Source: Candidatus Saccharimonadales bacterium
GTDB lineage: Bacteria; Patescibacteriota; Saccharimonadia; Saccharimonadales; JAXHNE01
NCBI GenBank assembly: GCA_041600755.1
Contig: JBFIJL010000004.1
Location: forward strand, 10,612-74,611
DNA length: 64,000 nucleotides
Reading direction: 5' to 3'
Shown: one piece after another, positions 1 through 64,000 of the stretch
Layout: each line of letters opens with the position of its first letter
How positions within the stretch are numbered: position 1 is the stretch's first letter
Notes under the pieces: model-generated
Database searches by the model: none
Told to the model about the DNA's origin: nothing
What the model saw: only the letters and a program-made list of their open reading frames with translations
Translations under genes and position numbers: made by a program

Positions 1-653
1 CTTGCAATGGTTGAGGCGTTTTTACGCCATGAACTATCGGCCGGCCGAAGCAAAATCTGTATACCAACGCCGTCACTTTTTTCGACAGTAGATAACGAAT
101 TAAGTAATGACTGCAGTGCGTCACGTTTCAAGTCTTGATAGGTAGCTATCGGGTATGCTGAGTTTTCTTTAAGCGTCAGCTCACCGCCAGTAGTTCCAGC
201 CATCTTGCCTACTGCAGAAAAAATATTGTACTCAGGCACCTCTTCAAGCTGAGCTGATGGATAAGCACTCACAATAGCCTGCTTCACCACCTCAACCAAA
301 GACACCGGCACAGCTGTATAAAACTTCACAAACCCCTGATCGCCAACAATTTCAAATGATATATGTCTTTGCCCATATACCCACTTATTCATAAATCCCT
401 TGTGGGCAGTGCTAGCTATAATGTTGTACATAACCTGCGCCTTAGAGATGTTTTCGTCATCCACATCACGAGCATCGCGATTACCTGCATCAGTGTCGTC
501 GCTTGGCGGCGGCAAATGGATCAATAGTGGTACCATTTTGAGCCCACGCTCAAAATTCTTTTGCTCTCTAAACGTCTTTCGGACAGACATTAACACCACA
601 GGCACACCCGGGACCAGTACAAGAAGTAATCCAATGAAAATAATAGTAAACAT
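1..653 (-). CDS. hypothetical membrane-anchored protein, N-terminal part (gene runs off the left edge of the window)
   Basis: Hand translation of the minus strand from ATG (653..651) gives MFTIIFIGLLLVLVPGVPVVLMSVRKTF...KWVYGQRHISFEIVGDQGFVKFYTAVP..., with no stop down to position 1. Missing from the ORF track because no stop lies in the window. The start is 2 nt after the stop of the upstream ORF (coupling). Confidence 0.6.
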   Translation of the reverse strand, partial: MFTIIFIGLLLVLVPGVPVVLMSVRKTFREQKNFERGLKMVPLLIHLPPPSDDTDAGNRDARDVDDENISKAQVMYNIIASTAHKGFMNKWVYGQRHISFEIVGDQGFVKFYTAVPVSLVEVVKQAIVSAYPSAQLEEVPEYNIFSAVGKMAGTTGGELTLKENSAYPIATYQDLKRDALQSLLNSLSTVEKSDGVGIQILLRPADSSWRKNASTIA

Positions 654-655
654 AA

Positions 656-1048
656 TTAGGCTAACGGATCACCGTCTCTATTAAATCGTTTTTTTAGGTA
701 ATCAGTTTTGACTGAGCCAAGTCCATCAGATTGCTTCTTAGGGTCATCTTTGGTGTGCTCTATTATGCGTTTAGCACTCTCCACCCACTCCTTCTCGATA
801 AGTTGCACCTCATCAGCAATGTGAGGCGTCGACACCAACGCGGTTGCGTTAGCTGCTACTGCGCCAACTTGCGGTATTGAGCTAGCAGTTGACGACTGAG
901 CGCTGGCCACCTGTGTAGAAGTGATAGCTCCAGCTGATGGCTTTTCGGCTGCCTTACTTAAGTTTTGTTCATTGTGAGGCGTAGCGTGGTCAAAAGAAGC
1001 CTGGGGCAATTCATCTAATTGAGGCTGTGATTTATTTTCATGATTCAT
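656..1048 (-). CDS. hypothetical protein, low-complexity A/S/T/Q-rich N-terminal half
   Basis: 130-aa ORF packed tightly between two same-strand ORFs. No recognisable motif. Confidence 0.5.
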   Translation of the reverse strand: MNHENKSQPQLDELPQASFDHATPHNEQNLSKAAEKPSAGAITSTQVASAQSSTASSIPQVGAVAANATALVSTPHIADEVQLIEKEWVESAKRIIEHTKDDPKKQSDGLGSVKTDYLKKRFNRDGDPLA

Positions 1049-1083
1049 CTCTGTTAAATTATAGCAAAGTTATCATGCAAATT

Positions 1084-1431
1084 CTATTTAGAAAAGTGAT
1101 ACCTACTAAAGTAGAATGCCAGTAGAAGACCAAGGACCAAGAACAGAAGCAAATCATACCTACCAACCTGCCCCGCAGAACTGAGCAACAATACCACTAC
1201 CGGCAAGCTACTGATAATCGCAACAAAACTACGTCTTCGTAGCGTCGATGACTCTACTGTGAGTTTAGATAGCACGAGATGTATAAGTTCATACACAATC
1301 AGGTAGACGAGCAAAAAAGGTAAAAGAAGTGCAGGAAGCGGTAGTCTTTCAGGATTTGTAAATATCAGTAGACAAAGCAACAAAACCACTAAAAGTGTTC
1401 TACTGGCGGCAAAGAAAAGCTTACGTTTCAT
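1084..1431 (-). CDS. small integral membrane protein (3-4 predicted TM helices)
   Basis: 115-aa ORF with long hydrophobic stretches (LLVVLLLCLLIF, LLLPFLLVYLIVY, VVLLLSSAG, LLLFLVLGLLLAFYF). Confidence 0.55.
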   Translation of the reverse strand: MKRKLFFAASRTLLVVLLLCLLIFTNPERLPLPALLLPFLLVYLIVYELIHLVLSKLTVESSTLRRRSFVAIISSLPVVVLLLSSAGQVGRYDLLLFLVLGLLLAFYFSRYHFSK

Positions 1432-1458
1432 CTACGTTAAATTGTACGTCACAAACAT

Positions 1459-1492
1459 TAAAAAAAGAAAACGCAGCCATTCAATGGCTGCG
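1459..1492 (-). terminator. intrinsic terminator (minus strand)
   Basis: Perfect 8-bp stem cgcagcca/tggctgcg (1472-1479 / 1485-1492) with a 5-nt loop. On the minus strand it is followed by a U-rich tract (the plus-strand A-tract 1459-1471). Confidence 0.6.
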
Positions 1493-1637
1493 TGAAAATT
1501 CTAGTGCCAAGACGACAAAACCGCTCTGTAAAATTACTGTATAGCGCTTGTCGTCTATGGCTTGACTGACCGCTCTCAAAAGAGAGCGTTATCGGTTTAT
1601 TTTGAACCGTAGGGTAAGTTTTTGTTTTCAACTTACT
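1459..1637 (-). ncRNA. candidate ~180-nt small RNA of unknown family
   Basis: Minus-strand TTGACT (1672..1667), 17-nt spacer, TAGATT (1649..1644). Then three stem-loops (gtaagtt/aacttac, cgctctc/gagagcg, a 13-bp agacgacaa-type stem) and the terminator at 1459-1492. No ORF of 60 aa or more. Confidence 0.3.
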
Positions 1638-2449
1638 GTCACCAATCTACATGATTATGCTAAAAAAGTCAATGGTATTTTGTTGTTCAAAGTACTGGTT
1701 TAAACAGTTGCAGAACGTTCTGATCTGTAGAAAGCCGCATAATCAATGTTGTATATTTAACTGAAACTATTCAGATATTTAGTTAATCTTATTAGGCATT
1801 TTTCTATGGCGATCGTCGCGATCTAGTCTTCATCGCAATGTACTTAGACGTTCGCCGGCATGACTAAATTACTTAAAAAATATTTCAATACTTAGTCCAT
1901 TTTTCAGCAATATTTAGACTCTAAACTGCCTCTGCGAGGTCGCCATGAAGCCATTTTATTGTTTTTAATTAGCTACGTATTCACTTTATTGCAGTGCAGG
2001 AATTGCCCTGGGCAGCAAAAACAATACCTTGTGACGCAAGAAATGCAGCTTCAAAATCTCTATTAATCGCATTTTGTAAGTATGAGTACAATTTTCTACA
2101 ATTGCTCCCAGGCACCAACCACTAGGCATCTCTACTATCGATTACGTATACGTCCACTACAAGTATTAGCGGTCTTAAGTACATGCCATAAATAAATGTC
2201 ACCTTCGTCAGTATATAAGCTCACACGTTCATGCTTTATGTGTGACGACACAATTTGCCTGCGCTTACGGGGCTTAGGCTAATAAGTGCTCAATGTCTGG
2301 GATGCTATTTGTATTTATTGGGGATGATTGAGATAAAATTACTACAAATAATCTGCACATCATGGTGCGCAGAACTCCTGTGATGTTATCACTGGGTAAA
2401 CAATGATAAAGTTATGCACAGGTCTTGTGAATAATTAAACACAAACGTG

Positions 2450-2478
2450 TTGACAGCAATCACTCGGGTCTTTAAGAT
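2450..2478 (+). promoter_or_regulatory. sigma70-like promoter TTGACA-17-TAAGAT
   Basis: TTGACA at 2450-2455, 17-nt spacer, TAAGAT at 2473-2478. Confidence 0.45.
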
Positions 2479-2484
2479 ACTAAT

Positions 2485-2640
2485 AGCACTTGAATAAAAA
2501 AAGTGCTCAAAAACAAAAAGCCATCTGTAACAACGGTTTCTCGCAAGCCGTTGTTACACCAAAAACACAAGATAACAAACACTCCGCCAACACCAACTTA
2601 TTAAAACGAAAGCCCCGCCAAAACAGCGGGGCTTTTATAT
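2485..2640 (+). ncRNA. candidate ~155-nt small RNA or leader upstream of comM
   Basis: Sits between the promoter at 2450-2478 and an intrinsic terminator (agccccgc/gcggggct at 2611-2633, then TTTT). Contains two further perfect hairpins: agcact/agtgct near 2484-2508 and gtaacaacgg/ccgttgttac at 2527-2557. comM then has its own extended -10 (TGgTATAAT, 2646-2654) and an RBS. Confidence 0.35.
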
Positions 2641-2675
2641 TGCAGTGGTATAATTACTCCAAGCAAGGGGTAGAC

Positions 2676-4193
2676 ATGAACGCACGCGTCACAAGTATTG
2701 CAGCTGGTATCGATGGAACGCTAATCGATGTTGAGTGCGTGCTGACGAATGGTCTGCCCAATATTATTATTGTAGGCTTCGCAAACAAGGCAGTAGATGA
2801 AGCAAAGGAACGTGTGCGCAGTGCGTTCATGTCATCTAAGATTCCTTTCCCTAAAAAGCGTATCACTATAAATTTGGCTCCAGCAGACGTGCCCAAAGAA
2901 ACACCAGCCCTCGATTTAGCAATAGCAGCGGCTATCCTTCTAGCAAGCGAACAAACCAATCCAGACATTTCGATTAAAGACACAATCGTACTTGGCGAGC
3001 TGGGGCTCGACGGAAGCGTACGGCCAGTAAGGGGAATTATTGGGAGTCTACTAGACGCAAAGAAAAAAGGCATTACATCATTTGTTATTCCTGCAGATAA
3101 CTTGAGTCAAGCCACGCTGGTGCCAAACTGTACACTCAGAACTGTCGGATCACTCAAAGAGCTTTTTGATCACCTGACCGGAGTCATGCAACTTAAGCAG
3201 ATAGAAACAAAAGATCTGGCGCTCAAACAACTTTCCACAAAATCTGCCGTAGACTTTGCGCACGTAATTGGCCAAGAACGTGCAAAGCGCGGTCTAGAGA
3301 TTGCAGCTGCAGGGTCGCACAATATTTTACTCAGCGGCCCTCCGGGAACTGGCAAGAGTATGTTAGCCAAAGCGTTCCCAGCTATTTTGCCATTATTATC
3401 CCAGGATGAGATTTTAGAGATTACACACTTACATAGTCTTACTAATCGCGATTATGCCAAAATAGTTTCGGAACGTCCATTTCGTTCACCACACCATAGT
3501 TCTAGTGAAATTGCCATCATTGGTGGTGGACAGCGACCACGGCCTGGTGAAATTAGTCTTAGTCACAAGGGTGTACTATTTTTTGATGAGTTCCCTGAAT
3601 TTTCACGGTCAACCATTGAGGCTTTGCGTCAGCCTCTGGAGGATAGAATTATCACCGTTTCTCGAGCCAAAGGATCGATCACATTTCCTGCCGATTTTAC
3701 CCTGATAGCCACAGCCAATCCCTGCCCTTGTGGATTTTATGGCAGCACAAAGCAATGCAGCTGCATGCCGGCGCAAATTGTTCGATATCAACGAAAACTC
3801 TCTGGACCAATCATCGACCGTATTGATTTATTTATAGAGGTAGACCACGTTAAACACGACAAGCTTCTAAATGACGAAATTCAAGGAGAGACGAGTGATG
3901 AAATTGCAAAACGAGTCGAAGCAGCTCGTGAGCTACAGCGGGAACGCTACCAAGAGAGCACTTTGTGCAATGCCAACCTTGGCAATCAAGAACTAAAGAA
4001 ACACGCAAAGCTCTCGCCAAGTGCTAAAAATCTACTCACCACCGCAGCCGAGCGCCTCGATATCTCCCCCAGGAGCTACATGCGACTACTAAAAGTAGCC
4101 AGAACCATTGCCGACCTTGATGATTCAAACACAATAAATGATGCACACGTCAGCGAGGCACTGCAGTATCGACGGCAGCCAATCCAGCTCTAG
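2676..4193 (+). CDS. comM: Mg-chelatase-like AAA+ ATPase ComM/YifB
   Basis: N-terminal Lon-protease-like domain (ITINLAPADVPKE), Walker A GPPGTGKS, and FFDEFPEF. Start moved to ATG 2676 (MNARVTSIAAG...), preceded by aagggg, because ComM homologs start here. Confidence 0.9.
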   Translation: MNARVTSIAAGIDGTLIDVECVLTNGLPNIIIVGFANKAVDEAKERVRSAFMSSKIPFPKKRITINLAPADVPKETPALDLAIAAAILLASEQTNPDISIKDTIVLGELGLDGSVRPVRGIIGSLLDAKKKGITSFVIPADNLSQATLVPNCTLRTVGSLKELFDHLTGVMQLKQIETKDLALKQLSTKSAVDFAHVIGQERAKRGLEIAAAGSHNILLSGPPGTGKSMLAKAFPAILPLLSQDEILEITHLHSLTNRDYAKIVSERPFRSPHHSSSEIAIIGGGQRPRPGEISLSHKGVLFFDEFPEFSRSTIEALRQPLEDRIITVSRAKGSITFPADFTLIATANPCPCGFYGSTKQCSCMPAQIVRYQRKLSGPIIDRIDLFIEVDHVKHDKLLNDEIQGETSDEIAKRVEAARELQRERYQESTLCNANLGNQELKKHAKLSPSAKNLLTTAAERLDISPRSYMRLLKVARTIADLDDSNTINDAHVSEALQYRRQPIQL

Positions 4194-4276
4194 GCCGCAA
4201 CACAAAAAGTTTGACCTCTGTTTGCTTATCTGTTACTATGCACTCTAGCCAGCAATAATGCTAAGGAGAAAGAACA

Positions 4277-4807
4277 ATCAGTAAACATACTCGCCTGAAC
4301 CATCAAATTCGGGCATCACAGCTACGTGTTATCAATGAAGAAGGCGATCAACTTGGCGTCATGTCAAAAGCCGAAGCCATTAAAACCGCAGAAGAGTATG
4401 GACTTGATCTGGTTGAAATCTCTCCAAATGCCAGCCCGCCAGTGGCGAAAATTGTTGACTGGGGCAAGTTCAATTATCAGAAGACCAAGCAACTCCAAAA
4501 GAGTAAGCGCAATGCAAAGGCAGTTGACCTGAAGCAAATGCGGATTGGCATGAAGATAAGTGAGCACGATCTTGACGTAAAACTCAAGAAGGTCCAGAAG
4601 TTTTTGGACGCCGGACACAAAACCAAGATTTCGATTTTTTATCGCGGTCGAGAGAACGCCCACAAGGATTTGGGCTTCACGCTCGCAGATAGAGTTATCG
4701 AGAAATTCGGTGAAGGTATCGTCGTCGATCAGAAACCTCAACTGGCAGGTCGGCAATTAAACTTTGTAATAAGGAGCAACACGAATGCCAAAGCAAAAGA
4801 CGCATAG
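4277..4807 (+). CDS. infC: translation initiation factor IF-3, non-canonical ATC start
   Basis: The conserved IF-3 N-terminus (RLNHQIRASQLRVINEEGDQLGV) lies upstream of the first ATG (4361). The frame opens after TAA at 4262-4264. AAGGAG (4263-4268) is 8 nt before ATC at 4277. Confidence 0.85.
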   Translation: MSKHTRLNHQIRASQLRVINEEGDQLGVMSKAEAIKTAEEYGLDLVEISPNASPPVAKIVDWGKFNYQKTKQLQKSKRNAKAVDLKQMRIGMKISEHDLDVKLKKVQKFLDAGHKTKISIFYRGRENAHKDLGFTLADRVIEKFGEGIVVDQKPQLAGRQLNFVIRSNTNAKAKDA

Positions 4808-4979
4808 CGGAACCAAAGATCGCATCAAAGTCACCAAAAGTGGCAAGGTGCTCCGAGGCAGCGCAATGGGAAACCACTTCCTACGTAAAAAATCAGCAGC
4901 CGCAAAGCGCGGATTTGCTATCCCGAACCAGGTAACTGGTAAGGAAGCGAAAAGTATTAAGAAGAATCTTGGAGTATAG
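4785..4979 (+). CDS. rpmI: 50S ribosomal protein L35
   Basis: MPKQKTHSGTKDRIKVTKSGKV... is a typical bL35. Lies in the infC-rpmI-rplT order. Confidence 0.95.
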   Translation: MPKQKTHSGTKDRIKVTKSGKVLRGSAMGNHFLRKKSAAAKRGFAIPNQVTGKEAKSIKKNLGV

Positions 4980-4982
4980 AAG

Positions 4983-5324
4983 ATGCGAGTAAAACGAGGC
5001 GTCACAACGCACGCGCGACACCAGAAAATCCGTAAAGCAACGAAGGGCATGAGCAAAGCAAACCGCTCAAGTGTTCGACGTGGTAAACAAGCAATCACCA
5101 AATCACTTGTTTATGCAACACGTGACCGCAAAAACCGTAAGCGAACCTTCCGTCAGCTATGGAACACTCGCATCAACGCTGCTGCGCGTCTAAATGACAC
5201 TACTTACAGCAAACTAATAGCTGGACTAAAGAAGGCCAACATCGAAGTTGACCGTAAGATTCTAAGTGAACTTGCCGTTAACGAGCCTGCAGCCTTCACT
5301 GCAATCGCAAAAGCTGCAAAATAG
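4983..5324 (+). CDS. rplT: 50S ribosomal protein L20
   Basis: MRVKRGVTTHARHQKIRKATKG...RDRKNRKRTFRQLW is a typical bL20. Confidence 0.95.
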   Translation: MRVKRGVTTHARHQKIRKATKGMSKANRSSVRRGKQAITKSLVYATRDRKNRKRTFRQLWNTRINAAARLNDTTYSKLIAGLKKANIEVDRKILSELAVNEPAAFTAIAKAAK

Positions 5325-5354
5325 TTCAGTAAGCACGCTCTATGAGCTCTAATT

Positions 5355-5387
5355 AAAATAGCCTGGATTTATTCCAGGCTATTTTTT
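5355..5387 (+). terminator. intrinsic terminator after rplT
   Basis: 9-bp stem tagcctgga/tccaggcta (5359-5367 / 5373-5381) followed by TTTTTT. Confidence 0.7.
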
Positions 5388-5466
5388 CGTATTTCAGGAA
5401 AGAGCAGCACTAATGAAGCTTACTTCATTAGTGCGATGAGAAAACCTATCTCGGTTTTCTCATATT

Positions 5467-5840
5467 GTTAGGCTACCTATAAGCCGGGTTCTGTACCCCG
5501 CTCTACCTTCTTTTTTCAAAAAGATAAAGCGGGGCGTCGATCATCTATCTAGTTCTATCGTTGCCAATAGAATCAAGCGGATCTTGTGATGCTACCGAGA
5601 CGGGACGCCATATTCGATAACACCTCCTTGCAGCCGACAGGGTTTACCTCCCCCGCACGTCACCGTGAAGGGCTGTGAGCTCTTACCTCACTCGTTTCAC
5701 CTTTACTACCGAAGTAGTAGTTTCGTTTCTGTGGCACTTTCCCTAGAGTTTCCTCTGGTTGCCGTTAGCAACTGTCGTTCCCTATGCTGCCCGGACTTTC
5801 CTCCCGCAATAAATTGCAGGCGATCGACCAGCAACCTAAC
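5467..5840 (-). ncRNA. rnpB: RNase P RNA (bacterial type A-like)
   Basis: The minus strand reads GAGGAAAGUCCGGGC (CR-I), GGGAAAGUGCCACAGAAA, GGUGAAACGAGUGAGGUAAGAGCUCACAG and the 3' ACAGAACCCGGCUUAU. All closely parallel E. coli M1 RNA. The P1 helix gttaggttgct/aggtagcctaac defines the ends (~374 nt). Confidence 0.85.
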
Positions 5841-5848
5841 AACAACTA

Positions 5849-6535
5849 TTATACTGCATGTTTTTCTTTTTCGGCATCCAGGATTTTATTTACTTCAGCA
5901 TCGGCCAACTTATTAAGCTCACGTGGCACATGTTGAAAAGTAACCTTCTTGAAATGTTTCAGTAGTTCTTTTATTGACTGGTGAATTGGCCACAAGTCAC
6001 GGTTCTTTATCTTGAAGATGCCTTTCATCTGATTCACTACCAACATGCTATCCATATACACATCAACGGTATGCGCGCCGATTCTTTGAGCCTCTTCAAG
6101 GCCAAACTTAAGTGACTGATACTCTGCCTGGTTGTTGGTTGTGACGCCAAGATACTCTCCTCGCTCGACTAGAACCTCATCATTCATGTCTATCAACACA
6201 AAACCCGATGCCGATGGCCCGGGATTGCCCCGTGAGCCACCGTCGCTGTACAGCTTGAGGTGCCCCCCGTGATCCTGAGCAGTTAGCCGCTTGGTATCTT
6301 CCGGCTCTAGATACTCATCGATAGCCGCCGCCAACTCATGGTCTTTGTCTGTAATACTGCCATCGGCTTCGTGAGTAGAAAGCCAAAGCTCAACAATGTT
6401 GAATGTATTGCTGATGGTGGGGTGATGTCCCTTCTCCTCGGCGATTTTACCTACCTGATTTATAAACTCAAGTGCCTCGTTAAAATCCTTGAATGTAAAC
6501 TTTTTGTATAATTTTTGATTTTTTTCTTGCCACAT
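5849..6535 (-). CDS. fusion protein: pterin-4a-carbinolamine dehydratase (PCD/DCoH)-like domain + RNase H (type 1) domain
   Basis: N-terminus: FKDFNEALEFINQVGKIAEEKGHHPTISNTF...LSTH (PCD signature GHHP). C-terminus: YSDGGSRGNPG, NNQAEYQSL, DSMLVVNQM and LNKLADAEVN (DEDD RNase H pattern). Confidence 0.75.
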   Translation of the reverse strand: MWQEKNQKLYKKFTFKDFNEALEFINQVGKIAEEKGHHPTISNTFNIVELWLSTHEADGSITDKDHELAAAIDEYLEPEDTKRLTAQDHGGHLKLYSDGGSRGNPGPSASGFVLIDMNDEVLVERGEYLGVTTNNQAEYQSLKFGLEEAQRIGAHTVDVYMDSMLVVNQMKGIFKIKNRDLWPIHQSIKELLKHFKKVTFQHVPRELNKLADAEVNKILDAEKEKHAV

Positions 6536-6562
6536 ACGTATAGCATATCAGATACTAGTGTG

Positions 6563-7588
6563 ATGAACCTTGCAGACTACGACTACGAACTACCGGAAAA
6601 CCTTATTGCGACCCAGCCGCCGGCCGTTCGAGGCAGCAGCCGGTTACTCGTGCTGAACCGAAAAACGGGCGAAATCACCCATGATTACTACGCCAACCTT
6701 CCTGGTTACCTTGCCTCAGGTGACCTGATTGTGCGCAACAACACTCAGGTAATTAAGGCCCGATTGCTAGCAAAAACTGAGTCTGGCGATGACCGTGAGC
6801 TATTGTTGCTCGAAAGCCATGCGGTCAATAACCCACATAAACGCAAAGTACTTTATCGCGGCAAAATTCGAGCCGGCGACACGTTGATGATTGGCGAGGA
6901 CCGGGTGCATGTTGAGGAAGTTTTGGGTGGCGGCGAAGCGATCATTGCAGCCCAAAAACCACTCCTGAGTATCGCCGATGAGCAAGGCAAGGTGCCACTA
7001 CCACCCTACATGCACCGCGAAGCCACTGCTAACGACAGCGAGCGCTACCAGACAGTATTTGCGGCACATGCAGGCTCAGTTGCAGCCCCAACAGCATCGC
7101 TCAATTTCACGCACCAGCTCGAATCACTCCTTGATCAAAAAGGCGTACTCACAAGCGAATTAACCCTGCATGTTGGCCTTGGAACATTTCTGCCAATCCG
7201 TGTAGATACACTCGAAAATCATAAAATGCACAGCGAATACTTTGTTGTGCCAAAGTCTACAAAGTCCGCCATTAACAGATGTAAATTATCAAAGAACAAA
7301 GTGCTCGCCATCGGCACAACCGTAACAAGAACTCTTGAATATGCTGCTGTGAATATAGCTGAACATGCCAATGAAGACAGCTCCGGTGAAGCCGATATAT
7401 TCATCTATCCTGGCTATGATTTTAAAACTGTAGATGCCCTACTGACAAACTTTCATGCACCCAAATCTACAGTACTCATGATGGCGGCAGCCTTTGCCGG
7501 TTGGGACAATTTACTGACCGCTTACAACGAAGCAATTAAAGAAAACTATGCCTTCTTGAGTTACGGCGACTCAATGCTCATCATTTAA
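6563..7588 (+). CDS. queA: S-adenosylmethionine:tRNA ribosyltransferase-isomerase
   Basis: MNLADYDYELPENLIATQP..., PLPPYM and LLTNFHAPKSTVLMM are typical QueA. Start set at ATG 6563. Confidence 0.9.
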   Translation: MNLADYDYELPENLIATQPPAVRGSSRLLVLNRKTGEITHDYYANLPGYLASGDLIVRNNTQVIKARLLAKTESGDDRELLLLESHAVNNPHKRKVLYRGKIRAGDTLMIGEDRVHVEEVLGGGEAIIAAQKPLLSIADEQGKVPLPPYMHREATANDSERYQTVFAAHAGSVAAPTASLNFTHQLESLLDQKGVLTSELTLHVGLGTFLPIRVDTLENHKMHSEYFVVPKSTKSAINRCKLSKNKVLAIGTTVTRTLEYAAVNIAEHANEDSSGEADIFIYPGYDFKTVDALLTNFHAPKSTVLMMAAAFAGWDNLLTAYNEAIKENYAFLSYGDSMLII

Positions 7589-7758
7589 TTTTTGCGTTTG
7601 CTGCACTCTACTAGACCGACCATGACAACCTGGTTGGTAATCCCAGGTGGGTATTCGCACGGTGAAAGCACGCCTTCACACGAATATTGAATTCCCGAAT
7701 GATAAGTAATCAGATTATCATTTTGGCCGGCCCGGTAACACGCACCAAGCTATTTATA

Positions 7759-8391
7759 TTATACGCCAACTAGCAAGAATTGCGTGACACTTTCCATGAT
7801 TGAAGACAGAATTGGCGAAAGTGCTGGCAGAGCAATAAACATCAAAATAAACAATCCAGCCAAACCAAAAGACTCAATAGTGCGCATCATGTTCTGAATT
7901 GGCTCAGGTGCGACTGCGTAAAATAAACGTGAGCCGTCAAGTGGAGGAAAAGGTATCATATTAAAGACAAAGAACCCAATATTTACCTGGATAAATATCA
8001 CGAACACATCGACAATTACCTGCGTCATATCACCTATAAATAACCGTAAGGCTCCTGCTGCGGTCGCAGCTAGCAAAAAGTTGGTTAAAGGACCTGCCAA
8101 GCCAACCATTGCCGCACCATACTCATCGTATTTCACTCTATTTGGATTGAATGGCACTGGCTTTGCAGCACCGAAGATCGGGCCACCAGTGAGCGCAAGG
8201 AGTGCCGGCAGTGCTAGTGTCAAAATAGGATCGATGTGCTTGACTGGATTCAGCGTGAGTCTACCCTGTAATTTCGCAGTATCATCACCCAGCCAATAAC
8301 TCATATAGGCGTGCATCGCTTCATGTAGCGTCATAGAAATCAGCACACTGCCAATCACCACTAGCAACAAAATAATTTGGCTATCCAACAT
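7759..8391 (-). CDS. site-2 protease family (M50) zinc metalloprotease, short membrane form
   Basis: HEAMHAY (HExxH) in TM1, LTLNPVKHIDP, and a polytopic hydrophobic profile. Confidence 0.75.
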   Translation of the reverse strand: MLDSQIILLLVVIGSVLISMTLHEAMHAYMSYWLGDDTAKLQGRLTLNPVKHIDPILTLALPALLALTGGPIFGAAKPVPFNPNRVKYDEYGAAMVGLAGPLTNFLLAATAAGALRLFIGDMTQVIVDVFVIFIQVNIGFFVFNMIPFPPLDGSRLFYAVAPEPIQNMMRTIESFGLAGLFILMFIALPALSPILSSIMESVTQFLLVGV

Positions 8392-8419
8392 ATCAACCAG
8401 TATAACAGGTTGGCAATGT

Positions 8420-8448
8420 TTGACTTTTACGGTCTTAACAGGTACAAT
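8420..8448 (+). promoter_or_regulatory. sigma70-like promoter TTGACT-17-TACAAT for rpmB
   Basis: TTGACT at 8420-8425, 17-nt spacer, TACAAT at 8443-8448. Confidence 0.45.
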
Positions 8449-8493
8449 CTACCTCTGAATCTCATTAACTTTAGAAGTGAAATAGGAATAATC

Positions 8494-8682
8494 ATGCAGA
8501 AATGTGAACTCACCGGAAAAGGCAAGCAATACGGTAGCAATGTCAGCTTCTCTCAGCGCCACACCAAGAAGGTCTGGAAGCCAAATCTTCAGACTAAGAC
8601 TGTTGTAGTTGACGGCAAAAAAGTAAAGATGAAAATCAGTACCCAAGCCATCCGCACTCTCAAGAAAAAGGGTCTTTTGTAG
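8494..8682 (+). CDS. rpmB: 50S ribosomal protein L28
   Basis: MQKCELTGKGKQYGSNVSFSQRHTKKVWKPNLQ is a typical bL28. Start set at ATG 8494, after aggaa. Confidence 0.9.
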   Translation: MQKCELTGKGKQYGSNVSFSQRHTKKVWKPNLQTKTVVVDGKKVKMKISTQAIRTLKKKGLL

Positions 8683-8704
8683 AAATACAACTCGTCAAAA
8701 TACT

Positions 8705-8735
8705 AAAAGAGCTCGATAGAAAGTCGAGCTCTTTT
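8705..8735. terminator. bidirectional intrinsic terminator between convergent genes
   Basis: Perfect 12-bp stem aaaagagctcga/tcgagctctttt with a 7-nt loop, with A and T runs inside both arms. Confidence 0.65.
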
Positions 8736-8750
8736 AGATTAATTGATCTG

Positions 8751-9380
8751 TTATTGTCGCTCTAAGATAACTATTTCTGGAATCTCAGGAAAATCAGAAG
8801 AAGACTTTAGCTTGAGCTTTGGCACTGCTTCTTTCATCTCGAACGGTAAATCCTTGATTGCATCAGCTAGGGCCGATTGTGGAACCTCGTACGACAAGTC
8901 CTTATCCTCGTAGTGCGTCGGAATAACAATCTTAGGCTCGAAGGCCTTGATTACTTTACTCGCTCCAATGGCGTCAAGTGTGTAGCCGTGATTGCCGACT
9001 GGCACGATAAGTACATCAACAGTACCAATTGTTTCTAGCTGGCTCTCTGCCAGGTCGGCAAATATGTGTCCAGCCACCACAACGCGTATGTCAGCAATAT
9101 CAAACTTGAAAATAGTCGCGGATTTTTTCTTCGGCTCATCCATATGGGCTCGAGCCTCAATAGCCTTGATTGAAATGTCTGACACTTCGTATTCGCCAGG
9201 ACGATCAATAATAATTTTTGGGGCTTTCTTTGGCTTAAAGTCACCGTGTGTTCGCACGAAAATGTCACCATCCTTAGTGACGGCCGAAGCGCCTAGAGAT
9301 TCCAGGTTATCGTCGATAACCACAACGGCTTTCTTATATGCAATCCGAATACAGTTAGCACCATAAAATTGAATTTCCAC
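8751..9380 (-). CDS. MBL-fold metallo-hydrolase (UPF0173-like)
   Basis: MEIQFYGANCIRI...VVIDD...VVVAGHIFADL...LIVPVGNHGYTLD...VIPTHY pattern. Confidence 0.7.
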   Translation of the reverse strand: MEIQFYGANCIRIAYKKAVVVIDDNLESLGASAVTKDGDIFVRTHGDFKPKKAPKIIIDRPGEYEVSDISIKAIEARAHMDEPKKKSATIFKFDIADIRVVVAGHIFADLAESQLETIGTVDVLIVPVGNHGYTLDAIGASKVIKAFEPKIVIPTHYEDKDLSYEVPQSALADAIKDLPFEMKEAVPKLKLKSSSDFPEIPEIVILERQ

Positions 9381-9383
9381 GCT

Positions 9384-10040
9384 CTACTCCTTTGATTTAG
9401 CCGTTTTTGGCTTTGATTTTTCTTCTGTTGCCGCAGGTTTTGCTACGGGCTTTGGTTTATCAGTATAAATAAACTCCTTGTCGATGACCACCTGCTTTTT
9501 TGCCGCATCAATCAAACCAACAAATCGATCATTAACTTGATGTCGATATTCGAAGTCTTTCATAGTCATGACGACATAGCGGATATCTTTGCCTTCTTTT
9601 TTCTCAAGTGCTTCGATGTATTTATCGACTTGAGTCTGATTTACGTCACCGATGATGACAAAATCAACTCCAGCGCTTTCGTCACGCGTAAACTGGCCAG
9701 TATAAAATGCCAATTGAACATTGCCTAGCTCTTGTATGTCGTCGGCTACCGGAGTCTTGGCCACTCCTGATTTTGTAGCAGTAACCCCGTTACCAAAAAT
9801 TTCTGTGAGTGGATTATGGTACTCGTAATCTTGATTAACTTCGTAGTAGAGTCGGTTGTTATTGTTCTCGGACGAGATAATACCAACGCTGAGTAAGTTT
9901 GCGAGTTCTCGTCGAACTGAGTTAATCTGCTCGTCGATCTTCCGAGTAATTTCTCGAACGTAGAATGCTCGGTTCGGGTTCGTATAGAACAACTGCAGTA
10001 ACTTTACGCGGGTCTTTGATCCAAATAATTGCTCAATCAT
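9384..10040 (-). CDS. winged-helix DNA-binding protein (ArsR/MarR-like N-terminus) with a Lys/Pro-rich tail
   Basis: LFGSKTRVKLLQLFYTNPNRAFYVREITRKIDEQINSVRRELANLLSVGII. The C-terminus is KPKPVAKPAATEEKSKPKTAKSKE. Confidence 0.5.
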   Translation of the reverse strand: MIEQLFGSKTRVKLLQLFYTNPNRAFYVREITRKIDEQINSVRRELANLLSVGIISSENNNNRLYYEVNQDYEYHNPLTEIFGNGVTATKSGVAKTPVADDIQELGNVQLAFYTGQFTRDESAGVDFVIIGDVNQTQVDKYIEALEKKEGKDIRYVVMTMKDFEYRHQVNDRFVGLIDAAKKQVVIDKEFIYTDKPKPVAKPAATEEKSKPKTAKSKE

Positions 10041-10071
10041 ATTCCCATTGTAGCAGATTACATCCCAGAGA

Positions 10072-10944
10072 CTATCTGTAATTATTCAGAAATTCTTCTA
10101 TTCTGTCAGTCGCCTCACTCTGTTCGCTCACCCATTGAATACTTTTGTTTCGCTTGAACCATGTCAGCTGTCTCTTCGCGAGTTGAGCATCTTTACGGGC
10201 AAAAATATCCTCGGCCTGTTCAAGCGTTATTTCTCCAGCGTCAAGCTGAGCAAACGCAAGGTAGCCTGGGTCGCGCAGTACTTTAGAGTCTGGAAATTTT
10301 TTATACAGCTTCCGGGCCTCATCTGGAAGGCCAAGTCCGACCATCTGGTAGACTCTATTTTTTATACGTTTTTTGAGCGTGGTTCTATCGACATGAATAC
10401 CTAAAATGAGCGTATCTTTTCTTAGTGGGTTAGATTTTGGCTTTGCGCCTTTATTTTCAATAACCCGCATCAAATGCCGTGGATTCTGTTTGTTTTCTGG
10501 CATTGGCAAGTCCTCGGCTTTAATGCGTGCCTGCAGCTCTTCAACTGTCATATTCCGCAAGCTAGCTCGCAAAGCCTCATCTGGTGGTGCGGTAAACTCA
10601 TAGTCAAAAATCACTGCATCAATATACAGGCCACTGCCACCAACCATAATTGGGACTTTGCCGCGTGCAGAAATATCTTTAATGGCCGCTGTCGCCTGCT
10701 CTTTAAAGTCGGAAACGTTGAAAGTCTCATCGGGTGTCACAACATCAAGCAAATGATGCGGCACATCACGCCTATAGCGAGCGGTAGGCTTAGCTGTGCC
10801 GATGTCCATGCCTTTATAAATTGTGCGCGAATCTGCACAAATTATCTCACCACCAACTTGTTGCGCCACTTCCATCGCCAGTCCAGACTTACCACTGGCA
10901 GTGGGACCAACAATGACTATTAGAGGTTGTTTTTTGGTTGCCAT
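10072..10944 (-). CDS. miaA: tRNA dimethylallyltransferase
   Basis: P-loop GPTASGKS, then DSRTIYKGMDIGTAKPT and VPHHLLD. Confidence 0.9.
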   Translation of the reverse strand: MATKKQPLIVIVGPTASGKSGLAMEVAQQVGGEIICADSRTIYKGMDIGTAKPTARYRRDVPHHLLDVVTPDETFNVSDFKEQATAAIKDISARGKVPIMVGGSGLYIDAVIFDYEFTAPPDEALRASLRNMTVEELQARIKAEDLPMPENKQNPRHLMRVIENKGAKPKSNPLRKDTLILGIHVDRTTLKKRIKNRVYQMVGLGLPDEARKLYKKFPDSKVLRDPGYLAFAQLDAGEITLEQAEDIFARKDAQLAKRQLTWFKRNKSIQWVSEQSEATDRIEEFLNNYR

Positions 10945-11252
10945 AGGGCTGTCTCCATTTCTTTAATTTCATAATCACTGCTGATACTCACACCTTCACT
11001 CTGCAGGTGCTTGGCGTGTGCGGATTTTCCACCTGGATAGCCGCTTGCCATGCCACCCCGCTTATTCACCACACGATGCCACGGCAAGTTTGAATCACCG
11101 AAGTGAGCAATACCGCCTACAACCCGCGCTGCTTGTGGATTTCCACATAGTGCTGCCAGCTGACCGTAAGTCATGACCCGCCCATGCGGTATAGATGACA
11201 CCAATGATTCAACTCGTGCCGCAAAATCAGACCGCTGCATCAAAACGTTCAA
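10920..11252 (-). CDS. alkyltransferase-like (ATL) protein, MGMT family lacking the acceptor Cys
   Basis: IPHGRVMTYGQLA...NLPWHRVVN: Trp replaces the Cys of the PCHRV motif, as in ATL proteins. Overlaps the miaA start by 25 nt. Confidence 0.75.
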   Translation of the reverse strand: MNVLMQRSDFAARVESLVSSIPHGRVMTYGQLAALCGNPQAARVVGGIAHFGDSNLPWHRVVNKRGGMASGYPGGKSAHAKHLQSEGVSISSDYEIKEMETALWQPKNNL

Positions 11253-13097
11253 TCATAACGAGCTTTTTGTAGTGCGGGATTTTGCTTCATTGGAAACTGA
11301 CCGCAAAAAATCCTCAACTTTCTGGTGTGCATGGCTTGGCTGCACCTCAATATCTTTGCGTACGCGCGGTGTCACCTCGCCAGACTCAATCTCTTTTTCA
11401 CCTAGAACTAAGGTATACGGCACCTTCATGACCTCTGCATTACGGATTTTCTTGCCGACAGATTCATTGGCGTTATCGATAGTCACTCGAAGCCCCAGTT
11501 CCTTGGCCTGAGCGGCAACGCTATCGGCAAATGCAACTGTTTCATCCTCTTGATTGACGGTAATTATTCGAACCTGCTCTGGCGCAACCCACACCGGAAA
11601 CTTCCCAGCGGTATGTTCGATATAGACAGACAGGAACCGCTCAATAGAACCAAGTAGCGCACAGTGAATCATGATTGGGCGCTGAACCGAGCCATCTTCA
11701 CCTACATACTCAAGCTCAAATCTCTCGGGCTGCACGAAGTCCAATTGAACAGTGGCGACCTGATGCTCGCGTCCGATCGCATCGGTTGCCATGAAGTCAA
11801 TTTTTGGCCCGTAAAACGCCGCTTCACCCTCTTCTTCAAAGTAATCTAATCCGTTCTTGAGCACAGCAGCCTTAAGCTGCGACTGCGCTTTATTCCACAG
11901 ACTTTCATCACCTAAATAGCCATCCGATGCATCGCGATAACTAAGCCGTACTTTCAAATTCATATCGACGGTTTTGTACAAATCGCCGGCAGCGGCAAGC
12001 AACCCATCCATCTCCTGTTCTATCTGGTCTTCTCTACAAAACACATGACTATCATCCTGCGTTAAGGCGCGCACACGATTCAGCCCACCAAGCTCGCCCG
12101 ACTTTTCATCTCTGTAATCTGTAGTTGTTTCCAGATACCTAACGGGGAGATCGCGGTAGCTCTTGGGCTGGAAGGCAAAAATTCTGGTGTGATGCGGACA
12201 GTTCATTGGTTTTAGGACAAAATCATCAGATGATTCCTGGCTTTTAACCAAAAATAACTCATCACCAAACTTAGACCAATGTCCACTGGCTTCATATAGT
12301 TCTTTTTTTGTAATGTTTGGCGTCCACACCTTTTCAAAACCCGACCGCTCTCTGAGCTCATTTGAATATCTTGATAGCTCTTCTCTGAGCACTGTTCCTC
12401 TTGGTGTAAACATCGGCAAACCTGATCCCACGAGGTCAGAGAACAAGAATAAATCCAGCTCTTGGCCAAGCTTGCGGTGGTCGCGCTTTTTAGCTTCTTC
12501 AAGCATCTCAAGATGTTTTCTGAGCTCCTTCGGTGAATCAAACGCCACACCATACAATCGCTGCATCTGCGCGTTTTTTTCATTGCCTCGCCAGTAAGCT
12601 CCAGCTATGCGCATCAACTTAAATGCTCCAACTTTATTGGTGGATTCTACGTGCGGACCACGACATAGATCAGCAAAATCACCGTTGGTATAGAACGAAA
12701 CTTCGTCAAGCGCGCTATCGCCATCAGTTATAGTGCCCAGCTCATCGGCATCCAGATCTTTAGCAACCGTTGTACCAGCGCGCTTCAGATCGTTGAGCAA
12801 CTCCTCTTTATATGGCTGACCAGATTCTTGCGCCCATGCAATGGCCTCATCTATCGGCTTGGTAGAACGCACAAACTGCTTCCCTTCTTTGATGATATTC
12901 TGCATTTCGGCTTCAATCTTCTCAAAATCGTCTTCAGAAATGGTCACATCACCAGCGTCAATATCGTAATAAAAACCGTGCTCTACCACTGGACCAACGC
13001 CCAGTTTCACTCCTGGCCAAAGCCGAGTAACGGCCGTTGCCATAATATGAGCCAAAGAGTGTCTCATTGCGTGTAAGTTATCTTGATTTTGAGCCAT
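11253..13097 (-). CDS. thrS: threonine--tRNA ligase (no N-terminal TGS domain)
   Basis: MRHSLAHIMA (editing-domain HxxxH), class II motifs (FRDE-like YRDEKSGEL, GLNRVRALTQDDSH) and an anticodon-binding C-terminus. Start set at ATG 13097, after GAGGAG. Confidence 0.92.
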   Translation of the reverse strand: MAQNQDNLHAMRHSLAHIMATAVTRLWPGVKLGVGPVVEHGFYYDIDAGDVTISEDDFEKIEAEMQNIIKEGKQFVRSTKPIDEAIAWAQESGQPYKEELLNDLKRAGTTVAKDLDADELGTITDGDSALDEVSFYTNGDFADLCRGPHVESTNKVGAFKLMRIAGAYWRGNEKNAQMQRLYGVAFDSPKELRKHLEMLEEAKKRDHRKLGQELDLFLFSDLVGSGLPMFTPRGTVLREELSRYSNELRERSGFEKVWTPNITKKELYEASGHWSKFGDELFLVKSQESSDDFVLKPMNCPHHTRIFAFQPKSYRDLPVRYLETTTDYRDEKSGELGGLNRVRALTQDDSHVFCREDQIEQEMDGLLAAAGDLYKTVDMNLKVRLSYRDASDGYLGDESLWNKAQSQLKAAVLKNGLDYFEEEGEAAFYGPKIDFMATDAIGREHQVATVQLDFVQPERFELEYVGEDGSVQRPIMIHCALLGSIERFLSVYIEHTAGKFPVWVAPEQVRIITVNQEDETVAFADSVAAQAKELGLRVTIDNANESVGKKIRNAEVMKVPYTLVLGEKEIESGEVTPRVRKDIEVQPSHAHQKVEDFLRSVSNEAKSRTTKSSL

Positions 13098-13112
13098 TTC
13101 GCTTCTCCTCTT

Positions 13113-13271
13113 TAAAATAAAAAACACATAAGTAGCTTTACTTATGTGCACCTGGGTCGAAGACTGTTCTACGACGGTTCCACCGGCTGCATTCACTTAC
13201 GACTCATTGGTTATCGTACCTCTGTCGTCACGCCTACGAAGCTCAGTAGTTGGTAGCTACTTCATTGCTTA
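13113..13271 (-). promoter_or_regulatory. candidate T-box leader (short Stem I form) with intrinsic terminator
   Basis: The minus strand has GCAGCCGGUGGAACCGUCG (13190..13172), resembling the T-box AGGGUGGUACCGCG core with a UGGA bulge. Two ACCA (Thr codon + A) motifs lie in upstream hairpin loops (ACC at 13254..13252 and 13211..13209). Terminator cacataagta/tacttatgtg plus a U-run lies at 13148..13113. Confidence 0.5.
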
Positions 13272-13303
13272 TTTTCAATTATACCACTTCTATAACAGAG
13301 GTG

Positions 13304-13513
13304 CTACGATAATTTACTCCTTTCTCCAAACGCCAACCTTATTACTCCAGCTATAACCACCGCTACAGTCACCAAGGCTAGACTTATCCCTGTTTGGTGA
13401 CTCAACTTACCGATAGCATCTAACCCTAGCAAAATCATCCAAACCGGCAGCAAGCCAGTAATAAGTCCAAGAAACAGATAAGGAAAGTTGTGATTTTGCT
13501 GATTTTTTGACAT
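13304..13513 (-). CDS. small membrane protein (69 aa), hypothetical
   Basis: From ATG 13513: MSKNQQNHNFPYLFLGLITGLLPVWMILLGL...VTVAVVIAGVI, two hydrophobic helices. The longer 117-aa version has an implausible N-terminus. Confidence 0.35.
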   Translation of the reverse strand: MSKNQQNHNFPYLFLGLITGLLPVWMILLGLDAIGKLSHQTGISLALVTVAVVIAGVIRLAFGERSKLS

Positions 13514-13780
13514 ACAGCGACCATCATAACCGAAGTTAACAGAAATAAAAAGAGGGTTCAAATGATCTCGCAATTCATTTGAACCCTGCCCATCCTGGAG
13601 AAAACCTCTCCCAAAAACCCGTCTCACTTCGTTGATTGGCCGCTCATTGCCGATCAACGTACAACTATCTTAGCATACTAGTACTATCATGCTAGCACTT
13701 TATTATTGTTATGATTACACCAGCGCCTGGGGATAGTTTCTGGGCTAACAAAAAATCCACCGCTCTGGATGGGTTTATAC

Positions 13781-13799
13781 TGGTGGGCTCGGAGGAACT
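13781..13799 (-). repeat. exact 19-nt copy of the 3' end of tRNA-Val (AGUUCCUCCGAGCCCACCA)
   Basis: tggtgggctcggaggaact at 13781-13799 is identical to 13970-13988, the 3' terminus of the intact tRNA-Val. Confidence 0.85.
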
Positions 13800-13969
13800 T
13801 GACCTACGTTCCGCAGGCCCGAAACTTCTGCTATGAAAGCAAGCTTTCAAGTGAAGATTTCCTTGCAAACTGCCGCTGGCAGTTCTCACCCAACCTCCTT
13901 GGGGTCGGTGATTCGACTCACAACTGATCATGCAAAGCAAAAACTCACCGCTTGGGTGAGTTTTTGCTT

Positions 13970-14046
13970 TGGTGGGCTCGGAGGAACTCGAATCCCCGAC
14001 CTCCTCAACGTCAATGAGGCGCTCTAGCCAACTGAGCTACGAGCCC
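13970..14046 (-). tRNA. tRNA-Val (anticodon GAC), CCA encoded
   Basis: Manual cloverleaf: GGGCUCG/CGAGCCC acceptor, GCUC..GAGC D arm, CCUCA-UUGACGU-UGAGG anticodon arm, GGGGA-UUCGAGU-UCCUC T arm, A73-CCA. Confidence 0.9.
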
Positions 14047-14132
14047 TTGCGGTGGGTCTCGTACCACAGTGGTGACCGCCTAGCGCAGACTATTACTTCT
14101 ACGGCGAGCTGTCCCAACTGAGCTACGAGCCC
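14047..14132 (-). pseudogene. degenerate tRNA-Val-like sequence (shares the first 19 nt with tRNA-Val; no foldable T arm)
   Basis: Starts GGGCUCGUAGCUCAGUUGG, identical to tRNA-Val (14114-14132 = 14028-14046), and ends CGAGaCCCACC. The interior offers only a 5-bp UCGCC/GGCGG stem around 22 nt, and 14 nt where the variable loop and T arm should be. Confidence 0.4.
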
Positions 14133-14173
14133 ATATTCAACAGATAAAACTATATCTTATTTCCTCTGTTAGC

Positions 14174-15259
14174 TCAAGAGTTGCGATATTCTTCGGTTAT
14201 GCGGTTTAGGTATCGGATGTTATGGATGCTGGCTAGAGATCCGGCCAGACTTTCACCAATCTTGAACTGATGACGCAAGAAGCCGCGCGTAAAGCCATCG
14301 TTACACGTCGCACAATCACAACCTTCGTCAATTGGGCCAGTATCCTCGGCCAATGTTGCGATAGAAAGATTTAACCGCTTGTCTCCAGCAAGCCAGACCG
14401 CACTATGTCGTGCATTTCGTGTTGGCAATACGCAATCCATCATGTCAATTCCATGCTCGATTGCAAACCGCACATCGACTGGATCGCCAACACCCATCAA
14501 ATAGTGCACTTTGGTTGCGTTATATAATGGCGCCAAAAACTCTAGCATGTCATGCATCTCCTCACGCGTTTCGCCAACTGACAATCCACCAATTGCAACA
14601 CCATCAACATCGCGCGACTGCACAAGCTCAAGGCTTTTTTGCCGCAAATCTTTGTCTAGTCCTCCTTGTGCAATACCAAACAAAAGTGGCCTGGTTTCAT
14701 CCGTCATATCTGCCGTCAACCGCTTGAACTCAGCAATACAGCGGTCTAGCCAGCGATGTGTTCGCTCAAGAGCCTCCACTGTACGCGCGCGGCCAACTTG
14801 ATCAAGACTAACCACATCATCAAAAGCCATAATAATATCACTACCCAGGTCAATCTGAATCTGCATGGACTTCTCTGGGGTGAGCGTAATTAAATCACCA
14901 GTTCGTGGATCTTTGAAAGTTACACCTTCCTCGGTGATTTTGTTCATGTGCGCCAATGAAAACACCTGAAAGCCCCCAGAATCGGTCAGAATTGGACCCT
15001 TCCAGCGCGTAAATTCATGCAATCCGCCAAGAGCTTTTACGGCCTTTTCTCCAGGCTGAAGATGTAAATGATAAGTGTTTCCAAGAATGATTTGCGAGCC
15101 TGCAGCCCGAACCACGTCCGGATGTAGACCCTTTACCGCCCCGCGCGTCCCAACTGGCATGAATACCGGTGTATGCACCTCACCTGCCCGGGTTTTCAGG
15201 GTGCCACTTCGAACGCCATTAACTTCCTTAAGTAGAGTAAACATCTGTTTCATCAACAC
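14174..15259 (-). CDS. tgt: queuine tRNA-ribosyltransferase
   Basis: HTPVFMPVGT, LGNTYHL, DSGGFQ and the Zn site CDCATC...H are all typical Tgt. Confidence 0.92.
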   Translation of the reverse strand: MLMKQMFTLLKEVNGVRSGTLKTRAGEVHTPVFMPVGTRGAVKGLHPDVVRAAGSQIILGNTYHLHLQPGEKAVKALGGLHEFTRWKGPILTDSGGFQVFSLAHMNKITEEGVTFKDPRTGDLITLTPEKSMQIQIDLGSDIIMAFDDVVSLDQVGRARTVEALERTHRWLDRCIAEFKRLTADMTDETRPLLFGIAQGGLDKDLRQKSLELVQSRDVDGVAIGGLSVGETREEMHDMLEFLAPLYNATKVHYLMGVGDPVDVRFAIEHGIDMMDCVLPTRNARHSAVWLAGDKRLNLSIATLAEDTGPIDEGCDCATCNDGFTRGFLRHQFKIGESLAGSLASIHNIRYLNRITEEYRNS

Positions 15260-15297
15260 AGCTTACCATATCTGTTAGCATAAGCATATTACACACT

Positions 15298-15326
15298 ATT
15301 GACAGTGTTCCTGCAAGCGTGTATAT
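15298..15326 (+). promoter_or_regulatory. sigma70-like promoter TTGACA-17-TATATT
   Basis: TTGACA at 15298-15303, 17-nt spacer, TATATT at 15321-15326. Confidence 0.5.
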
Positions 15327-15355
15327 TCGTGGAGTTAAACGGGAGGCACTCATAG

Positions 15356-15466
15356 TTTGAGTACCAACAAGACTTCACTTGAGGAGTTTAAGCTGTTCTA
15401 CGAAGAGCTTACCTCGGTGAAAGCAACAAGTCGAATACGACGCACGCGGACACGTATTAGTAAATA
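15356..15466 (+). CDS. candidate 36-aa micro-protein (the unit may instead be a non-coding RNA)
   Basis: TTG start 10 nt after GGGAGG (15340-15345). Encodes (M)STNKTSLEEFKLFYEELTSVKATSRIRRTRTRISK. Lies inside a promoter-to-terminator unit. Confidence 0.25.
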
Positions 15467-15483
15467 ATCGTCAATCTGCGTGA

Positions 15484-15521
15484 AGCCCCTAAAGCTTGAT
15501 TTACCAGCTCTAGGGGCTTTT
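15484..15521 (+). terminator. intrinsic terminator
   Basis: 11-bp stem gcccctaaagct/agctctaggggc with one mismatch, followed by TTTTT (15517-15521). Confidence 0.7.
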
Positions 15522-15648
15522 TCATTGCCTCTGGCGCTGTTCCGTCGAGTTAACCACACTTCCCCACAAGTTTTCCACTAGCGTTTTTATCAGGGATATG
15601 TCAATATGTTGACATGGTTTTAAGCATAAGTACGAATTTGGGGGTCGA

Positions 15649-16059
15649 ATGAACTGTCTTTTCTGCGGTGGAGACACCGCCGTCACTAATTCACGTCCAC
15701 AAAAGCGCACAAACAGCGTTTGGCGACGGCGGCAATGCAAAGACTGCAGCACGATATTTACCAGCTCTGAAGCACTTGATCTCTCTGGTAGCATTGTAGT
15801 ATTAACTGACTACTCTAACGCTTCTCAACCCTTCAATCGCGATAAATTGTTCATAAGCATTTATGACAGCCTAAAGCATAGAAAAACAGCCACAAGCGAC
15901 GCTACAGCGCTCACGGACACGATTTTACGTAGGGTTGCGTCCCAAACCACTTCCGCCACCTTAACTACGGCAACGATTAGAACAATTTGCATCCAAACAC
16001 TCGAGAAATTCGATACTGCAGCTAGCGTGCAATACCAAGCCTTCCACCCATTACATTAA
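15649..16059 (+). CDS. nrdR: transcriptional repressor NrdR
   Basis: Zinc ribbon CLFCGG...CKDC followed by an ATP-cone-like region (FNRDKLFISIYDSL). Confidence 0.9.
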   Translation: MNCLFCGGDTAVTNSRPQKRTNSVWRRRQCKDCSTIFTSSEALDLSGSIVVLTDYSNASQPFNRDKLFISIYDSLKHRKTATSDATALTDTILRRVASQTTSATLTTATIRTICIQTLEKFDTAASVQYQAFHPLH

Positions 16060-16064
16060 GCAAA

Positions 16065-17675
16065 CTAGGTGATTTTTTTGTTGTCGTCGGTGATAACGGT
16101 TTTGGTGGTGACGTCAAATTCATCAAAATAGCGTGCAAACATCAGACGCGTCTGAGCAACCAGTGCGGCCATAGAGTTAAACGCGATCGTTGTCAGTGGC
16201 AACAATACCCATTGCAGTACCATGAATACCGTACGATGCCTTCGGTAGCGTTCTGGTCGTGGCGGCAATGTCTTGAGGCTCAAAAACAATGTAATGAATA
16301 TTCCCGTCAAGGCAATGGTCTGGATGCGACTAGCAATGAGTGGCAGCTGAATTGCGGCAAAGTTCTCTTGATCGAGCAGCGACGGAACAAACGCAGCAAG
16401 CGCCAACATTAGCGGTGCAGATGCCCAGTTAACGTGCCCATCCAGCAGACGCAAAAACTTAGCCCACAGATCCCAGCGTGGCACCTTGTTCTTGCTGAAA
16501 AATCCCTTGTCGGCGACATAGGCAATATCCGATGCACCATATGCCCAGCGACGAATCTGCACAAACTGCATCTTGATAGTCTTTGGCAACGTTGGTGCAA
16601 GCACCGCATCCTGGTAAATCGGCAGGTACAACGGATACACAACGTGGTTGCCGTCATAGCGGAAATAGGTACGCCAGAACTGATGTCCATCTTCTACGAT
16701 AGTACGAACACTCCAATAATCTGTGTCAATTAACGTGGCCAAGCTCTGGGCATGAGACGAAAAGTTGCGCAGCATGTGTGGACGCAGCGCAAGAATAATA
16801 TTCCAAAACGAGTTACCGGTGGCAATCACGCGCATGGGGGCCGGCACATCCCAAATGTTGTTGGTGAACATTGGAATTGGCTGGAACGATACGTGGCGTG
16901 GTGAGTCTGTCATGGCGTACACATAACTAAGTGCGTTCAAATAGTGTTTGTGTGGGCGATTGTCGGCATCGAGCGTCGTGACAATCACATGTAGTGGGTC
17001 GATATCCTGTTGCAGAACATACTTCTCCAGCTCTCGACCTGCGTAAGTAATGTTGCCACCTTTTCCTTTTACCTCTCCAGGGGTAACTGGGTGTTTAGAG
17101 GCAATGGCGTGCTTGAACAATTTTCCGTACTTTTTGACAATTTCCTGGACCGCTGGCTCAGACTGTGCGCCATTTCGCTCCTCGTAGGCCATCACCAAAA
17201 TCACCTGCTTCATGTCAAAATCGGAGTCCATGACTGCTTGTACTGTAGGTTCAAGAATTTCAATTGACTCGTTATATGACGCAATCACAATCGCGTGATA
17301 TAGGTCGTCCACCGGAATTGGATTTTCGTGTGCATTGAGTCTGGCGACATTGTCGGCATGCCACTTTGGAATAGATGCAGTAATGTCGGTCGTTGGCTCG
17401 CCACGCTTGAGGTCAGCAAGCATGATTCCCCATGCCAACTTCTTGTGTCGTTCAAGTGAGCGATAGCCCTGAATCGACCGAACATTCAGCCCAATCGATT
17501 TAATAAACCACACCAATAAGTACGTAATAATGAAAAATACTCCGAGCGTACGATTAATAAAACTCAATCCTAGGGGCGCGGTCAGAATAAGCCAACTCAA
17601 CGCTCCAGGCAGAATTTCGAACAGTCGATAGCGTCGACTGCGATCTTTTTCATACGGTATTTCTATTTGCTTCAT
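16065..17675 (-). CDS. membrane-embedded family-2 glycosyltransferase, processive type
   Basis: TLDADN (DxD) and QIRRWAYG (QxxRW) motifs, flanked by N- and C-terminal TM helices. Confidence 0.8.
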   Translation of the reverse strand: MKQIEIPYEKDRSRRYRLFEILPGALSWLILTAPLGLSFINRTLGVFFIITYLLVWFIKSIGLNVRSIQGYRSLERHKKLAWGIMLADLKRGEPTTDITASIPKWHADNVARLNAHENPIPVDDLYHAIVIASYNESIEILEPTVQAVMDSDFDMKQVILVMAYEERNGAQSEPAVQEIVKKYGKLFKHAIASKHPVTPGEVKGKGGNITYAGRELEKYVLQQDIDPLHVIVTTLDADNRPHKHYLNALSYVYAMTDSPRHVSFQPIPMFTNNIWDVPAPMRVIATGNSFWNIILALRPHMLRNFSSHAQSLATLIDTDYWSVRTIVEDGHQFWRTYFRYDGNHVVYPLYLPIYQDAVLAPTLPKTIKMQFVQIRRWAYGASDIAYVADKGFFSKNKVPRWDLWAKFLRLLDGHVNWASAPLMLALAAFVPSLLDQENFAAIQLPLIASRIQTIALTGIFITLFLSLKTLPPRPERYRRHRTVFMVLQWVLLPLTTIAFNSMAALVAQTRLMFARYFDEFDVTTKTVITDDNKKIT

Positions 17676-17684
17676 AAAACTTTT

Positions 17685-18041
17685 TTAAGAAATCCCGAGT
17701 AGTTCATGACTAATAATTGTCGATAGCACCAACAGAAGCGTAGCAAACGCCAGAATAACAATCGCAAAGTGACGCTTGATTGGATAAGCCTTTTTGCTTA
17801 AATATGCATGGAATCCAAACACGAGTAGTGTAAAAATCGCAAAACTCAAAATACCAGTGGCTGAGCCTTGTGAATATCTATCGATGCCCAATCGTGGACG
17901 AAACCTCGTAACATAAGTCGCACCGCTGGAGAAGTTGATAGACAGTAATATATAGAGACTGTTTGCAAGTGCTAAAAACGCGTTAACACTCAGCAGTATG
18001 AGAATTGTTCGATCGTGAAAATATTTCTTTGGAGTTGCCAT
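17685..18041 (-). CDS. small integral membrane protein, hypothetical
   Basis: 118 aa with four hydrophobic segments. Ends 9 nt before the start of the downstream GT2 gene (17685 vs 17675). Confidence 0.5.
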   Translation of the reverse strand: MATPKKYFHDRTILILLSVNAFLALANSLYILLSINFSSGATYVTRFRPRLGIDRYSQGSATGILSFAIFTLLVFGFHAYLSKKAYPIKRHFAIVILAFATLLLVLSTIISHELLGIS

Positions 18042-18091
18042 TATCTTCTAGTGTAGTGCCTTACGCGTTATTGTTCAAAGTCTTATTGTCA

Positions 18092-18167
18092 TGGAGCCAC
18101 CTAGCAGGGTCGAACTGCTGACCTTCGCGTTACGAATGCGATGCTCTACCAACTGAGCTAAGGTGGC
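18092..18167 (-). tRNA. tRNA-Thr (anticodon CGU), discriminator U73, CCA encoded
   Basis: GCCACCU/AGGUGGC acceptor, GCUC-AGUUGGUA-GAGC D arm, anticodon loop UUCGUAA, AGCAG-UUCGACC-CUGCU T arm, U-CCA. Confidence 0.9.
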
Positions 18168-18301
18168 AAATCCTAGTCACAAACCCATGATTTATGATCT
18201 ATAACTTTCAAATAGTATATCAAATACGATGAAGATTTGTTTGATTTTAACCTCTGTTGGTGGTATGCTTTGGTCTGTCGTATTTAATCATGCGAAAACG
18301 C

Positions 18302-18378
18302 GGGCCCGTGGTGTAGTGGCCTAACATGCCTCCCTGTCACGGAGGAGATCGCCGGTTCAAATCCGGTCGGGCCCGCCA
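18302..18378 (+). tRNA. tRNA-Asp (anticodon GUC), G73, CCA encoded
   Basis: GGGCCCG/CGGGCCC acceptor, CCUCC-CUGUCAC-GGAGG anticodon arm, GCCGG-UUCAAAU-CCGGU T arm. An upstream TTGATT-17-TATGCT promoter with extended TG lies at 18241-18269. Confidence 0.92.
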
Positions 18379-18386
18379 AATCAAGG

Positions 18387-18409
18387 AACCATCGCCAGGA
18401 TGGTTTTTT
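18387..18409 (+). terminator. intrinsic terminator after tRNA-Asp
   Basis: aaccatc/gatggtt stem followed by TTTTTT. Confidence 0.65.
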
Positions 18410-18497
18410 AATTTGACGCTTCTTGAGGAGTTCTGGACCGGATAGCTGCAAAGCGACCCGGGCCAATTGAAAAAATTCTGTCGAACTACCTCTTTGT

Positions 18498-18623
18498 TTA
18501 TAAAGGATTTATTACAATTCCCAATCCGGTCGGGCAATAAACTGTTCCATTTTTATGTCCAGTAGGGTTACCAGATTGACCAGGCTTCCAGGATTTTAGG
18601 TTTTTGTATTTTTTGTTATTCAT
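18498..18623 (-). pseudogene. truncated remnant of a phage/ICE-type small protein (KPGQSGNPxG N-terminal motif)
   Basis: From ATG 18623: MNNKKYKNLKSWKPGQSGNPTGHKNG... I recall this motif from DUF5681-type mobile-element proteins (memory, not a search). Coding sense is lost where the 13-nt tRNA-Asp fragment copy sits (18523-18535). Confidence 0.3.
18523..18535 (+). repeat. 13-nt copy of the tRNA-Asp T-arm/acceptor segment (aatccggtcgggc)
   Basis: Identical to 18360-18372 inside tRNA-Asp. Confidence 0.6.
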
Positions 18624-18695
18624 ATCTAATCTTATTATACTATTTTTACTGAATATCTTGACTATTGTACCTAGATATGTTATGATGTACTTATA

Positions 18696-19562
18696 ATGAA
18701 ACAACGTACTGCTACACCTTACGGAAAAGCAAAAGTACACTCCGCCGAAAGCCACTCACCTGATGCAGAACGGGTATTAGTCGTGCCTGGATACAGCGAG
18801 TCTCTTGCTCATAGTAGAAAATTAGTAGATGCCTTAGCTACAAAAGGCTATGACGCTTCTACATTCAGTCAACCACGCCGTGCTGGCAAAGAAACTAATA
18901 AAGTTGATGACCCTATCCAGCGTCAAGGCAACGTAGTACTTAGCTTGCTAGAAACCACCGCCCCTCAAGGTGAAAAAGTTCACGCTGTAGCACATTCTCT
19001 AGGTTCTGCTGCTGTATTAAGGGCTGCACAGGAAGCACCTGAACGGTTCGCAAGCCTGACACTTATGCAACCCGTAGGTATGGTTGGCGAGCAAAGTTTC
19101 CCCGAATTGCTGGGACGTGTTGGTAAGAAAGTCACCAAGAACCAAGTAGGAGCATTAAGAAGCCAAGACCCTCAAAGACAACCTAAGGCTGGCTACGCAG
19201 CATCTGCTGATACAGAATCAGCTATTCGCTATTCAACCCGTGTTGCCCGTTCACAAGTTGCTGGTAGTGGCGTTCTCGCAAAACAACCTGTACTGGCAGT
19301 ACAAGAAGCAACGGCAGCAGGTAGTTACGATATAGCAGATGATATAGCTAAGGTTAAAGGACTTGGAATCCCTGTAAATATCGTTAAGGCTCATAGCGAC
19401 GAGATGTTTGATACCGACAAAGTTGATATGGGATATGCGGGAATTGCAGACTCTGTGGACTCATACAGTAGTGTTGCTGACCGAACTGCCCGACACGATA
19501 CTTTTTGGTTACAGCCTGAACGAACGGCTGCTATCATTGGACAGCTAATTCAGAAAAACTAA
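18696..19562 (+). CDS. alpha/beta-fold hydrolase
   Basis: VLVVPGYSES, nucleophile elbow AHSLGS, and late D/H candidates (AHSDEMFD, ARHDTFW). Own TTGACT-17-TATGAT promoter at about 18658-18686. Confidence 0.75.
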   Translation: MKQRTATPYGKAKVHSAESHSPDAERVLVVPGYSESLAHSRKLVDALATKGYDASTFSQPRRAGKETNKVDDPIQRQGNVVLSLLETTAPQGEKVHAVAHSLGSAAVLRAAQEAPERFASLTLMQPVGMVGEQSFPELLGRVGKKVTKNQVGALRSQDPQRQPKAGYAASADTESAIRYSTRVARSQVAGSGVLAKQPVLAVQEATAAGSYDIADDIAKVKGLGIPVNIVKAHSDEMFDTDKVDMGYAGIADSVDSYSSVADRTARHDTFWLQPERTAAIIGQLIQKN

Positions 19563-19617
19563 ATTGACTCTTAGTTTCCTGCATTTCTACAAAATAGTTC
19601 CATACCGCTAAAGTAAC

Positions 19618-19660
19618 GGCCCGCCAAACTAAGAAAATCACCCACCATGGTGGTTTTTTT
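19618..19660 (+). repeat. second copy of the tRNA-Asp 3' end (ggcccgccaaa) plus a diverged copy of its terminator
   Basis: 19618-19628 is identical to 18370-18380. The downstream ctaagaaaatcacccaccatggtggtttttttaattt parallels tcaaggaaccatcgccaggatggttttttaattt after the tRNA. Confidence 0.6.
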
Positions 19661-19698
19661 AATTTATAAGACTTGCCTAGAGTCTTGTTTGGCTTATT

Positions 19699-20787
19699 CT
19701 AGCTCGGGGTTTGGGTGTCTTCGAGTTCGGGGAGCGAAATGTAGACGCGTGCCGGCTGACTGGCCTTTGCATCGTTAACAAACGTTTCCATGCTCTTGAA
19801 GTTAATCAAAATGTGCGCAGCCTTAACGGTATCAGCGCTGACTTCAATGGCCTTCACAATCTCAAGCCCGTAACCTATAGAATATATGTCTGATACTTCG
19901 CCGGCAGAAAGTCCAAACAATTTCAGTGTCGTCTCTGATGGTAAATCACGGTTGGTTTTTTGAATAGCATCACCTATTAACCCACCGTTTCCTTTGGTTG
20001 CGGCATCATCCGAATATTTGGCTGCTACTTCACCAAAATCTGCACCACTATTAATCTCTGCAAGAGCTGCTTCGGCACGAGACTTAGCCTCGGTGTCCAT
20101 TGTCGCAATCACTTTTTCTGCAAGCAACTGCTGGCGGAGGCTTCGCTTGAAATCATCTACAGACCAACCCCAAAACTTTTTGAGCGTCTCTTCTAGTACT
20201 TCCTCACTGTTACCTAGCCTATTTTGCTCGCGCACAATTCGAATCTCGTCTTCTACCTCTTGATCGGTAATAGAGATGTCATTATCTGAAGCCAACTGCT
20301 TGATGTATGCATCATTCACAACCTTATCAAGTGCCCGACGCTTGAACTGCGACAGCTGCAGCTGACCAGCCTCTGAATCAAAATCTAGCTCTTGCTGGTT
20401 TTCGTAGAAATGTTTGTAGTGGCGGAGTTCGAACAGATAGTTTTCGTAGGCAATGAACTGGCTGCCTGAGCGTGCAATCGGAAACGGAATCACCTGTGTA
20501 ACTCGGTACAAAAACGTATCACTTGTCTGCACGCGGTACAAAGCCAATGTGCAGTAGGCGAAAAACCCAAGAACAGTCGCGACGAACAAGCCAGATGAAA
20601 ACAGCACAATTTTATGTTTGGATTCCTGCAGCGGCAAAATGTACTTGCGCGCACCGCCGATCACCTCTTCTCGATGTTCGGCTACTGTTTTGTTAGTAAT
20701 CCGCGGAACTTTGCCGTCTACTGGTTCACTTTTTTTGAAAGTTGCTTGCTTGGCAGCATGTTTAAGTTTATCTAGCTTCTTTTTCAT
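19699..20787 (-). CDS. membrane-anchored SurA/PrsA-like chaperone with a parvulin-type PPIase-like domain
   Basis: N-terminal TM helix (IVLFSSGLFVATVLGFFAYCTLAL), a SurA-N-like helical region, and a C-terminal ADFGEVAAKYSDDAATKGNGGLIG...EVSD segment. Confidence 0.5.
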   Translation of the reverse strand: MKKKLDKLKHAAKQATFKKSEPVDGKVPRITNKTVAEHREEVIGGARKYILPLQESKHKIVLFSSGLFVATVLGFFAYCTLALYRVQTSDTFLYRVTQVIPFPIARSGSQFIAYENYLFELRHYKHFYENQQELDFDSEAGQLQLSQFKRRALDKVVNDAYIKQLASDNDISITDQEVEDEIRIVREQNRLGNSEEVLEETLKKFWGWSVDDFKRSLRQQLLAEKVIATMDTEAKSRAEAALAEINSGADFGEVAAKYSDDAATKGNGGLIGDAIQKTNRDLPSETTLKLFGLSAGEVSDIYSIGYGLEIVKAIEVSADTVKAAHILINFKSMETFVNDAKASQPARVYISLPELEDTQTPS

Positions 20788-20796
20788 ATCTTAAGA

Positions 20797-21339
20797 CTAT
20801 TCCTCTGTTTCTTGTGATTGACTGAAATCCACACCGATTGCACCCTTTTCGCGCAAAATTGTAATAATCTTCTTCTGTGTCTTCGCAGGATGATGAATGT
20901 CATGAATAACCAGATCACCAACTAATGTCTGCATCATTATTGTACCAAATCCCAGCAAAGATTCCTGCATGCCCGCAACTTCGTAATTAACCATTTGAAT
21001 CTGCTTCAGGTCGATATCTACGACGCTCTTGTGAAACAAACCCTTTTGAGACACTTGAATAAAGCGCTGGTCGGTCATAATAAACACGCTAAAGTTCCAG
21101 GTTATCCAGGCTGGCATTATGGCGATAATCGCTAAGACTAATCCTGCGGCCAGACCTCCAAAGAAATAGCTGTACTCTGGCTTTACCAGCCCAGGAACTG
21201 TGCCAAGCAACAGCATCAACATGAACAAAATCAGCCCTTTTCGCATGACGACTGGATGCTTCTTGAACACATACAGTACTTCCTCGTCATCAAACTGATC
21301 GTCAAAGTACTTCTCTGTTTCTTTTTTTTGCTGAGCCAT
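20797..21339 (-). CDS. membrane protein with a bacterial PH-like (DUF304/YdbT-type) domain
   Basis: EEVLYVFKKHPVV, then two TM helices, then FIMTDQRFIQVSQKGLF...I. Confidence 0.45.
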   Translation of the reverse strand: MAQQKKETEKYFDDQFDDEEVLYVFKKHPVVMRKGLILFMLMLLLGTVPGLVKPEYSYFFGGLAAGLVLAIIAIMPAWITWNFSVFIMTDQRFIQVSQKGLFHKSVVDIDLKQIQMVNYEVAGMQESLLGFGTIMMQTLVGDLVIHDIHHPAKTQKKIITILREKGAIGVDFSQSQETEE

Positions 21340-21395
21340 GTCTTAAGCGTAAAGGGTTTTCGGGAACTAGTCTAGCAAAAAATAGTTTCGATTAT

Positions 21396-21833
21396 CTAGG
21401 CGCGTCTTCGTAAGCCCAGCACTTCCCAAAACCGTCTAGTATCTAAAGACTGTCCGTAAGTATTGGCACTGTCGGTACCGGGGATGAGCAACAAAAGAAT
21501 TATTAGGGCAAAATTTAAAAATGGAACAAATAACACCAATGAGTAATAGCCAGACTTATCGAGGTCATGAAGTCTTCTAGCAATAAGCCCAAACTGGTGG
21601 GCTATTACAAACGCCTGAAGTGGCAAGAAAATAATTATTGCAACGGCTGCAATGACGAATTGGCTCACTGCATCTCCAGCGCCAAGCAATGTGGTCGCTT
21701 CAATAGCTAAAATAACTGGCAGTGCAAGAATCAAGCACACGATTGTCAGTAAAAATATTTGATATACGATAGCAAGAACGAATTGACTGCGCGAAAGTCG
21801 ACCTTTGTAAAGATTATTCAGAATTATTTCCAT
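21396..21833 (-). CDS. DUF805-family inner membrane protein
   Basis: GRLSRSQF at the N-terminus, IARRLHDLDKSGYYSL, and PGTDSANTYG at the C-terminus match my recollection of DUF805. Confidence 0.65.
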   Translation of the reverse strand: MEIILNNLYKGRLSRSQFVLAIVYQIFLLTIVCLILALPVILAIEATTLLGAGDAVSQFVIAAVAIIIFLPLQAFVIAHQFGLIARRLHDLDKSGYYSLVLFVPFLNFALIILLLLIPGTDSANTYGQSLDTRRFWEVLGLRRRA

Positions 21834-21869
21834 ACATACACTATACCATTATTCGCTGAGTACTCTCGC

Positions 21870-22165
21870 CTGGAGCATCTGATTAGCGAAGCAAGGAAAA
21901 CTCAAACAGCCACAGGCTGTTTTCGCCTTTCGGTTCGACTCATGAAAGAACAAAAGCCGACAATACGTCTGTACTATCAGCTTTTGGTGCCCCGGGTAAG
22001 AGTCGACTAAAGATGCTCACTCGAATGCTAAAGCATCTCGTTCGGCCAAGCAAGGAAAACTCAAACAGCCACAGGCTGTTTTCGCCTTTCGGTTCGACTC
22101 ATGAAAGAACAAAAGCCGACAATACGTCTGTACTATCAGCTTTTGGTGCCCCGGGTAAGAGTCGA
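21870..22165. repeat. tandem direct repeat (unit 159 bp; 117 bp identical) that includes the last 22 nt of tRNA-Arg
   Basis: 21890-22006 equals 22049-22165 (gcaaggaaaactcaaacagcc...tggtgccccgggtaagagtcga). Similarity continues, diverged, about 20 nt further left in both copies. Confidence 0.85.
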
Positions 22166-22219
22166 ACCTACAACCTTCTCCTTAGGACGGAGCTGCTCTA
22201 TCCATTGAGCTACCGAGGC
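22144..22219 (-). tRNA. tRNA-Arg (anticodon CCU), CCA encoded
   Basis: GCCUCGG/CCGGGGC acceptor, GCUC-AAUGGAUA-GAGC D arm, anticodon loop GUCCUAA, GUAGG-UUCGACU-CUUAC T arm, A73-CCA. G32 and a G27-A43 mismatch are slightly atypical. Confidence 0.85.
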
Positions 22220-22354
22220 ATGATTGTGAACACTTTAAGTTTACTTACTTTTATAGCTCAATGATAGAGCTGCTCATTCTTTATTTTGCAACGAGGTTGC
22301 GCCACTTTCGCTACCGAGGCAAATGTGGCTGCATTTCTGCAGCCACAAAAATAA

Positions 22355-22885
22355 TTATTTCTTGGAGGACTTAACTTTTTTCATTGCACCGGCGTTCATA
22401 TAGCGATCATGTAGCGTGTCGTAGCTATGAATTTCATCGATGCTAAACCACAGTGAAATCTCTAGCTTAGCTTCATCAGGGTCACCAGATGCGTGAATGA
22501 GGTTTGGAATGCCAACGCTGTTTTCATTTGCATGAGCATAGCTCATGTGGGCATAGTCACCACGAATCGTGCCAGGAATTGATGATTTTGGTTCAGTGTC
22601 GCCGACCATCTTACGCACCAAAGATACGGCTTCGACACCCTCTAAAATAATCGCAATTACTGGTCCGGCTTGCATGAACTCAAGGTTGTCATCGAATACT
22701 TGTTGCCCGCGGCGAGATATAACTTGACCTATAGTTTCGTAGTGCTCAAAATAGTGATCTTTATTTGGCTCTAGCATTTTCATGGCAACAATTTTTAGCC
22801 CTGCTCGTTCGAAGCGACTTAGGATTTCGCCAATAACTGAACGCTGTACTGCGTCAGGCTTTAATACAATCAATGTTTTTTCCAT
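22355..22885 (-). CDS. ndk: nucleoside-diphosphate kinase (long form)
   Basis: TLIVLKPDAVQRSVIGEILSRFERAGLKIVAMKM, GDTEP, and NLIHASGD with the active-site His. Confidence 0.92.
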   Translation of the reverse strand: MEKTLIVLKPDAVQRSVIGEILSRFERAGLKIVAMKMLEPNKDHYFEHYETIGQVISRRGQQVFDDNLEFMQAGPVIAIILEGVEAVSLVRKMVGDTEPKSSIPGTIRGDYAHMSYAHANENSVGIPNLIHASGDPDEAKLEISLWFSIDEIHSYDTLHDRYMNAGAMKKVKSSKK

Positions 22886-22961
22886 GAATTTTCCTTGTTT
22901 ACGTTAACGACATTCTAACAGATAGCGCACGCTATTTGCTAGTGTGTCGTACAATATAAGC

Positions 22962-23885
22962 ATGAGCAACCCATCATCGTTTGCAAAACTAAAAACTGAC
23001 TATCTCGAACATATGGAAATTGAGCAAAACCGCTCAAATAAAACAATTGAAAATTATGACCACTATTTGAATCGTCTTATCGATTTTGCTGGAGATATTT
23101 CAGTGTCAGATATCAACCAAGAACTTATACGCAAATGGAGATTGTGGCTCAATAGACTCGGCACCAACACAAGCGATGAACTTAAAAAGTCTACTCAAAA
23201 TTACCATCTCATTGCTCTGCGCGGCTTTTTGAAATATTGCGCAAAACGAGACATCACCGTCATGCAGCCTGATAAAATTGAGCTTGCACGGGTTGTGCGC
23301 AAGCAAGTAACCTTTCTAACCCCAGAAGAAGTAGAAAGACTTCTTAGTCAGGCAGATTTAAGTAAATTATCAGGGGTCAGAGATCGCGCCATTCTTGAAC
23401 TACTATTTAGTTCAGGCTTGCGTGTTTCGGAGCTTGTTGGACTGGATAGAGACCACGTAAATCTCAAACGCCGTGAGTTCATGGTTCGCGGAAAGGGCCA
23501 AAAGGATCGGCCAATATTTATTAGCGAGTCTGCTGCCCGATGGATTGAGGTGTACTTAGAAAAAAGACAAGATACGGCCAAGCCGTTGTTCATTAGATAC
23601 TCTGGCAGTAAAAAAGTAGATACCAGCGGAAACTTTCATCGCCTCACGGCCCGCAGTATCCAGCGCATGGTAAAGCGCTACGGTTTACTTGCTGGCATAA
23701 CCAAACATGTTAGCCCACACACACTACGACACTCGTTTGCCACAGACCTACTTATGAACGGAGCTGATTTGCGCAGCGTGCAAGCGATGCTTGGCCACAG
23801 CAACATTGCCACCACGCAAATTTATACACACGTCACCGACCCACATCTCAAATCTGTTCACGAAAAATTTCACAAATCCCAATAG
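22962..23885 (+). CDS. tyrosine recombinase, XerC/XerD family
   Basis: N-terminal core-binding domain (IENYDHYLNRL), catalytic R...HxxR...Y (LRHSFATDLL, GHSNIATTQIYTHV). Start set at ATG 22962. Confidence 0.85.
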   Translation: MSNPSSFAKLKTDYLEHMEIEQNRSNKTIENYDHYLNRLIDFAGDISVSDINQELIRKWRLWLNRLGTNTSDELKKSTQNYHLIALRGFLKYCAKRDITVMQPDKIELARVVRKQVTFLTPEEVERLLSQADLSKLSGVRDRAILELLFSSGLRVSELVGLDRDHVNLKRREFMVRGKGQKDRPIFISESAARWIEVYLEKRQDTAKPLFIRYSGSKKVDTSGNFHRLTARSIQRMVKRYGLLAGITKHVSPHTLRHSFATDLLMNGADLRSVQAMLGHSNIATTQIYTHVTDPHLKSVHEKFHKSQ

Positions 23886-23898
23886 CCCTTTTGGGGAT

Positions 23899-24918
23899 TT
23901 AAAAATCTCCACAACTGGATGCGACACTGTTTGAAGCTCCAGGGACCACGTTATATATTTTGCATATCTGCTGGGATGTCTCGAGGGCTGCACGAGGAGC
24001 AGCTCTTGAAGAGCCACCGTCTGCGTACCCACTCAGTGGTCTTCGGACCTTAATGCGACGTATTACATCGCTAGCCCTAGCGGTCACGTCTATTACCGCT
24101 TGAGCATTTTTGAACAAGATCGGAGAGTTAGCTGGACTCTTGGCACTAACCGACAAATTAAAATCATGGTAGATTCCTCGCACCCTAACATATGCAATCG
24201 TTGTGCTTAGTCCATCGATTTCGATCTTGCATCCAGCAGCAACCGTACAGTTTACGGGCACAATTTGACCTTGATTTGCTGCACCCGCACTACTCGCCAA
24301 GCTTATAGTCCCTGGATGAGCTAAGTTATCTGGGTATAGGAATGCCGTAAATGCATCGTCTGCGTTATTAATATCGGTTACTATATCAACTCTAACAACT
24401 GCAGCCTGGCAACTTGAGGTGGCCGGGAAGCTAGGAAACTGATTGCAGGCTGCAGAAAACTGACCCACACCCCACTCGAATGTTATTGAACTAACGGCCG
24501 CCCCGCCTGCATCTGATACAGGGAATATTTCGGGCTGATGGGTGACGCCAGCAATTTCTAAGTTCTCTGGATTCACGTCAAAGAGTGAACATGTGATCTC
24601 TAGAATGCCAGGCTCAACACTAATATCGCCATTACTGAGATACGGAGTATCTCCACAAGTAGATTTAATCGAATCTTCATCATCTGGTGGAGTTGTGCTT
24701 AATTTTTTTGCGATTGCTTCAACGCCCGATTCTGCAACATACAGCGCCTGTGAGTTTAGCTGTCTGTCCAGCGCCTGTCGCTGTTCGCGTCGCACTAACA
24801 TAGAGTAGTTTACGACCACCAAACTAACTACCAATACGAGGAAAACAGCAACCATAATTGCAACCATTCCTGATGAGTTGTCTCTTAGTGAAGTTAATTT
24901 AAACTTTTTCATATCCAT
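23899..24918 (-). CDS. PilX-like pilus assembly protein / large minor pilin
   Basis: N-terminal hydrophobic helix (GMVAIMVAVFLVLVVSLVVV) followed by ALYVAESGVE, the PilX N-terminal pattern. Last gene of the pilus array. Confidence 0.55.
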   Translation of the reverse strand: MDMKKFKLTSLRDNSSGMVAIMVAVFLVLVVSLVVVNYSMLVRREQRQALDRQLNSQALYVAESGVEAIAKKLSTTPPDDEDSIKSTCGDTPYLSNGDISVEPGILEITCSLFDVNPENLEIAGVTHQPEIFPVSDAGGAAVSSITFEWGVGQFSAACNQFPSFPATSSCQAAVVRVDIVTDINNADDAFTAFLYPDNLAHPGTISLASSAGAANQGQIVPVNCTVAAGCKIEIDGLSTTIAYVRVRGIYHDFNLSVSAKSPANSPILFKNAQAVIDVTARASDVIRRIKVRRPLSGYADGGSSRAAPRAALETSQQICKIYNVVPGASNSVASSCGDF

Positions 24919-24920
24919 AA

Positions 24921-25478
24921 TTATAACCTGCTAATGACTGTTGTTTCTAATTTAACGGAAGCGCAGTACTCAGAGCCTGGAACCGCTTTACAGCTACCCC
25001 CAGAGAACAATTCACCACCAAAAAGTGGCTCGCCTTCTGGTAGTGATACGAGATGAACCATGACTTTATAAATTCCCTGACCTGACACTGGTTCAGTAAT
25101 TGAAAGTCCATACAGATACATTCCTTGCGGCACCAGTTCTTTGCCGTCGATCGGCGCTCCAGTACATGAAGAAACACGCTGAAGCGCATGCGTGGAACCA
25201 AGAACTTGTGCACTCGGCACACTGGCAAACTTGTAACCAGTATCGCCGACACATATCCTGTTGGGTAGAATGGTCAGATCGCCATTAGTGAACTGTAGAT
25301 TTTGTGATATTTCATCAACAATCGCTCGTGTTGCGTCCTGCACCTTAGACTGTGCGGTAGTCTTGTAATACACTTTACCGATATATATAAGCCCAGAACT
25401 TATGACCAAGAGTACAACTGAAAAAACAGTTGTGGCGATTAAGAGCTCGACAACAGTAAAGCCTTTGTTGTGTTTCAT
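24921..25478 (-). CDS. prepilin-type minor pilin
   Basis: MKHNKG|FTVVELLIATTVFSVVLLV: class III signal with Gly -1, Phe +1, Glu +5. Confidence 0.65.
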   Translation of the reverse strand: MKHNKGFTVVELLIATTVFSVVLLVISSGLIYIGKVYYKTTAQSKVQDATRAIVDEISQNLQFTNGDLTILPNRICVGDTGYKFASVPSAQVLGSTHALQRVSSCTGAPIDGKELVPQGMYLYGLSITEPVSGQGIYKVMVHLVSLPEGEPLFGGELFSGGSCKAVPGSEYCASVKLETTVISRL

Positions 25479-25936
25479 TAAAGCGATGCCTTGTATTTTA
25501 TAACCACCCTATCGTTATTGCCCTGGACGGACTCCCATGAAGTAGTCACAGTAAACAGCACGTCTCCAGACGGAGCAGATTTATTAATTTCTACATTGTA
25601 ACCATTAGGAATTACTCCAAATGAACACTGTGAGGGTGTGTCTGTTGTTGACTTGAAATCAAATCCACCAGCACCATTTTCGGCAATGCAAAAAATAGCT
25701 GGCAGCGAAGGAGCTTTAAGGGCTGATCCATTGTTTTTGATATTGTATTTCAGTAATTCAACTTGAGTTTCGGTGATTTTTAACGCTTCAGCTCTTTCAT
25801 GAGAGGCACGAGTACCTTTTGTGCCTCGATCCATGGTGGCGAATGCTCCGCCAAGCGCAGCACTCACGACTACAATAGCAAGAAGCACCTCAAGTATGGT
25901 GTCGCCATTTTTATTAAGTATCATCATAGTGCGCAC
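25478..25936 (-). CDS. prepilin-like minor pilin
   Basis: ...NKNG|DTILEVLLAIVVVSAALGGAF: Gly -1, Glu +5 and a hydrophobic helix. Confidence 0.6.
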   Translation of the reverse strand: MRTMMILNKNGDTILEVLLAIVVVSAALGGAFATMDRGTKGTRASHERAEALKITETQVELLKYNIKNNGSALKAPSLPAIFCIAENGAGGFDFKSTTDTPSQCSFGVIPNGYNVEINKSAPSGDVLFTVTTSWESVQGNNDRVVIKYKASL

Positions 25937-26727
25937 GGCCCATTATTTATGATCGGGGAAGAAACTCCATAACCATCAGCGCCACCGATAACAATGACTG
26001 CATGAGCATCGGTAGCCTTACTGTTGATACATACAGAAATTGGACCTTCATCCAGCCTTGCTGAGTCATCCTCGGTTTTCAGCTTCAGGTTCCCAAAGTC
26101 GCCGGCAGCAACACCAGGCACTACAAAAAGCTCCTGTCTCAAACCCGCACCCTCCAGGTTACCCGTAGTAAACGTAGCAAGCGAAGTCGTAAATGCAAAC
26201 GCATTCATTTTGTCAGCTCCTGTCTCAATCTTGAAAAACGATATCACCTCAGAAAATGATTTCGTCTCAACCAATATGTCGCTGATCGTAACATCTGCCT
26301 CGCTCAATGTCTCCACGTCTTTCTGTCCCGATCCGACTGGCTCCAGCCTGTTGCCAAACAATGTATAAATATCTATTTCATTTTGCTTGCCGCTAACTTT
26401 TATATGAAATAGGCGACCAAGAAATAGACAATCTCCATTTGAGCCCAAAACAGATGTAGAAACTGTTGTGAGGGTCGGAGGATCATCGGATCCAACCCCA
26501 CCGATGCATTCGAAACCTCCTGGGTTTGGGTAGTAGCCAGTACTAACGTCATTACTAACATCGCGAAGGAATGATTCGACCTCACGCACAGTTTGAGTAA
26601 ACTCGGTTCGAGCTTGCTGACCAGATATCATCATAGCCGCGCCAACAAACAAACTACCGGTTACCGCTAGGTAAATTAATGTTTCTACAACTGTGTAGCC
26701 CCCACGCCGACTACCGAGACTCTTCAT
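25924..26727 (-). CDS. prepilin-type minor pilin (267 aa)
   Basis: From ATG 26727: MKSLGSRRGG|YTVVETLIYLAVTGSLFVGAAMM, a class III signal. Confidence 0.6.
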   Translation of the reverse strand: MKSLGSRRGGYTVVETLIYLAVTGSLFVGAAMMISGQQARTEFTQTVREVESFLRDVSNDVSTGYYPNPGGFECIGGVGSDDPPTLTTVSTSVLGSNGDCLFLGRLFHIKVSGKQNEIDIYTLFGNRLEPVGSGQKDVETLSEADVTISDILVETKSFSEVISFFKIETGADKMNAFAFTTSLATFTTGNLEGAGLRQELFVVPGVAAGDFGNLKLKTEDDSARLDEGPISVCINSKATDAHAVIVIGGADGYGVSSPIINNGPCAL

Positions 26728-26768
26728 AGTAAAAGTATAGCATAAGCGGTGTATCACAAGCTGTGAAA

Positions 26769-27596
26769 TTACAGATACAGGAACTGCGACGCATACCAAC
26801 TGGTCAACTCACGACCAAACAGTATGACTACGAATAATCCGAATATCAAAAGTGGACCAAATGGCAACTTGATTGATTTTTTTGACTTCCCTTTTACTAG
26901 TGAAGGTATAGCTATAATCGTCCCCAAAAGTGAGGCAATAAAGAGTAGTAGTAGCGCATTAAGTGCAGAGCCCGCCAACAAACCTAATGCTGGAGCTAGC
27001 TTGACGTCACCGCCGCCAATCCAGGCACCTTTTGAAACCTGAAACAGCACATAGAATAGCGCAAACAATACTGCCCCGCCGCTAATCGCTTTCAGTAAAT
27101 AGTGCGCAGACACGTCACCATCGGCAAAGAGCGCACCCGAGAACGCCACAGCAAGCAGACTGGCGCTTATGACAAGTTTATCCGGCAGCTCAAGCCACTT
27201 TTGATCATATACAAGCAGCGCAATCATGTTGGTAGCAAGCAACAGCCAAACTGCAAACGCAATCCAAGACAACCCCGTCAACTGGTATGGCCAGTAGACA
27301 AAGAATAATACAAACAAGCTCGCGGTGAGCAGTTCGACAAATGGATACTGCCAACCGATTGATTTTCTGCAATAGCGGCACTTTCCGCCAAGCAATAACC
27401 AGCTGAAGACAGGCACAAGGTCAAAAGCAGAAAGTTCATGGCTGCAGTGCGTACACATTGATCGACCAGTCAATGGAGACAATGCCTTTCGCTTGGCTTT
27501 TGATCTAACATGCTCAAGTTCACGCAGTCGCCACACGAGTGCATTCACGAAACTGCCAAATGACAAACCAATCAAAAACAATAAACCATACGTCAT
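26769..27596 (-). CDS. pilD: prepilin peptidase (A24 family)
   Basis: SFVNALVWRL, Cys pairs (CTHCSH...CRYC), polytopic, and GGGDVKL containing the active-site Asp. Confidence 0.85.
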   Translation of the reverse strand: MTYGLLFLIGLSFGSFVNALVWRLRELEHVRSKAKRKALSPLTGRSMCTHCSHELSAFDLVPVFSWLLLGGKCRYCRKSIGWQYPFVELLTASLFVLFFVYWPYQLTGLSWIAFAVWLLLATNMIALLVYDQKWLELPDKLVISASLLAVAFSGALFADGDVSAHYLLKAISGGAVLFALFYVLFQVSKGAWIGGGDVKLAPALGLLAGSALNALLLLFIASLLGTIIAIPSLVKGKSKKSIKLPFGPLLIFGLFVVILFGRELTSWYASQFLYL

Positions 27597-27668
27597 ATAA
27601 AATTAAGCATAACAGAAAAACGCCCAGTAATGAGCGCTTTTCTTAGTTAATGCCTCCCAATTGGATCT

Positions 27669-28145
27669 TTAGATGTTTATGCATCTACCGGTCGTGCCGG
27701 AGCCGCCTTCTATCCCATATAGAAGAACCATTTTTCTAGTACTTGCGCTATCTGCCTCCGAAATACCATTGTCACCACACTTTGCACCAGTCATTACTTT
27801 CATGTCTGTGGTATTGGCAATTGCTGCATTCGCCCCAACACCCACAGTGAAGTTAGAAGTAGTAAGTGAATATTGCCCCAGACTTCCTGTGTCATTTATT
27901 ACAGCCGTAATGTTGGCATTTGACGCTCCCGCAACAAAGACTTTCCCATTATTATTAGATACCCAGTTATTAACTGCTGCAGCGACACGCGATGCATCAC
28001 TATTTCTCTGTGTGTTTCGTGAGTTGCGCTGCAATGCTGGAACTGCAAGGAATACTACAAGCAAGATAAGTCCAGCGATCGCCAAGACAATCAAAACTTC
28101 AATTATTGTAAAACCTTCGGTTTTATTCTTTAGATTTTTATACAT
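27669..28145 (-). CDS. pilA: major type IV pilin
   Basis: MYKNLKNKTEG|FTIIEVLIVLAIAGLILLVV. Has its own promoter and sits between pilC and pilD. Confidence 0.75.
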   Translation of the reverse strand: MYKNLKNKTEGFTIIEVLIVLAIAGLILLVVFLAVPALQRNSRNTQRNSDASRVAAAVNNWVSNNNGKVFVAGASNANITAVINDTGSLGQYSLTTSNFTVGVGANAAIANTTDMKVMTGAKCGDNGISEADSASTRKMVLLYGIEGGSGTTGRCINI

Positions 28146-28187
28146 TTCTGGTGCCCCTTTAAAAATGTTAATGCTTACTCATTCTAT

Positions 28188-28216
28188 ATAATACGAACTG
28201 TGCAGTGCAATTGCAA
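28188..28216 (-). promoter_or_regulatory. sigma70-like promoter TTGCAA-17-TATTAT for pilA
   Basis: Minus-strand TTGCAA (28216..28211), 17-nt spacer, TATTAT (28193..28188). An aaagggg RBS precedes the ATG. Confidence 0.5.
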
Positions 28217-28225
28217 GAAAAAGTC

Positions 28226-29440
28226 CTAAATGAAGCTCTTGCCTGCCAAGCCGTACACCGGCAATAGCACAGCTGCGACGATAATAAATGCGAAAATTCC
28301 GAGCACTACCATCAATACTGGCTCGATAATGGTAGAGATGGTTTTTATCTGTTCATCGACTTCCTTTTCAAAGTAATCAGCGGTCTTTTCAAGCATTTGT
28401 TCCACCGAACCTGACTGCTCGCCAATGCGCAGCATGTTCGGTACAAGTTCAAGGAAGTTTGGATCATCCTGAATTGAATCAGCCAACGAAGTACCACCCC
28501 TCACCTTGCTGATAGCACGGTGAATTGATTCCTCGAGATGAATATTATTAATAGCATTAGAGGTGATTTCCAGCACCTGAATCAGCGGCACACCACTGGC
28601 GACCAGCGTTGTACCCGTGCGAGCAAATCGAGCCATATACAGCTTCATGAACAGTGGTCCAATTGGCCATGCCTTCATTTTTAACTTGTCGGACAGGCGT
28701 TTCCCGCCAATTGTCTGAAGCCACTTGAAACCAAAAAATCCAAAGAGCGCCAGCAAGATCAAGAATACCCACCAAAAATTTACTAAGAAATTCGAAACAG
28801 CGAGCAACAGGCGCGTCACGAACGGCAATTCACCGCCCCCTATGCCATCATATAGCACTTCAACCTGCGGCAGCACGCTGACTAACATAAACCCAACCAC
28901 CGCACCCATCACCAACAATACGATGATCGGATAAACCATTGCGCCACGAACCTTGCTAATAATTTCGGCATCTTTTTCTTGCTGCAGTGCAATTCTCTCT
29001 AGAGATTTGTCGAGCGTACCTGATGTTTCACCAGCGGCAATTAAACTTACAAATATCTGGTTAAAGACTTTCGGATGTTTAGACAGTGCGACAGAAAAGG
29101 CGGTTCCTGCCTCGACATTACTAATAACATCATTCACCACAATTTTAAGTGGCTTATTTTGTGTTTGATTGCCGACATTTCGCAAGCTCTGTACCAATGG
29201 CAAGCCGGCGTTAATCAACGTAGAAAGTTGGCGAGAAAATAAGATCTTGTCCTTGATCTTCACCTTATTGAAAAATCCGCCAATAGCACCACTGCCAGCA
29301 TCGAGCGATTTTATACTAAGTGGCGACAGTCCCTGAGTATTAATCAATTTGGCGGCGGCTTGTTCGTTTTCTGCCTGAACTTCGGCTTTTATTTTCTTGC
29401 CGGTTGCAGAATCACGAGCAATGTATTGGAACGTTAGCAT
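28226..29440 (-). CDS. pilC: type IV pilus platform protein (GspF/PilC family)
   Basis: Two T2SS-F repeats (FSRQLSTLINAGLPLVQSL / FARTGTTLVASGVPLIQVL) and three TM segments. Confidence 0.88.
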   Translation of the reverse strand: MLTFQYIARDSATGKKIKAEVQAENEQAAAKLINTQGLSPLSIKSLDAGSGAIGGFFNKVKIKDKILFSRQLSTLINAGLPLVQSLRNVGNQTQNKPLKIVVNDVISNVEAGTAFSVALSKHPKVFNQIFVSLIAAGETSGTLDKSLERIALQQEKDAEIISKVRGAMVYPIIVLLVMGAVVGFMLVSVLPQVEVLYDGIGGGELPFVTRLLLAVSNFLVNFWWVFLILLALFGFFGFKWLQTIGGKRLSDKLKMKAWPIGPLFMKLYMARFARTGTTLVASGVPLIQVLEITSNAINNIHLEESIHRAISKVRGGTSLADSIQDDPNFLELVPNMLRIGEQSGSVEQMLEKTADYFEKEVDEQIKTISTIIEPVLMVVLGIFAFIIVAAVLLPVYGLAGKSFI

Positions 29441-29442
29441 GC

Positions 29443-30516
29443 CTAGCCTCTCATTAACCGATCTAGCTCATCAATGTCTACTGCGACATTCCGTGCTTCT
29501 TCATAAGTTATAGTTCCGGCGTGGATTAAGTTTACTAGTGTTTTGTCCATAGACTGCATACCGAATTCCGCTCCAGTTTGGATAACGGCTTCTAGTTGGT
29601 GCGTCTTGCCTTCGCGGATAATATTGCGCACAGCTGGTGTTGCGACAAGAATCTCGGCAGCTGCTACTCGCCCGCCACCAATGGTAGGTACGAGTCTCTG
29701 AGAACAAATTGCCATCAAAATGTTAGAAAGCTGCGATCTAATTTGTGGCTGTTGGTGCGGAGGAAATACATCAACCATACGATCAATACTCTGTGACGCC
29801 GAGTTGGTGTGCAGTGTTGCAAAAACCAAGTGACCGGTTTCTGCGATTGTGATCGCCGCGGCGATAGTTTCAAGGTCACGCATTTCGCCGATCAATACAA
29901 CATCAGGGTCCTGGCGCAAACTACTACGAAGTGCAGCCGAGAATGAATAGGTATCGTAGTGCACCTCTCGCTGCACAATGACAGATTTATTTGAGGTATG
30001 TGTAAATTCAATTGGATCCTCAATAGTCACAATGTGCTCTGCTCGCTCATTATTGATCTTGTGTATGAGTGCTGCCAGTGTTGTTGATTTACCCGAACCA
30101 GTAGGTCCAGTTACCAGAACAAGACCACGTGGATACTCGGCAAATTTATTTGCAATTTGCGGCAAACCTAGTTGTTCAATTGTGAGTAGTTCGTTAGGAA
30201 TGAGTCTAAGCGCTGCAGCTAGGTTTCCGCGCTCATGGAAGGCGTTTACTCGGAACCGACCAAGATCACCAAATGCGAAACTGAAATCAAACTCCTTGTC
30301 CTTGAGAAGTATTTGCTTCTGGTCTTCGTCAAGAATTGCAAAAATGAGAGTCTCAACAGTTTCTTCACTGAGTGGATCTGCACCTGTCACTGGTGTTAAT
30401 GCACCGTCTATTCGCAACATTGGCGGCAAGCCTACCTGTAAGTGAAGGTCGGATGACTTCTTTTTAATAACTTCCTCGAGTAATACTTCGATTCGTGGTG
30501 CTGCTTTTGCTGTCAT
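29443..30516 (-). CDS. pilT: twitching-motility retraction ATPase PilT
   Basis: SDLHLQVG, Walker A GPTGSGKSTT, IVTIEDPIE, REALRQDPDV-like LRQDPDVVLIGEMRD, and the AHxxxGH-like TGHLVFATLHT. Confidence 0.9.
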   Translation of the reverse strand: MTAKAAPRIEVLLEEVIKKKSSDLHLQVGLPPMLRIDGALTPVTGADPLSEETVETLIFAILDEDQKQILLKDKEFDFSFAFGDLGRFRVNAFHERGNLAAALRLIPNELLTIEQLGLPQIANKFAEYPRGLVLVTGPTGSGKSTTLAALIHKINNERAEHIVTIEDPIEFTHTSNKSVIVQREVHYDTYSFSAALRSSLRQDPDVVLIGEMRDLETIAAAITIAETGHLVFATLHTNSASQSIDRMVDVFPPHQQPQIRSQLSNILMAICSQRLVPTIGGGRVAAAEILVATPAVRNIIREGKTHQLEAVIQTGAEFGMQSMDKTLVNLIHAGTITYEEARNVAVDIDELDRLMRG

Positions 30517-30531
30517 ATCTATTCCCCTCCC

Positions 30532-32328
30532 TTATGCACTGTTAGCGCTAGCCACGCGGTTAACTTCTGCGACTGTTGTTTGTCCTGCAAGCGCCTTCAG
30601 GTAACCATCTTGGCGCATTGTAAGCATTCCCTGCTTTTGTGCCATTTCTTGAATCTCGGAACTTGTTGAACGCTTGAGAATCAAATCTTGAATCTCATTG
30701 GTCACCGAGAATACCTCGTACAGTCCCATTCGACCCTTGTAGCCACCTGGTGTATTTGGACTATCGATGCCCTTGGTTAAAGTATAAGCGTTTTGACCAC
30801 TTAGAGGCAAGTCATTGTAGCCGATGTCCTCACCGACCCGCGCCTGATCCTCAACTTTCTGTGGCAAGAATCCACCCAATGCCTCTTTTATTGACGCGGT
30901 CTCAACTGCATTAGATTGATAGGTCTCACGGTCTTCGCCGATACGACGCACTAAACGCTGACCGATCACCGTGTGAACCGTGCTTGCTATAAGGAACGGC
31001 TCGATGCCCATATCTAGTAAGCGAGGCAAGATTCCAGCTGCCGAGTTGGTGTGAAGTGTCGAGAACACCAAGTGGCCAGTAAGTGCGGCCTGTACGGCAA
31101 GAGTGGCTGTTTCTTTGTCTCTAATTTCACCAACCATTACAACATCAGGGTCCTGGCGCAAGATTGAGCGAAGCCCGGAAGCAAAGGTTAACCCTACTTC
31201 GGCGTTAACTTGTATCTGATTAATGCCATCCATTTTGTATTCAACTGGATCCTCGAGCGTTACGATGTTAACCGTGTCATCTTTTATCTCCTGCAGCAGA
31301 GCATACAAAGATGTCGACTTACCTGATCCGGTCGGACCTGAAGTTAGAATCATGCCGTTAGACTGCTTTAATCCTTCACGTATAGTTCGAAGCGCTCTTC
31401 CGCGATAACCCATTTCTTCCAAATGCAAGCTTGTTCCAGACTTATCAAGTAAACGAATAACTACCTGCTCGCCCCAAACCACTGGTGATATAGCTATACG
31501 AAGATCGATGTCTTTTTCGGCTACGTGGATAGTAAACTGACCATCCTGCGGAATACGATGTTCGTCAATTTTAAGATTAGACAAAATTTTAATACGCGAC
31601 ACCAAGGCTGGTTCAGTAGACTTTGGAAGCTTCATTATCTCGCGAAGCACACCGTCAATTCGAGCGCGAATTTTCAGTTCATTTTCAAGTGGTTCAATAT
31701 GAATATCGCTTGCTCGGTTCTTTGCTGCATACTCTAAAATCGTTGACAATGCCTTGCTGATTGGTGAATCCTGAACAATGGTTTTGATAGCGGCTTTTTT
31801 GTCGTTTGTCTTTCGTTTGGCTGGGCTAGCATCTTCTGTTGCCTGATTTTCACGATGCATAGAATCAGCAACGCTCATATCAATCTCTACCTGATATTGT
31901 TTGAGTACTGATCGAACCCCTTCTTCACTCGCTGAATACACTTTCAATGGGCGCCCAATCTTATTAGATAGAAAGTCTACTGCTTGTACGTTGTCGGCAT
32001 CTAACATAGCTACAACTAGCCGATTCTGCATCTCTCCCAGTGGGACAGCCATATACTGCTGCGCAATGTCCTTAGGAAGCAGTTTCAATATTTCGGGATT
32101 AACCCGAGCAACGCTAAGATTCACGTAGGGAACGTTATTCACCTGCGCCACGATCTTTGTCAGATCTTCATTGTCTACATGTTTTTCGTTCAATAGAAGT
32201 GAAAATAGAGGAGTAGCTGTATCGGCCGACTTCTTCTTCAAGTCCTCCAGTGCGCTTGACTCGATAATTTTTTCTTCTACAAGTTTCTTTTCAACCTGCT
32301 TCTGGACAGATGTTGAGAGTACACTCAT
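30532..32328 (-). CDS. pilB: type IV pilus assembly ATPase PilB (GspE family)
   Basis: N-terminal T2SS-E N domains, SDIHIEP, Walker A GPTGSGKSTS, LRQDPDVVMVGEIRD. Confidence 0.9.
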   Translation of the reverse strand: MSVLSTSVQKQVEKKLVEEKIIESSALEDLKKKSADTATPLFSLLLNEKHVDNEDLTKIVAQVNNVPYVNLSVARVNPEILKLLPKDIAQQYMAVPLGEMQNRLVVAMLDADNVQAVDFLSNKIGRPLKVYSASEEGVRSVLKQYQVEIDMSVADSMHRENQATEDASPAKRKTNDKKAAIKTIVQDSPISKALSTILEYAAKNRASDIHIEPLENELKIRARIDGVLREIMKLPKSTEPALVSRIKILSNLKIDEHRIPQDGQFTIHVAEKDIDLRIAISPVVWGEQVVIRLLDKSGTSLHLEEMGYRGRALRTIREGLKQSNGMILTSGPTGSGKSTSLYALLQEIKDDTVNIVTLEDPVEYKMDGINQIQVNAEVGLTFASGLRSILRQDPDVVMVGEIRDKETATLAVQAALTGHLVFSTLHTNSAAGILPRLLDMGIEPFLIASTVHTVIGQRLVRRIGEDRETYQSNAVETASIKEALGGFLPQKVEDQARVGEDIGYNDLPLSGQNAYTLTKGIDSPNTPGGYKGRMGLYEVFSVTNEIQDLILKRSTSSEIQEMAQKQGMLTMRQDGYLKALAGQTTVAEVNRVASANSA

Positions 32329-32339
32329 GCATCAACCAC

Positions 32340-32591
32340 TTAGTTGGTTCCCGTGCTGAACGGATTGTCGTTTGTACCCTCACCAATACGTATAATTTGC
32401 GTAGGGTTGTTAGACTCAGTATTGAAGTATCTAGGGTCGGGGATTATGAATTCTGAAGTAATCGGTTTCACGACTTCAGCAGACGCGGTTAGTGAATCAC
32501 TAGGAGTTATAATGTATTTTGAAATTAGCAGTGAAAAAACACCAGCAAATATGGTGACAACTACTATGAGTGTGATATCTTTTTGCTTCAC
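32340..32591 (-). CDS. small membrane-anchored pilus-operon protein (83 aa), hypothetical
   Basis: One N-terminal TM helix (ITLIVVVTIFAGVFSLLI). Overlaps the upstream gene by 4 nt. Confidence 0.4.
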   Translation of the reverse strand: MKQKDITLIVVVTIFAGVFSLLISKYIITPSDSLTASAEVVKPITSEFIIPDPRYFNTESNNPTQIIRIGEGTNDNPFSTGTN

Positions 32592-33259
32592 TTGACTTCC
32601 TCCAGAGTTATGTCCACTCCACTCTCCGGTAGATAGTACGTTTTGGCATCCACCGTAACAGCTACACTGCTGTCGTTCGAACTTGACAGTGAAATCACTC
32701 TTACATTAAATGGGCGAATTGATTTTTGGAGCTTATCGAACAATAATTTTGAGCCATCAAAGTTTGTCTCAACGCTAAATGAAAATGGAATTTCGACAGG
32801 AGAGGAGGCGTCAACTGAAGCACTCTGCGTCACCTGCTCATCGGTTCCATTTATCGAGCTAACGGCAAAACCTTGGTCGTTCAAAATCTTGTACACGCTT
32901 GTAGCTAGGGCCGGAAAATCGTATTTACTTGGAAGTGCATCAAGAACAATCCTCGCATTGTCGCCGTCTCGTTCTCCTTCGCCAACCGGATTGCCGCCTA
33001 TGGCATTTTCTGGACTTGAAACAAATGCTTGATAAGAGGCCACAAGTGTGTCGGTAGCTGAAATATTGGCTTTTAGTTGACTAAGAGCTACAGACTTCTT
33101 GGTAATTACACGCGACTGAAAGCCGCGCTGATCCCATAAAGCTTTTGAAGCAACAAGTGAGAACGTCACTAATACAGCCGCAATAGATACGGCAAGTATT
33201 ACTGTCGAGTTTGCCTTATCAACAAGCGTTCGTTTTGTAGACGGAGTATTCAATTTCAT
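32588..33259 (-). CDS. PilO-like pilus alignment protein
   Basis: Single TM helix (VILAVSIAAVLVTFSLVA), then a coiled region and a periplasmic-type domain. Sits after pilN with a 4-nt overlap. Confidence 0.45.
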   Translation of the reverse strand: MKLNTPSTKRTLVDKANSTVILAVSIAAVLVTFSLVASKALWDQRGFQSRVITKKSVALSQLKANISATDTLVASYQAFVSSPENAIGGNPVGEGERDGDNARIVLDALPSKYDFPALATSVYKILNDQGFAVSSINGTDEQVTQSASVDASSPVEIPFSFSVETNFDGSKLLFDKLQKSIRPFNVRVISLSSSNDSSVAVTVDAKTYYLPESGVDITLEEVK

Positions 33260-33939
33260 AGTGCGCCTTCCGATTGCTCTTGTTTTTTGAATAAATTCTC
33301 TGATGGTTTCTCTGTCTCAGATCGAGTCGATACAATTTTCGGAACCGTTAGTGTGATCTCGGTCTGTGAATCAAAAATAAATGCATCAAAGGAAAGGTCT
33401 ATGTCGTAGGTCGAGTTCTCTCTGTCGGTGCCAAAACTTGTCAATACGACATCTTTAAATGCTGGAGAATCGGATCCTGAAGAGTCTTCATAAGTAGTGA
33501 ACTTGAGTGTGTCAACAAACTTATTAATGGTTGCAAGTGAGTCCGCTGATCCAGAAAAATTAATCGTAAGTAGTTCAAAATCAACTACGACATTTGATAT
33601 TGATGTGTTTACGGGAACGATTTGAGGTAAGTAAGTATAGAGTCGCGTCACAACTGGTTTTGAGTCATGCAATGCCCCGACATTATTAAGTTGATTCTGG
33701 ATTGTTAAAATTTTGTTGAGATCTTCGATATCATTCAAACGTGTCTTAGCGACATTTATATCATCGGAAAGATTCTCGATATGCTGTTTTTGGAACATGT
33801 TTACAGTCAAAAAAAGCAGCGCAAACAATGCAATTGATGCCGCCGATACCGTGCCAGCAATAAGAATTACATTTCGCTTGGCTCGCCGAGCTTTGATGTA
33901 CTCCATCTTGATGTCCGGAAGTAAATTAAACTGGATCAT
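33256..33939 (-). CDS. pilN: PilN-like pilus assembly protein
   Basis: MIQFNLLPD...RRAKRN followed by a TM helix, the typical PilN N-terminus. Confidence 0.65.
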   Translation of the reverse strand: MIQFNLLPDIKMEYIKARRAKRNVILIAGTVSAASIALFALLFLTVNMFQKQHIENLSDDINVAKTRLNDIEDLNKILTIQNQLNNVGALHDSKPVVTRLYTYLPQIVPVNTSISNVVVDFELLTINFSGSADSLATINKFVDTLKFTTYEDSSGSDSPAFKDVVLTSFGTDRENSTYDIDLSFDAFIFDSQTEITLTVPKIVSTRSETEKPSENLFKKQEQSEGAL

Positions 33940-34976
33940 TCTGCTCGCTCCGCAAGCCCTGCTGCAACGCCGAAATGATTCGAAACAGCAAGTAGCTCAT
34001 TTTGACGATCTGCTGGAAATGCCACATTGCGCCACGCACTACCAATTTCTACATTCAGTCCTGTTTTGTTTGCTACGTATAGTGGAAACTCCGGCAGTGC
34101 TGATGCTCCCCCTGTGACGATAATCCGATCAATCGCCGATCCAACATAGCGGGCAGTAAAGAATTTGACCGATTTTTCTATCTCTCCAACTAGCGTATCA
34201 ACTGTACTTATGATTGCTTGATGAATCTGACCTTCGAGCTTGTCTTTTGACAATCCGAATTTAAACACAAACTGTTCAGCTTGAGCCTGGTCAATCGATA
34301 AATTCTGCATTGCACTCCTAACAATCGCCTCTGAGCCAGTCGGAATCGATCGGGTAAGTCGTGGTGCGCCGTTCATAACAATTACGATGTCGGTGCTCTT
34401 ACTGCCAATATCAATTACCATTTGCGGTAGCGTTGCCTCTGAAGCAATCATCCCCCGAGCTAGCGCAATATTGTCTGGCTCAAAAGATATGACATTAAGG
34501 CCTATTGATTCAAGTGCATCCAGCTTAGTTTCAACATATTCATTCGGCACGCTTGTAAGCAAAATCTCAACCTTGGTCTTGTCGGTTGGTGAGTCTCCAA
34601 GTAGCGCCCAGTCAATCTTTGATTGGTCAAGCGGTGTTGGGATGAGTGAATCTGCTTGATAGCGAATCGTCTTGTCGAGTTCTGCTGGCGATAATCTGTC
34701 AATGTCTACGACCGTCGTGAACACACGCTGCGATGGGATACCAACGGCCACGTTTCTGGTAACTATCCGCGCCTCTGTTATGAGATCGTGAACAATCCCA
34801 GCCAATTTCTGTTGATCGGCTTTAGCATCACTCATAGCTATGTTGCCGTCAATCTCGACAGAGCCATACTTTACGAGCGATTTTACAGCACCCGTTCCAC
34901 GCAGCTGAACAAATCTGACAGCGGTTGTGCCGATGTCTAGACCAATAAAATCACTTACCCCACTCAGTAGACTCAT
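33936..34976 (-). CDS. pilM: type IV pilus assembly protein PilM (actin-like ATPase fold)
   Basis: IGLDIGTTAVRFVQL, DIGSKSTDIVI, and IIVTGGASALPEF. Confidence 0.85.
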   Translation of the reverse strand: MSLLSGVSDFIGLDIGTTAVRFVQLRGTGAVKSLVKYGSVEIDGNIAMSDAKADQQKLAGIVHDLITEARIVTRNVAVGIPSQRVFTTVVDIDRLSPAELDKTIRYQADSLIPTPLDQSKIDWALLGDSPTDKTKVEILLTSVPNEYVETKLDALESIGLNVISFEPDNIALARGMIASEATLPQMVIDIGSKSTDIVIVMNGAPRLTRSIPTGSEAIVRSAMQNLSIDQAQAEQFVFKFGLSKDKLEGQIHQAIISTVDTLVGEIEKSVKFFTARYVGSAIDRIIVTGGASALPEFPLYVANKTGLNVEIGSAWRNVAFPADRQNELLAVSNHFGVAAGLAERAE

Positions 34977-35021
34977 ATTATTGATAATTATAGCATAAGG
35001 ACTTCGGTTACAAACAGTTTT

Positions 35022-37478
35022 TTACAGCACTGGCGGCAAAGTGGTATACGTCTGGTCGGTAGTGCTGTTCAATGGCCCTGGAACTGCTCCACCGATCCAG
35101 TTTAGCGGGTCTTCTATGAAGATCTCTCCGGAAGTGTTCGCTGGGTTTGTGTAATCTGTAGTTGCCCCTGCATCTCTTACATGGCCAGCCATCCGGTGCA
35201 AGAATATATTGTTGGTTACAATTGAACCAAAGACTTTTAACTGCGGAGCAGTTACACAATTTGATTCAATATACGCCCTCGTAGGAATGCTACCATCAGA
35301 GCACGTGTATACATTACCTCCTACTAGGTATTCACCATACATTTGTGAGACACCCGGATATATGTACAAGTCACCAGTTACAACAAACCTAATCTTAGGA
35401 ATAGCTGATGCAGATTCATACGGTCCTCCGCTACGTATAACGTTATTGGTAATAGTAAGCTTGCCGTTCACGTTCAATGTGAGACTGCTATTAATTGATG
35501 AATTGCTATAACTCTGGTCTGAGGCTGGTAGCGCAGCAACGTCAGTGAAGTAATTTGGAATTGACTGGGTGCTTAGAGAACTGAATAACCCTGGCGTCCC
35601 GGATCCAGTGTTCGCAAATTTTAGGGCGTCTTCACTTAGCGCATTTAATGTTGCAGACAGGAAATTCTGTATTTCGCCGCAAGCAAAAACACCAAGCTGA
35701 CCACCAGAACCTTGGCCGCCACTCAACACTGCGGCAATGCCAGGAGATGAAGCATTGCAAGATGGACTACCCGTGCCGGCTATGATGTCGCCGCGGAAGG
35801 CCTGGAAATAGGGATTTGCGCTCATGGTAATTGGACAATTGGGATTTGTGCCTATTTCGCAAGTGCCTTCACCGCCTATTGCGCAAGCCTGAGACGGATT
35901 GGCTGCGGTACTCCATGGACCACTAAAGGCGACATAGCCACTATACGATCCGGCGGGAGCAGGATCCATGCTAAAGCTTGTTGTGTAATTGCTCGGTCCG
36001 CCTCCTGAGATTGGGCCGCCAGTCGAAGGACTGAGTCCATCAATTGCGTAGTAAACTTCATAGGCAAACGGCGTTGAGCTAACTCTTGACCCTCTGGGTT
36101 TATTGAAGCCAAGTCTGAAGGTCAATGTGAACGGAGTGTCTGCTACGAATCCAGTTGTGGCGATACTGCTGTTGGCACACGATGGTGCTACACAGGGGCC
36201 GACAGTGCGAACAGCTGAAGTAGCGGACACTTGCCTACCATTTCCATATCCTTCATCATAAACAATATAATGAAGTGTGTGAGAACGAACATCATCCCAC
36301 GCAGATAGGCTCATATTGGTTCTCTGGGCATTATCAGCGAGACTTCCAGTGGCCGGAACCCTTGCTGGTTCAACATTATTCAGCGAAGTTGGGTTGTTGT
36401 AGGTAGAAACACCGTCGACAAACAACCGTGCCACCCAAACACCTCCAGACTTTGTATCTGCTCGTAATATCGCGACGCCGTTGGTGCAGTTGGCAGTAAA
36501 CGTGACTGTGGGTCTGCAGTTCGGAACAGTTACTGTATCGTAACTGGTAGTGTTGAACGTCTGATCATGTACCCTTACTCGTAGCTGAAAGCTATCACCT
36601 CCAGAATTTGCTATGAGATGTCTGATGCTTTTTGAATGTGAACTACCGTTTCCTGTATAGGTGCCTATTAGGTTTTCGTTGCCTGACTGATCCGTCCACA
36701 CCCCTCCACTATTTCTCAACTGGAATCGAGCTGCCCAGCGATTAGTGCTTGGGCTGGTCCTGACGCTCAGCGATATATTGCTACAATCTCCACTATAAGT
36801 GAGGGTGGGCTGGGGCGGAGGTTTTACCGTCACGTGTATTGGAAAACTCGGGGCATTGCGTGGACAAGGTGGCAAATTCCACGAAGTGTATTCACCTGTC
36901 GGCGCCCCAATACACCAATACGGTTTACTACCACTATGGAAATGATTCTGCCCTTTAGTGCCAATTGTCACTCGATAAGTACCACTCTGGGTGAAGCCTC
37001 CACTAGGCGCAAACGTGAATCTTTTTGTGGAACGCTTCCAGTTCCCCACAGAGCGATAATTGGGTCGTAAATCTAACGTAAGTTGCGTGCCAACAATGCC
37101 ACTTACGCTTCCCGTAGCCCTGCCCGATGGGTCTATTGCTGAGGCGTCAGAAGCAAGAAACCTGGCTTCAAGAACGGCACTATTAGGGTAGGAAACGATA
37201 CTAAATACATGCCAATCAAGCGAAATGGATGATTGTCCATAATCCACTTCAACTGATGTCGTCGTTGGAGAGCCTGGCGCAGATATCCAAGCAGTATTAC
37301 ATGGTGACTGGTTAGTGTGACCACATTGGCTAAATGTTGATCTTATGGTTCCCGGCATAGAATTAGTCGGAGGGTATACATGCGATGCGGATGCTTGTTC
37401 CGATCCCAAAAAACCAAAAGTGGCCGTGATGAATCCAGTGAACAGCACTAATCTTGCTAGCTTACTGAATTGAGTCAT
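35022..37478 (-). CDS. large secreted Cys-rich protein of unknown function (818 aa), pilus-operon associated
   Basis: Signal-like N-terminus (MTQFSKLARLVLFTGFITATFGFLGSEQASA), 16 Cys by my count, S/T/G/N-rich. Contains internally similar modules. No motif I can assign. Confidence 0.7.
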   Translation of the reverse strand: MTQFSKLARLVLFTGFITATFGFLGSEQASASHVYPPTNSMPGTIRSTFSQCGHTNQSPCNTAWISAPGSPTTTSVEVDYGQSSISLDWHVFSIVSYPNSAVLEARFLASDASAIDPSGRATGSVSGIVGTQLTLDLRPNYRSVGNWKRSTKRFTFAPSGGFTQSGTYRVTIGTKGQNHFHSGSKPYWCIGAPTGEYTSWNLPPCPRNAPSFPIHVTVKPPPQPTLTYSGDCSNISLSVRTSPSTNRWAARFQLRNSGGVWTDQSGNENLIGTYTGNGSSHSKSIRHLIANSGGDSFQLRVRVHDQTFNTTSYDTVTVPNCRPTVTFTANCTNGVAILRADTKSGGVWVARLFVDGVSTYNNPTSLNNVEPARVPATGSLADNAQRTNMSLSAWDDVRSHTLHYIVYDEGYGNGRQVSATSAVRTVGPCVAPSCANSSIATTGFVADTPFTLTFRLGFNKPRGSRVSSTPFAYEVYYAIDGLSPSTGGPISGGGPSNYTTSFSMDPAPAGSYSGYVAFSGPWSTAANPSQACAIGGEGTCEIGTNPNCPITMSANPYFQAFRGDIIAGTGSPSCNASSPGIAAVLSGGQGSGGQLGVFACGEIQNFLSATLNALSEDALKFANTGSGTPGLFSSLSTQSIPNYFTDVAALPASDQSYSNSSINSSLTLNVNGKLTITNNVIRSGGPYESASAIPKIRFVVTGDLYIYPGVSQMYGEYLVGGNVYTCSDGSIPTRAYIESNCVTAPQLKVFGSIVTNNIFLHRMAGHVRDAGATTDYTNPANTSGEIFIEDPLNWIGGAVPGPLNSTTDQTYTTLPPVL

Positions 37479-38022
37479 CTAGCACTCCTCCTGATTCAAA
37501 TACTGGGTAATCTCCCGCTTGATTCTCGAGAAATTCAACAGTAGGCTCGAAATATTCTGGCAATGCAAAAACGTCGGCAAGAACATTGCTATAGCTCTGT
37601 TGATTTTCTTGAAGGTCTGTAAAGATACTCAAGAGTTCTCGCGATTTAACCGGGTCGCTCATATTGATATAGTACGTCAATGCCACAAAGACACAGTTTG
37701 GATCACTTCCATAGTCGGGAATTGATTCAATCTCTCTCACCTGTTCTTCTAGTTCAACAACTTTCGAATAGTCAAGATTGCTTTTAGCCGACTCTAGTAG
37801 CTCCGAGCTACACTTTGAAATATCTACTTGAGCTTGCTCATTTTTATCTAGACTCTTCGATCGCCATAAAACCCCAGCTATCAGTATCAACATTGTAGCG
37901 AACATGCAAAGTAGCAATACGGTTCGGCCTACTCTGTATTTCGTCCAGCGAGATGTTGCAGAATTCTCGCTAACAATTACGTCGTCGTCTTTAGCAACTT
38001 TGGCTTTTTTTGTGTGAAACAT
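37462..38022 (-). CDS. single-pass membrane protein (186 aa), first gene of the pilus operon, unknown function
   Basis: TM helix TVLLLCMFATMLILIAGVLW followed by an acidic, helical ectodomain. Overlaps the 818-aa gene by 17 nt. Confidence 0.55.
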   Translation of the reverse strand: MFHTKKAKVAKDDDVIVSENSATSRWTKYRVGRTVLLLCMFATMLILIAGVLWRSKSLDKNEQAQVDISKCSSELLESAKSNLDYSKVVELEEQVREIESIPDYGSDPNCVFVALTYYINMSDPVKSRELLSIFTDLQENQQSYSNVLADVFALPEYFEPTVEFLENQAGDYPVFESGGVLDDSIQ

Positions 38023-38147
38023 CTCGCTCTTTCTGCTTATGCATTACAGTATAGCTGATTGTGTCGCACTATAAAATGTTCAAAATTTTTTTGAAAGGCG
38101 CGTTTTTTGCGCTCATCACATTAACTTCTCTGGTATAGTGGACAGGA

Positions 38148-39233
38148 ATGAGTTTATCTATAGGAATTGTTGGACTGCCGAACGTTGGTAAATCGACGCT
38201 ATTTAACGCGCTGACTGATAGTAGTATCCTGGCGGCAAATTATCCATTTGCCACAATTGAACCAAATACCGGAACCGTACCAGTACCAGACGAACGCTTA
38301 AAGAAATTATCTGAAATGTACGACAACGCACCAATTAAGCCGGCAACCGTAGACTTTGTGGACATCGCAGGGCTAGTAGCGGGCGCCAGTAAAGGTGAAG
38401 GTCTGGGCAACCAATTTCTCAGTCACATTCGAGCCTGCAATGCAATCCTACAAGTTGTTCGCGGCTTTGAAGATGGCGATATTATTCGCAGCGACAGTTC
38501 ACGCGACCCCGCACACGATATAGACGTCATCAAGACCGAACTCGTGCTAGCCGACTTGCAAACAGTCACCAACCGTAAAACAAAGTTTGCCAAAGAAGCC
38601 CGCTCGAACCCAAAGCTAAAACCAGCTGCCGATACAATCGAAGCACTTGAATTACACCTCAACAATGGCAAGGCAGTATGGGAGGATTCAGCGCTTTTAG
38701 ATGATTATCAGGAACATGTTAGTGACCTGCAACTAATGACGACCAAGCCGATTTTGTATTTATTCAACATTGACGATACTGCACTCGGAAACGACGAGCA
38801 CAAACAAAAGCTTGCGAGCTTAGTAGCCCCTGCCCCGTCCGTATTTGTAAGCGCCAAGCTAGAAGACGAGCTGCGCGGGCTCGACCCAAGCGATCAAGCA
38901 GAATTCTTAGAAAGCTATGGGCAAAAAGAATCAGGACTAGTACAAGTTATTCACGCTGCTTATGACCTTCTCGGCCTTCAGAGCTATATCACCTCGGGCG
39001 GCACGGAAGTTCGAGCGTGGACAATTAAAAAGGGCGCAACAGCACCTCAGGCTGCCGGTGTAATCCATGGAGATTTTGAACGCGGGTTTATTGCTGCTCA
39101 GATTGTTTCATTCGAAGACTTGATCGCATCAGGCTCAGAATCTGAAGCCAGGAGCAAAGGCAAGATGCGCACCGAAGGAAAAACCTACGTCATGCAGCCT
39201 GACGACATCGTAGAATTTAAGTTTAATACTTAA
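38148..39233 (+). CDS. ychF: ribosome-binding ATPase YchF
   Basis: IGIVGLPNVGKST, DIAGLV, and a C-terminal TGS-like domain (RAWTIKKGATAPQAAGVIHGDFERGFI). Confidence 0.92.
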   Translation: MSLSIGIVGLPNVGKSTLFNALTDSSILAANYPFATIEPNTGTVPVPDERLKKLSEMYDNAPIKPATVDFVDIAGLVAGASKGEGLGNQFLSHIRACNAILQVVRGFEDGDIIRSDSSRDPAHDIDVIKTELVLADLQTVTNRKTKFAKEARSNPKLKPAADTIEALELHLNNGKAVWEDSALLDDYQEHVSDLQLMTTKPILYLFNIDDTALGNDEHKQKLASLVAPAPSVFVSAKLEDELRGLDPSDQAEFLESYGQKESGLVQVIHAAYDLLGLQSYITSGGTEVRAWTIKKGATAPQAAGVIHGDFERGFIAAQIVSFEDLIASGSESEARSKGKMRTEGKTYVMQPDDIVEFKFNT

Positions 39234-39364
39234 CGTGCCTCGGGAAGAGTAGCCCGACGAACGAATTTATTTCGTTCCCGGCGCGATGAGAAACCCGCTT
39301 GGGGGTGTCTCATGAGTGTGTCATGCAGCCCGACGACGTAGTTGAATTTAAGTTTAATACATAG
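39189..39364 (+). repeat. 45-bp direct repeat of the ychF 3' end flanking an 86-bp hairpin-rich insert
   Basis: 39189-39233 and 39320-39364 match at 39/45 positions. Both encode VMQPDD(I/V)VEFKFNT followed by a stop. Confidence 0.8.
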
Positions 39365-39365
39365 A

Positions 39366-40031
39366 CTAGGAATTATCGTTTGCCCAAGCAAGCGAAATAT
39401 TATTCACCACTCTGAATAAATCTTTGGTAGGGGGAATGGTGTTTTCATCGTAATAATGATCAATGCTAATAAAGTTATCAATCACATCCAAACAATGAAT
39501 TTCATCACCGATCAGATGCATCTTATCAATTGATTGTACTGTCGCAAAAGGAGTGACAATTATAAGCTTCTTCATAGAAATGCGCTTCAGATAGTCGTAT
39601 GCAACCTCTAGTGAAAACCCGTTTACAAGACCATCGGAAACAAGAATTACGGTATGGTGTCGTAGTCGCTCTTTTGGTATTTCGCCGTCTTGACCAAGAA
39701 GCATGTTCAAATTATGAAATCCTTCGCGTCGCTGCTGTTCGATAACAGAATGATAATCAGTATTAAATTCTTCTAACTCGCCTGCACTAAACTTGTGATT
39801 ATACGTAAAGGTATCGTCAGCGGTAATGCCTGCAATCGCATCGCTCTCACCAGGTAAGGTTATATTTTGCGTCAGTAGCAAAGAGAGATTGGCGTGATGC
39901 TTAATAGCAATCTGCGCACCGACAATTACCGCACCCCGACTAAGTGCAACAACAGCTAAATTTTCGCGATCCAGATGATTTAATTTTTTGCTTAGTTTAC
40001 GACCAGCTTCGGCTCGACTTTTGAAGTACAT
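39366..40031 (-). CDS. predicted phosphoribosyltransferase-fold protein (COG1926-like)
   Basis: FKSRAEAGRKLSKKL...AVVALSRGAVIVGAQIA and a PRPP-loop-like VILVSDGLVNGFS. Confidence 0.6.
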   Translation of the reverse strand: MYFKSRAEAGRKLSKKLNHLDRENLAVVALSRGAVIVGAQIAIKHHANLSLLLTQNITLPGESDAIAGITADDTFTYNHKFSAGELEEFNTDYHSVIEQQRREGFHNLNMLLGQDGEIPKERLRHHTVILVSDGLVNGFSLEVAYDYLKRISMKKLIIVTPFATVQSIDKMHLIGDEIHCLDVIDNFISIDHYYDENTIPPTKDLFRVVNNISLAWANDNS

Positions 40032-40047
40032 ACGCCCAAGTGTAGCA

Positions 40048-40779
40048 CTACTTAGCCAGTCTTAACAGATAAAATCGTTCGACATTGCCTTTACTTCCAG
40101 ACACGTCGGAATCAGCTTTGTTGAGTGTAATGAACTCATTTTTTACCCATGATTCGAAGTCTTTTAGTATATTCCGTCGCATTGCAGCATTTTTAATAAC
40201 GCCTTTGTGTTTTAGGCCAGAGTTCCGGGCTTCAAATTGTGGCTTAACCATCGCAACAAGCTGTGTCTTATCATGCATAACTTTGGCAAGATACGGCAAA
40301 ATGTCACGTAAGCTCACAAATGAAACATCAACAACAATGATATCTATGCTGTCTATACTGCTGCGAACGAAGTCGCGTATGTCCGTCTGTTCGTGTAGTT
40401 CAATTTTTGGGTTACCCAGTAATGATGGGTGCAGCTGCTTTGTGCCGACATCAACTGCGTATACTTTTTTTGCGCCATTTTGTAAGGCAAAATCTGTAAA
40501 ACCACCCGTACTTGAACCAACATCAAGCATGGTCTTCCCTTCAAACTGCAGATGAAAAGTCTCAGCAATGGAAGCCAACTTGTAGCCTGCACGCGAAACA
40601 TACTCAGCTTCTAATTTTATATCAATCGCGTCAGCTTCACTTACCATTTGTCCTGGTTTTTTAGCAAGCGTTCCGTTCACCTTCACCTTGCCCATAGAGA
40701 TTAAATTCGCTGCACGGCTGCGTGTCTCAACTCGGCCAGATTCCGCCAAGAATGTATCTAGTCGCTGTTTTTCATCCAT
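40048..40779 (-). CDS. tlyA: TlyA-family rRNA 2'-O-methyltransferase
   Basis: S4-like N-terminus (RLDTFLAE...SRSRAANLI), YVSRAGYKL, and the SAM motif LDVGSSTGGFTD. Confidence 0.85.
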   Translation of the reverse strand: MDEKQRLDTFLAESGRVETRSRAANLISMGKVKVNGTLAKKPGQMVSEADAIDIKLEAEYVSRAGYKLASIAETFHLQFEGKTMLDVGSSTGGFTDFALQNGAKKVYAVDVGTKQLHPSLLGNPKIELHEQTDIRDFVRSSIDSIDIIVVDVSFVSLRDILPYLAKVMHDKTQLVAMVKPQFEARNSGLKHKGVIKNAAMRRNILKDFESWVKNEFITLNKADSDVSGSKGNVERFYLLRLAK

Positions 40780-41343
40780 TTACTTTACGCGTTCGCGGTA
40801 TGCACCAGTCGCGGTATCGACAGAAATCAAGTCATCAATCTTGATGAAAGCCGGGACCTTTACAGTAAATCCAGTTTCAACTTCCGCATCTTTTAGTACG
40901 TTGCTGGTTGTGTCTCCCTTGACTACATCAACTGTATGTACAACCTTGAGTGGAACATTTTTTGGAAGCTCAACGTCAATCACCCGCTCTTCAAAAAATT
41001 GTGCGGTAACGCTATCGCCTTCTTTCATAAAGCCAAGTTGATGCTCAAGATCTTCGTTGAGTAGCTCAAACTGAGCGAATGTTACATCATCCATGAAGTA
41101 ACATTTAGTGCCATCGGTGTACAGAAACTGAAGTGATTTACTGCTTACATCAGCCGGCTCAATAGAGTCATTGCCCTTGAAAGTCTTGTCTAGTTGACGA
41201 CCGTCAATCAAACTCTTTATCTTGACGTTCACAATAGAGCCGCCCCGCCCCATAACCTTTTGATTGTAATCAACAACACGATACGGCACGCCATCAATCT
41301 GAAATATTCTACCTTTTTTTAGATCGGTCGGGCCAAGTGCCAT
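40780..41343 (-). CDS. efp: elongation factor P
   Basis: DLKKGRIFQIDGVPYRVVDY...GRGGSIVNVKIKSL, of EF-P length (187 aa). Confidence 0.92.
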   Translation of the reverse strand: MALGPTDLKKGRIFQIDGVPYRVVDYNQKVMGRGGSIVNVKIKSLIDGRQLDKTFKGNDSIEPADVSSKSLQFLYTDGTKCYFMDDVTFAQFELLNEDLEHQLGFMKEGDSVTAQFFEERVIDVELPKNVPLKVVHTVDVVKGDTTSNVLKDAEVETGFTVKVPAFIKIDDLISVDTATGAYRERVK

Positions 41344-41357
41344 ATACGGTGTCTCCT

Positions 41358-41666
41358 TTAATAATTATCAAATTTTCTTAGCTGATTTCGTGCATGCTCC
41401 ATGGCATTTTCAAGCGTATTTAGCTCTGACTGACTAATCACACTCAGATTGTCATAAGTTTTAAATGCATGTTCCAGTCGCTTCACATCAGCTTCGATAG
41501 TTCGTGGATTCTTCTGTGTCTGCAGCGCATCTTCAACACGCCTTAAATCATCCTTGAAGCGACGAGCATCAGCATGGCCAGGGTCATCCAGCATGTCCTT
41601 GAGTTTGTATTCAAGACTCTGAATATACTTTCTTAGCTGGTCATACTGCTGCTTATTCACGAGCAT
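41358..41666 (-). CDS. hypothetical coiled-coil protein (102 aa)
   Basis: Charged, heptad-like sequence. Its start overlaps the rpsR stop by 1 nt. Confidence 0.5.
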   Translation of the reverse strand: MLVNKQQYDQLRKYIQSLEYKLKDMLDDPGHADARRFKDDLRRVEDALQTQKNPRTIEADVKRLEHAFKTYDNLSVISQSELNTLENAMEHARNQLRKFDNY

Positions 41667-41869
41667 TACCCCTTCGCAACGAATGGAAGCAGTGCGATGT
41701 GTCGTGCACGCTTGATAGCGATACTTAGTTTTCGCTGTTCGTTTTCTTTTAGACCAGACTTCTTACGAGTCTCGATCTGTCCAAACTGATTGGTATAGCG
41801 CTGCAAGGTCTTCATATCCTTGTAGTCAAAATACGGTACATCAGTGTTTTTCTTGTAAATCTTTGCCAT
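41666..41869 (-). CDS. rpsR: 30S ribosomal protein S18
   Basis: YFDYKDMKTLQRY...GQIETRKKSGL...QRKLSIAIKRARHIALLPF. Confidence 0.92.
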   Translation of the reverse strand: MAKIYKKNTDVPYFDYKDMKTLQRYTNQFGQIETRKKSGLKENEQRKLSIAIKRARHIALLPFVAKG

Positions 41870-41891
41870 CTAATTTCTCCTTAAATATTAT

Positions 41892-42359
41892 CTAGAAAGG
41901 AATGTCGTCAAGGTTTATTGGCTCATCACCGATGTCTTGAACAACATCATCCTTTTTGGCTGCCGGTTTTTTGGCTGCCGGAGCGCTAGCCGATGAACCA
42001 CCGTCGTAGTTGCCACTGCCACCACCTGAACCGCCACCAACGAAGTTAAAATCCTCAACAACTACTTCGACTTTGCTGCGCTTCTGGCCATCTTGTTCCC
42101 ATGCGCGCTGTTGTAAGCGCCCAGACACCAAGATTGCGCCGCCCTTTTGCATGTACTGAGTGATGATCTCACCAGCTTTACCCCATGCATTGCAATCGAT
42201 GTAATCGACAGCCTCTTGGGTTTCGCCTTGAGCGTTTTTCCAGCTGCGATTTACCGCCAAACTAAAGCTCGCAACTGCTTGCCCGTTTGGTGTATTTCGT
42301 AGTTCTGGATCTCGTGTGAGATTGCCCATCAGTACTACTTTGTTAAATCCTCGTGCCAT
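41892..42359 (-). CDS. ssb: single-stranded DNA-binding protein
   Basis: OB fold (NKVVLMGNLTRDPELR), Gly-rich linker, and the acidic tip DDIPF. Confidence 0.92.
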   Translation of the reverse strand: MARGFNKVVLMGNLTRDPELRNTPNGQAVASFSLAVNRSWKNAQGETQEAVDYIDCNAWGKAGEIITQYMQKGGAILVSGRLQQRAWEQDGQKRSKVEVVVEDFNFVGGGSGGGSGNYDGGSSASAPAAKKPAAKKDDVVQDIGDEPINLDDIPF

Positions 42360-42388
42360 ATACCCTCCTGTTTCCCTCTTAAAATACG

Positions 42389-42778
42389 CTAGTCTTCGTC
42401 TGAATCGTCGTCTGAATCGTCATTCGTGTTAACAATACCGGCAGCTTTTCGCTTGGCCTGCATGTCACGAATTTTCTCTGCTTTTGCAATCGCCTTTAGG
42501 TCTGGCTTTGTGATGAGGTAGCGAACTACTTCGTCGGTGATATTGAGTGTTGACTCAATCTTTGCAACGTTTTCGCCAGGAATCTCAACCGTATAAAACA
42601 CATAGACTGCAAAGTCTTGTTTCTTGATTGGATACGCAAGCTTTCGCTTTCCCCAGTTGTCAGTTTCGACAACTTGGCCGCCAGCATCTGTGAAGATCTT
42701 TTTCACGCGCTCTTCGGCTTTGCTCAAATCTACTTCTAGATCTGGGTGATACAGTACGGCAATTTCGTACTTAGTCAT
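42389..42778 (-). CDS. rpsF: 30S ribosomal protein S6 with an acidic C-terminal tail
   Basis: MTKYEIAVLYHPDLE..., with ATG 42778 preceded by GGAAGGAG. The tail is DDSDDDSDED. Confidence 0.9.
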   Translation of the reverse strand: MTKYEIAVLYHPDLEVDLSKAEERVKKIFTDAGGQVVETDNWGKRKLAYPIKKQDFAVYVFYTVEIPGENVAKIESTLNITDEVVRYLITKPDLKAIAKAEKIRDMQAKRKAAGIVNTNDDSDDDSDED

Positions 42779-42982
42779 TATGACTCCTTCCATTGGTGAA
42801 TGTTAAAACATCCGTGGCTACGCGCTCTAAAGGTGGCCGCAACCTGAAGCCGAGTTATCAGCTGCTTGCAATTATACTACACTCACCCCTGTTGGTCAAG
42901 GAACGCTACGTGCTTGCAAGCGCATCATTGCTCGTGCTTAAATATAACTAGTGAAACAAACTTTGCGGGCGTATCCACAAAC

Positions 42983-43699
42983 ATGAACTACGAGGAAGCA
43001 TCGTACCTCGACAACATACTTCCGCCAGATGCCCGCCTAATAAACCCTAGCAATTTAGATGAAAAAATAAGACCACGCTATGACGAGCGTGGTCTTATTG
43101 ATTTACAAGGCCTGGTTGATGATGTGGCCGCGAGCGTAGACCCGCGGTTCATCTGGCCAACAGACCACCTAAACGTACATCACTTTTACTGGCCAGCGTA
43201 CGAGTACGAGCATCAACGTGGAGGAGAAGTCTATGACAATCCTTCACTATTTCGTAATCTGCCGATACACAAAGGTCTGCTGCCGCACGCTTTCCATGCC
43301 TGGCTACATACTTCAAGTAATCCGCCAGATCAGCCAGATCCAGAAGTCATGATGTACCGCAATGAAGCCTGGATGGTGGTTCGTGGACTGTTTGTAATGG
43401 CTCGTGAGACTGTGCTTACAGAAAAGCGCACCAAGCGCCGTGCGCAATACGTGGCTGACAATCCACATATCTTAAAGCATGAATTTAATGGCCGGGATAT
43501 TATCGGCGAGGAAATCATGCAGGAGCTCTACGAAACGAACTTTGCAGGCGTGCAACGCTATCTTGAGCGTCAAGAAAACATCCCACCAGCTCATCGCATT
43601 ATCGAGCTAGATGAAACACCTAAAAATATCGCAACCACCCTCGGCAGACTGGTCATTCCAAAATCCCTTAACCTCGTTCGGACGCTAAACGCGGCCTAG
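42983..43699 (+). CDS. hypothetical protein with a His-rich, possibly HNH-like (beta-beta-alpha-Me) motif
   Basis: From ATG 42983. Contains LNVHHFYWP...(about 25 aa)...NLPIHKGLLPHAFHAWLH. The assignment is tentative. Confidence 0.5.
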   Translation: MNYEEASYLDNILPPDARLINPSNLDEKIRPRYDERGLIDLQGLVDDVAASVDPRFIWPTDHLNVHHFYWPAYEYEHQRGGEVYDNPSLFRNLPIHKGLLPHAFHAWLHTSSNPPDQPDPEVMMYRNEAWMVVRGLFVMARETVLTEKRTKRRAQYVADNPHILKHEFNGRDIIGEEIMQELYETNFAGVQRYLERQENIPPAHRIIELDETPKNIATTLGRLVIPKSLNLVRTLNAA

Positions 43700-45903
43700 A
43701 AATTCTCTTCGTACATAGCATCTTCTTCGGCGCTGGCGCCAGGACTGCCAAACACATCATCGAGTGAATTAACTAGCACATCGCGTGGACGTGAGCCGTC
43801 AGCTGGACCAATGATTCCCTGCTCTTCCATAGTTTCAATCAAGCGTGAAGCACGTCCATAGCCAATTCGCAGTCGTCGCTGAAGCATGCTGGTACTGGCC
43901 TTACCGCCCTCAATCACTACACGCACGGCGTCTTTCCACATGTCATCATCGGCATCATTCATGCTGGCATCGGCAACGATGCCGCCCTTGCCATTCAACT
44001 GGACTGGCTGGCTTACTACTTCGTCGTCGTACTGCGGTTCACGCTGAGTACGCAAGAAATCGGTAACTTTAGTTGTTTCTTCATCAGAAATAAATGCTGC
44101 CTGCACGCGCATTGGTTTTGGCATGCTGGAAGTTAGGAACAGGGCATCACCAAGACCCAGCAACTTCTCTGCCCCAACCCCATCCAGGATCGTCTTAGAA
44201 TCTACACCACTGGCTGTCGTGAACGCAATACGCGCTGGCACGTTTGCCTTAATAAGTCCGGTAATAACATCAACCGACGGACGCTGAGTAGCAAGCACCA
44301 GGTGAATGCCGGCCGCGCGAGCTTTTTGCGCAAGACGGACAATGAGTGCTTCGACATCACGGGCAGCTGCCATCATAAGATCTGCAAGCTCATCGATCAC
44401 AATCACAATGTACGGCATGCCTTCTTCGTTTTCGAGTGCGTTATACTCGGCGATACTGCGCTTGTTCACAGCTGCCATTGTTTTAAGCCGGCGTTCCATT
44501 TCTGCTACTGCCCACTTCAGCGCACTGATACACTTTTCTGGCTCATTGATAACCGGAGTGAGTAGATGTGGAATATCTTCGTACGGCGCCATTTCAACTT
44601 GCTTTGGATCCACCAAAATAAGCTTTAGATCCGAAGGACTATTGCGGTACAAAAGGCTCGTCAAAAATGTATTAATCATCACCGACTTACCCGATCCTGT
44701 CTGTCCAGCAATCAAAAGGTGTGGCATTTTTGCAAGGTCATTAACCACCGGCGCACCGGCAATATCTCGTCCCAGCACAAAACCAATACTGCCATCCAAG
44801 CTCTTCCAGTCGCTGGTCTGAAATAAGCTCGCAATTCGCACCGTTGCGGCTTTAACATTTGGTACTTCAATACCAACCAAACGCTTACCAGGAATTGGAG
44901 CTTCCATGCGAATGCTGGTTGCAGCCAAATCAAGTGCCAAGTTTCCCTCGAGTGCCGTCAACTTAGTAAGCTTCACGCCAGTTGGCGGCTTAAGCGTGTA
45001 CTGTGTCACGCGAGGACCGATATTCGCCCCCTCCATTTCGACATCTATATTGAAGTTGCCGAGGGTGTCTTTAATAAGGTCAGCGTTGCCCTGTACGTCG
45101 CCAGCATCAGCCTTATCTTGCTTCTTGTTTAGTAGCTCTAATCCTGGGAACTGCCAATCTGGATCACTGGCTGCTGTAAGCGCTTCATGAGTCTCGTTAA
45201 CCGTAAGTTTATGAGCACTGTTTTTGAGGCCACCACGTGACTTTGGTCGCTCGTCTGCAACCGGAGCTGCTCCTCCTCGCTCAACTGGCACGCCTTCGTT
45301 TAGCTTAAATCCAGGTCGTTGACTTGCCTTTTTGAGCTCAGACAAATCAGTATCTTCTTTTGGCGTAGGTTTGAGCAGGCGCAGTAACGACAAAATAACT
45401 CGTGGCGAGATGCTAAAAGTCAAAAACACCGCCAAAACAAAAAATACAAAGAACAAAATGCTTGCCGGAATTTTATTAAGCGCTGTTAAGGCCGCTCCAC
45501 CAACAACCGATCCAATAAATCCACCCGTGTCACCTTCATAAGCACCACTGCGAAGTTGCTCTGCGAACGTTACATGCAGCCAACTAGAAGCCAGCACCAA
45601 AGCGCCACTCATGCTCATAAACTTTGTTAGTGGAATACGATGGTCATCTGTAATAAATTTCCAATAACTAAAGTAAAGCAATGCAAATGGAATCAAATAG
45701 GCGGTCATTCCACTCACAGAATAAGCGGCTTCAAACAAGCCAACCGGCAGTGGCCCGCCAGCATCGAATCCGCCAAGCAGCATAAATAGTGCAACCACCA
45801 CTAGCAAGATAGCGAATGAAAGAGGCCAAAAACTTGAGCGCTCTTGAACAACCTGCTTTGGTGCTGCTTTTTTTCGACTTGTTTTCTTTTTTCTTTTTGC
45901 CAT
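43696..45903 (-). CDS. ftsK: DNA translocase FtsK/SpoIIIE
   Basis: N-terminal TM helices, Walker A GQTGSGKS, VIVIDELADLM, and a gamma-domain wHTH (ASTSMLQRRLRIGYGRASRLI). Confidence 0.9.
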   Translation of the reverse strand: MAKRKKKTSRKKAAPKQVVQERSSFWPLSFAILLVVVALFMLLGGFDAGGPLPVGLFEAAYSVSGMTAYLIPFALLYFSYWKFITDDHRIPLTKFMSMSGALVLASSWLHVTFAEQLRSGAYEGDTGGFIGSVVGGAALTALNKIPASILFFVFFVLAVFLTFSISPRVILSLLRLLKPTPKEDTDLSELKKASQRPGFKLNEGVPVERGGAAPVADERPKSRGGLKNSAHKLTVNETHEALTAASDPDWQFPGLELLNKKQDKADAGDVQGNADLIKDTLGNFNIDVEMEGANIGPRVTQYTLKPPTGVKLTKLTALEGNLALDLAATSIRMEAPIPGKRLVGIEVPNVKAATVRIASLFQTSDWKSLDGSIGFVLGRDIAGAPVVNDLAKMPHLLIAGQTGSGKSVMINTFLTSLLYRNSPSDLKLILVDPKQVEMAPYEDIPHLLTPVINEPEKCISALKWAVAEMERRLKTMAAVNKRSIAEYNALENEEGMPYIVIVIDELADLMMAAARDVEALIVRLAQKARAAGIHLVLATQRPSVDVITGLIKANVPARIAFTTASGVDSKTILDGVGAEKLLGLGDALFLTSSMPKPMRVQAAFISDEETTKVTDFLRTQREPQYDDEVVSQPVQLNGKGGIVADASMNDADDDMWKDAVRVVIEGGKASTSMLQRRLRIGYGRASRLIETMEEQGIIGPADGSRPRDVLVNSLDDVFGSPGASAEEDAMYEENF

Positions 45904-45923
45904 GTAACTTGCCTATTATACCG

Positions 45924-46163
45924 CTAATCTTCGTCTGCCGAAAGGTCTAAATCTTCTCGTGATATGCCGAGTTCATCTTGGCGCTGCCAGACTGACTGGT
46001 CCATATCAGCGTGCAATCTCTGCAAACTGTCATCATCCGGGTTCTCATATAACTGATCGGCCGCAATTTTACGTGCCACCAGCCTATTGAGCAATTGTTC
46101 ATCGCCACGAGAATCTCTTATTAGATCTGGATCTTGGTATGGACTATTGTTTTCATTTTCCAC
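45924..46163 (-). CDS. small acidic hypothetical protein (79 aa)
   Basis: ORF with a D/E-rich sequence, packed upstream of ftsK. Confidence 0.45.
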   Translation of the reverse strand: MENENNSPYQDPDLIRDSRGDEQLLNRLVARKIAADQLYENPDDDSLQRLHADMDQSVWQRQDELGISREDLDLSADED

Positions 46164-46222
46164 ACCAGTATTATAGCAAAAATTACATCATTTGTCAATA
46201 ATGCGTCAAGATTTTAACATTT

Positions 46223-46768
46223 TTATGCTAAGTAGGTAGTTGCGACTATAACTGAGTGAAATGCGATAACGTACGTAGACTGAATAAGTAATACATTACT
46301 CCTTGCCTTACCACCTTGTGAAAAATATATCCACATACTAAACATGTAGGCAACGGCAACGCATGCCCATAACGTAGAGAATAAGCTCAACTCTCCGTAA
46401 ATCAATAACAATATAATCATAGGTAGCAACATTATGTGCATAAAAAATGCTGATATCGTATGAATTCTGGTCTTTAGCGGAGTAGTTCCTGCGACCCACC
46501 CAGCAATAAATTGACCAATGCAACCGAATGCAATTAACCATGTAAAAAAAATCGGTAAAGACAGGTTGGGCACAAACCATTGATCTACAAAAATATAGAA
46601 AACTGGAAGAGTTACTGTGAAAAGTAAGCCATAGTAAATATTTGACGAAAGGTGTTGTGCAGCATGATCACTAAACGTCATACTCTTGTTGCCTTGCCAT
46701 TTTCGAATCATAAAAAGCAAACCAGACCAAGTCATGATTATTGCTATTAATCCATAATGTTTAACCAT
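46223..46768 (-). CDS. polytopic membrane protein, unknown function (181 aa)
   Basis: Five or six hydrophobic helices. No motif recognised. Confidence 0.55.
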   Translation of the reverse strand: MVKHYGLIAIIMTWSGLLFMIRKWQGNKSMTFSDHAAQHLSSNIYYGLLFTVTLPVFYIFVDQWFVPNLSLPIFFTWLIAFGCIGQFIAGWVAGTTPLKTRIHTISAFFMHIMLLPMIILLLIYGELSLFSTLWACVAVAYMFSMWIYFSQGGKARSNVLLIQSTYVIAFHSVIVATTYLA

Positions 46769-46995
46769 TTATACATTGTACCTTACGACGCAGGCTTCTT
46801 TATCCTCCTGATGAGTGAGCGTCCAAAAGCACAATTCTTGCCGAGGACTTGTTTGAGAGCCCACCTTCATATAATAAGAAAGTGGGCTTCGAGTTGTCCG
46901 AGCATTGTGCCTTTTGACAATGAAGTCATAAAGAGGTTAAAGCGCCTGTCGGCTTTTGGCTTCCGTTTTGCCGAAACAAAATGGAAGAAAGGTAA

Positions 46996-49098
46996 CTAGT
47001 CTGTTCGGGCGTCTTGGCCAAGTAGCTTCGCACGCATTTCTTCAAAGCGCTTCTGTTGTTCTGCGGCAATTTCTTCCGGTGTTGATTCTTTCACCTGCGG
47101 TTCTTCAGACTTAGAGTTTTGCTTCTTGTCATTGTTTTGCGGTTTGCCATTTCCATTGCCGCCAGCTGTTCCGCCGCGACCATTTATGACGTTAACGACA
47201 GGAATGACAATTGGGCTTCGACCAGTTTGTTCGTACAAAAAGTGCATGACGTGTTCTTTGATTTCTTGTTTGAAACGATCTAGTTCAATTCGCTTGAATC
47301 GCTGCTGGACAGCGCGGCGCAGTTCATTGCGCAGACCATTCATGACCTCTTCATTCTCGCGCATGTAGATAAATCCACGGCTGATGATGTCTGGACTTGT
47401 GAGTGTCGCCCCAGTTTTACGGTCAACGGTAAGTACCACTGCAACAAGACCCTCTTCAGCCAAGATTAAGCGATCCTTGATAACCACACCATTTACGGTT
47501 GCGCCAGTTTGGTCAACTAGCACAATGCCTGTTGGCACATTACCAGTTACCTGCATAGCATCTTTACTAAACTCAATAACATCACCGTTATCTGCGTTTA
47601 GAGTATTTTTACGCGGGATGCCTTCTTCTACAGCTAGTTCGATGTGCTGCAACTTACTTGTGTAGTCACCGTAAATTGGTACGAAGAATTTTGGCTTTGT
47701 AAAGTTGATGATGTCTTTATACTCATCAATGCTGGCATGTCCTGATACGTGAAGCGGACCGTGGCCGCCAAGTTCACGCGTAATGTGTTGGAAAACGTGG
47801 ACATGCTTGCGGTGCAAGTCGTCAACCATAGATCGAATCTTGGAGTCGTTTCCAGAGTATGGGATTGGGCTACTCGAAAGAATAACTGAATCCTGCTCTT
47901 TTAGCTTAATGTGGCGGTGCTCGCCATTGCTCATTCGCTGTAGTGCTGAGCTTGGCTCACCCTGTGATCCAGTACAAACCACGACAACATCTGTGTCTTT
48001 CATGTTTGGAACGCTAGCAATTGGCACGAATGTACCCTTTGGCACCTTAAAGAAGCCATGGCGAACAGCCATTTCTAGCGTACTAATCATGCTTCGACCA
48101 TCCATGGCCACTTTCTTATTATGATGTACGGCAGCGTTAATGAGCATCTGTACACGGTTCATGTTTGTACTAAACAAACCGATAAAAATTCGGCCTGGAG
48201 CCTGCGCCATAATGTCCATGAATGACTGCTCAATAGTACTCTCACTTGGTGTTCGGCCAAGTCGTTCGGTAGTTGTGCTTTCTGATAGAAGAGCTAGTAC
48301 ACCTTCGTCACCCATTTGCTTGATGCGCTCAATGTCCGTTCGTTCGTGGTCGAGAGGATTTGGGTCAAGACGGAAGTCACCGGTGTTAATGAGGCGTCCA
48401 ACAGGTGTGTCGACGGCAATCATCGTACTACCTGGAATGGAGTGAGTAACACGGATAAGCTCGACGAAGAATTCACCAATCTTAAGTCGCTCGTGGGTAT
48501 CCTCATTCATCATAACGGTTCGTAGTTCAAAGCCTTCTGGCATCGGCGGACCAAAGTTGCCAAATATTTCTTCAACACGTCCGATAGTGAACTTAGATCC
48601 GTAAATTGGCGCCGGAAAGTTCGGCACAATGTGCGGCAACCCACCAATGTGGTCAAGGTGACCGTGGGTGATGACATATGCCTTGATCTTGTGCTTGATA
48701 GTTTCGAGGTAGCTGGTATCACAAATACCATAGTTAATGCCCGGAAGATCGACACCAAGGTCATTTCCGCAGTCCATAATGATTGCGTCATTCTTGTATT
48801 CAACAACAATCATATTCTTTGAACCGCCGCCGTCGTTACCACCAATTGGTATAACTTTTAGGCGTGGTGAATCGTCGATAAAGTTGGCGCGCTTCTTGGG
48901 CTTATCACCCTGCTTATCACCATCTTTGCTGCCGGGATTCATTTCATATTGCTGCAAGATGCGTTGCGCATCTTGCTGGCTTCGTCGCTGTGCTCGAATT
49001 GCAGCACCACGACCAGAAGGTCGACCATTGCCGGCTGCTGGTTTATTTTGATTCTGTGCAGGCTTGTTATTATTCCTGCTAGGTTTTTTTGGATTCAC
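46996..49098 (-). CDS. rnj: ribonuclease J with basic, disordered N- and C-terminal extensions
   Basis: MBL motif VITHGHLDHIGG, a beta-CASP region, and HVSGHAS. Has an ~85-aa K/R/Q/N-rich N-terminal extension. Confidence 0.9.
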   Translation of the reverse strand: MNPKKPSRNNNKPAQNQNKPAAGNGRPSGRGAAIRAQRRSQQDAQRILQQYEMNPGSKDGDKQGDKPKKRANFIDDSPRLKVIPIGGNDGGGSKNMIVVEYKNDAIIMDCGNDLGVDLPGINYGICDTSYLETIKHKIKAYVITHGHLDHIGGLPHIVPNFPAPIYGSKFTIGRVEEIFGNFGPPMPEGFELRTVMMNEDTHERLKIGEFFVELIRVTHSIPGSTMIAVDTPVGRLINTGDFRLDPNPLDHERTDIERIKQMGDEGVLALLSESTTTERLGRTPSESTIEQSFMDIMAQAPGRIFIGLFSTNMNRVQMLINAAVHHNKKVAMDGRSMISTLEMAVRHGFFKVPKGTFVPIASVPNMKDTDVVVVCTGSQGEPSSALQRMSNGEHRHIKLKEQDSVILSSSPIPYSGNDSKIRSMVDDLHRKHVHVFQHITRELGGHGPLHVSGHASIDEYKDIINFTKPKFFVPIYGDYTSKLQHIELAVEEGIPRKNTLNADNGDVIEFSKDAMQVTGNVPTGIVLVDQTGATVNGVVIKDRLILAEEGLVAVVLTVDRKTGATLTSPDIISRGFIYMRENEEVMNGLRNELRRAVQQRFKRIELDRFKQEIKEHVMHFLYEQTGRSPIVIPVVNVINGRGGTAGGNGNGKPQNNDKKQNSKSEEPQVKESTPEEIAAEQQKRFEEMRAKLLGQDARTD

Positions 49099-49102
49099 TG
49101 TA

Positions 49103-49705
49103 TTAGTTTCCTTTCAGTAAATTTACGTTGGTTAATTTCTTTATTAATGTTGGGATGTGAGAAAAATCATCAAGTAGTGTCTGTCTCAGTCCCCCGTTAT
49201 ATAGTGCTGCTGCTGGATGATACAGCGGTAGGATGTTCCATGTCCGCTGCTCGACCCTGAGCTTCTGCACTTGTCCGTGAACGTCACCAATTTGTACGTC
49301 CGGCAAGAAGCAGTTCATGCTATGGCGACCAAGAGTCACCACAATCACTGGCTGAATTACTTCTAGCTGGGCGTATAAATATGGCATAAACGCCTGTTTC
49401 TCGCCGACTTTAGGGTCACGATTGTTTGGCGGCCTATACTTCACGATATTGGTAATGTACACATCGCTGCGCTGCAAGTCTGCATGCGCAAGCATTTGGT
49501 TCAAGAACTTTCCACTGGCTCCAACAAATGGCTTGCCTGTCTGATCTTCTTTCTTTCCTGGAGCTTCACCTATCAGTACGATGCGTGCGTCGGGATTTCC
49601 ATCGCCCAACACCAACTGAGTGGCCTGCTTGGCCAGGTCTGGGCAGACATTATTGTTTATAATCTCTGCCGCAATCTGGTCAAGATGCGCTTGCTTGTCC
49701 ACCAA
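49103..49705 (-). CDS. uracil-DNA glycosylase, family 4
   Basis: VLIGEAPGKKEDQTGKPFVGASGKFL and HPAAALYN. Confidence 0.85.
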   Translation of the reverse strand: MVDKQAHLDQIAAEIINNNVCPDLAKQATQLVLGDGNPDARIVLIGEAPGKKEDQTGKPFVGASGKFLNQMLAHADLQRSDVYITNIVKYRPPNNRDPKVGEKQAFMPYLYAQLEVIQPVIVVTLGRHSMNCFLPDVQIGDVHGQVQKLRVEQRTWNILPLYHPAAALYNGGLRQTLLDDFSHIPTLIKKLTNVNLLKGN

Positions 49706-49706
49706 T

Positions 49707-49937
49707 TTACTTCTTGAGTAAGCCAGTTTTTACAAACATGAACATATTCCTGAATCCACCAATAAGGGCTACGATTGCAAATGCATACGTCACTAGCGAA
49801 CCGTTATCGATTGCTAAGCTTGCAAATGCGTATACAAGCGACAGCTCAATCAGCGCAAACACCAAGTACCCTGTCGTCGTCTTGTGCCATGCATCAAGCA
49901 CAGCTATAAATGACTGATTTTTCTTAGCCTTAGCCAT
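49707..49937 (-). CDS. small two-TM membrane protein, hypothetical
   Basis: MAKAKKNQSFIAVLDAWHKTTTGYLVFALIEL...AIVALIGGF. Start choice (49937 or 49961) is uncertain. Confidence 0.4.
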   Translation of the reverse strand: MAKAKKNQSFIAVLDAWHKTTTGYLVFALIELSLVYAFASLAIDNGSLVTYAFAIVALIGGFRNMFMFVKTGLLKK

Positions 49938-52080
49938 TTCCTTGTTCTTTCTTAGCGGCACGCATGCTTAGCTGCAGGCGACCACGGTCATCGATGGCAA
50001 CTAGCTTAACTGTGACTTTATCGCCTTCACTCACAACATCACCGGTCTTTTCGACACGCTCATCGGACAGTTCACTAATGTGCACTAGCCCGTCCTTGCC
50101 TGGCATGATCTGTACAAATGCGCCAAAGTCCATAACGCTCACCACTGGAACATCTTCATAGATCTTCCCAACTTCTGGCTCTGCAACAATATCTTGGATC
50201 ATCTTTTTGGCGGCATCAATTGATTCACCATCCGGACTGGCAACCATCACGGTACCGTCGTCTTTGATGTCAATCTGAGCGCCTGTTTCAGCAATAATAC
50301 GGTTGATGGTTTCACCACCCTTACCGATCACTTCACGAATCTTATCTGGGTTAATGCTGATAGCCTCAACGCGTGGCGCAAACTTACTCATCTCATCGCG
50401 CGGACCAGCAAGCACATCAAGCATGTGTTGCAAAATGTGTGTGCGGCCGTCTTTTCCTTGGGTTAGTGCTTTTCGAAGGATTGAAACAGGCAACCCGTGT
50501 ACTTTCATATCCATCTGCAAGGCAGTTATACCTTTACTGGTTCCAGTTACCTTAAAGTCCATATCACCAGCAAAATCTTCGGCGTCAGCAATGTCACTCA
50601 TAATATAAGGCGTGTCGCCATCCATCATAAGTCCCATCGCGATTCCACTCACGGGCCGCTTGATTGGAACTCCGGCGTCCATTAACGCCAAACAGCTAGA
50701 GCAGGTTGCTGCCATAGATGTTGAACCATGCTGGCTCATGATTTCTGTAACTGTCCGAATGGTGTACGGAAAATCTGCCTCGTCTGGGATTACTGGAAGT
50801 AGTGCACGTTCAGCGAGGTAACCATGGCCGATTTCACGTCGCCCAGGCCCCATCAGTCGCTTAACTTCGCCAACTGTGTATCCTGGCGCATTAAAGTGGT
50901 GCATATAACGCTTTTCGACGTCATTGTGCTCCATTGTGTCGAGCATTTGCGCAAAGCTAAGTGGCGCCAGAGTCACAATGTTAATACCCTGTGTCATTCC
51001 ACGAGTGAAAATGCTTGAACCGTGTGCTCGCGGCAATAGCCCTACTTGTGAACTAAGGGTTCGGATTTCTGTTAGTTTTCGGCCGTCAGGTCGAGTCTGA
51101 TCGTTGATGATACCAGCGCGCACATCATTGTCGACAACTTTTTCCATCGCGCTGTGATAATCATGTTTCACCTTGGCAAATTCTTCTTCGCCAAGTGATT
51201 CAGTGAAATGCTCATCAAGGTCTTTGTAGAGCTGGTCAATCTTGGCGTTTCGCTCTGGGTAGTCCATGCGAACATTCTTTCCAAGATTTTCACTAGCCCA
51301 TGAGCTGACAGCCTCATATATAGAAGCTTCTGGTAGAAATAGCTCATATTCTTGAGTTGTCACACCAACTTTTTTAACAAGTTCTTTCTGTAACTCAATT
51401 GCTGGCTGCATCGCCTCTTGCGCCCACTCCATAGCGTCGGCCACGAGCTCTTCGCTGACTTCATTGGCGCCAGCCTCAACCATCATAATTCCCTTGTCTG
51501 TTCCGGCAACAACTAAATCAAGAGGGTTCTTTGCAGATTCTTCAGGACTAAGGAATGCCTTAAACCCATTCTCGTTTTCTGGGTCAACACCAACACGCAG
51601 TCCAGATACTGGACCTTCAAATGGAGCACCAGTTAGCATGAATGCCGTCGATACTGCAATCATAGCAATCATGTCTGGGCGGAAGCTTGGATCCATGCTC
51701 AGCACCGTTCCAACACCTTGTACTTCTCGCTTGTAGCCTTTTGGCCATAGTGGGCGAATTGGACGATCGATGATACGGCTAATTAGCACAGCATCCTCAC
51801 TCGGTCGACCTTCACGCTTAATAAATCGTGAGCCACTGATTTTGCCAGCTGCATACATTTTTTCTTCGTAGTCAATGCTTAGCGGAAAATAGCCAAAATC
51901 TGGCAGGTCTTTTCGTCCAACCATGGCTGTTCCAAGTACGACTGTATCGCCGTAGCGAACAATAACGGATGCCGAAGTGCGGAATCCAACACGGTTTACT
52001 TCCATGCTCAGTGTCTGACCGCAGAAATCGGTCTCTACTTTGATAATGTCTTTTCCAAATGGGTTTACGATGTCTCCCAT
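49930..52080 (-). CDS. pnp: polyribonucleotide nucleotidyltransferase (PNPase)
   Basis: Two RNase PH domains, a KH domain (IGKGGETINRI) and an S1 domain (GAFVQIMPGKDGLVHISE). Confidence 0.93.
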   Translation of the reverse strand: MGDIVNPFGKDIIKVETDFCGQTLSMEVNRVGFRTSASVIVRYGDTVVLGTAMVGRKDLPDFGYFPLSIDYEEKMYAAGKISGSRFIKREGRPSEDAVLISRIIDRPIRPLWPKGYKREVQGVGTVLSMDPSFRPDMIAMIAVSTAFMLTGAPFEGPVSGLRVGVDPENENGFKAFLSPEESAKNPLDLVVAGTDKGIMMVEAGANEVSEELVADAMEWAQEAMQPAIELQKELVKKVGVTTQEYELFLPEASIYEAVSSWASENLGKNVRMDYPERNAKIDQLYKDLDEHFTESLGEEEFAKVKHDYHSAMEKVVDNDVRAGIINDQTRPDGRKLTEIRTLSSQVGLLPRAHGSSIFTRGMTQGINIVTLAPLSFAQMLDTMEHNDVEKRYMHHFNAPGYTVGEVKRLMGPGRREIGHGYLAERALLPVIPDEADFPYTIRTVTEIMSQHGSTSMAATCSSCLALMDAGVPIKRPVSGIAMGLMMDGDTPYIMSDIADAEDFAGDMDFKVTGTSKGITALQMDMKVHGLPVSILRKALTQGKDGRTHILQHMLDVLAGPRDEMSKFAPRVEAISINPDKIREVIGKGGETINRIIAETGAQIDIKDDGTVMVASPDGESIDAAKKMIQDIVAEPEVGKIYEDVPVVSVMDFGAFVQIMPGKDGLVHISELSDERVEKTGDVVSEGDKVTVKLVAIDDRGRLQLSMRAAKKEQGNG

Positions 52081-52239
52081 GTACTTCCTTTCGTGCTATC
52101 ACTCATAGAGTGCAAATATACAACTGTCATCCTGTGCAATATGCCGACAGGTATATCTGGTGTCTATGAATGATTGTTTGCTTGTTTTAATGTGCACAAG
52201 CTCGTCCCTTGCGAGATGCAAGGGAGTAGTCTGAGCAAA

Positions 52240-52506
52240 TTATTTACGGATGCCGAGTTTTTTGATCAGCGCCAAATACGCTTCACCGTCTTTGCTGGCG
52301 ATGTACTTGAGTAGTCGCTTGCGCTTACCAACAGCCTGCAGTAGTCCACGACGAGCCATGAAATCATGCTTGTGCGTCTTGAGGTGACCAGTAAGTTCAA
52401 TAATTCGTTCTGTGAGGATTCCTACCTGTACGGCTGGGCTTCCAACATCGTTTTTGTCGGCCTGTAAGTCTTTAATAATTTTAGTCTTCTTCTCTGCGCT
52501 GATCAT
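52240..52506 (-). CDS. rpsO: 30S ribosomal protein S15
   Basis: GSPAVQVGILTERIIELTGHLKTHKHDFMARRGLL. The rpsO-pnp order includes an intervening hairpin tcccttgc/gcaaggga at about 52207-52227. Confidence 0.93.
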   Translation of the reverse strand: MISAEKKTKIIKDLQADKNDVGSPAVQVGILTERIIELTGHLKTHKHDFMARRGLLQAVGKRKRLLKYIASKDGEAYLALIKKLGIRK

Positions 52507-52679
52507 TCAATTTCCTTGTTTAAATTATAAGAGATAGATGGCGTTACCAAAGAATATAGCATGTCTACCCCAGTTATGCAACACTTTGATCGCTACAATA
52601 GCCACATCACATCCACTTACCATTGGGAACAATACGGGGATGAAGTTCACGAATGTAATATATTATAGCGATAATACAC

Positions 52680-54338
52680 TTATTTGTCAATGTTTACCTG
52701 AGTGCCACCGAGGTTTTGGGTGAAATAGCTATCATGAGAAATATAAATGATTGCACCGTGATATTGCTTGAGAGCATGCTCTAACTCTTCAATGCTCGGC
52801 AAGTCCAGGTGGTTAGTTGGCTCATCTAGTATCAGAACCAGCGGGTCGTCTGCTAGCATGCGCATTAGCTGAAATCGGGCTTTTTGGCCACCACTCAGGC
52901 GACTAATGAGCATCTCGCCATCACCAACCGGGTGAAACAAATAGTCACTCAGCATCTGTTTTATTTTTTGATCACTGGCGTCCACTTCTTTTTCTAGTAA
53001 AACGTGTTCTACTGCGTCTTTTAGCTTCATGTCCAAATACTTTGCGCCAATTTCTTGTTCGTAGTTGCCAATCTTGAGCTGCTTCTCGGAATTTATGTGC
53101 CCACCCAGCAGTTTGCTGTCAGATTTTTCACCATTAGCTTCAGCCAGTATTGCGTTAACGAGTGTGGTTTTACCGGCACCGTTTTTGCCGTGCAAACGGA
53201 TACGCTCCCCTTCGCGAAGCTGAAAACTAACCTCATCAAACAGCGGTTCATCGCTGTAACCTAGAACGGCTTTGTGCACCTCAACCAAAAGTCTATTAGA
53301 TTTCGACTCGGCAGTTCGGGCTCGGATTATAATGTTACGTGCTTTGTGTTCATCGTAAGCATCGGCCAGTTTATTGTTGAGCCCCTGAACAGATTCTTTG
53401 TCTATCCAAAAGCTTGGCTTAGCCATTTTCTGTAACTTTTGCAGTTCTTTGCGAGCTCGTTGTTCTTGGCTCTTGAACCTGGCGATCGTTCCTGGATTGC
53501 GGGCTTTTTCTTTGAGACGCTGGAATCGGACCACGTCATCTTTGAGGTTTACAATTCGTCGCTGCGTGACTTCGTACTCGTTGACCTCACTAGTAACTTT
53601 ACTTGTGTTGGTCTTTAGATATGCATCGTAATTGCCGTTAAAACTGTAGCTTTTGCCGTCCCGAATCTCGATAATTCGATCAACTGACTGCAGTACATCA
53701 CGGTCGTGAGTAATAACCACCACTGCGGCTTTCTCTCTGTTAAACCAGTCCAAAAACAGCTCTTTTGCAGCATAGTCCATGTGGTTGGTTGGCTCATCTA
53801 TCAGAACTAAGTCTGCCTTGCTGTGTTGTAGCTTAACTAGCTCCACAAAGCGCTTTTGCCCACCACTGAGCTGGCCCATATTGCCGTCAATTCGCTCGGC
53901 AGCAAGTCCGTAGGCCTCTAGACTGCGGCGAACTTCGTCCTCTACCAGGTAATATCCAAGGTTGCTAAACTGCTCTAACGCTTCGCTAAAAGCATTCATC
54001 TTTTTGTGATCATCGCCCATGTGCTCTGGATAAGTATCAATAATGTGCTTAAGTGACTTATAGCTTGGCAAATCTTCTAATATAAACTGCAAAACCGCGG
54101 TGTCTTCAAACCCCTGATGCTCTTGACGTGAGCTCACTACAACAAGACCGCGACTAAAAGTTACTTCACCAGAAAAGTCTTTATCCTCCCCTGTTAGCAT
54201 GTGGAATAATGTGGTCTTTCCCGTACCATTGCGGCCCACAAACCCGACCTTTTCGCCGGCTTGCAGTGTAAGTTCTAGGTCTTGGTACAGAATCTTGTCA
54301 CCGAATGACTTTTCTTCAATTAGTGCGTTTGCAATCAT
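52680..54338 (-). CDS. ABC-F family ATPase (tandem ABC domains, no TM domain)
   Basis: Two Walker A sites (GRNGTGKTT, GKNGAGKTT), two signatures (LSGGQKRF, LSGGQKAR) and an inter-domain basic linker. Confidence 0.88.
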   Translation of the reverse strand: MIANALIEEKSFGDKILYQDLELTLQAGEKVGFVGRNGTGKTTLFHMLTGEDKDFSGEVTFSRGLVVVSSRQEHQGFEDTAVLQFILEDLPSYKSLKHIIDTYPEHMGDDHKKMNAFSEALEQFSNLGYYLVEDEVRRSLEAYGLAAERIDGNMGQLSGGQKRFVELVKLQHSKADLVLIDEPTNHMDYAAKELFLDWFNREKAAVVVITHDRDVLQSVDRIIEIRDGKSYSFNGNYDAYLKTNTSKVTSEVNEYEVTQRRIVNLKDDVVRFQRLKEKARNPGTIARFKSQEQRARKELQKLQKMAKPSFWIDKESVQGLNNKLADAYDEHKARNIIIRARTAESKSNRLLVEVHKAVLGYSDEPLFDEVSFQLREGERIRLHGKNGAGKTTLVNAILAEANGEKSDSKLLGGHINSEKQLKIGNYEQEIGAKYLDMKLKDAVEHVLLEKEVDASDQKIKQMLSDYLFHPVGDGEMLISRLSGGQKARFQLMRMLADDPLVLILDEPTNHLDLPSIEELEHALKQYHGAIIYISHDSYFTQNLGGTQVNIDK

Positions 54339-55018
54339 ATTCTTTGCAGCCTATCCTCAAGATTTGATGCCACAAGTGAATCAACCGTCTCGGCATTTTC
54401 CAGTAAAAAGTCGCCTACGACCGTGCGGCGCAGGTCGGTCATGTGAGAGCCAACTTCTAGTTTTTTGCCAATATCCTCTACCAGTGTACGGATATAGGTG
54501 CCGGAAGATACAGAAGTTGTGAATGAGACGTTCGGGTAGTCATATGCTACGCCTTTAATAAAGTGAATCTTAACCTGTCGCGGCTGGATATCAACCGGCT
54601 TGCCTTCGCGGGCTAGTTCGTAGGCCCGCTTGCCCCCAACCTTGATAGCGCTAAATGCGGGCGGTACTTGCTCTATTACTCCCACAAATGACTGAGCGGC
54701 GGCCTGAACCTCCTCCGTGAAAGGCTCATTTGTGCTCGTGATCGTCTTTTCACCCTCATCGTCGCCGGTAGTGCTGGTTTCGCCAAGCTTCATAGTTACT
54801 TCATAGGTTTTATCGACCTTCGAGAATTCTTCTGCTCGCTTGCAGTAACTACCAACCACCACGATCATCAGTCCAGTTGCCAGTGGGTCAAGCGTCCCAG
54901 TGTGGCCAATCTTTACTTTCTTGCCAGCCTGCTGTTTTAAAACGCCACGAAGCTTGGCCACAACATCGTGACTCGTCCAGCCTTTTGGCTTATCGACAAG
55001 CAAAATTCCATCAAACAT
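54335..55018 (-). CDS. truB: tRNA pseudouridine(55) synthase
   Basis: GILLVDKPKGWTSHDVV and GHTGTLDPLATG with the catalytic Asp. Confidence 0.9.
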   Translation of the reverse strand: MFDGILLVDKPKGWTSHDVVAKLRGVLKQQAGKKVKIGHTGTLDPLATGLMIVVVGSYCKRAEEFSKVDKTYEVTMKLGETSTTGDDEGEKTITSTNEPFTEEVQAAAQSFVGVIEQVPPAFSAIKVGGKRAYELAREGKPVDIQPRQVKIHFIKGVAYDYPNVSFTTSVSSGTYIRTLVEDIGKKLEVGSHMTDLRRTVVGDFLLENAETVDSLVASNLEDRLQRI

Positions 55019-55052
55019 CAGTAGTTAAGTATAGCGTGCTGATTAAAAATTA

Positions 55053-56858
55053 CTACTGTCGGACTGGAGGAAGTGACAAATCGTCGGTCGAACCGCCTGG
55101 GAGTGGTGGCATCATAGGTGGCGGAACTGGTGGCGGAGATGGAGACGAAGGCGCATTGGTTTCTGGTGGCTTCGACTCATCAACTACGGGAGGCAGCACC
55201 AACCCCGAGGCCGGTGAATTAGAGGCAGTTTCAGCACCCACTTCATTGTTATCGGTTAGTCCGGTATTGGTATCCACTTTAGAAATATCTAGAAATTCTT
55301 CATTGCTTGGGGAAGTATTCTGGTCGGGATTTGATCCTTCTTGCTCTCCTGCATCATCATGACCGAGATTTAAATCGACTGGATTTGCATTCAGCGCAAC
55401 AATTGGATCAAGCGCTGGTTCATTTTTTGCGTTTTCCAGTGCGGCATCAACCGAGTTCTTGAGCTTGTCCAGATCTGGGGTCGCCGATACATCATTGGCT
55501 TGCTGCTCTGAACTATTTACTTCATCGGTATTTTTGGGCTCTTCGGCCGGTTGAGCAGCCTCTGGCTCAGACTGTTCGGGACTAGCGCCAACCTCTCCAG
55601 GATGCTCATGACTCAAAGTTGGGCCAGTGACAACCTGTGAACTCAGTGGATCCGATGAACCCTCCTCCGCCTCTGGCTTATCATTTGCAGTAAGCGTGCC
55701 TTGTGTTGTTGGCGGATCAAGAATCATGCGTCCACGACCATGCACTTCTGGCAATTCTGGCTGTGGCGGCAAAGCTGGCAATTCATCCACACCGGCAGCA
55801 TCATCGTTTAGCGCCTGTTTAACAACCTCTGGTGGCTCAATTCTCTGAGCTGGGCGTGAAATTATCTTTGGGTGGTCGTTGGAAGGGTCAGTTGCCGGTA
55901 ATTTCTCGTTAGCCTGGTCTTTGGCTAACGATGTTATATTTCCATGTTCATCAACTCCAATTTCGTGGGGATTAGAAGGTTCGTCAGCTTTTTCGCTAGC
56001 CGTATCTTGACTATGAACAATGCTCAACGAGCCATCGTCGTGCTTGACAGAGCTCTCAGTCGTCGGCGGTGCTTCATTGGATACCTCTGGTGGGCTCGCT
56101 TCTGCTACAACTGGTTCTGGAGTTACTTGTAATTGTGTGGCAACCAGCTGCTGATTTGCGCCAGCCGCCATTAACTTTGCACTGACCGTCATGGTTTCCG
56201 GCAATGTTTTTTCATTACTAAATCTTTCTGTTTCGGCCACAATACCCGTCAAGAACGCCGTTGCAATCTGAGAATCAAACAGCCCATCTTTAAGCTGGAC
56301 AGAGACATGCGACATGATTTCGCTCAAACTGCTGGATTTTTCAATAATATTGATGCCGCCTAGCTCGCCGGCGTGATCAAGGTTTACAGAAATAATCTTA
56401 GCGTCATGAAGAATCCGGCCATGGGCTGTAATTGCCTGGTCGAGCTCACCCTGTTCGTGCACACCAAGCGCTAACACCACATCAACATTGAAGTCACCCT
56501 GACTGAATTCAAGATCTGACTGCCCGATAGTTGATCTATACGGTGTAATAAAAATCTTTACGTGTTGATCTTCAACCTTATAGCGAAGCTTATCAGCCTT
56601 GGACTTATCCAAAGAGATAATAAAATCACGCAAACTGTCTGTTGTATGCTCTAGTGTTGCTTCAGGTTTCAAAAAATCAATTGTGGACGGCGTTGTGCCG
56701 CTAAACACAGCAGTACCATGCTTTCCAAGCTTGTTGAGAACCAATGTGGTCCCAATTGCAGCCGCCAATTGGTCAATTGATGGATTTTTGCTCACAGTAA
56801 CTAAAACGTTCTGTGCCCCGTTGATAGCTTCGATGAGTTCTTTTTTAGGATCGTTCAT
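55053..56858 (-). CDS. NrnA/DHH-like protein with degenerate catalytic motifs and a ~330-aa Pro/Glu/Ser-rich disordered tail
   Basis: The N-terminal 270 aa has a DHH/DHHA1-like layout next to truB, but no DHH or DxD motifs (VLVTVSKNPSIDQLAAAIG). The C-terminus ends PSSPSPPPVPPPMMPPLPGG. Confidence 0.6.
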   Translation of the reverse strand: MNDPKKELIEAINGAQNVLVTVSKNPSIDQLAAAIGTTLVLNKLGKHGTAVFSGTTPSTIDFLKPEATLEHTTDSLRDFIISLDKSKADKLRYKVEDQHVKIFITPYRSTIGQSDLEFSQGDFNVDVVLALGVHEQGELDQAITAHGRILHDAKIISVNLDHAGELGGINIIEKSSSLSEIMSHVSVQLKDGLFDSQIATAFLTGIVAETERFSNEKTLPETMTVSAKLMAAGANQQLVATQLQVTPEPVVAEASPPEVSNEAPPTTESSVKHDDGSLSIVHSQDTASEKADEPSNPHEIGVDEHGNITSLAKDQANEKLPATDPSNDHPKIISRPAQRIEPPEVVKQALNDDAAGVDELPALPPQPELPEVHGRGRMILDPPTTQGTLTANDKPEAEEGSSDPLSSQVVTGPTLSHEHPGEVGASPEQSEPEAAQPAEEPKNTDEVNSSEQQANDVSATPDLDKLKNSVDAALENAKNEPALDPIVALNANPVDLNLGHDDAGEQEGSNPDQNTSPSNEEFLDISKVDTNTGLTDNNEVGAETASNSPASGLVLPPVVDESKPPETNAPSSPSPPPVPPPMMPPLPGGSTDDLSLPPVRQ

Positions 56859-57020
56859 TTTTTATTTTTATCCTTTGTAGAAAATCGTATCATATAAACA
56901 CAAGCATGTCCACCGATAGTCGGCCCCAGACAAAGCTAACAGTTTACAAACAGAGTAGATGATGCTACTATCAACTTCGACTTTTAATCAACTATAACTG
57001 TCAATTAACGAAGGAGCACT

Positions 57021-57440
57021 ATGCCAATTATTAAATCAGCGAAGAAGCGAGTTAAGACTGCCAATAGAGCAGCTATCCGCAACAGCAAAACCAAGCGAAC
57101 CCTGAAAGAAGCTTTGAAGTCTTTCCAGGCTGCCGTAACCAGTGGTAAAAAAATCGAAGAAGCTCACAGCCAAGCTCAAAGCGCGCTCGACACTGCCGCA
57201 AAGAAGAACATCCTACACAAAAACAAAGTAGCTCGTAAAAAAGCCCAACTTTCTAAAGCCGCAAAAGCTGCTGGTGCAAAACCAGTTAAGAAAGCTGCAA
57301 AGACAGCAACCAAGCCAAAAGCAGCCGCTAAGCCAGCTGCCAAAGCTACTCCAAAGAAAGCTGCTGCAAAAAAACCAGCAGTAAAGAAAGCAACTACGGC
57401 CAAGAAACCAGCTGCTAAAAAGACTCCAGCAAAGAAGTAA
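57021..57440 (+). CDS. rpsT: 30S ribosomal protein S20 with a Lys/Ala/Pro-rich C-terminal extension
   Basis: MPIIKSAKKRVKTANRAAIRNSKTKR... is bS20. Residues from about 87 to 139 are AAKAAGAKPVKKAAKTATKPKAAAKPAAKATPKKAAAKKPA... Confidence 0.85.
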   Translation: MPIIKSAKKRVKTANRAAIRNSKTKRTLKEALKSFQAAVTSGKKIEEAHSQAQSALDTAAKKNILHKNKVARKKAQLSKAAKAAGAKPVKKAAKTATKPKAAAKPAAKATPKKAAAKKPAVKKATTAKKPAAKKTPAKK

Positions 57441-57460
57441 TACACTTACAGCCCCATATA

Positions 57461-57489
57461 AAAACACCCGCGAACGAGCGGGTGTTTTT
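57461..57489. terminator. bidirectional intrinsic terminator (rpsT / holA convergent)
   Basis: acacccgc/gcgggtgt stem flanked by AAAA and TTTTT. Confidence 0.65.
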
Positions 57490-58402
57490 ATATGGTTACA
57501 ATAAACGCTTTGAGCGCATCATCGGCGTTTAGTCTTGTTGACTTCATTCGCTCGTCAATCATTCGTAGCTCGTGCACCAACTCACTCACCCGCTCTTTAG
57601 ATAGTCTTTGTGCAATACCAGAAGATTTCTGCAAAACATACGGGCTAACCTTGGCTTCAGATGCGATGGCTTGCGGCGAGCGGTCACCTGCCGTCTTCAA
57701 AAGTGCCAACATCTGAAATTGCCAAGCCAATAACGCCACGATCTGAATTGGATCAACCAGCAATGCTCGCTGCTCCTCATACAATGCCAAGGCTTGCTTT
57801 TTGTTGCCAGAAAATGCAGCTTCAATGAGCTCAAAAATCGTGCTGGATGGTGCGCTCACCGTCAACTCTTGTACTGCAGCAACCGAAATATTGCTATCGT
57901 ACAATGATAATTTGTCTAGCTCACGGGCGACTTTTAACTGATCCTGTCCTGCGCGCATATATAACTCACTTGCTGCATCGGCATCAATGGATGCATCCTG
58001 AGCTTCTGCATATCGCTTCATCCAGGCAATCATTTTTGGTCTGTCTAGTGCAGCAAAATCCTCGAAACCCGGAAGCTTTTTAAGTGACTTGTAATACACG
58101 GAGCGCTTGTCAAACTTAGGTTCAAGCACGATAACGTCGGTAGATTCAGGAACCGTCTTCAACATCTCTGGCAAAGCCTCGCTTACCTGCTTTTGTGAAC
58201 TTGGCTTATCGAGCACTACCATTTTTTTATTCGACAAAAATGGCATACTTTCCAGTGCGCCGCTGATCGAGTTAACATCAGATTCAGAACAGTCAATCAG
58301 CTCCATTGCCATGTCGCCGTGCTGCTTTATAAACTCGTTGACTAGCTCTCTCTTGCGAGCAAGTGCCATGAACTGATTTTCTCCACTTAGTACATGAATC
58401 AT
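57488..58402 (-). CDS. holA: DNA polymerase III subunit delta
   Basis: Length and the pattern MIHVLSGENQF...ELIDCSE...MPFLSNKKMVVL...LYEEQRAL fit HolA. Confidence 0.8.
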   Translation of the reverse strand: MIHVLSGENQFMALARKRELVNEFIKQHGDMAMELIDCSESDVNSISGALESMPFLSNKKMVVLDKPSSQKQVSEALPEMLKTVPESTDVIVLEPKFDKRSVYYKSLKKLPGFEDFAALDRPKMIAWMKRYAEAQDASIDADAASELYMRAGQDQLKVARELDKLSLYDSNISVAAVQELTVSAPSSTIFELIEAAFSGNKKQALALYEEQRALLVDPIQIVALLAWQFQMLALLKTAGDRSPQAIASEAKVSPYVLQKSSGIAQRLSKERVSELVHELRMIDERMKSTRLNADDALKAFIVTI

Positions 58403-59283
58403 TTTCGGTTACTCCTAGGTTTTGGCTGGCAAGTTGAACAGGTGTGAGTGCCGCGTCCAGCAACCCTGGACTTCATAATTTCATTCCCACAAACTTCACA
58501 GGCCTCTCCTTCTCGTCGAAACACTTTGGCAAATGTTAGGTAACTACCTCGTTTACCTTCGGCCGAAACGTAATTTCTGTCTGTACTGCCACCCTTTTCA
58601 ATTGCAAGCAGCAAAATTCTGCGAAGCTCTTCGAACAAAATCTTCAACCTGTCTGTATCTACGTCTTTTACTAGAGTTTCTGGATGAATCTTAGCTGCAA
58701 ATAACGATTCATCTGCATATATATTGCCGACACCCGCGATGACCGCCTGATCAAGCAACACGGCTTTGATTCCACTATTTTTTCGCCGCTCTAGACGTTC
58801 CAAAAAATTATTGGAAGAAAACGAATCTAATAGTGGTTCGGGGCCCAATTTTTGGAAAAATGGCAAATTCATGACTTCACCTGTGGGAAGCAATCGCACC
58901 CAGCCGAACTTCCGCTGATCATTAAAATACAGATGTGAGTCATCGGAGAATGAAAACGTTACTCGGGTGCTTTTATCTGGCAACTCTCCAATCAAAGATT
59001 CATTAGGGTGCCCCGCCCCAAAAACTTGACTACCCCTAAATACAAGTTGACCTGTCATTTTAAGATGAATTACGAGTGTATAGTTTGTTGATAGATCGAT
59101 CATAAGCGCCTTACCTCTGCGTCTTAAGCCCATGACTCTAGCTCCTATCAAGAACCGCTCAACATCGCTTGCAGCATTTGGGAAGCCTTTTGGCCAATCA
59201 AAAGAAACATTGGAAATTGTTTTTCCAATAATAAGTTCAGTAAGACCGCGCTTAACGGTTTCGACTTCAGGCAACTCCGGCAT
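58399..59283 (-). CDS. mutM: formamidopyrimidine-DNA glycosylase
   Basis: MPELPEVETV N-terminus, an H2TH region, and a C-terminal zinc finger CEVCGNEI...CSTCQ. Confidence 0.9.
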   Translation of the reverse strand: MPELPEVETVKRGLTELIIGKTISNVSFDWPKGFPNAASDVERFLIGARVMGLRRRGKALMIDLSTNYTLVIHLKMTGQLVFRGSQVFGAGHPNESLIGELPDKSTRVTFSFSDDSHLYFNDQRKFGWVRLLPTGEVMNLPFFQKLGPEPLLDSFSSNNFLERLERRKNSGIKAVLLDQAVIAGVGNIYADESLFAAKIHPETLVKDVDTDRLKILFEELRRILLLAIEKGGSTDRNYVSAEGKRGSYLTFAKVFRREGEACEVCGNEIMKSRVAGRGTHTCSTCQPKPRSNRK

Positions 59284-59302
59284 AAAACCATTGTACCCTT
59301 TT

Positions 59303-59578
59303 ATGGCTCACCTATACACTGCTACACTAGATGCAATGAGCAATTCAATGGCAGATATTTTGGGTAACCGTTCGTTCCACGAGCCCAAAGAAATTCAAAT
59401 AATTAAAACTTACGTACGAAAGCAGTTCAGTGCGGAATGTGGCGTAACTATCAACGAGCGCAGCATAGTCATTAAAGTTGATAGTGCGAGCCTAGCCGGC
59501 TCACTTCGCATGCACCTTCACCTCATCGCTAAAGAGTGCGATGACACTAAGAAGCGTCTAATGATACGAATTATGTAG
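59303..59578 (+). CDS. DUF721 (DciA-like) small protein
   Basis: From ATG 59303: ...ILGNRSFHEPKEIQIIKTYVRKQF...ERSIVIKVDSASLAGSLRMHLHLIAKEC resembles the DUF721 pattern (from memory). Confidence 0.45.
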   Translation: MAHLYTATLDAMSNSMADILGNRSFHEPKEIQIIKTYVRKQFSAECGVTINERSIVIKVDSASLAGSLRMHLHLIAKECDDTKKRLMIRIM

Positions 59579-59815
59579 CTAGTCTTGCCAAACCCGATAA
59601 GATACCACTTCCGTTCCACTAAAGGAGAGTACAGTCGCCGCAGCGAGCTGTGAATTTGCCGCTGGAACTGGCAATGCATCTTTATTCGTTGCGTCCAGTT
59701 CGGGCAATTGAACGGATTGAGCAAACTCCATGTCGGTCAGGTGTGGTGACAATACAAACGCAGTCATTGGTGGTAATTCTGGATTAACTGTTCGCTGAAA
59801 TTCAATAACACTCAT
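59579..59815 (-). CDS. hypothetical protein (78 aa)
   Basis: ORF only; no motif. Confidence 0.35.
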   Translation of the reverse strand: MSVIEFQRTVNPELPPMTAFVLSPHLTDMEFAQSVQLPELDATNKDALPVPAANSQLAAATVLSFSGTEVVSYRVWQD

Positions 59816-59918
59816 TTTGTATTGCCTTTCTGTTTTTAGAACGTAAGTCTATTACACACCTAAATACGTGAAAGTCAATGGACTTTTTGCGTGAAAACAA
59901 TCAGCATCGTAATTTATA

Positions 59919-60491
59919 TCACTTGTGGTTTAAAATTGATTCTAGCTCGGTTTTGAGCTGCGTAAAGTGCTGGTAGTGAACAGCCTGCATGCCAATTGCA
60001 CGTGCCGCCTCACAGTATTCAGTTATGTCATCGGTGAATATCGCTTCACTAGGCTCTATGTCCAGTTTCTCGCATGCTAGCTGGTATATTCTTGGATCAG
60101 GCTTTGTGGTGCCAACCTCAAAAGATAGCACCATTTCGTCAAACAATCGCTGCTCCTCAGAAGTCAAGAACGAGTCTCGTATCCAATTTGTGCCAATATT
60201 GCTCAGTAGGCCAATCTTGTACTGAGGCTTAAGTGTCGCGATATACTCAAGCAACTGAGTGTTTTTAGTTGTTTCGTTATCGAGCTGGTGTTCAATTTCG
60301 GACGCCCTGCGACCAGTGACTTCCTCTACTTGGTCAAGAAACTGAGTAACCGTCAACAGTCCTGCATCGTACTGATGATTTAACTCCCGTGCTCGCTGAA
60401 CAGCTTCACCGTCGGGCAGGCTGGCGGTAAATTCACGCCACTTGTCTGCTGTGAGCACACCGAAACAATCAAAAATTATCGCCTTTATCAC
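59919..60491 (-). CDS. HAD-superfamily hydrolase (subfamily IA-like)
   Basis: IIFDCFGVL (DxD-type motif I), LLSN (motif II), and FTDD (motif IV). Confidence 0.8.
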   Translation of the reverse strand: MIKAIIFDCFGVLTADKWREFTASLPDGEAVQRARELNHQYDAGLLTVTQFLDQVEEVTGRRASEIEHQLDNETTKNTQLLEYIATLKPQYKIGLLSNIGTNWIRDSFLTSEEQRLFDEMVLSFEVGTTKPDPRIYQLACEKLDIEPSEAIFTDDITEYCEAARAIGMQAVHYQHFTQLKTELESILNHK

Positions 60492-60510
60492 TAAAGATTA
60501 GTTTAACAGG

Positions 60511-61080
60511 TTACAGTTCAACGTCGCGAGTTAAATCGCGGTATTCAGGGATCTGAGCCTGAAATAAGTCCTCGACCAGGCGGATGTCTCCACCAAAGTT
60601 CCCAACCTTTTTACCACAAGAACCACTCCAAAGTCGTGACTCGGTTTTACCGGCCTGGGTCAACAGATAAATAGTCCGATTTCCCTTAGGGCAAACGCCT
60701 TTTTCGTCGGTCACATTTGTTTCCTGGCTTGTCATAAATCCAGCTTTCGCGAGTCCAAAAATGAACTCTTCGAATGCTGCTGGGTTATTCTTGAACTGCT
60801 GCGACATTGTAGTTGTTTTATTGTAGCCATCGAGCACCTCTAGGGTCCGAAAATTTCTATCTACAGTAATCCTAATTGATTGCCTTGCTTCTTCTCCTAC
60901 CAGCTCACCAGATATCTCATAGCTAACCTTGGCGTTTGTATCTGCGTAGCTTTCGAGTGTGCTCACGCTACCCTGGCTAACTGCCGGGCTATCCTTTTTT
61001 ATACTACTGTCGCTTCGAATCCAAAAGATAGCTGCGATCAATATAAATACGGTGGCGAAAACTCCCAATAAATACTTCAT
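60511..61080 (-). CDS. membrane-anchored hypothetical protein
   Basis: From ATG 61080: MKYLLGVFATVFILIAAIFWI..., a signal anchor. TATAAT lies 7 nt upstream of this ATG, suggesting a leaderless transcript. Confidence 0.5.
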   Translation of the reverse strand: MKYLLGVFATVFILIAAIFWIRSDSSIKKDSPAVSQGSVSTLESYADTNAKVSYEISGELVGEEARQSIRITVDRNFRTLEVLDGYNKTTTMSQQFKNNPAAFEEFIFGLAKAGFMTSQETNVTDEKGVCPKGNRTIYLLTQAGKTESRLWSGSCGKKVGNFGGDIRLVEDLFQAQIPEYRDLTRDVEL

Positions 61081-61128
61081 ACTTACTATTATAGCATAAT
61101 AAGTACGCTTTTGCAATACTATTTATGC

Positions 61129-62331
61129 TTACACAGCTCGGGGGTCTATCCCTACGGATTTTTCGTAGTCGCGTCGCAGTTCTGCAAGCTCGGCGATGGT
61201 GATTGTCTTGCCCAGGACGAATCTTGTACTTGAACGCTTAATTTCCTCTTGGGGTTCGAGCGGATAGCGCTCACGCAACTCACTGAGCGCCGTGAACTCT
61301 TCTCCACTTAGCCCCCTGTTGGCGTCGTCATCGTACAAACTTAACTTCTTCATGATGCTGCGCACCGCTTCATCCTTTTGGCCAATACTAAATATGCCCG
61401 AACCGTGTATTTTGAGGGCGCGCCGCTTGAAGCCCGGTATACCTTTTAGTCCTGGCATAACCGGATCCATTAGCTCACTGTTTAACGTCATTATAGTATC
61501 GCCCGGGAACTCTTCGTAGAATCGTTTTACTACCCCGTTATAGACAACGTGGTGACGAGCTTCGTCTTTGGCGATGCGACTCAGCACCCGCGCACCTATC
61601 GGTCCAAGCAGTGCTCCGTTTCGCTTGTGGGCATAATTAGTACTGAGCTCTTGCCATGCCACGTAAGCAAACAATTGCGAAACGTTTTGCAGCTCTACTT
61701 CCATGCCAGCCCGAAGTTGTGAATTTCGACCTGCAACATGCTCTGGATTGTTTAGCATGTCCGTCATGAGCCCATACTGATTCATTGCATTGCCGTGTGC
61801 GCCTTCTTCCGACGTCCAAATACCACGCCCCCATTCATCGACAGCCGGCAACTCTTTGCCATGCTTGTCGGCTAACGCCTGGAAGCCACCAAAATTTGTT
61901 GCAGTATAAATTGGCAAATTGTCTTCTGTTAGAGTGTCTAGTAAAAATGCATTCGTAGAGGCTTTGCTCATCTCGGTCGCCTCAGCTTCGGACAATGCTC
62001 CACTGCGTACAACAAACCACAGCCAGCCAGATTCTAGTTCACCGACCCGCTTGGACAGTTCGTGGTACGGAGTGTCGTAGGGCACGCCAAGCGTGTCTGA
62101 GGCCACTTGTAGATAATCTATAGGTTCGAGCTTTGGGCGCAAGCTGGGATCTTCTACAGTGAAGGCTTGCGGCTGGTACCCGTAAGTCCGCTGATCGATA
62201 TTGGCCGATGGTGACTCGTCTTTGTTCACCCATTTTAAGTGTGCATCAATCAGCCCACCAGCACCCAACGCCTCTTCGGCAATCATCAACTTATCGACTT
62301 CGTATCTAGGATTTGGCGTGTAAGCTCCCAT
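61129..62331 (-). CDS. acyl-ACP desaturase-like ferritin-fold di-iron protein (divergent)
   Basis: WTSEEGAHGNAMNQY and RIAKDEARHHVVY correspond to the two ExxH motifs (EENRHG / DEKRHE) of soluble acyl-ACP desaturases. Confidence 0.6.
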   Translation of the reverse strand: MGAYTPNPRYEVDKLMIAEEALGAGGLIDAHLKWVNKDESPSANIDQRTYGYQPQAFTVEDPSLRPKLEPIDYLQVASDTLGVPYDTPYHELSKRVGELESGWLWFVVRSGALSEAEATEMSKASTNAFLLDTLTEDNLPIYTATNFGGFQALADKHGKELPAVDEWGRGIWTSEEGAHGNAMNQYGLMTDMLNNPEHVAGRNSQLRAGMEVELQNVSQLFAYVAWQELSTNYAHKRNGALLGPIGARVLSRIAKDEARHHVVYNGVVKRFYEEFPGDTIMTLNSELMDPVMPGLKGIPGFKRRALKIHGSGIFSIGQKDEAVRSIMKKLSLYDDDANRGLSGEEFTALSELRERYPLEPQEEIKRSSTRFVLGKTITIAELAELRRDYEKSVGIDPRAV

Positions 62332-62577
62332 TGCCAATAATTATACCCAAGTTAAAATTTTCTGCCATGCACAACAACATGCCCAGCGACTTACTATCGC
62401 TCAACGAGCCGCATACCATTTTTCAAATTTAATCTAGGGAAATCTGCTCAGGGTCATGATGCTGGATTTCATCAACAGGCGCATCCTGAGCAGCTGCCGT
62501 TATATTAAACTGTCCGAGTGCTTCATTCGCCTGACTGACCTTCTTTTGGTTTCCAGTAATAAATAATATTTCACTGC

Positions 62578-62976
62578 TCATAGCGACACAATTACCTCGT
62601 GGAGATTTTGTGGAACTAGCTCTATGGCTTCAGTTTTTGATACCCAGCGCGACTCAAGATGCTCAGAACTGACCGTGATGTCATCGGGAAAATCCGCAGT
62701 AACTTTGTAGAAAACAAGTGCAAGGCCGTTGTGCTCAGGCAGCTCACGTGGAAGCCGAAATGCATGGAGCAGATCACCAATCTCGATATTACTAATTCCA
62801 GGTAGCTCTTCTTGAAGTTCACGTATTAGCGCCTGATGCATTGTTTCGTCGCGATCGATTCGACCACCAGGAAACTCCCAGCGCTCACCCCTGTTCTCAT
62901 CAGGATTTGTTCGCAGAATTAGCAATTTATCGTTGCTAACCACCACGCCTTTGACACCAACCCAAAATAAGTCCAT
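62578..62976 (-). CDS. NUDIX hydrolase
   Basis: Nudix box GGRIDRDETMHQALIRELQEELPG. Confidence 0.85.
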   Translation of the reverse strand: MDLFWVGVKGVVVSNDKLLILRTNPDENRGERWEFPGGRIDRDETMHQALIRELQEELPGISNIEIGDLLHAFRLPRELPEHNGLALVFYKVTADFPDDITVSSEHLESRWVSKTEAIELVPQNLHEVIVSL

Positions 62977-62979
62977 TGC

Positions 62980-64000
62980 CTACAGGTCTCCCCAATTCTT
63001 GCCTATTGTGGTGTCTACTGTGAGTTTTACTGGTAGATCGTAGACGCTTTCCATTGTTTGCTTTAGCATTTTTGCCACATCTTCGGCTTTGTTTTCTGGG
63101 CACTCAACCAAAATACTGTCGTGAATCTGTAAAAGTTGCTTTGCATTAAAACCTGGCAACTTTTCATTCACCATTACCATTGCCATCTTCATAAGGTCGG
63201 CTTCTGTGCCCTGGATTGGCATGTTTATTGCAGCGCGCTCGGCGCCTTGGCGAACCATAAAATTGCTTGAATGAATGTCGGGCATTGGCCGCCGGCGACC
63301 AAACAATGTTTCTACGTAGCCATCTTTGCGTGCCGACTCCTTGAGGGCGGTCGTGTAGTCCAAGATTGGTTTTCGGATTTCAAAATATTTGTCGATAAAT
63401 GACTTGGCCGCCTCGTACGTCATGCCAGTTGCCTGAACTAACCCATGCGGACTCATGCCATACAACACGCCAAAATTAATAACCTTGGCATCACGGCGCA
63501 TTTGCTTGGTCACATCCTCTGGTTGGCGGCCATAGACTTGGGCGGCGGTGGCGGTGTGAATATCTGCTCCGTCGTTAAACATTTTTATCAGCTCTTTGTC
63601 GTTGGCTAGGTGTGCCGCAAGTCGTAGCTCGAACTGCGAATAGTCAGCGCTGACCAACATGTGCTTAGGTCGTGCGACGAATGCCGTTCTAATTCGCCGA
63701 CCAAGGTCGGTCCGAGTTGGAATATTCTGCAAGTTTGGATCATTGCTACTCAAGCGCCCTGTCTGAGCAACGGTTAGAGCAAAAGTGGTGTGCAGACGCG
63801 AGTCTTCGTCTACTTGCTTTGGCAAGGTGTCCACATAAGTGCTTTTAAGCTTGGCAACTTCACGGTACTTGGTAATTAGGTCAATGATTGGGTGCTGAGC
63901 GCGCAGTTTGTCCAGCTCTTTGGCAGCAGTTGAAAATCCTGTTTTGCCCTTCTTGATTCCGGCAGTTGGGAGGCCTAAATCTTCAAACAATATATCTGCA
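62980..64000 (-). CDS. polA: DNA polymerase I, C-terminal polymerase domain (gene continues beyond the right edge)
   Basis: Motif A region (MLVSADYSQFELR), motif B (RRDAKVINFGVLYGMS), motif C (LLQIHDSILVE). No start codon within the window. Confidence 0.9.
   Translation of the reverse strand, partial: ADILFEDLGLPTAGIKKGKTGFSTAAKELDKLRAQHPIIDLITKYREVAKLKSTYVDTLPKQVDEDSRLHTTFALTVAQTGRLSSNDPNLQNIPTRTDLGRRIRTAFVARPKHMLVSADYSQFELRLAAHLANDKELIKMFNDGADIHTATAAQVYGRQPEDVTKQMRRDAKVINFGVLYGMSPHGLVQATGMTYEAAKSFIDKYFEIRKPILDYTTALKESARKDGYVETLFGRRRPMPDIHSSNFMVRQGAERAAINMPIQGTEADLMKMAMVMVNEKLPGFNAKQLLQIHDSILVECPENKAEDVAKMLKQTMESVYDLPVKLTVDTTIGKNWGDL

Follow-up and report, generated by a model that had tools for sequence, protein, structure and literature searches.

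At many integrase sites the crossover lies within the T-loop of a tRNA gene, and folded single strands can also serve as attachment sites, as in the CTX-phi attP(+) used by XerCD and in integron attC. Short elements have been described as well, among them the Rickettsia palindromic elements, and there are cis-mobilisable elements that carry att sites and no integrase. The genomes of Saccharibacteria are very small. Tycheposons are islands with arrays of partial tRNAs (10.1101/2020.12.28.424599), REPINs are small non-autonomous bacterial repeat elements (PMC3116915), and a mobile-element model has been put forward for the disrupted, intron-containing and split tRNA genes of archaea (PMC3293823).

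In the 64-kb stretch of Saccharibacteria DNA analysed here (the window), a tRNA-Val(GAC) gene is bracketed by copies of its own two ends. The original prediction had offered three readings of this bracket, namely att-type scars of an integrative element, a decayed tandem tRNA array, or a tRNA-end-mimicking RNA co-transcribed with the tRNA. We favour, tentatively, a different reading, in which two members of a non-autonomous, recombining, non-coding insertion-cassette family located within tRNA transcription units make up the bracket. The two modules, termed U (upstream) and D (downstream), belong to an apparently undescribed family at Saccharibacteria tRNA genes.

The sequence claims of the original prediction were borne out (Table 1), apart from corrections to two of its proposed helices. 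A single intact tRNA-Val was called by both ARAGORN and Rfam, and both terminal 19-nt copies were exact, the 3' copy extending to 22 nt with one mismatch. Each terminal 19-mer had exactly two matches in the 64 kb with up to 3 mismatches allowed, compared with an expectation of 0.00 from shuffles. The flanking pieces, described earlier as non-tRNA, gave no tRNA (RF00005) cloverleaf by ARAGORN or Rfam and no other Rfam family at 14132..14047 or 13969..13781, even at E<=10. The terminator postulated after the tRNA proved to be an inverted repeat with 17 bp of perfect pairing (13933-13949 / 13955-13971), and the second, after the 3' copy, was recovered as a terminator-like site at 13772..13757. 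Inverted copies of tRNA segments, not remarked on in the original prediction, are present inside both pieces.

In the 86-nt U module a core is enclosed by a direct copy of tRNA nt 1-19 on the outer side and an inverted copy of the same 19 nt on the inner side; the module folds as a rod and is sited between the tRNA promoter-like site and the tRNA. No other sigma-70-like site was found within 13500-14300, and in five relatives without U (L216, L217, L220, L033 and L044) the same cTATAGT...tctgtt motif stands directly 5' of tRNA-Val. The folding energy of the 86-nt piece was -39.4 kcal/mol (z -3.8 versus shuffles), with 94% of cells in the rod paired across four sequences and three compensatory pairs in L212 that track the change in its tRNA allele. 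Homologous U cores were found at tRNA-Val (L001, L219, L212, L081), tRNA-Thr (L213) and the window's tRNA-Arg. An independent Logan assembly (SRR29257383) agreed base for base over tgt, the upstream piece and the tRNA's first 35 nt, which excludes faulty binning or assembly as the source of the upstream copy.

The 189-nt D module is composed of a terminator (T1), an inverted T-arm copy, a 91-nt structured core and a copy of tRNA nt 59-77, so that the exact 19-nt tRNA 3' repeat has a period of 189 bp. A second terminator (T2), related to the first, stands 3' of the module and by its position is the ancestral terminator of the tRNA. The local alignment score between T1 and T2 was 17, against 4-13 for terminator pairs of different loci; these local scores with cross-locus controls were used because another similarity metric was uninformative (shuffles about 0.75). 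The original prediction had treated T2 as a separate small terminator and not as a diverged duplicate of T1, and had not reported the pattern at other tRNA genes.

The non-random character claimed for the downstream segment was confirmed for the 189-nt piece as a whole (-71.4 kcal/mol, z -3.95 versus shuffles). Alignment of orthologous loci, proposed earlier as a check, supported both the 7-bp hairpin (hp1) and the rod through compensatory changes in homologues. The gcaagg/cctgc helix said to close the rod was absent from the consensus, this stretch forming the hairpin GGCCUGCG/CGUAGGUC (P4) instead. Likewise, the proposed GGGC...GCCC minihelix is better drawn as a 7-bp helix, GGUUGGGU/GCCCACC, which is weakly supported and would bury part of the ACCA. 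A T-arm mimic at the D 3' end (CGUAGG / UCAAGUU / CCUCCG) was considered and rejected, being perfect in L212 only, with a loop off the T-loop consensus and with RNAalifold favouring the P4 hairpin. The 189 bp contain no conserved ORF and their alignment has 1-, 2- and 7-nt indels; an 82-aa ORF at 13692..13940 with an AAGGAGG-GUG start was discarded as not conserved and broken by indels in L081 and L212.

Table 1. Positions of the features of the tRNA-Val, tRNA-Arg and tRNA-Asp loci in the window
Feature	Position	Strand	Evidence or remark
Promoter-like site TTGAGC-17-TATAGT	14149..14177	-	Precedes 5' copy, not tRNA itself
U, outer direct copy of tRNA-Val nt 1-19	14114..14132	-	Exact, 19/19
U core: GCAGC/GCUGC-type small hairpin, A-rich stretch, GCGC...GGCG hairpin	14073..14113	-	Homologous U modules
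U, imperfect inverted copy of tRNA nt 1-19	14054..14072	-	Pairs with outer copy, forming the rod
7-nt spacer ACCGCAA, U rod to tRNA +1	14047..14053	-	Read from sequence
Intact tRNA-Val(GAC), CCA encoded	13970..14046	-	ARAGORN; Rfam 66 bits
T1 hairpin terminator, opening the 189-bp D insertion directly after the tRNA	13935..13969	-	17-bp perfectly paired arms
D, inverted copy of tRNA nt 46-62 (variable loop, T-stem 5' strand, T-loop)	13903..13919	-	14/17 identical
A-type D core: hp1 13884..13868, rod 13862..13821, hairpin P4 13819..13801	13801..13891	-	Model R1, 106.7 bits
D, direct copy of tRNA nt 59-77 (T-loop end, T-stem 3' strand, acceptor 3' strand, ACCA)	13781..13799	-	19/19
T2, second terminator	13750..13772	-	Terminator-like call; aligns with post-tRNA terminator of L001
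tRNA-Arg(CCT) at 22219..22144, same architecture	21889..22320	-	R2 cores, 93.1 and 75.5 bits
tRNA-Arg upstream: 5' copy; inverted D-arm copy	22320..22310; 22270..22254	-	
tRNA-Arg downstream unit 1: terminator; inverted T-loop copy; B-type core	22143..22107; 22100..22091; 22086..22048	-	
tRNA-Arg 22-nt 3' copy between the downstream units	22006..21985	-	
tRNA-Arg downstream unit 2: terminator; inverted copy; core	21984..21948; 21941..21932; 21927..21889	-	
tRNA-Asp (18302-18378), weaker version	18385..18535	+	
tRNA-Asp parts: terminator; inverted T-stem/acceptor copy; 13-nt 3' copy	18385-18409; 18435-18444; 18523-18535	+	

The same layout was found at three of the four tRNAs of the window (tRNA-Val, tRNA-Arg and tRNA-Asp) and at tRNA-Val, tRNA-Thr and tRNA-Asp genes of other Saccharibacteria. 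At tRNA-Arg the downstream part is a tandem of 1.6 units with 95.5% identity over 112 nt, which we count as probable recent local recombination. Across 116 Saccharibacteria tRNAs, 15 had a copy of their own 3' end of at least 12 nt within 450 nt downstream. In reverse-direction controls at the same loci a 3'-end copy lay upstream in 2/116 and a 5'-end copy downstream in 0/116, and the cross-locus control for 3' copies was 1.2%; the corresponding control for 5' copies was inflated by D-arm sequence shared between neighbouring tRNA genes, and only the 3' figures were used. Insert sizes were tightly clustered at 156-189 bp, with a duplicated target segment of 13-25 nt that often included about 35 nt of terminator in addition. 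Every core copy found lay within or beside a tRNA gene or tRNA-gene fragment and was co-oriented with the intact tRNA. Partial tRNA pseudo-copies were also present nearby, comprising the 3' third of tRNA-Thr in L021, an inverted 3' part after the terminator in L017, and in L089 the 5' acceptor plus D arm together with an anticodon-arm fragment, with an insertion at position 26/27.

Occupancy of the tRNA-Val site was compared within a clade of 77-85% tgt identity, plus L220 from just outside it (70-75%). The window and L212 have U and an A-type D, L219 has U and a B-type D, L216 has a B-type D only, L001 has U only and L217 has neither, while L214 carries a short D and L220 a third type (C). 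Flanks aligned base-for-base across the empty sites. Directly after the tRNA, L001 and L217 have the orthologue of window position 13780 onward, that is, of the sequence 3' of the window's distal copy, and the 189-bp piece is therefore an insertion/deletion polymorphism with its limits exactly at the direct repeat. On the tgt tree, a few losses together with one replacement could account for this distribution. The empty site can equally be explained by deletion between the repeats, and insertion is the event that we infer.

In relatives the same core type also occurs at another tRNA, and over its 43 nt the B core at the window's tRNA-Arg is 97.7% identical to that at the tRNA-Val of L216. The ends of the modules, by comparison, follow the local gene. 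The acceptor stem of L212 differs (GGGCGAT / ATCGCCC), and its 5' copy (GGGCGATTAGCTCAGCTGG, from its own differing tRNA allele), inverted 5' copy and 3' copy all track the change. Inverted T-arm copies also fit the local tRNA in L081 (18/18), L219 (13 nt), L216, L042 and the window's tRNA-Arg. Judged from these alleles, the terminal copies are tailored to the local tRNA.

Cores were 80-98% identical despite saturated synonymous sites. The identity of the A core to L212 and L081 was 80-82% and that of the modules overall 80-83%, compared with only 30-41% at four-fold degenerate sites of tgt between the same genomes. On the evidence of these alignments the modules are not evolving neutrally. 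Compensatory changes occurred in 12/27 pairs of the A core, with 94.8% of cells paired, a result reached by 0/500 shuffles and exceeding slid controls (<=4); in the B core, hp1 and the apical hairpin covaried too. The A-core structure, as far as covariation can tell, is under selection. Strand specificity was equally apparent, with core matches co-oriented with the tRNA in 11/11 cases and, in 14/15 sequences, the sense strand more stably folded than the antisense by 2.7-12.6 kcal/mol, so that both marks of a structured RNA, compensatory substitutions and strand specificity, were present. Covariance models of A and B weakly detected each other's modules and had no other matches in 477 kb; because of these cross-hits, A and B are indicated to form one family by collinear remote homology, as predicted from the models. 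An inverted relationship between the types had been considered, as GCAAGGAAA and its complement are shared, but the order of elements contradicts inversion.

These observations would be accommodated by a cassette made of a generic structured core and ends tailored to the neighbouring tRNA, with a direct copy outside and an inverted copy inside. The U type would use nt 1-19 with its boundary in the D-loop, and the D type roughly nt 53/60-77 with its boundary in the T-loop, usually together with a terminator. Entry and exit would take place by recombination within the duplicated tRNA segment, so that the tRNA gene would not be disrupted and a cassette, once lost, would leave a perfect empty site behind. 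Cassettes would be spread or exchanged among tRNA loci and lineages by a recombination activity provided in trans, with no protein encoded by the cassette. Once inserted they would be transcribed with the tRNA, U as a 5' leader removed by RNase P and D as a read-through trailer between two terminators. Selection for a tight fold on the RNA strand may then keep the extra tRNA-end copy, as well as its complement, from pairing wrongly with the real tRNA. Against this reading, inverted copies and duplicated terminators are not predicted by standard integrase or transposase mechanisms, and no recombinase or transposase was associated with any cassette. Core conservation, at 97.7% over 43 nt between different tRNAs, also exceeds what harmless folding would need and hints at a sequence-specific function.

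Such a function is the basis of a possible though doubtful alternative, that U and D are dedicated functional RNAs, acting as leader and trailer or as stand-alone RNAs in tRNA biogenesis or tRNA-end mimicry, in which case the copies would match the tRNA because the function requires it. Variants of this idea include a decoy/anti-decoy switch of tRNA folding, or an ACCA-ending D RNA bound by tRNA-processing or -binding proteins. The putative co-transcribed, tRNA-end-mimicking RNA of the original prediction is upheld in structure, strand and position (U between promoter-like site and tRNA, co-orientation, sense-strand folding). Strong covariation and conservation, the sense-strand bias, strict co-orientation and the position inside the tRNA transcription unit all favour an RNA function. 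So do the 3' copy of the window, still 19/19 although the duplicated terminator beside it has diverged to about 80%, and the deviation of the L212 3' copy from its tRNA, by which a 6-bp hairpin (7-nt loop) becomes perfect; the 5' GGGCGAG of that copy can pair with GUCGCCC. In the predicted fold of the read-through transcript, moreover, the distal copy is the partner of the tRNA 5' acceptor strand, and the inverted copy that of the T-arm. Against an RNA function, the helix of D that would form a tRNA-like acceptor end is not conserved in B modules, and the L089 cores lack any tRNA 3' end. The modules are also dispensable, with close relatives of identical tRNA lacking U (L216), D (L001) or both (L217), and unrelated core types (A, B, C and short) occur at one site. 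No promoter-like site of its own was evident for D, which is placed behind the strong terminator T1. At the gathering threshold no Rfam 15 family was detected beyond tRNA and chance-level matches, and relaxed-threshold searches of the Val locus, Arg locus, L089 arrays and thrS leader returned tRNAs alone.

The switch variant, in which U and D are regulatory parts of the precursor and the inverted copies have two alternative partners, the module's own copy and the real tRNA, appears improbable. In its first state the inverted copy would pair with the module's own tRNA-end copy, leaving the tRNA free to fold and mature; in its second the precursor would be trapped in the 'giant tRNA' fold that the read-through transcript is predicted to adopt, with its 5' acceptor strand paired with the distal ACCA-ending copy.

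It is similarly unlikely that the modules are remnants of larger integrative elements, that is, phages or islands inserted in the T-loop (and D-loop) that left att sites and conserved attP arms, the similarity between loci then reflecting recent derivation from circulating elements rather than selection in place. The att-scar part of the original prediction agrees with the precise indel at a direct repeat of the tRNA 3' end, the T-loop boundary and the empty sites in relatives. Islands adjacent to tRNAs do exist in the group, a large serine recombinase gene with TIR/SLATT genes abutting the 3' end of tRNA-Asp in L232, and islands flanked by partial tRNAs are known from tycheposons. Neither an integrase nor a larger element was found, however, nor a homologous attP in viral, phage or plasmid collections, and the sequences are conserved and covarying, unlike a decaying scar; the reading as inert att scars is rejected. 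A search of viral contigs for an attP with the 3' 19-mer gave 0 matches; among metagenome contigs 11 loci matched, but only L081 and L089 are tRNA-Val loci, the others being chance matches in coding sequence. Matches of the core motifs GCAAGGAAATCTTC (120) and GTTTTCCTTGCTTGGCC (7) in viral contigs were likewise all chance matches in genes, as judged by context, and distant-mode BLAST of the 189-nt and 159-nt units against phages and of the 189-nt unit against plasmids returned nothing. Altogether, searches covering 2.9 million viral contigs, 50,697 phage records and 72,556 plasmids yielded no true core match and no free, circular or element-borne copy, and no A or B core copy found in 477 kb of Saccharibacteria DNA adjoins a recombinase. 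The sole tyrosine recombinase of the window (22944-23885) was rejected as a dedicated integrase; because it scores as XerC/XerD/XerA-like, it is probably a housekeeping chromosomal Xer. The idea of a retroelement primer-binding site was also dropped, the copies lying about 18-19 nt from the tRNA 3' end but in sense orientation and with no reverse transcriptase. Remnants would further be expected to resemble random deletion products, unlike the clustered insert sizes; orthologous A modules are 80% identical and covary, against saturated neutral sites; the terminator is duplicated with the repeat, unlike in att recombination; and a 5'-end duplication with an inverted copy is no known integrase footprint.

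Decay of tandem or inverted tRNA gene duplications whose ends were kept similar by gene conversion, the tandem-array reading of the original prediction, is largely refuted and highly improbable, since, despite the partial pseudo-copies near the L021, L017 and L089 loci and the duplication of terminators together with the 3' end, identity falls abruptly from 100% to background after 19 nt, no similarity to the tRNA is seen across nt 1-58 of the putative copy, the remainder is a conserved family module also found beside the different tRNA-Arg, and 19 nt is very short for gene conversion.

Several Saccharibacteria tRNA genes thus bear 250-300 extra bases that are conserved, covarying and tailored to the tRNA, despite the small genomes. 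If the modules are mobile cassettes, they are of an unusual kind, carrying a copy and an inverted copy of the individual target, having no common ends and occupying both sides of the tRNA. They would then offer a present-day bacterial view of insertions in the D-loop, in the T-loop and at position 26/27 that break or duplicate tRNA genes; to our knowledge, discussion of that question has until now centred on the split and intron-containing tRNAs of archaea. Should they be functional RNAs, they would constitute a new tRNA-linked RNA family with tRNA-end mimicry, and a decoy switch, if true, would be a previously unknown, transferable control of individual tRNA maturation in bacteria with reduced genomes. 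In practice, partial tRNA copies of this kind can mislead predictors of att sites and islands and break short-read assemblies at tRNA genes.

In comparison with known systems, D resembles the attL/attR arrangement of tRNA-targeting elements in that it repeats the 3' part of the tRNA with the left boundary in the T-loop, keeps the tRNA intact, has a precise empty site in relatives, and supplies a terminator right after the reconstituted tRNA. It differs in that the insert is gene-free and only 156-189 bp, no element-borne attP was found, the terminator is also duplicated, an internal inverted T-arm copy and a 5'-end mirror version exist, and the inserts are conserved and covarying. Like MITEs, REPINs, Rickettsia palindromic elements and the cis-mobilisable elements without an integrase, the cassettes are short, non-coding and hairpin-forming, are dispersed in more than one copy per genome (three loci within the 64 kb, all at tRNA genes) and have a patchy distribution in relatives; elements of the MITE/REPIN type are also often co-transcribed with neighbouring genes. 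Unlike them, the cassettes have no common terminal inverted repeats, their ends being copies of the individual target tRNA, and no fixed short duplication, the 13-25 nt plus terminator being far above usual target-site duplications.

The order 'direct copy - loop - inverted copy - cargo - direct copy' would fit an integrated target-mimicking hairpin comparable to CTX-phi attP(+) and attC, as would the strand-specific folding bias and the Xer type of the window's only tyrosine recombinase. In contrast to those sites, the inverted and direct copies of D are different tRNA segments that do not pair with each other, and a single-stranded intermediate, the action of Xer at tRNA arms and a replicon would be conjecture by analogy. 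D ends in a T-stem 3' strand, an acceptor 3' strand and ACCA, like the tRNA-like domain of tmRNA, YrlA and viral tRNA-like structures, and the helices of the A core form a cloverleaf-like set of four. It differs from these RNAs in scores (15.7 bits against a threshold of 69 for YrlA; 16.5 against 47 for tmRNA, on the L089 fragment only), in lacking the T-loop consensus and in its weak acceptor-like helix. Finally, the disrupted tRNA genes of archaea differ in that here the hosts are bacterial, with no splicing endonuclease that we know of, the live tRNA is never interrupted, and the copies are redundant rather than complementary halves; the likeness to them lies in the insertions at the D-loop, position 26/27 (L089) and the T-loop, with partial tRNA copies around.

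The original prediction that tRNA-Val(GAC) is bracketed by exact 19-nt copies of its own 5′ and 3′ ends was confirmed, and the bracket is genuine. Each terminal 19-mer had two matches in the 64 kb with at most three mismatches, shuffles gave none, and an independent Logan assembly showed exactly the same sequence for tgt, for the upstream piece and for the first part of tRNA-Val. The source is a Saccharibacteria genome (TM7, Saccharimonadales), and the best 45 tgt relatives were almost all Saccharibacteria MAGs. As had been proposed, the tRNA is intact and has its own terminator (T1, a perfect 17-bp hairpin), and a terminator-like site (T2) follows the 3′ copy. The flanking pieces, described beforehand as structured non-tRNA sequence, are indeed not tRNA, matched no Rfam family and both fold far better than shuffles.

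The sole promoter-like site at the locus lies upstream of the 5′ copy rather than directly upstream of tRNA-Val, and the same motif directly abuts the tRNA in relatives without the upstream module (U, 86 nt), so U is predicted to be transcribed as a 5′ leader. In the 91-nt core of the downstream module (D, 189 nt), a 7-bp hairpin is followed by a long rod and then by a further hairpin. Local alignment of T1 and T2 scored 17, against 4–13 for terminators from different loci; T2 is thus related to T1, which suggests that the duplicated unit is ‘3′ end plus terminator’.

Features of the tRNA-Val locus and other features of the window
Feature	Position	Strand	Remarks
tgt	15259..14174	minus	first in the order tgt, tRNA-Val(GAC), thrS
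Promoter-like site TTGAGC-17-TATAGT	14177..14149	minus
5′ copy (tRNA-Val nt 1–19, direct)	14132..14114	minus	exact; outer part of U
U core	14113..14073	minus	41 nt; middle of palindrome-like unit
U inverted copy of nt 1–19	14072..14054	minus	imperfect; then 7-nt spacer
tRNA-Val(GAC)	14046..13970	minus	ARAGORN and Rfam calls
D piece	13969..13781	minus	T1, inverted copy, core, direct copy of nt 59–77
D inverted copy of tRNA nt 46–62	13919..13903	minus	14/17 identical
3′ copy (tRNA-Val nt 59–77, direct)	13799..13781	minus	exact last 19 nt; end of D
Block GGTGTAATCATAACAATAATAAAGT	within 13697-13721 / 13547-13587 region	minus	invariant in six genomes with saturated synonymous sites
thrS	13196..11253	minus	third in order
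RNase P RNA, bacterial class A	5464-5839	minus	full length; 249.6 bits (Rfam)
tRNA-Asp trailer, weaker version	18385-18535	plus	terminator, inverted 8–10-nt T-stem/acceptor-junction copy, 13-nt copy of 3′ part
tRNA-Arg(CCT) bracket	21889-22320	minus	11-nt 5′ copy and inverted D-arm copy upstream; repeated unit downstream
Tyrosine recombinase, 313 aa	22944-23885	plus	XerC/XerD/XerA-like scores; 0.6 kb from tRNA-Arg locus; divergent from ndk

The roughly 550 nt upstream of thrS contain block GGTGTAATCATAACAATAATAAAGT, after it repeats of the palindrome ACTAGT, and farther along a strong hairpin plus U-run. This stretch has the look of a conserved regulatory or leader region; it had no Rfam match, T-box included.

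The bracket pattern is more general than originally seen. At tRNA-Arg, a downstream unit of 159 nt (terminator, inverted T-loop copy, B-type core and 22-nt 3′ copy) is present 1.6 times, its two units being 95.5% identical over the first 112 nt and diverged in their 3′ halves. Trailers similar to that of the window's tRNA-Asp were also seen in two loci from other genomes (L020, L040). Among Saccharibacteria loci, 15 of 116 tRNAs had a copy of their own 3′ end of at least 12 nt within 450 nt downstream, compared with 1.2% in the cross-locus control and, in reverse-direction within-locus controls, 2/116 for a 3′ end copy upstream and 0/116 for a 5′ end copy downstream. D cores were of type A (window tRNA-Val, L081, L212 and the L089 tandem units), type B (window tRNA-Arg, L216, L219 and L042), type C (L220) or a short form (L214). 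Covariance models of A and B matched solely these modules in 477 kb, and each weakly detected the other type at full length, indicating that the two are remote homologues. U cores were homologous at tRNA-Val, tRNA-Thr (L213) and tRNA-Arg.

The L212 locus has the U–tRNA–D(A) layout of the window and a different tRNA acceptor stem. There the 5′ copy agrees exactly over 19 nt with the tRNA of that locus, the inverted 5′ copy and the 3′ copy track the same allele, and the two arms of the U rod carry compensatory changes relative to the window. The B modules close with the 3′ end of the neighbouring tRNA: tRNA-Arg in the window, tRNA-Val in L216, L219 and L042. The left boundary of the 3′ copies fell at linear tRNA positions 53–60, within the T-loop or at its edge, in 12 of 14 loci, and the boundaries of the 5′ copies fell in the D-loop. 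Each module's ends are thus fitted to the tRNA beside it.

Other arrangements were also observed. L089 (1755-2440) carries two paralogous arrays of tandem A-type units, each of about 190 nt, on either side of tRNA-Val; the upstream array lies inside a tRNA-Val pseudogene (nt 1–14, a hairpin in place of part of the D-loop, nt 19–26, the array, nt 29–44), and a 13-bp stem formed by leader and trailer (CAGTTTGCTCTCG / CGAGAGCAAACT) closes around the live tRNA. The L089 tgt gene shares only 57–61% identity with the window clade, although the tRNA-Val alleles are nearly the same. Partial copies of the tRNA 3′ part in inverted orientation, with no clear distal direct copy, stand right behind the terminator of tRNA-Val in L017, where a 24-nt hairpin interrupts the copy, and of tRNA-Asp in L011 and L039.

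Relatives differed in module content. L001 (tgt 79% identical to the window, tRNA-Val identical) has U and lacks D, and the orthologue of the window sequence after the 3′ copy directly follows its tRNA; L217 has neither module, and L216 has D without U. This comparison of empty and occupied sites delimits 189 bp exactly by the repeat and indicates that the D insert is an insertion/deletion polymorphism. Across the Saccharibacteria loci L001–L045, tRNA-Val was convergent with tgt in the majority and co-directional in about 9, and the gap between the two genes ranged from 28 nt up to over 1.5 kb; since both orientation and distance vary, tRNA-Val is a rearrangement hot spot.

Four-fold degenerate sites of tgt were 30–41% identical between the window and relatives, indicating synonymous saturation. 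Despite this, A modules were 80–82% identical; the B modules of L216 and L219 were 83% identical, and the 43-nt B core at tRNA-Arg in the window was 97.7% identical to the one at tRNA-Val in L216. Aligned homologues showed compensatory changes in 12 of the 27 pairs of the A core (94.8% of cells paired), a level reached by 0/500 shuffles, with slid controls at four or fewer; B hairpins also covaried. The sense strand folded better than the antisense in 14/15 sequences, and all 11 core matches were co-oriented with the tRNA. These patterns indicate that selection acts on the modules and that the strand which folds is that of the tRNA.

The favoured reading, given a little under an even chance, is that the modules are non-autonomous insertion cassettes that specialise in tRNA genes. 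Such cassettes would enter and leave by recombination within the duplicated tRNA segment, leaving the tRNA always intact, and would be exchanged among tRNA loci and lineages. They would be transcribed with the tRNA, U as leader and D as read-through trailer, and tight folding would be selected so that the extra sense and antisense tRNA segments spare the real tRNA from interference. The cassette model offers no reason for the inverted copies, the co-duplicated terminators or the near-invariant 43-nt core.

The main alternative, a less likely one, is that the modules are dedicated RNAs of the tRNA precursor. In the predicted read-through fold, the tRNA 5′ acceptor strand would pair with the distal copy and the T-arm with the inverted copy while the module hairpins remain intact, the arrangement expected of a decoy/anti-decoy switch. 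However, relatives with an identical tRNA lack one or both modules, the same site holds unrelated core types, and D stands without a promoter behind a strong terminator.

That the modules are remnant arms of larger integrative elements is improbable. Integrative islands do occur at Saccharibacteria tRNAs: in L232 (2795-6958), a gene for a large serine recombinase overlaps the tRNA-Asp 3′ end next to ThsB-TIR and SLATT-domain genes, in what looks like a defence island, which is without U- or D-type modules. No integrase was found in or adjoining any module and no conserved ORF within them, and nothing similar was found in IMG/VR contigs, GenBank phages or PLSDB plasmids. The 313-aa tyrosine recombinase, judged by its sequence, is probably a chromosomal housekeeping Xer. 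Of the att-type scars originally proposed, the exact delimitation by the repeat and the empty sites agree with the idea, but an inert scar is excluded by conservation and covariation. Decayed duplications are very improbable. Two observations exclude the decayed tandem tRNA array once considered: identity to the tRNA ends at a sharp boundary, and the sequence in between is homologous to modules beside a different tRNA.

The modules are best filed as small tRNA-targeted non-autonomous elements, a new variant with RNA-level structural constraint, with a substantial chance that they represent a new tRNA-linked RNA family. Full-text searches turned up no account of such modules in Saccharibacteria or Patescibacteria. 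The closest concepts are islands flanked by partial tRNAs, for example tycheposons (10.1101/2020.12.28.424599), miniature elements of the REPIN/MITE type (PMC3116915) and, for Archaea, the model in which mobile elements disrupt tRNA genes (PMC3293823).

Follow-up and report, generated by a model that had tools for sequence, protein, structure and literature searches.

Re-copied 3′ ends downstream of three tRNA genes and ychF in Saccharibacteria: candidate miniature mobile modules

Gene ends and inserts in the window

The window, the whole 64,000-nucleotide stretch of DNA that was analysed, contains four genes whose 3′ ends recur a short distance downstream, which corresponds to 4 of its 68 gene ends. 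These genes are tRNA-Val(gac) (13970..14046, minus strand; ARAGORN and Rfam), tRNA-Asp(gtc) (18302..18378, plus strand; ARAGORN), tRNA-Arg(cct) (22144..22219, minus strand; ARAGORN) and ychF (38148..39233, plus strand; TIGR00092 at 1.4e-126), and all of them are intact. The re-copies had been reported in an initial annotation, and each was found at the place given there. The final 50 nt of every feature (63 open reading frames, four tRNAs and rnpB) were aligned to the 400 nt downstream, and the scores were compared with those of 2680 shuffles. The score was 29 for ychF, 22 for Arg, 19 for Val and 13 for Asp, and the next-highest feature reached 10; the shuffled scores had a 99.9th percentile of 11 and a maximum of 13. 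The re-copied ends lie well above shuffled-sequence expectation and a chance origin is excluded, with the Asp 13-mer being borderline when taken alone because the shuffle maximum is also 13. An assembly artefact was rejected for the window cases, since all four are internal to the contig. The inserts enclosed by the repeats are 87-190 bp long and contain no open reading frame; the new sequence per module amounts to 87-170 bp, with the re-copied gene end coming in addition.

At the Val locus, the CCA end of the tRNA is followed immediately by a palindromic terminator hairpin identified from the sequence (T1; 13933..13969, minus strand), which was brought in with the insert and forms the centre of a mirror symmetry. 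Next come A′ (13903..13921, minus strand), in which the variable loop and T-arm of tRNA-Val are repeated imperfectly in inverted orientation (GTGAGTCGAATCACCGACC; in-register mirror match of 20/36), and the type A core (13800..13902, minus strand; nhmmer E=6e-40), which consists of three conserved hairpins. The displaced copy of the last 19 nt of the tRNA, from T-loop position 58 to CCA, lies 189 bp away (13781..13799, minus strand) and precedes T2 (13745..13780, minus strand; terminator scan), the original tRNA-Val terminator with its downstream context. In L001, the closest species, the site is empty: the identical tRNA is followed directly by sequence that is homologous to the T2 region and is found here after the displaced copy. 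T1 is missing from that empty site, and the insert is unrelated both to the sequence past T2 and to the L001 flank. On the other side of the tRNA lies a segment that is conserved in L001 (14047..14132, minus strand). It contains a copy of the first 19 nt of the tRNA (14114-14132), about 66 nt of other sequence and an acceptor-like end, CGAGaCCCACC, and it is situated behind a predicted promoter at 14149-14177.

At ychF, the last 44-45 nt of the gene (39189-39233) are the resident version of the repeat, and the displaced original 3′ end, 131 bp away at 89% identity (39320..39364, plus strand), encodes VMQPDDVVEFKFNT followed by a stop. The displaced end abuts the stop of a convergent phosphoribosyltransferase gene. 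The two copies disagree at 5 positions out of 44 nt, and it is the displaced one that has the clade consensus DDVVEF. Three related loci have empty sites (L081, L164 and L165) in which the ychF stop abuts or overlaps the convergent phosphoribosyltransferase stop, as the displaced copy does here, and in L166 a homologous insert occupies the identical ychF position. The insert itself (39234..39319, plus strand) is unrelated to the phosphoribosyltransferase gene. It is a copy of a dispersed structured motif, termed class-2, with the layout CGGGAAGAGUAGCC, hairpin, GGCGCGAUGAGAAACC, loop, GGUGUCUCAU. Ten copies of this motif were found in 2 Mb, eight of them besides the ychF-site inserts of the window and L166. 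The second copy in the window lies beside the rnpB 3′ end without a flanking repeat (5397..5464, plus strand), and class-2 copies occur in 5′ UTR-like positions behind their own promoters. Kinship between the ychF insert and the tRNA-linked cores was considered and rejected, as the best alignment (to L125) had an uncorrected p of 0.035 and was not significant.

Because related species have empty sites, the Val and ychF structures are insertions relative to related genomes. The initial annotation had held that the displaced copy keeps the original downstream context in three cases, and the empty sites confirm this for these two. Simple tandem duplication was rejected, since the insert sequence differs from the native downstream sequence at both Val and ychF.

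The Asp locus is more complex. Its insert (18379..18522, plus strand) comprises T1 (18379-18414), an A′-like GGACCGGAT (18435-18443) and a decayed core, and it is followed by 13 nt that form the first half of a displaced tRNA-Asp 3′ end (AATCCGGTCGGGC; 18523..18535, plus strand). The second half (GGCCCGCCA), together with a terminator T2 that resembles T1, lies at 19618..19665 (plus strand). Here 9-11 nt of the tRNA end recur (19618-19626), and the T2 segment gives a 48-nt alignment to 18370-18415 (p<0.0005). The two fragments join as one displaced end, AATCCGGTCGGGCCCGCCA, interrupted by a 1082-bp segment (18536..19617, plus strand) with 3 bp of overlap. The segment carries its own promoter and an alpha/beta-hydrolase gene (18696-19562). 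No homologue of this separate segment was found in 166 other loci, and it is the sole cargo at the tRNA inserts of the window.

At the Arg locus, the last 22 nt of the tRNA lie inside a 121-nt repeat (21886-22006 and 22045-22165) with a period of 159, and the locus is made up of two inserts in tandem. E1 (type B; 21985..22143, minus strand) consists of T1 (22110-22143), A′ (22091-22103), a core (22007-22090) whose helices covary and the displaced 22-nt copy (21985-22006). The older of the two tandem units is E2 (21834..21984, minus strand), whose first 95 nt agree with E1 at 99% identity; its 3′ part is diverged, and it no longer has the tRNA copy. This second unit is the only local tandem copy among the window inserts. 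Sequence comparison also revealed a segment on the 5′ side of tRNA-Arg (22220..22320, minus strand), in which 11 nt from the 5′ end of the tRNA are repeated (22310-22320) and the D-arm recurs in inverted orientation (22254-22273).

The same arrangement at other Saccharibacteria tRNAs

A survey was performed on the tgt neighbourhoods of 127 Saccharibacteria loci, with 324 tRNAs in 1.4 Mb. About 24 of the 324 tRNAs have a downstream copy of their 3′ end at a distance of 64-575 nt. These copies begin at T-loop positions 54-61 and end exactly at CCA, the repeats measure 13-44 nt and stop at the gene end, and the insert sizes cluster at 80-200 nt. No 3′-end copies were found upstream or at kilobase scale among these tRNAs, nor was a larger element found at them in the 127 loci. 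Neither collection contained close relatives, the top Tgt identity being 78% in the genomes and 71% in the metagenomes, and the control loci from outside Saccharibacteria hold just two tRNAs, which makes them uninformative on phylum specificity. One apparent case, tRNA-Gly of L004, was excluded as an assembly artefact, its copy coming after a run of N.

The geometry had been read in the initial annotation as that of insertion into gene 3′ ends, and this is borne out by the empty sites at Val and ychF and by the tRNA identity block that runs from the T-loop to CCA. Its main inference, a history of repeated invasion and deletion, fares less well; it would make the inserts scars of ordinary large genomic islands or prophages that had integrated at these genes and were afterwards deleted down to their att-flanking arms. 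Small genomes are biased towards deletion, which counts for such scars. Kilobase-scale displaced copies, however, number zero in the survey, and the small, tightly clustered inserts prove to be conserved families with covarying hairpins and compensatory changes instead of random remnants. The geometry does match that of tDNA islands (PMC4383910). Viral contigs were scanned with four core or motif patterns (two for types A and B, one for Asp-2, one for class-2), and the scans yielded no related attP-like sequence, only two chance hits inside coding regions or nothing; a phage origin was rejected on this result. The scar explanation is highly improbable. The evidence is most in keeping with the alternative that the initial annotation had offered, namely very small integrating or structured elements of a class not previously recognised.

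A common plan underlies the tRNA inserts: the tRNA end (A), a terminator of their own (T1), an inverted T-arm copy (A′), a conserved hairpin core, the displaced A and the original T2. No significant pairwise sequence similarity was found among the four window inserts, and to that extent the initial statement that no single family is present was correct. It does not hold for architecture, which the three tRNA inserts have in common, nor for the individual inserts at Val, Arg and ychF, each of which belongs to a family that recurs elsewhere. Both the Val core and the Arg core are members of families confined, in the tgt neighbourhoods sampled, to the vicinity of tRNAs, where they stand in tRNA sense beside varied tRNA species of genomes that are far apart. 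Profiles gave 25 hits in 2.0 Mb, each of them separated by 9-234 nt from a tRNA and sharing its strand, and every blastn hit to the tRNA-linked cores is likewise beside a tRNA. Homologous cores were found at at least six tRNA species. The type A core of the window has homologues at tRNA-Pro of L032 and L026, the E1 core and an insert beside tRNA-Pro of L132 are 93% identical over 61 nt although the Tgt proteins are only 55% identical, and within L006 the Arg and Val cores are 83% identical over 101 nt. The matches between genomes have abrupt mosaic borders. The window Asp insert was not detected by any family profile, even at relaxed thresholds; its membership in the Asp families was rejected, and this counts against the module interpretation.

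Tandem arrays occur in L145, where two different insert types are arranged in tandem at one tRNA, in L156 and at the window Arg locus. The L042 locus is also a tandem repeat; its tandem runs to the contig end and was treated with caution. These arrangements bear on the possibility that local replication errors, such as fold-back priming at a terminator hairpin, template switching or tandem duplication, created the structures with no element involved. The tandem repeats at Arg and L042 are what such errors could leave, as are the resemblance of T1 to T2 at Val, at Asp and in L145 and the long palindrome built from T1, A′ and the tRNA end, which is in mirror register in several of the inserts. 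Against this, the cores are foreign to the empty-site sequence and are homologous between unrelated loci and genomes, and an origin by replication errors is judged very unlikely.

The cores are conserved as folded structures. The type A core has 32 pairs that are 99% paired, with 13 compensatory pairs, and 0 of 500 shuffles scored as high; the class-2 motif has 24 pairs that are 97.6% paired, with 8 compensatory pairs. The hairpins carry compensatory changes and G-U pairs on the tRNA-sense or gene-sense strand, and folding is better for the sense than for the antisense strand (p=0.0025). Since the helices are kept by compensatory changes with sense-strand G-U pairs, the sequence is constrained as a folded single strand, which would most simply be an RNA. 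A′ and A are imperfect inverted repeats, A being also a direct repeat of the gene end. Two partners are available to A′, the tRNA end on the far side of T1 and the displaced copy. Its predicted pairing is stronger with the displaced copy of its own insert than with those of other tRNA species (-18.0 vs -15.1 kcal/mol, p=0.01).

At the gathering score, Rfam 15 matched only tRNAs and RNase P in the window, and when the regions at Val, Arg, ychF, L145 and L118 were scanned by E-value, the only hits were weak and at chance level. At least five candidate structured RNA families with no Rfam match are represented: types A and B, Asp-1, Asp-2 and the class-2 motif. A hammerhead or other ribozyme, suggested by the motifs CUGAUGA and GAUGAG, was rejected because these motifs are not conserved between homologues and have no Rfam match. 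An antisense RNA or opposite-strand pseudo-tRNA was also rejected, given that no tRNA-like Rfam match was obtained and that the folding and the G-U pairs favour the tRNA-sense strand.

If the cores are RNAs, they might be vertically inherited functional ncRNA genes or tRNA-trailer elements, whose tRNA-like ends would aid processing or stability through RNase P and CCA mimicry, and whose patchiness would reflect repeated precise loss between the direct repeats. Deletion between direct repeats of 19-44 bp would indeed restore exact empty sites. The covariation and sense-strand G-U pairs, together with the 5′ UTR-like placement of the class-2 copies, agree with this explanation. So do the displaced copies, which mostly track the allele of the resident tRNA, and the tRNA-Asp-linked inserts, which are widespread at one orthologous site (an intact copy in 13 of 47, with further ones decayed). 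However, a single core occurs at different tRNAs, and the 93% nucleotide identity despite 55% Tgt identity and the mosaic borders do not suit vertical descent; neither do the heterologous tandem arrays. Terminators separate the core from its tRNA, and no promoter was seen in the stretch that leads from T1 to the cores. The Val insert is present in the window and missing from the closest species; overall, presence across the clade is patchy, not invariant and ancient. We regard this vertical explanation as improbable. tRNA-like RNAs processed by RNase P, such as mascRNA, are similarly structured and end in T-stem, acceptor and CCA, and an A′-A closing helix is conceivable here. The inserts differ from them in having no conserved acceptor helix and a terminator that separates them from the tRNA, and in being polymorphic and located at different tRNAs.

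Possible routes of movement

Taken together, the four loci are probably insertion sites of small mobile structured modules and not relics of islands. No insert contains a recombinase. The sole recombinase among the open reading frames at 11-41 kb is a housekeeping Xer-type tyrosine recombinase (22944..23885, plus strand; PF00589 at 4.6e-46; XerD/XerC/XerA models), which lies outside all inserts. Near-full-length matches of 66-81% identity were found in 20 further Saccharibacteria loci and partial matches in five more, all at comparable distances from tgt. Because none carries a recombinase, the modules would have to move in trans, either by host recombination after uptake or by an integrase acting in trans.

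Under the second of these routes the inserts would be miniature non-autonomous integrative elements, moved by an unlinked tyrosine integrase or by the host Xer, with the crossover in the tRNA T-loop or the ychF end and with an A′/A duplex that might mimic the target. The classical attL/attR geometry, with its identity block from the T-loop to CCA (PMC4383910), points in this direction, as do the precise empty sites, the two insert types in tandem at one L145 tRNA, the identical ychF position hit in two non-sister genomes, the conserved Xer-type recombinase and the cognate A′/A pairing. On the other hand, no integrase lies in or beside any insert, Xer works at dif and not at tRNAs, and the spread of homologous cores over so many tRNA species would demand many specificity changes from ordinary integrases. 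Nor would a crossover in the T-loop be expected to yield displaced copies that represent a foreign allele where the entire tRNA has been exchanged, and the viral-contig scans supplied no attP-like relative. Such a mechanism is unlikely.

A further explanation is that the core and the tRNA-matching 3′ segment form a guide RNA (a scaffold with a 16-25-nt guide) of an RNA-guided transposon or nuclease that homes to tRNAs, in the manner of type V-K CRISPR-associated transposons (CASTs) or TnpB. V-K CASTs use truncated repeat-spacer units matching tRNAs (10.1101/2021.02.06.429022), and like their homing units the inserts have a short tRNA-matching segment, here identical to the tRNA 3′ end, next to a structured scaffold and downstream of that tRNA. 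The inserts differ in that no Cas12k, Tns (TnsB/C), TniQ, TnpB or IscB gene was found by Pfam and NCBIfam among the open reading frames at 11-41 kb, some of which have no family match. In addition, the start of the copy varies within the T-loop while its end is exactly CCA, the empty site identifies the copy as the displaced gene end, and a guide would target the occupied site too. This explanation is extremely unlikely.

For the mobile modules favoured here, our comparative data are best accommodated by DNA uptake followed by host homologous or homology-facilitated recombination, a route to which we assign slightly less than an even chance. A module would enter by recombination within the last 16-44 bp of a very conserved gene and would supply its own version of the gene end and, for tRNAs, a terminator; the gene would remain intact, and the original end would be left over as the displaced copy. 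The tRNA body would serve as one homology arm and the re-copied end as the other, so that such a "pre-armed knock-in" could enter any genome sharing that tRNA. Natural competence, with recombination of the DNA taken up, is a property of Saccharibacteria (PMC10633639), the window contains a competence-type cluster for a type IV pilus, and homology-facilitated illegitimate recombination is among the established routes (PMC3240628). In L006_Val and L156_Arg the displaced copy represents a different allele from that of the resident tRNA, and these cases, with the 5 differences in 44 nt at ychF, argue for recombination rather than simple target duplication. Several points weigh against uptake. The lack of a visible promoter between T1 and the cores means that their expression as RNA is hypothetical. 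A right-hand arm of 16-25 nt is shorter than the usual efficient RecA substrates, and the first creation of the duplication, the switch to a new tRNA species and the origin of A′ are left unaccounted for. Displaced copies usually match the resident allele, which gene conversion or true target duplication would also explain.

Relation to known elements and implications

Comparison with known systems suggests partial likenesses. In tDNA islands and prophages (Islander, PMC4383910), element-borne sequence also regenerates the gene and leaves a direct displaced 3′ fragment at the far end, with an identity block from the T-loop and tandem accretion at one tRNA. The inserts differ from them in measuring 87-190 bp instead of several kb with cargo, in having no open reading frame or integrase, and in possessing a covarying hairpin core, an inverted target T-arm and homologous cores at many tRNA species. 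With CIMEs (cis-mobilizable elements) and MITE-like elements they share att-like repeats or putative imperfect inverted ends, the lack of mobility genes and functions supplied in trans; like a CIME, they have attL/attR-like flanks and no recombination genes. Yet no parental autonomous element is known or was found in the 127 tgt-neighbourhood loci, and, unlike MITEs, the tRNA-linked families are not dispersed and have repeats of variable length (13-44 nt) that end at the gene end, with no target-site duplication of fixed length.

IMEX such as CTX phage use a folded single-stranded attP hairpin that is recombined by host XerCD at dif. The inserts resemble them in having no recombinase of their own, in forming tandem arrays and in the presence of a conserved host Xer, and their inverted target-like sequences may fold into a target-resembling duplex. 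Both the folding and a role of Xer are putative here, the targets are tRNA genes and the ychF end rather than dif, and the size is about 150 nt rather than that of phage genomes. Casposons enter tRNA genes and a gene for a translation GTPase at their 3′ ends and have long direct target repeats and imperfect inverted ends, all of which the inserts recall. Casposons are several kb long and encode Cas1 and a polymerase, and no such element is apparent here.

A full-text literature search returned no description of such inserts, and the modules look like an undescribed kind of miniature mobile module. A bolder, tentative reading, which we consider rather doubtful, is that they form a new mobile class of geneless structured modules of about 100-170 nt, specific for conserved gene ends and free of any dedicated enzyme, each equipped with a gene end as replacement and with its target's sequence in inverted orientation. 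Members of this putative class might enter as pre-armed knock-ins through natural transformation and host recombination, or they might fold as single strands into a likeness of the target on which a host recombinase would act. The core, once folded, could function as an RNA that takes advantage of the signals for tRNA expression and processing.

The genomes of Saccharibacteria and other members of the candidate phyla radiation, or CPR, are tiny and are thought to be nearly free of mobile DNA. If the proposed interpretation is true, geneless inserts that ride the most conserved sequences, tRNA ends and ychF, and leave them intact would represent a minimal form of genetic parasitism or symbiosis and a natural analogue of the engineered knock-in cassette. 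Saccharibacteria are now transformable, so that the hypothesis is directly testable, and the inserts offer a practical means of tracing recent exchange of DNA among lineages that have not been cultivated.

Re-copied gene ends in the window

The window belongs to a Saccharibacteria (TM7) genome with a G+C content of about 45%. Its proteins include Tgt, ThrS, NrdR, Ndk and YchF, and the best matches to Tgt were from Saccharimonadales genomes assembled from metagenomes, with identities of no more than 78%. ARAGORN and Rfam identified four tRNAs, Val(gac), Thr(cgt), Asp(gtc) and Arg(cct), together with the RNase P RNA. The initial annotation had listed four genes (tRNA-Val, tRNA-Asp, tRNA-Arg and ychF) whose 3′ ends are re-copied downstream, and every one of these repeats was recovered at its position. 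When the 3′-terminal 50 nt of each of the window's 68 gene-like features were aligned to the 400 nt downstream, the same four genes alone stood out (ychF 29, tRNA-Arg 22, tRNA-Val 19 and tRNA-Asp 13, with a next best score of 10) over a background of 2680 shuffles that had a 99.9th percentile of 11 and a maximum of 13. Taken alone, the tRNA-Asp 13-mer is borderline relative to the shuffles.

The same test applied to 5′ ends revealed upstream re-copies of tRNA-Val (first 19 nt) and tRNA-Arg (first 11 nt). The segment that carries the tRNA-Val copy (14047-14132, minus strand) is conserved in L001, the locus from the closest available species, and may be a decayed tRNA copy because it terminates in the acceptor-like CGAGaCCCACC. 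On the 5′ side of tRNA-Arg (22220-22320, minus strand), the 11-nt copy is accompanied by an inverted copy of the D-arm. Two tandem 104-nt units, each beginning with a copy of the 5′-terminal 18 nt of tRNA-Thr, were observed at 181-388 of another locus, L097.

Comparison with empty sites in relatives demonstrates insertion directly at two of the four loci, Val and ychF. The tRNA-Val gene of L001 is identical to that of the window and runs straight into the terminator and flanking sequence found behind the displaced copy in the window; positions 13781-13969 are therefore a 189-bp insertion. In three loci whose YchF is 80-83% identical (L081, L164 and L165), the ychF stop codon abuts or overlaps that of a convergent phosphoribosyltransferase gene, and the displaced ychF copy in the window lies in exactly this context. 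The displaced copy encodes DDVVEF, which is the consensus of the relatives, while the resident copy encodes DDIVEF.

Architecture and cores of the tRNA-linked inserts

Read in the tRNA sense, the order of elements is the tRNA with its CCA, a terminator brought by the insert (T1), an inverted tRNA copy (A′), a hairpin core, a direct tRNA copy (A), and the original terminator (T2). T1 is a palindromic terminator hairpin after the CCA, A′ is an imperfect inverted copy of the variable loop and T-arm that in some cases extends to the acceptor strand and CCA, and A spans the T-loop to the CCA. The tRNA end, T1 and A′ together make a palindrome of about 100 nt, and A′ mirrors the tRNA in register in the window Val insert, the Asp inserts of L132 and L140, and the Arg insert of L039. 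Folding energies indicate that A′ is also able to pair with the displaced copy, at −18.0 kcal/mol for cognate pairs compared to −15.1 kcal/mol across tRNA species (p=0.01). Stems of the form CACC...GGTG are common to Saccharibacteria tRNA terminators (the window, L001, L013, L018, L036 and others). In insert-borne terminators, the right arm nearly always has TGG or TGC directly after it, so that pairing continues onto the tRNA CCA.

The initial annotation found no sequence similarity among the four window inserts, and pairwise comparison agreed, none being significant. Relatives were found elsewhere for the Val and Arg cores and for the ychF insert. Profile searches for four families over 2.0 Mb gave 25 hits, all of which lie 9-234 nt from a tRNA and on the tRNA strand. 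For the window Val core (type A), matching cores were found next to tRNA-Pro in L032 and L026. In L026, the type A core comes after a tRNA-Pro 5′ half and upstream of the intact tRNA-Pro gene; at 15618-15802, this half, which runs from the acceptor strand to the anticodon loop and has a TATAAT box in front of it, is joined to the core. Next come CCGTGAGG, corresponding to the 3′ strand of the anticodon stem, and the intact gene. The arrangement looks like a tRNA copy with a type A core inserted in its anticodon loop. The window Arg core (type B) shares 93% identity over 61 nt with a tRNA-Pro core in L132, whose Tgt is just 55% identical to that of the window, and has further relatives in L006 (at Arg and Val), L156 (at Arg) and L042 (at Val). 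Borders of similarity between inserts are abrupt: the core is nearly identical, while A′, A and T1 differ.

The cores appear to be under constraint to fold as a single strand, which would most simply be RNA. For type A, 99% of the cells at 32 pairs are paired with 13 compensatory pairs, a result reached by 0 of 500 shuffles, and just 34-49% are paired when the partners are slid by 1-3 columns; an invariant G-U pair lies on the tRNA-sense strand. In type B, 9 pairs are compensatory and two G-U pairs are invariant; covariation is also seen in the central hairpin of the Asp-2 family. Over a set of 33 cores, folding was more stable for the sense strand than for the antisense strand, by 3.2 kcal/mol (p=0.0025). 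Rfam 15 gave no match to insert cores or motifs and no promoter was predicted between T1 and the cores, which are best described as candidate RNAs. The second rival explanation for the inserts is that they are functional trailer RNAs, vertically inherited and repeatedly lost. Type A cores contain the highly conserved 9-mer GCAAGGAAA (window 13861-13869) and type B cores the highly conserved 9-mer UUUCCUUGC (window 22047-22055). Since these are perfectly complementary, type A and type B RNAs might pair in trans.

The window Asp insert keeps the architecture of the other tRNA inserts and is recognized by none of the family profiles; it is probably a decayed family member. Fragments of 13 nt and 9 nt, which when joined give the exact tRNA-Asp 3′ end, flank a 1082-bp segment (18536-19617) and overlap by 3 bp (GGC). 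The segment contains its own predicted promoter and an alpha/beta-hydrolase gene with no homologue in 166 other loci. T1 and T2 of this locus are related (p<0.0005). We infer one small insert, the displaced copy of which was later split by the hydrolase segment.

The ychF insert and a dispersed structured motif

A homologous 87-nt insert is present at the same ychF position in L166 (79% YchF identity), followed by that locus's own displaced ychF end. A DUF4260 gene (L166 2713-3078) begins on the stop codon of this displaced end and fills the gap up to the phosphoribosyltransferase gene; neither the window nor L081 or L165 has it. Resident and displaced ychF copies differ at 11-17% of positions.

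A profile built from the two ychF inserts (class-2) found eight further copies, none at ychF and none with flanking repeats. Two occupy the 5′ UTR of a winged-helix gene that follows miaA (L118 14906-14984 and L034 10287-10365), three are between divergent nrdR and tgt (L145 5099-5178, L156 9424-9501 and L135 1752-1828), one is beside rnpB in the window (5397-5464, plus strand), and those in L007 and L028 are weak hits. These eight copies imply that what entered the ychF end was a copy of a dispersed structured motif. The motif has two hairpins and conserved elements in the order CGGRARAGCAGCC, hairpin, GGCGCGAUGAGAAACC, loop, GGUGUCUCAUAAGGCG, is not in Rfam, and has no significant similarity to the tRNA-linked cores. 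At its 24 pairs, 97.6% of cells are paired with 8 compensatory pairs (4 of 500 shuffles as high). The motif may represent a riboswitch-like leader or else a small RNA gene.

Frequency and proposed movement of the inserts

In 127 Saccharibacteria loci around tgt (1.4 Mb), about 24 of 324 tRNAs have a downstream copy of at least their last 14 nt (Asp 13/47, Arg 3/31, Val 3/99, Pro 2/31, Met 1/3 and Thr 1/54). All copies lie 64-575 nt downstream in direct orientation, and no displaced end at kilobase scale was found among these tRNAs. The repeated invasion and deletion suggested initially is not upheld, as copies so close are not stumps of large islands. Two units occur in tandem at several sites (L145, L156 and window Arg). 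A 35-nt copy of a tRNA-Gly end (L004 2784-2940) sits after a run of N and was left out because it is probably a scaffolding artefact.

No mobility function was found inside the inserts. The main rival explanation is that a site-specific recombinase moves them in trans, and the only recombinase among the ORFs scanned in 11-41 kb of the window is an Xer-type tyrosine recombinase (22944-23885, plus strand), outside the inserts. It is conserved near full length in 20 other loci (66-81% identity), with partial matches in 5 more, and is therefore considered a housekeeping gene. Its conservation across Saccharibacteria exceeds that of Tgt (55-78%), and the archaeal XerA model is the sole model for which it scores above the cutoff.

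In Saccharibacteria, which are naturally competent, incoming DNA is integrated by homologous recombination (PMC10633639). A competence-type type IV pilus cluster in the window (PilM, two T2SSE ATPases, PilC, prepilin peptidase and pilins; 23899-34976) is consistent with a role in taking up DNA or in attaching to a host cell. At L006 Val and L156 Arg, the displaced end is another tRNA allele than the resident gene, which is replaced whole. Together with the divergence of the ychF copies, these foreign alleles argue against a plain T-loop crossover or a plain target duplication. The mechanism that we prefer, by inference, is a knock-in: with the tRNA body on one side and another copy of the tRNA end on the other, an insert would in effect be a cassette that brings its own homology arms. 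Once taken up, the cassette could be knocked into any genome having that tRNA and lost again via the direct repeats, and the universally conserved T-loop would offer microhomology for a jump to a new tRNA species.

The geometry of the inserts is that known for elements integrating into tRNA genes (PMC4383910). In contrast to such elements, the inserts described here are about 150 nt long and ORF-less, and have covarying cores and an inverted copy of the target. Literature searches returned no description of inserts with this combination, and there is a real chance that they constitute a new class.

Follow-up and report, generated by a model that had tools for sequence, protein, structure and literature searches.

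In the 64,000-nt stretch of Candidatus Saccharimonadales DNA analysed here (the window), the forward strand carries an intact ychF gene encoding 361 amino acids (38148..39233), recognised from the open reading frame list and from homologous YchF proteins, which are 83% to 54% identical, with the Pfam domains MMR_HSR1 and YchF-GTPase_C. The last 14 codons and the TAA stop codon of this gene form the segment R1 (39189..39233), the functional ychF end. Downstream on the same strand lie a locus-specific 7-nt spacer, CGTGCCT (39234..39240), leading from the stop codon to the element core; the structured repeat core itself, of 73 nt (39241..39313), defined by a covariance model, a family alignment and metagenome copies; a second locus-specific spacer of 6 nt, GAGTGT (39314..39319), from the 3' end of the element; and the segment R2 (39320..39364), a displaced, untranslated ychF end in the ancestral position. 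A single base then separates the end of R2 from the stop codon at 39366 of a convergent gene on the minus strand (39366..40031), which is intact, encodes a phosphoribosyltransferase-like protein of 221 amino acids (a weak Pfam match) and is the ancestral neighbour of ychF.

The original prediction, made by reading the letters of this region, had described a duplicated ychF end on either side of a hairpin-rich insert, with the second copy adjoining the convergent gene, and the analysis bears this description out. R1 and R2 match at 39 of 45 positions across the 86-nt structured insert, and both translate, as had been stated, to VMQPDD(I/V)VEFKFNT followed by a stop. The six differences fall in five codons, four of them synonymous (TAA/TAG counted) and one an I/V change, and five of the six occupy third codon positions. 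A repeat finder returned a single 44-nt direct repeat of 89% identity with a spacing of 131, the R1/R2 BLAST match inside the 64-kb window has E = 9e-9, and local alignment of the two flanks of the element against shuffled sequences gives z = 27.6; the last two values exclude chance resemblance. Both of the hairpins that had been read from the insert are real (gaacgaa/ttcgttc, 39259-39277; atgagaaaccc/gggtgtctcat, 39286-39296 and 39303-39313), its G+C content is 57% compared to 45.5% for the window, and the fold of a 151-nt region has z = -3.2. No genes lie between the repeats, in these 86 nt, in keeping with the miniature element that had been suggested. The entire structure recurs with 100% identity in a Logan contig (L039, run SRR29257386), within a match of 1845 nt, which argues against an assembly artefact, with the reservation that both assemblies may share reads.

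The extra DNA amounts to 131 nt (R1, spacer, element and spacer), placed before the native ychF end R2, and, as had been proposed, it was inserted into an ancestral arrangement that lacked it. In five close relatives (YchF 77-83% identical), which have neither insert nor duplicate, ychF runs into or adjoins the next gene: the two overlap by 4 nt at the ychF stop in L040, L042, L237 and L240, and a gap of 3 nt follows the stop in L041. Because ychF abuts the downstream gene in these insert-free relatives, R2 is the displaced native end; R1 is probably the incoming, donor-type end, and its codons ATC GTA (I V) are a derived state, R2 and the close relatives both reading V V. Two further loci, L043 and L162, show the order ychF end, element, ychF end, with an identical 45-nt boundary and different downstream genes, so that the three ychF cases have one boundary in common; in L043 the stop of the homologous R2 shares bases with the ATG at which the next gene starts. 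A third arrangement is seen at L145, where ychF is followed by a 29-nt spacer and the element with no duplication. In the ychF tree the three carriers are interleaved with five empty sites. In other Saccharibacteria 41 of 42 ychF loci lack the element, as does the ychF site of the closest relatives, and it is therefore dispensable at ychF; no second ychF end was found in any of 38 species representatives within 4 kb downstream of the gene, as far as each contig reaches.

The 86-bp insert is one copy of a widespread, gene-less, hairpin-rich Saccharibacteria repeat of about 73 nt. Matches to the exact P4 core number at least 120 in metagenomes, at more than 100 unrelated sites, a count of exact-core pattern matches that is a lower bound for the family. 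The 5' part of the element holds a conserved single-stranded motif, GGGAAGAGCAG in the family and CGGGAAGAGUA in the window copy, to which the covariance model assigns 80.6 bits (E = 6e-20). Three covarying helices make up this mostly extragenic, hairpin-forming unit: P2, in which 39252-39256 pairs with 39279-39284 in the window copy; P3, a variable hairpin at 39259-39277; and P4, a conserved hairpin at 39286-39313. In the family alignment 99.2% of cells are paired, and none of 500 shuffles reaches the observed covariation; one pair of P2, for example, is C-G in 53 copies and G-C in 23, and the P3 region, with 67 distinct sequences among 82 aligned copies, can still fold with at least five pairs in 93%. 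This covariation indicates that a folded form, of RNA or of single-stranded DNA, is under selection. The conserved unit ends on the right at ...CTCAT, and the flanks of the copies are unrelated beyond the core; since near-identical cores at unrelated loci have at most 8 nt in common to the left, the 7-nt spacer on that side falls outside the conserved unit.

A second, diverged member of the family lies in the window at 5396..5463 on the plus strand (39.7 bits, E = 5e-9), between the 3' end of the RNase P RNA gene and an ORF of 113 amino acids, which stops at 5324 and is associated with a terminator-like hairpin. This copy has no flanking duplication and retains P4 through compensatory changes (AACC/GGTT). 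When about 600 kb were searched with the covariance model, about 10 extra copies were found, a density of roughly one per 50-60 kb. No family in Rfam 15, self-cleaving ribozymes, SRP RNA and leaders included, matches positions 39100-39450 up to E = 10, and a known RNA family or ribozyme was accordingly rejected; at 20 element loci Rfam matched rRNA and tRNA families alone, none overlapping a copy of the element. A terminator scan of 39234-39319 returned nothing, the bases after P4 being GAGTGT here and variable at other loci, and with no U-tract the element is not a canonical intrinsic terminator. The number of G-U pairs on either strand (8 versus 7) was uninformative as to which is the functional one, the minus strand folding slightly better. 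Literature searches with the conserved motifs of the element returned no relevant paper, none was found that pairs Saccharibacteria with target-site duplication, and broader repeat terms led to general MITE and REP reviews, Saccharibacteria being unmentioned in the papers listed. The repeat family appears to be previously undescribed.

In 15 of 17 cases next to tRNA genes, the element lies upstream with 6-8 nt between its end and the mature tRNA 5' end, co-oriented throughout, and it is found 6-14 nt upstream of 5S rRNA at 10 loci and of 23S rRNA at three; the 6-8-nt position before tRNAs suggests that the element is transcribed as a leader and freed by RNase P. The spacer before duplicated gene ends is of similar size, about 3-10 nt and most often about 6. 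Certain hosts recur across contigs, among them lepA (seven) and a cluster of 299-aa ORFs (eight), and in a single case (L048) 72 nt of the element lie in frame inside tlyA, leaving the reading frame open and with no duplication of note.

Direct duplications of the adjacent gene end, of 16-68 nt, accompany about 16 of 107 copies (about 15%), and the remaining 85% or so have no detectable flanking duplication. The duplicated ends include those of ychF, lepA and other genes; at lepA the 3' end is duplicated over 42, 56 and 68 nt, and the 5' end is also found duplicated. Across the family the changed codons of duplicated ends are 35 synonymous and 10 non-synonymous, where neutral decay of one copy would give about 31 non-synonymous changes (minimum 21 in 5000 simulations). 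Because the differences are nearly all synonymous, both copies must recently have been functional ends, and the proposal that one copy derives from a homologous, functional gene end is thus upheld family-wide. An extreme instance is L094, with 10 nucleotide differences between the copies and no protein change, where the layout resembles gene end, element, gene end and then a degenerate second element. Near-identical duplications also occur, at L058 (42/42), L128 (66/68), L162 (43/45) and L050 (42/43); those of L058, L128 and L162, which are among the duplications that look youngest, differ little beyond the third base of the stop codon.

The best explanation of the locus, to which we assign a probability of about one half, joins two statements: that the insert is a copy of the 73-nt repeat, and that it arrived by recombinational import, the 3' end of the element being joined illegitimately. 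The donor would be a relative in which the element follows the gene end without duplication, as at L145, and Saccharibacteria possess natural competence (PMC10633639). Incoming DNA consisting of gene end plus element would recombine on one side through homology in the gene body; on the other side, with no downstream homology, the donor DNA would end a few bases past the stable 3' hairpin, and this free end would be joined illegitimately a short way back within the recipient's own gene end, possibly at a CAT(G) microhomology with the terminal CTCAT(G) of the element. The product would then read donor end, element, recipient end. Such an import would account for two copies that were recently functional ends in diverged lineages, for a duplication that stops at the stop codon and for a length that varies between events, and precise loss by recombination between the repeats could follow, which would account for the patchy distribution observed. 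We infer this recombination from its end products alone, no donor-recipient pair being among the data, and the CAT(G) microhomology, present in five or six of nine cases, was spotted after the fact, three of these being the same ychF site. A single ancient insertion at ychF would have left R2 decayed, and the import model therefore needs repeated gain and loss. The near-identical duplications at L058, L128 and L162 fit a target duplication at insertion better than import; the model leaves unexplained how the element first came to lie beside a gene, and it does not predict the details of the short spacers that separate element from repeat.

Transposition or retroposition, in which the element or an RNA copy of it enters at staggered nicks 16-68 nt apart and so leaves a long target-site duplication of variable length, is the reading to which those near-identical copies belong (L050 may be counted with them), and we regard it as rather unlikely. 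R1 and R2 would have been the same at birth, and ordinary exchange of alleles of the gene would have set them apart later. Target-primed reverse transcription typically gives target duplications of variable length, and duplication lengths that vary between events at one gene, the dispersal of the family over unrelated sites and the in-frame tlyA copy without notable duplication all suit this account; it is less easily squared with the large majority of copies that lack any detectable duplication, with the synonymous bias of the diverged duplicates, which is unlike neutral decay of one copy, with locus-specific spacers that separate core from repeats, or with the lack of terminal inverted repeats and of any transposase or reverse transcriptase gene near 120 copies. 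A reading of the ORFs listed for 36-43 kb by eye likewise noticed no reverse transcriptase, and a diversity-generating retroelement was rejected, the six mismatches between R1 and R2 (T/C, A/G, C/A, A/T, T/A, A/G) following no adenine rule. Movement at the level of RNA, which we consider improbable, would have the element made as the 5' leader of a tRNA or rRNA, freed by RNase P (or by an rRNA 5' nuclease) and returned to the genome: the leader with its 6-8-nt tail might prime or template DNA synthesis on transcripts or DNA, and recombination would then follow. This would explain the offset from the mature tRNA 5' end, a point that exists in RNA alone, the similar spacer of about 6 nt before displaced gene ends, and long variable flanking duplications such as arise in retroposition. 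The element could also be primarily an RNA module of benefit to its host, serving as a leader or processing signal, a 3'-end stabiliser or an insulator of convergent genes, with gene-end duplications incidental to its acquisition; this view, compatible with any insertion mechanism and judged to be unlikely, draws on the strong conservation of sequence and structure, the covariation, the fixed spacing before tRNA, 5S and 23S genes and the recurrence of lepA and the 299-aa ORF cluster as hosts, and has against it the dispensability at ychF, the missing U-tract and G-U pairs that give no strand signal. It is also conceivable that the end of the element serves as a -10 box lying 6-8 nt before the tRNA start, but a promoter scan calls none there, tRNAs that lack the element have no -10 signal in phase, and covariation in its hairpins speaks for a single strand that folds rather than for a site bound as a duplex.

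The original prediction had gone further than duplication and insertion, and took the locus for the scar, or the miniature form, of an integrase-driven element with the ychF 3' end as its attachment site and a replacement end that it supplies, a reading that now seems very improbable. A direct repeat that stops at the stop codon, an in-frame displaced copy with synonymous differences, the 45-nt boundary common to the three ychF cases and the partial tRNA-end duplications elsewhere in the window are what such an element would leave, but over 100 unrelated sites carry this core, with different duplications or none (16-68 nt where present, with three repeat lengths at lepA alone), which is incompatible with a ychF-specific, fixed attachment site. 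Nor did a larger, integrase-bearing occupant come to light: downstream of ychF in 45 element-free relatives (38 species representatives and seven closer ones, the closer set being drawn from L040-L043 and L237-L240) no integrase or larger insertion was found, the sites being free of any insert or occupied by conserved host genes (a bPH-domain gene, Crp, DUF4260), of which the bPH and Crp pair has been lost in the clade of the window. Within 3 kb of 120 copies, 674 ORFs were clustered without revealing a recurrent recombinase, transposase, mobility enzyme or RAYT-type gene, the families being diverse and seemingly housekeeping as judged from the sequences without a Pfam scan. Viral contigs gave no match to the exact core, and a phage origin was rejected, all 73 viral matches of a looser pattern being unrelated prophage coding sequence or chance. 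The insert belongs, in essence, to a repeat family unrelated to integration, an outcome that the original prediction had itself named as counting against it: what had been proposed about the duplication, the insertion, the miniature form and the functional donor end stands, whereas an integrase element at ychF is not supported, and what lies at the locus is a small element that recombines, not the remnant of a large integrated one. Local tandem duplication or slippage followed by drift, or chance resemblance, is hardly credible: the window does contain other local duplications, such as a 121-nt repeat at tRNA-Arg, and L094 has its degenerate second element after the second gene end, but at ychF the 86 nt are unlike the sequence after R2 and belong to a dispersed family, and chance is excluded by the alignment scores.

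The genomes of Saccharibacteria and other Patescibacteria are tiny and densely packed with genes, and how they change is poorly understood. The analysis reveals in them a conserved, structured, gene-less repeat family outside Rfam, which has two unusual traits, namely a fixed distance before the mature 5' ends of tRNA, 5S and 23S rRNA and, beside protein genes, its frequent position between two coding-competent copies of the gene end. Should the favoured recombinational import be correct, small elements would be able to spread between related lineages while leaving overlapping genes undisrupted, and the displaced end would constitute a portable homology arm; should the element instead move as RNA, it would represent a new kind of bacterial retroposon, a counterpart of SINE-like retroposons. 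In either case it offers a ready marker for recombination and for gain-loss dynamics in an uncultivated phylum, and a candidate new functional RNA that is testable in the few cultivated, transformable strains.

Considering how the element relates to known systems, REP/BIME sequences (with RAYT) and ERIC/IRU are likewise short, gene-less, hairpin-forming and dispersed between gene ends, often convergent ones, with conserved structure. Compared to REP/BIME, the present element is longer and consists of three helices and an invariant single-stranded motif, not of one palindrome; it has a copy number of roughly one per 50-60 kb, strict polarity, fixed spacing upstream of tRNA and rRNA genes and long gene-end duplications, and no RAYT-type gene is found among the neighbours of 120 copies. 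Rickettsia palindromic elements are structured repeats that occur in frame in essential protein genes as well as in non-coding regions, and the in-frame insertion that leaves an ORF open, met once here (tlyA in L048), is reminiscent of them, but sequence and host phylum are unrelated, and those elements are not known to duplicate gene ends or to be linked to tRNA 5' ends. MITEs such as Correia and RUP are small, non-autonomous mobile sequences that may lie at gene ends and there alter or replace termini (PMC10969869). The present element is also small, apparently non-autonomous and located at gene ends; unlike MITEs, it has no terminal inverted repeats (5' GGGAAGAG... compared to 3' ...GTCTCAT), the family consensus ends GGGAAGAGCAG... 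and ...GGGTGTCTCAT not being complementary, and no short target duplication of fixed length, the flanks being either unduplicated or duplicated over 16-68 nt.

Homology-facilitated illegitimate recombination has been mentioned in connection with natural transformation (PMC6382021). Its one-sided anchor and illegitimate joint fit the donor end, recipient end and variable junctions seen here, and its link to the present element is our proposal. In the classical process recipient DNA is usually deleted, whereas here it is duplicated. A last comparison is with phage 21 and e14 at icd of Escherichia coli, and ICESt1 and an integrase-less CIME at fda of Streptococcus, which carry replacement 3' ends for the genes they enter. 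These leave a direct repeat of the gene 3' end, with a displaced copy in frame and mainly synonymous differences, and the functional end comes from the incoming DNA, a pattern seen here too in the family-wide synonymous bias; what distinguishes the present family from them is that it achieves this layout without integrase, cargo, fixed repeat length or single target gene, with the 73-nt repeat alone between the two ends.

The window comes from a member of the Saccharibacteria (TM7), its YchF being 54-70% identical to those of 29 species representatives labelled as Saccharibacteria (and of several labelled otherwise); the window also has their local order of genes, ychF, tlyA, efp, rpsR, ssb, rpsF. 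As the original prediction stated, the functional end of ychF (R1, 39189-39233) recurs at 39320-39364 (R2), the two 45-nt stretches agreeing at 39 positions and both translating to VMQPDD(I/V)VEFKFNT followed by a stop codon; five of the six differences fall at third codon positions. This resemblance is far beyond chance (BLAST within the window, E = 9e-9; alignment of the flanks against shuffled flanks, z = 27.6), and a 1845-nt Logan contig from run SRR29257386 crosses the whole structure with zero mismatches. The 86 nt separating R1 and R2 contain both of the hairpins described earlier, have a G+C content of 57% as against 45.5%, and fold better than shuffled sequences (z = -3.2). R2 ends one base short of the stop codon of the convergent, phosphoribosyltransferase-like 221-aa gene (39366-40031, minus strand), and in all five of the closest relatives retrieved (L040, L041, L042, L237 and L240; YchF 77-83% identical) ychF either overlaps the next gene or lies directly against it, this gene being a homologue of the 221-aa gene in all except L240. 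R2 is therefore the native ychF end in its original position, and the extra DNA amounts to 131 nt, i.e. R1, a 7-nt spacer, the inserted element and a 6-nt spacer.

The insert is a member of a family of structured repeats of about 73 nt (core in the window 39241-39313), which was traced by scanning metagenome contigs for a conserved hairpin, ATGAGAAACCC, 3-9 nt, GGGTGTCTCAT; this pattern occurs at no fewer than 120 loci in metagenome contigs and at none in viral contigs. The copies have an alignable length of 70-75 nt, rising to 83-88 nt in one subtype that has an additional hairpin, and the consensus starts with (Y)GGGAAGAGCAGCC(C/G)GA, followed by the variable hairpin P3, then CC(G/C)GCGCG and the conserved hairpin P4 (ATGAGAAACCC, loop, GGGTGTCTCAT). 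Support for the structure is strong: in the family alignment 99.2% of cells pair, the covariation score was reached by none of 500 shuffles, one pair in helix P2 alternates between C-G (53 copies) and G-C (23), the distal P4 pair occurs as four pair types, and the P3 region, with 67 distinct sequences in 82 aligned copies, forms at least five pairs in 93% of copies. Between near-identical cores at unrelated loci the common flank is at most 8 nt on the left and usually 0-3 nt on the right, so the conserved unit ends at ...CTCAT and the short spacers are locus-specific. TAC directly follows the element in about a quarter of copies (e.g. L045, L057 and L145), and at the latter two loci gives a convergent gene its TAA stop, the last base of which is contributed by the T that ends the element; read in reverse complement, the element end (ATGAGAC) makes TGA available in a second frame.

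A covariance model based on 82 aligned copies scored the ychF copy of the window at 80.6 bits, recovered about ten additional copies in 600 kb of element-bearing loci and, in 336 kb around ychF from 42 other Saccharibacteria loci, found only the copy in L043. It also located a second, diverged copy in the window at 5396-5463 (plus strand, 39.7 bits), between the RNase P RNA gene (5464-5839, minus strand), whose 3' end faces it, and a 113-aa ORF ending at 5324, which we take to be rplT; the ORF is followed at ~5350-5388 by a terminator-like hairpin, the tip of which, GGATTTATTCC, matches the commonest P3 hairpin of the family. Rfam gave zero matches to the element up to E = 10, and a literature search with its sequence motifs found no relevant paper.

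The ancestral site is seen in the five closest relatives, none of which has the insert or a second ychF end, and a second end is likewise absent from all 38 species representatives within 4 kb downstream, as far as the contig extends. In a further relative, L043 (YchF 79% identical), an 85-nt insert homologous to that of the window stands between the ychF end and a second in-frame ychF end, whose stop overlaps the start codon of DUF4260, a downstream gene other than the one in the window. The three carriers (the window, L043 and L162) have the same 45-nt boundary at ychF and different downstream neighbours, and L145 has ychF, a 29-nt spacer and the element without a duplication. On the YchF tree the carriers are interleaved among the five empty sites. 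A single ancient insertion followed by neutral decay of R2 does not fit, since R2 is intact in three of three carriers, and the pattern requires repeated gain and loss, or exchange. In more distant relatives (L002-L011, L240) a bPH-domain gene and a Crp/Fnr-type regulator gene form a conserved pair between ychF and the 221-aa gene; this pair is missing from the window site and from the rest of the 64 kb, and the window's clade has lost it from the ychF site.

Duplicated gene ends recur across the family: among the matches listed, significant direct duplications, 16-68 nt long, bracket about 16 of the 107 distinct copies. Where a 3' end is duplicated, gene and element run in the same direction (9/9), and most of these duplications stop at the TA of the stop codon, the third base differing. 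The 3' end of lepA is duplicated over 42, 56 and 68 nt, different lengths and therefore separate events, and its 5' end is duplicated at two loci. In some duplications the two ends agree completely or almost so (L058 42/42, L128 66/68, L162 43/45); others have diverged with the peptide still the same, L094 having ten nucleotide differences and zero amino-acid changes. Pooled over seven cases, the changed codons comprise 35 synonymous and 10 non-synonymous, where neutral drift of one copy would give about 31 non-synonymous (minimum 21 in 5000 simulations); both copies therefore bear the mark of recent protein-level selection, and the key inference of the original prediction, that one copy came from a homologous gene end, holds. 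In L094 (~8600-8900) the degenerate start of a second element, GGGGAGGAGCGACCGG..., comes after the duplicated gene end, giving the order gene end, element, gene end, old element.

The element is polar relative to stable RNA genes. Among the matches listed, tRNAs of nine identities follow it in the same orientation, the gap between its 3' end and the mature tRNA 5' end being 6-8 nt in 15 of 17 cases. At ten loci it precedes 5S rRNA by 6-14 nt (in the 23S-5S spacer wherever the contig shows a 23S end) and at three it is the same distance upstream of 23S rRNA, with only two tRNAs on its 5' side. The remaining copies sit between protein genes; ORFs within 3 kb, among the matches listed, include lepA (seven loci), a 299-aa ORF cluster (eight) and ychF (four), and the neighbouring ORF clusters, on the basis of sequence inspection and not of a Pfam scan, are diverse and apparently housekeeping. 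One 72-nt copy (L048 2026-2098, minus strand) lies in frame inside the rRNA methyltransferase gene tlyA, where the frame stays open and about 24 residues are added between conserved blocks without a stop codon.

The best-fitting account, we infer, is import of a gene end together with the element by recombination. DNA of a related lineage with the order gene end, spacer, element would enter by natural transformation, Saccharibacteria being competent (PMC10633639), and pair on one side through the gene; its other end, a few bases past the stable P4 hairpin, would be joined illegitimately slightly back inside the recipient gene end. The product would read donor end, element, recipient end, and recombination between the repeats could remove the structure cleanly. 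Such import would explain the synonymous divergence, the boundary at the stop codon, the variable lengths and the patchy distribution. In five or six of nine cases the duplicate starts at or next to CAT(G), the same bases as in the CTCAT(G) that terminates the element, a match noticed after the fact and with three of its cases at the same ychF site.

Import does not explain how the element first arrives at a gene, nor the three near-identical duplications whose only difference is the third stop-codon base, and beside it stands a serious rival, in which the target is duplicated at insertion by transposition or retroposition. Judged from sequence without a Pfam scan, the ORFs lying up to 3 kb from the copies listed include no recurrent integrase, transposase or reverse transcriptase, and an associated enzyme or larger element is absent from the data examined. 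The original prediction had taken the ychF structure for the footprint or miniature of an element that integrates at the 3' end of the gene and brings a replacement end. This interpretation is supported in part: the coding character of the ends is borne out, and the classical integrase model for the duplication is weak. A purely local duplication at ychF is excluded.

As to function, the covariation argues that the folded single strand is under selection, and G-U pairs give no indication of which strand. The fixed distance of 6-8 nt from the mature tRNA 5' end, a point defined in RNA only, suggests that transcription yields the element as a leader, which RNase P then removes; a more far-reaching, improbable reading would make this freed RNA the mobile form. 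A promoter role was considered and is not supported.

Two tRNA loci in the window have duplicated ends of their own. A 121-nt direct repeat (21886-22006 and 22045-22165, 99% identical, spacing 159) comprises the last 22 nt of tRNA-Arg(CCT) and about 100 nt downstream, and the 38 nt between its copies have a diverged likeness to the sequence after the second; the logic is that of ychF, a gene end duplicated across a short insert, without this element. Part of it, TCATGAGTCGAACC... and after this a hairpin and T-run, belongs to another family of small repeats (window ~21886-21941; L112 2872-2922; L125 6476-6526; L147 2175-2230), which other Saccharibacteria contigs also carry downstream of tRNAs; a single tRNA in L112 is preceded by the main element and followed by this second repeat. 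tRNA-Val (13970-14046, minus strand) has partial copies of both ends, that of the 3' end at 13781-13802 (22 nt, 95% identical, 167 nt downstream, beyond a terminator-like hairpin) and that of the 5' end at 14114-14132 (19 nt, exact, 67 nt upstream), and the inserts at both give no match to the element model.

Among known systems, the element acts in the manner of small non-autonomous repeats of other bacteria, viz. REP/BIME, MITEs and Rickettsia palindromic elements; it has neither the terminal inverted repeats nor the target duplication of fixed length that mark MITEs. Phage 21 and e14 are integrative elements that carry replacement gene ends at icd, and these ends resemble the duplicated gene end described here, although here there is no integrase and no single attachment site. 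The element lacks defining features of MITEs and of integrative elements, matches no Rfam family, and is filed as a structured, gene-less repeat family, a known kind in a new form.
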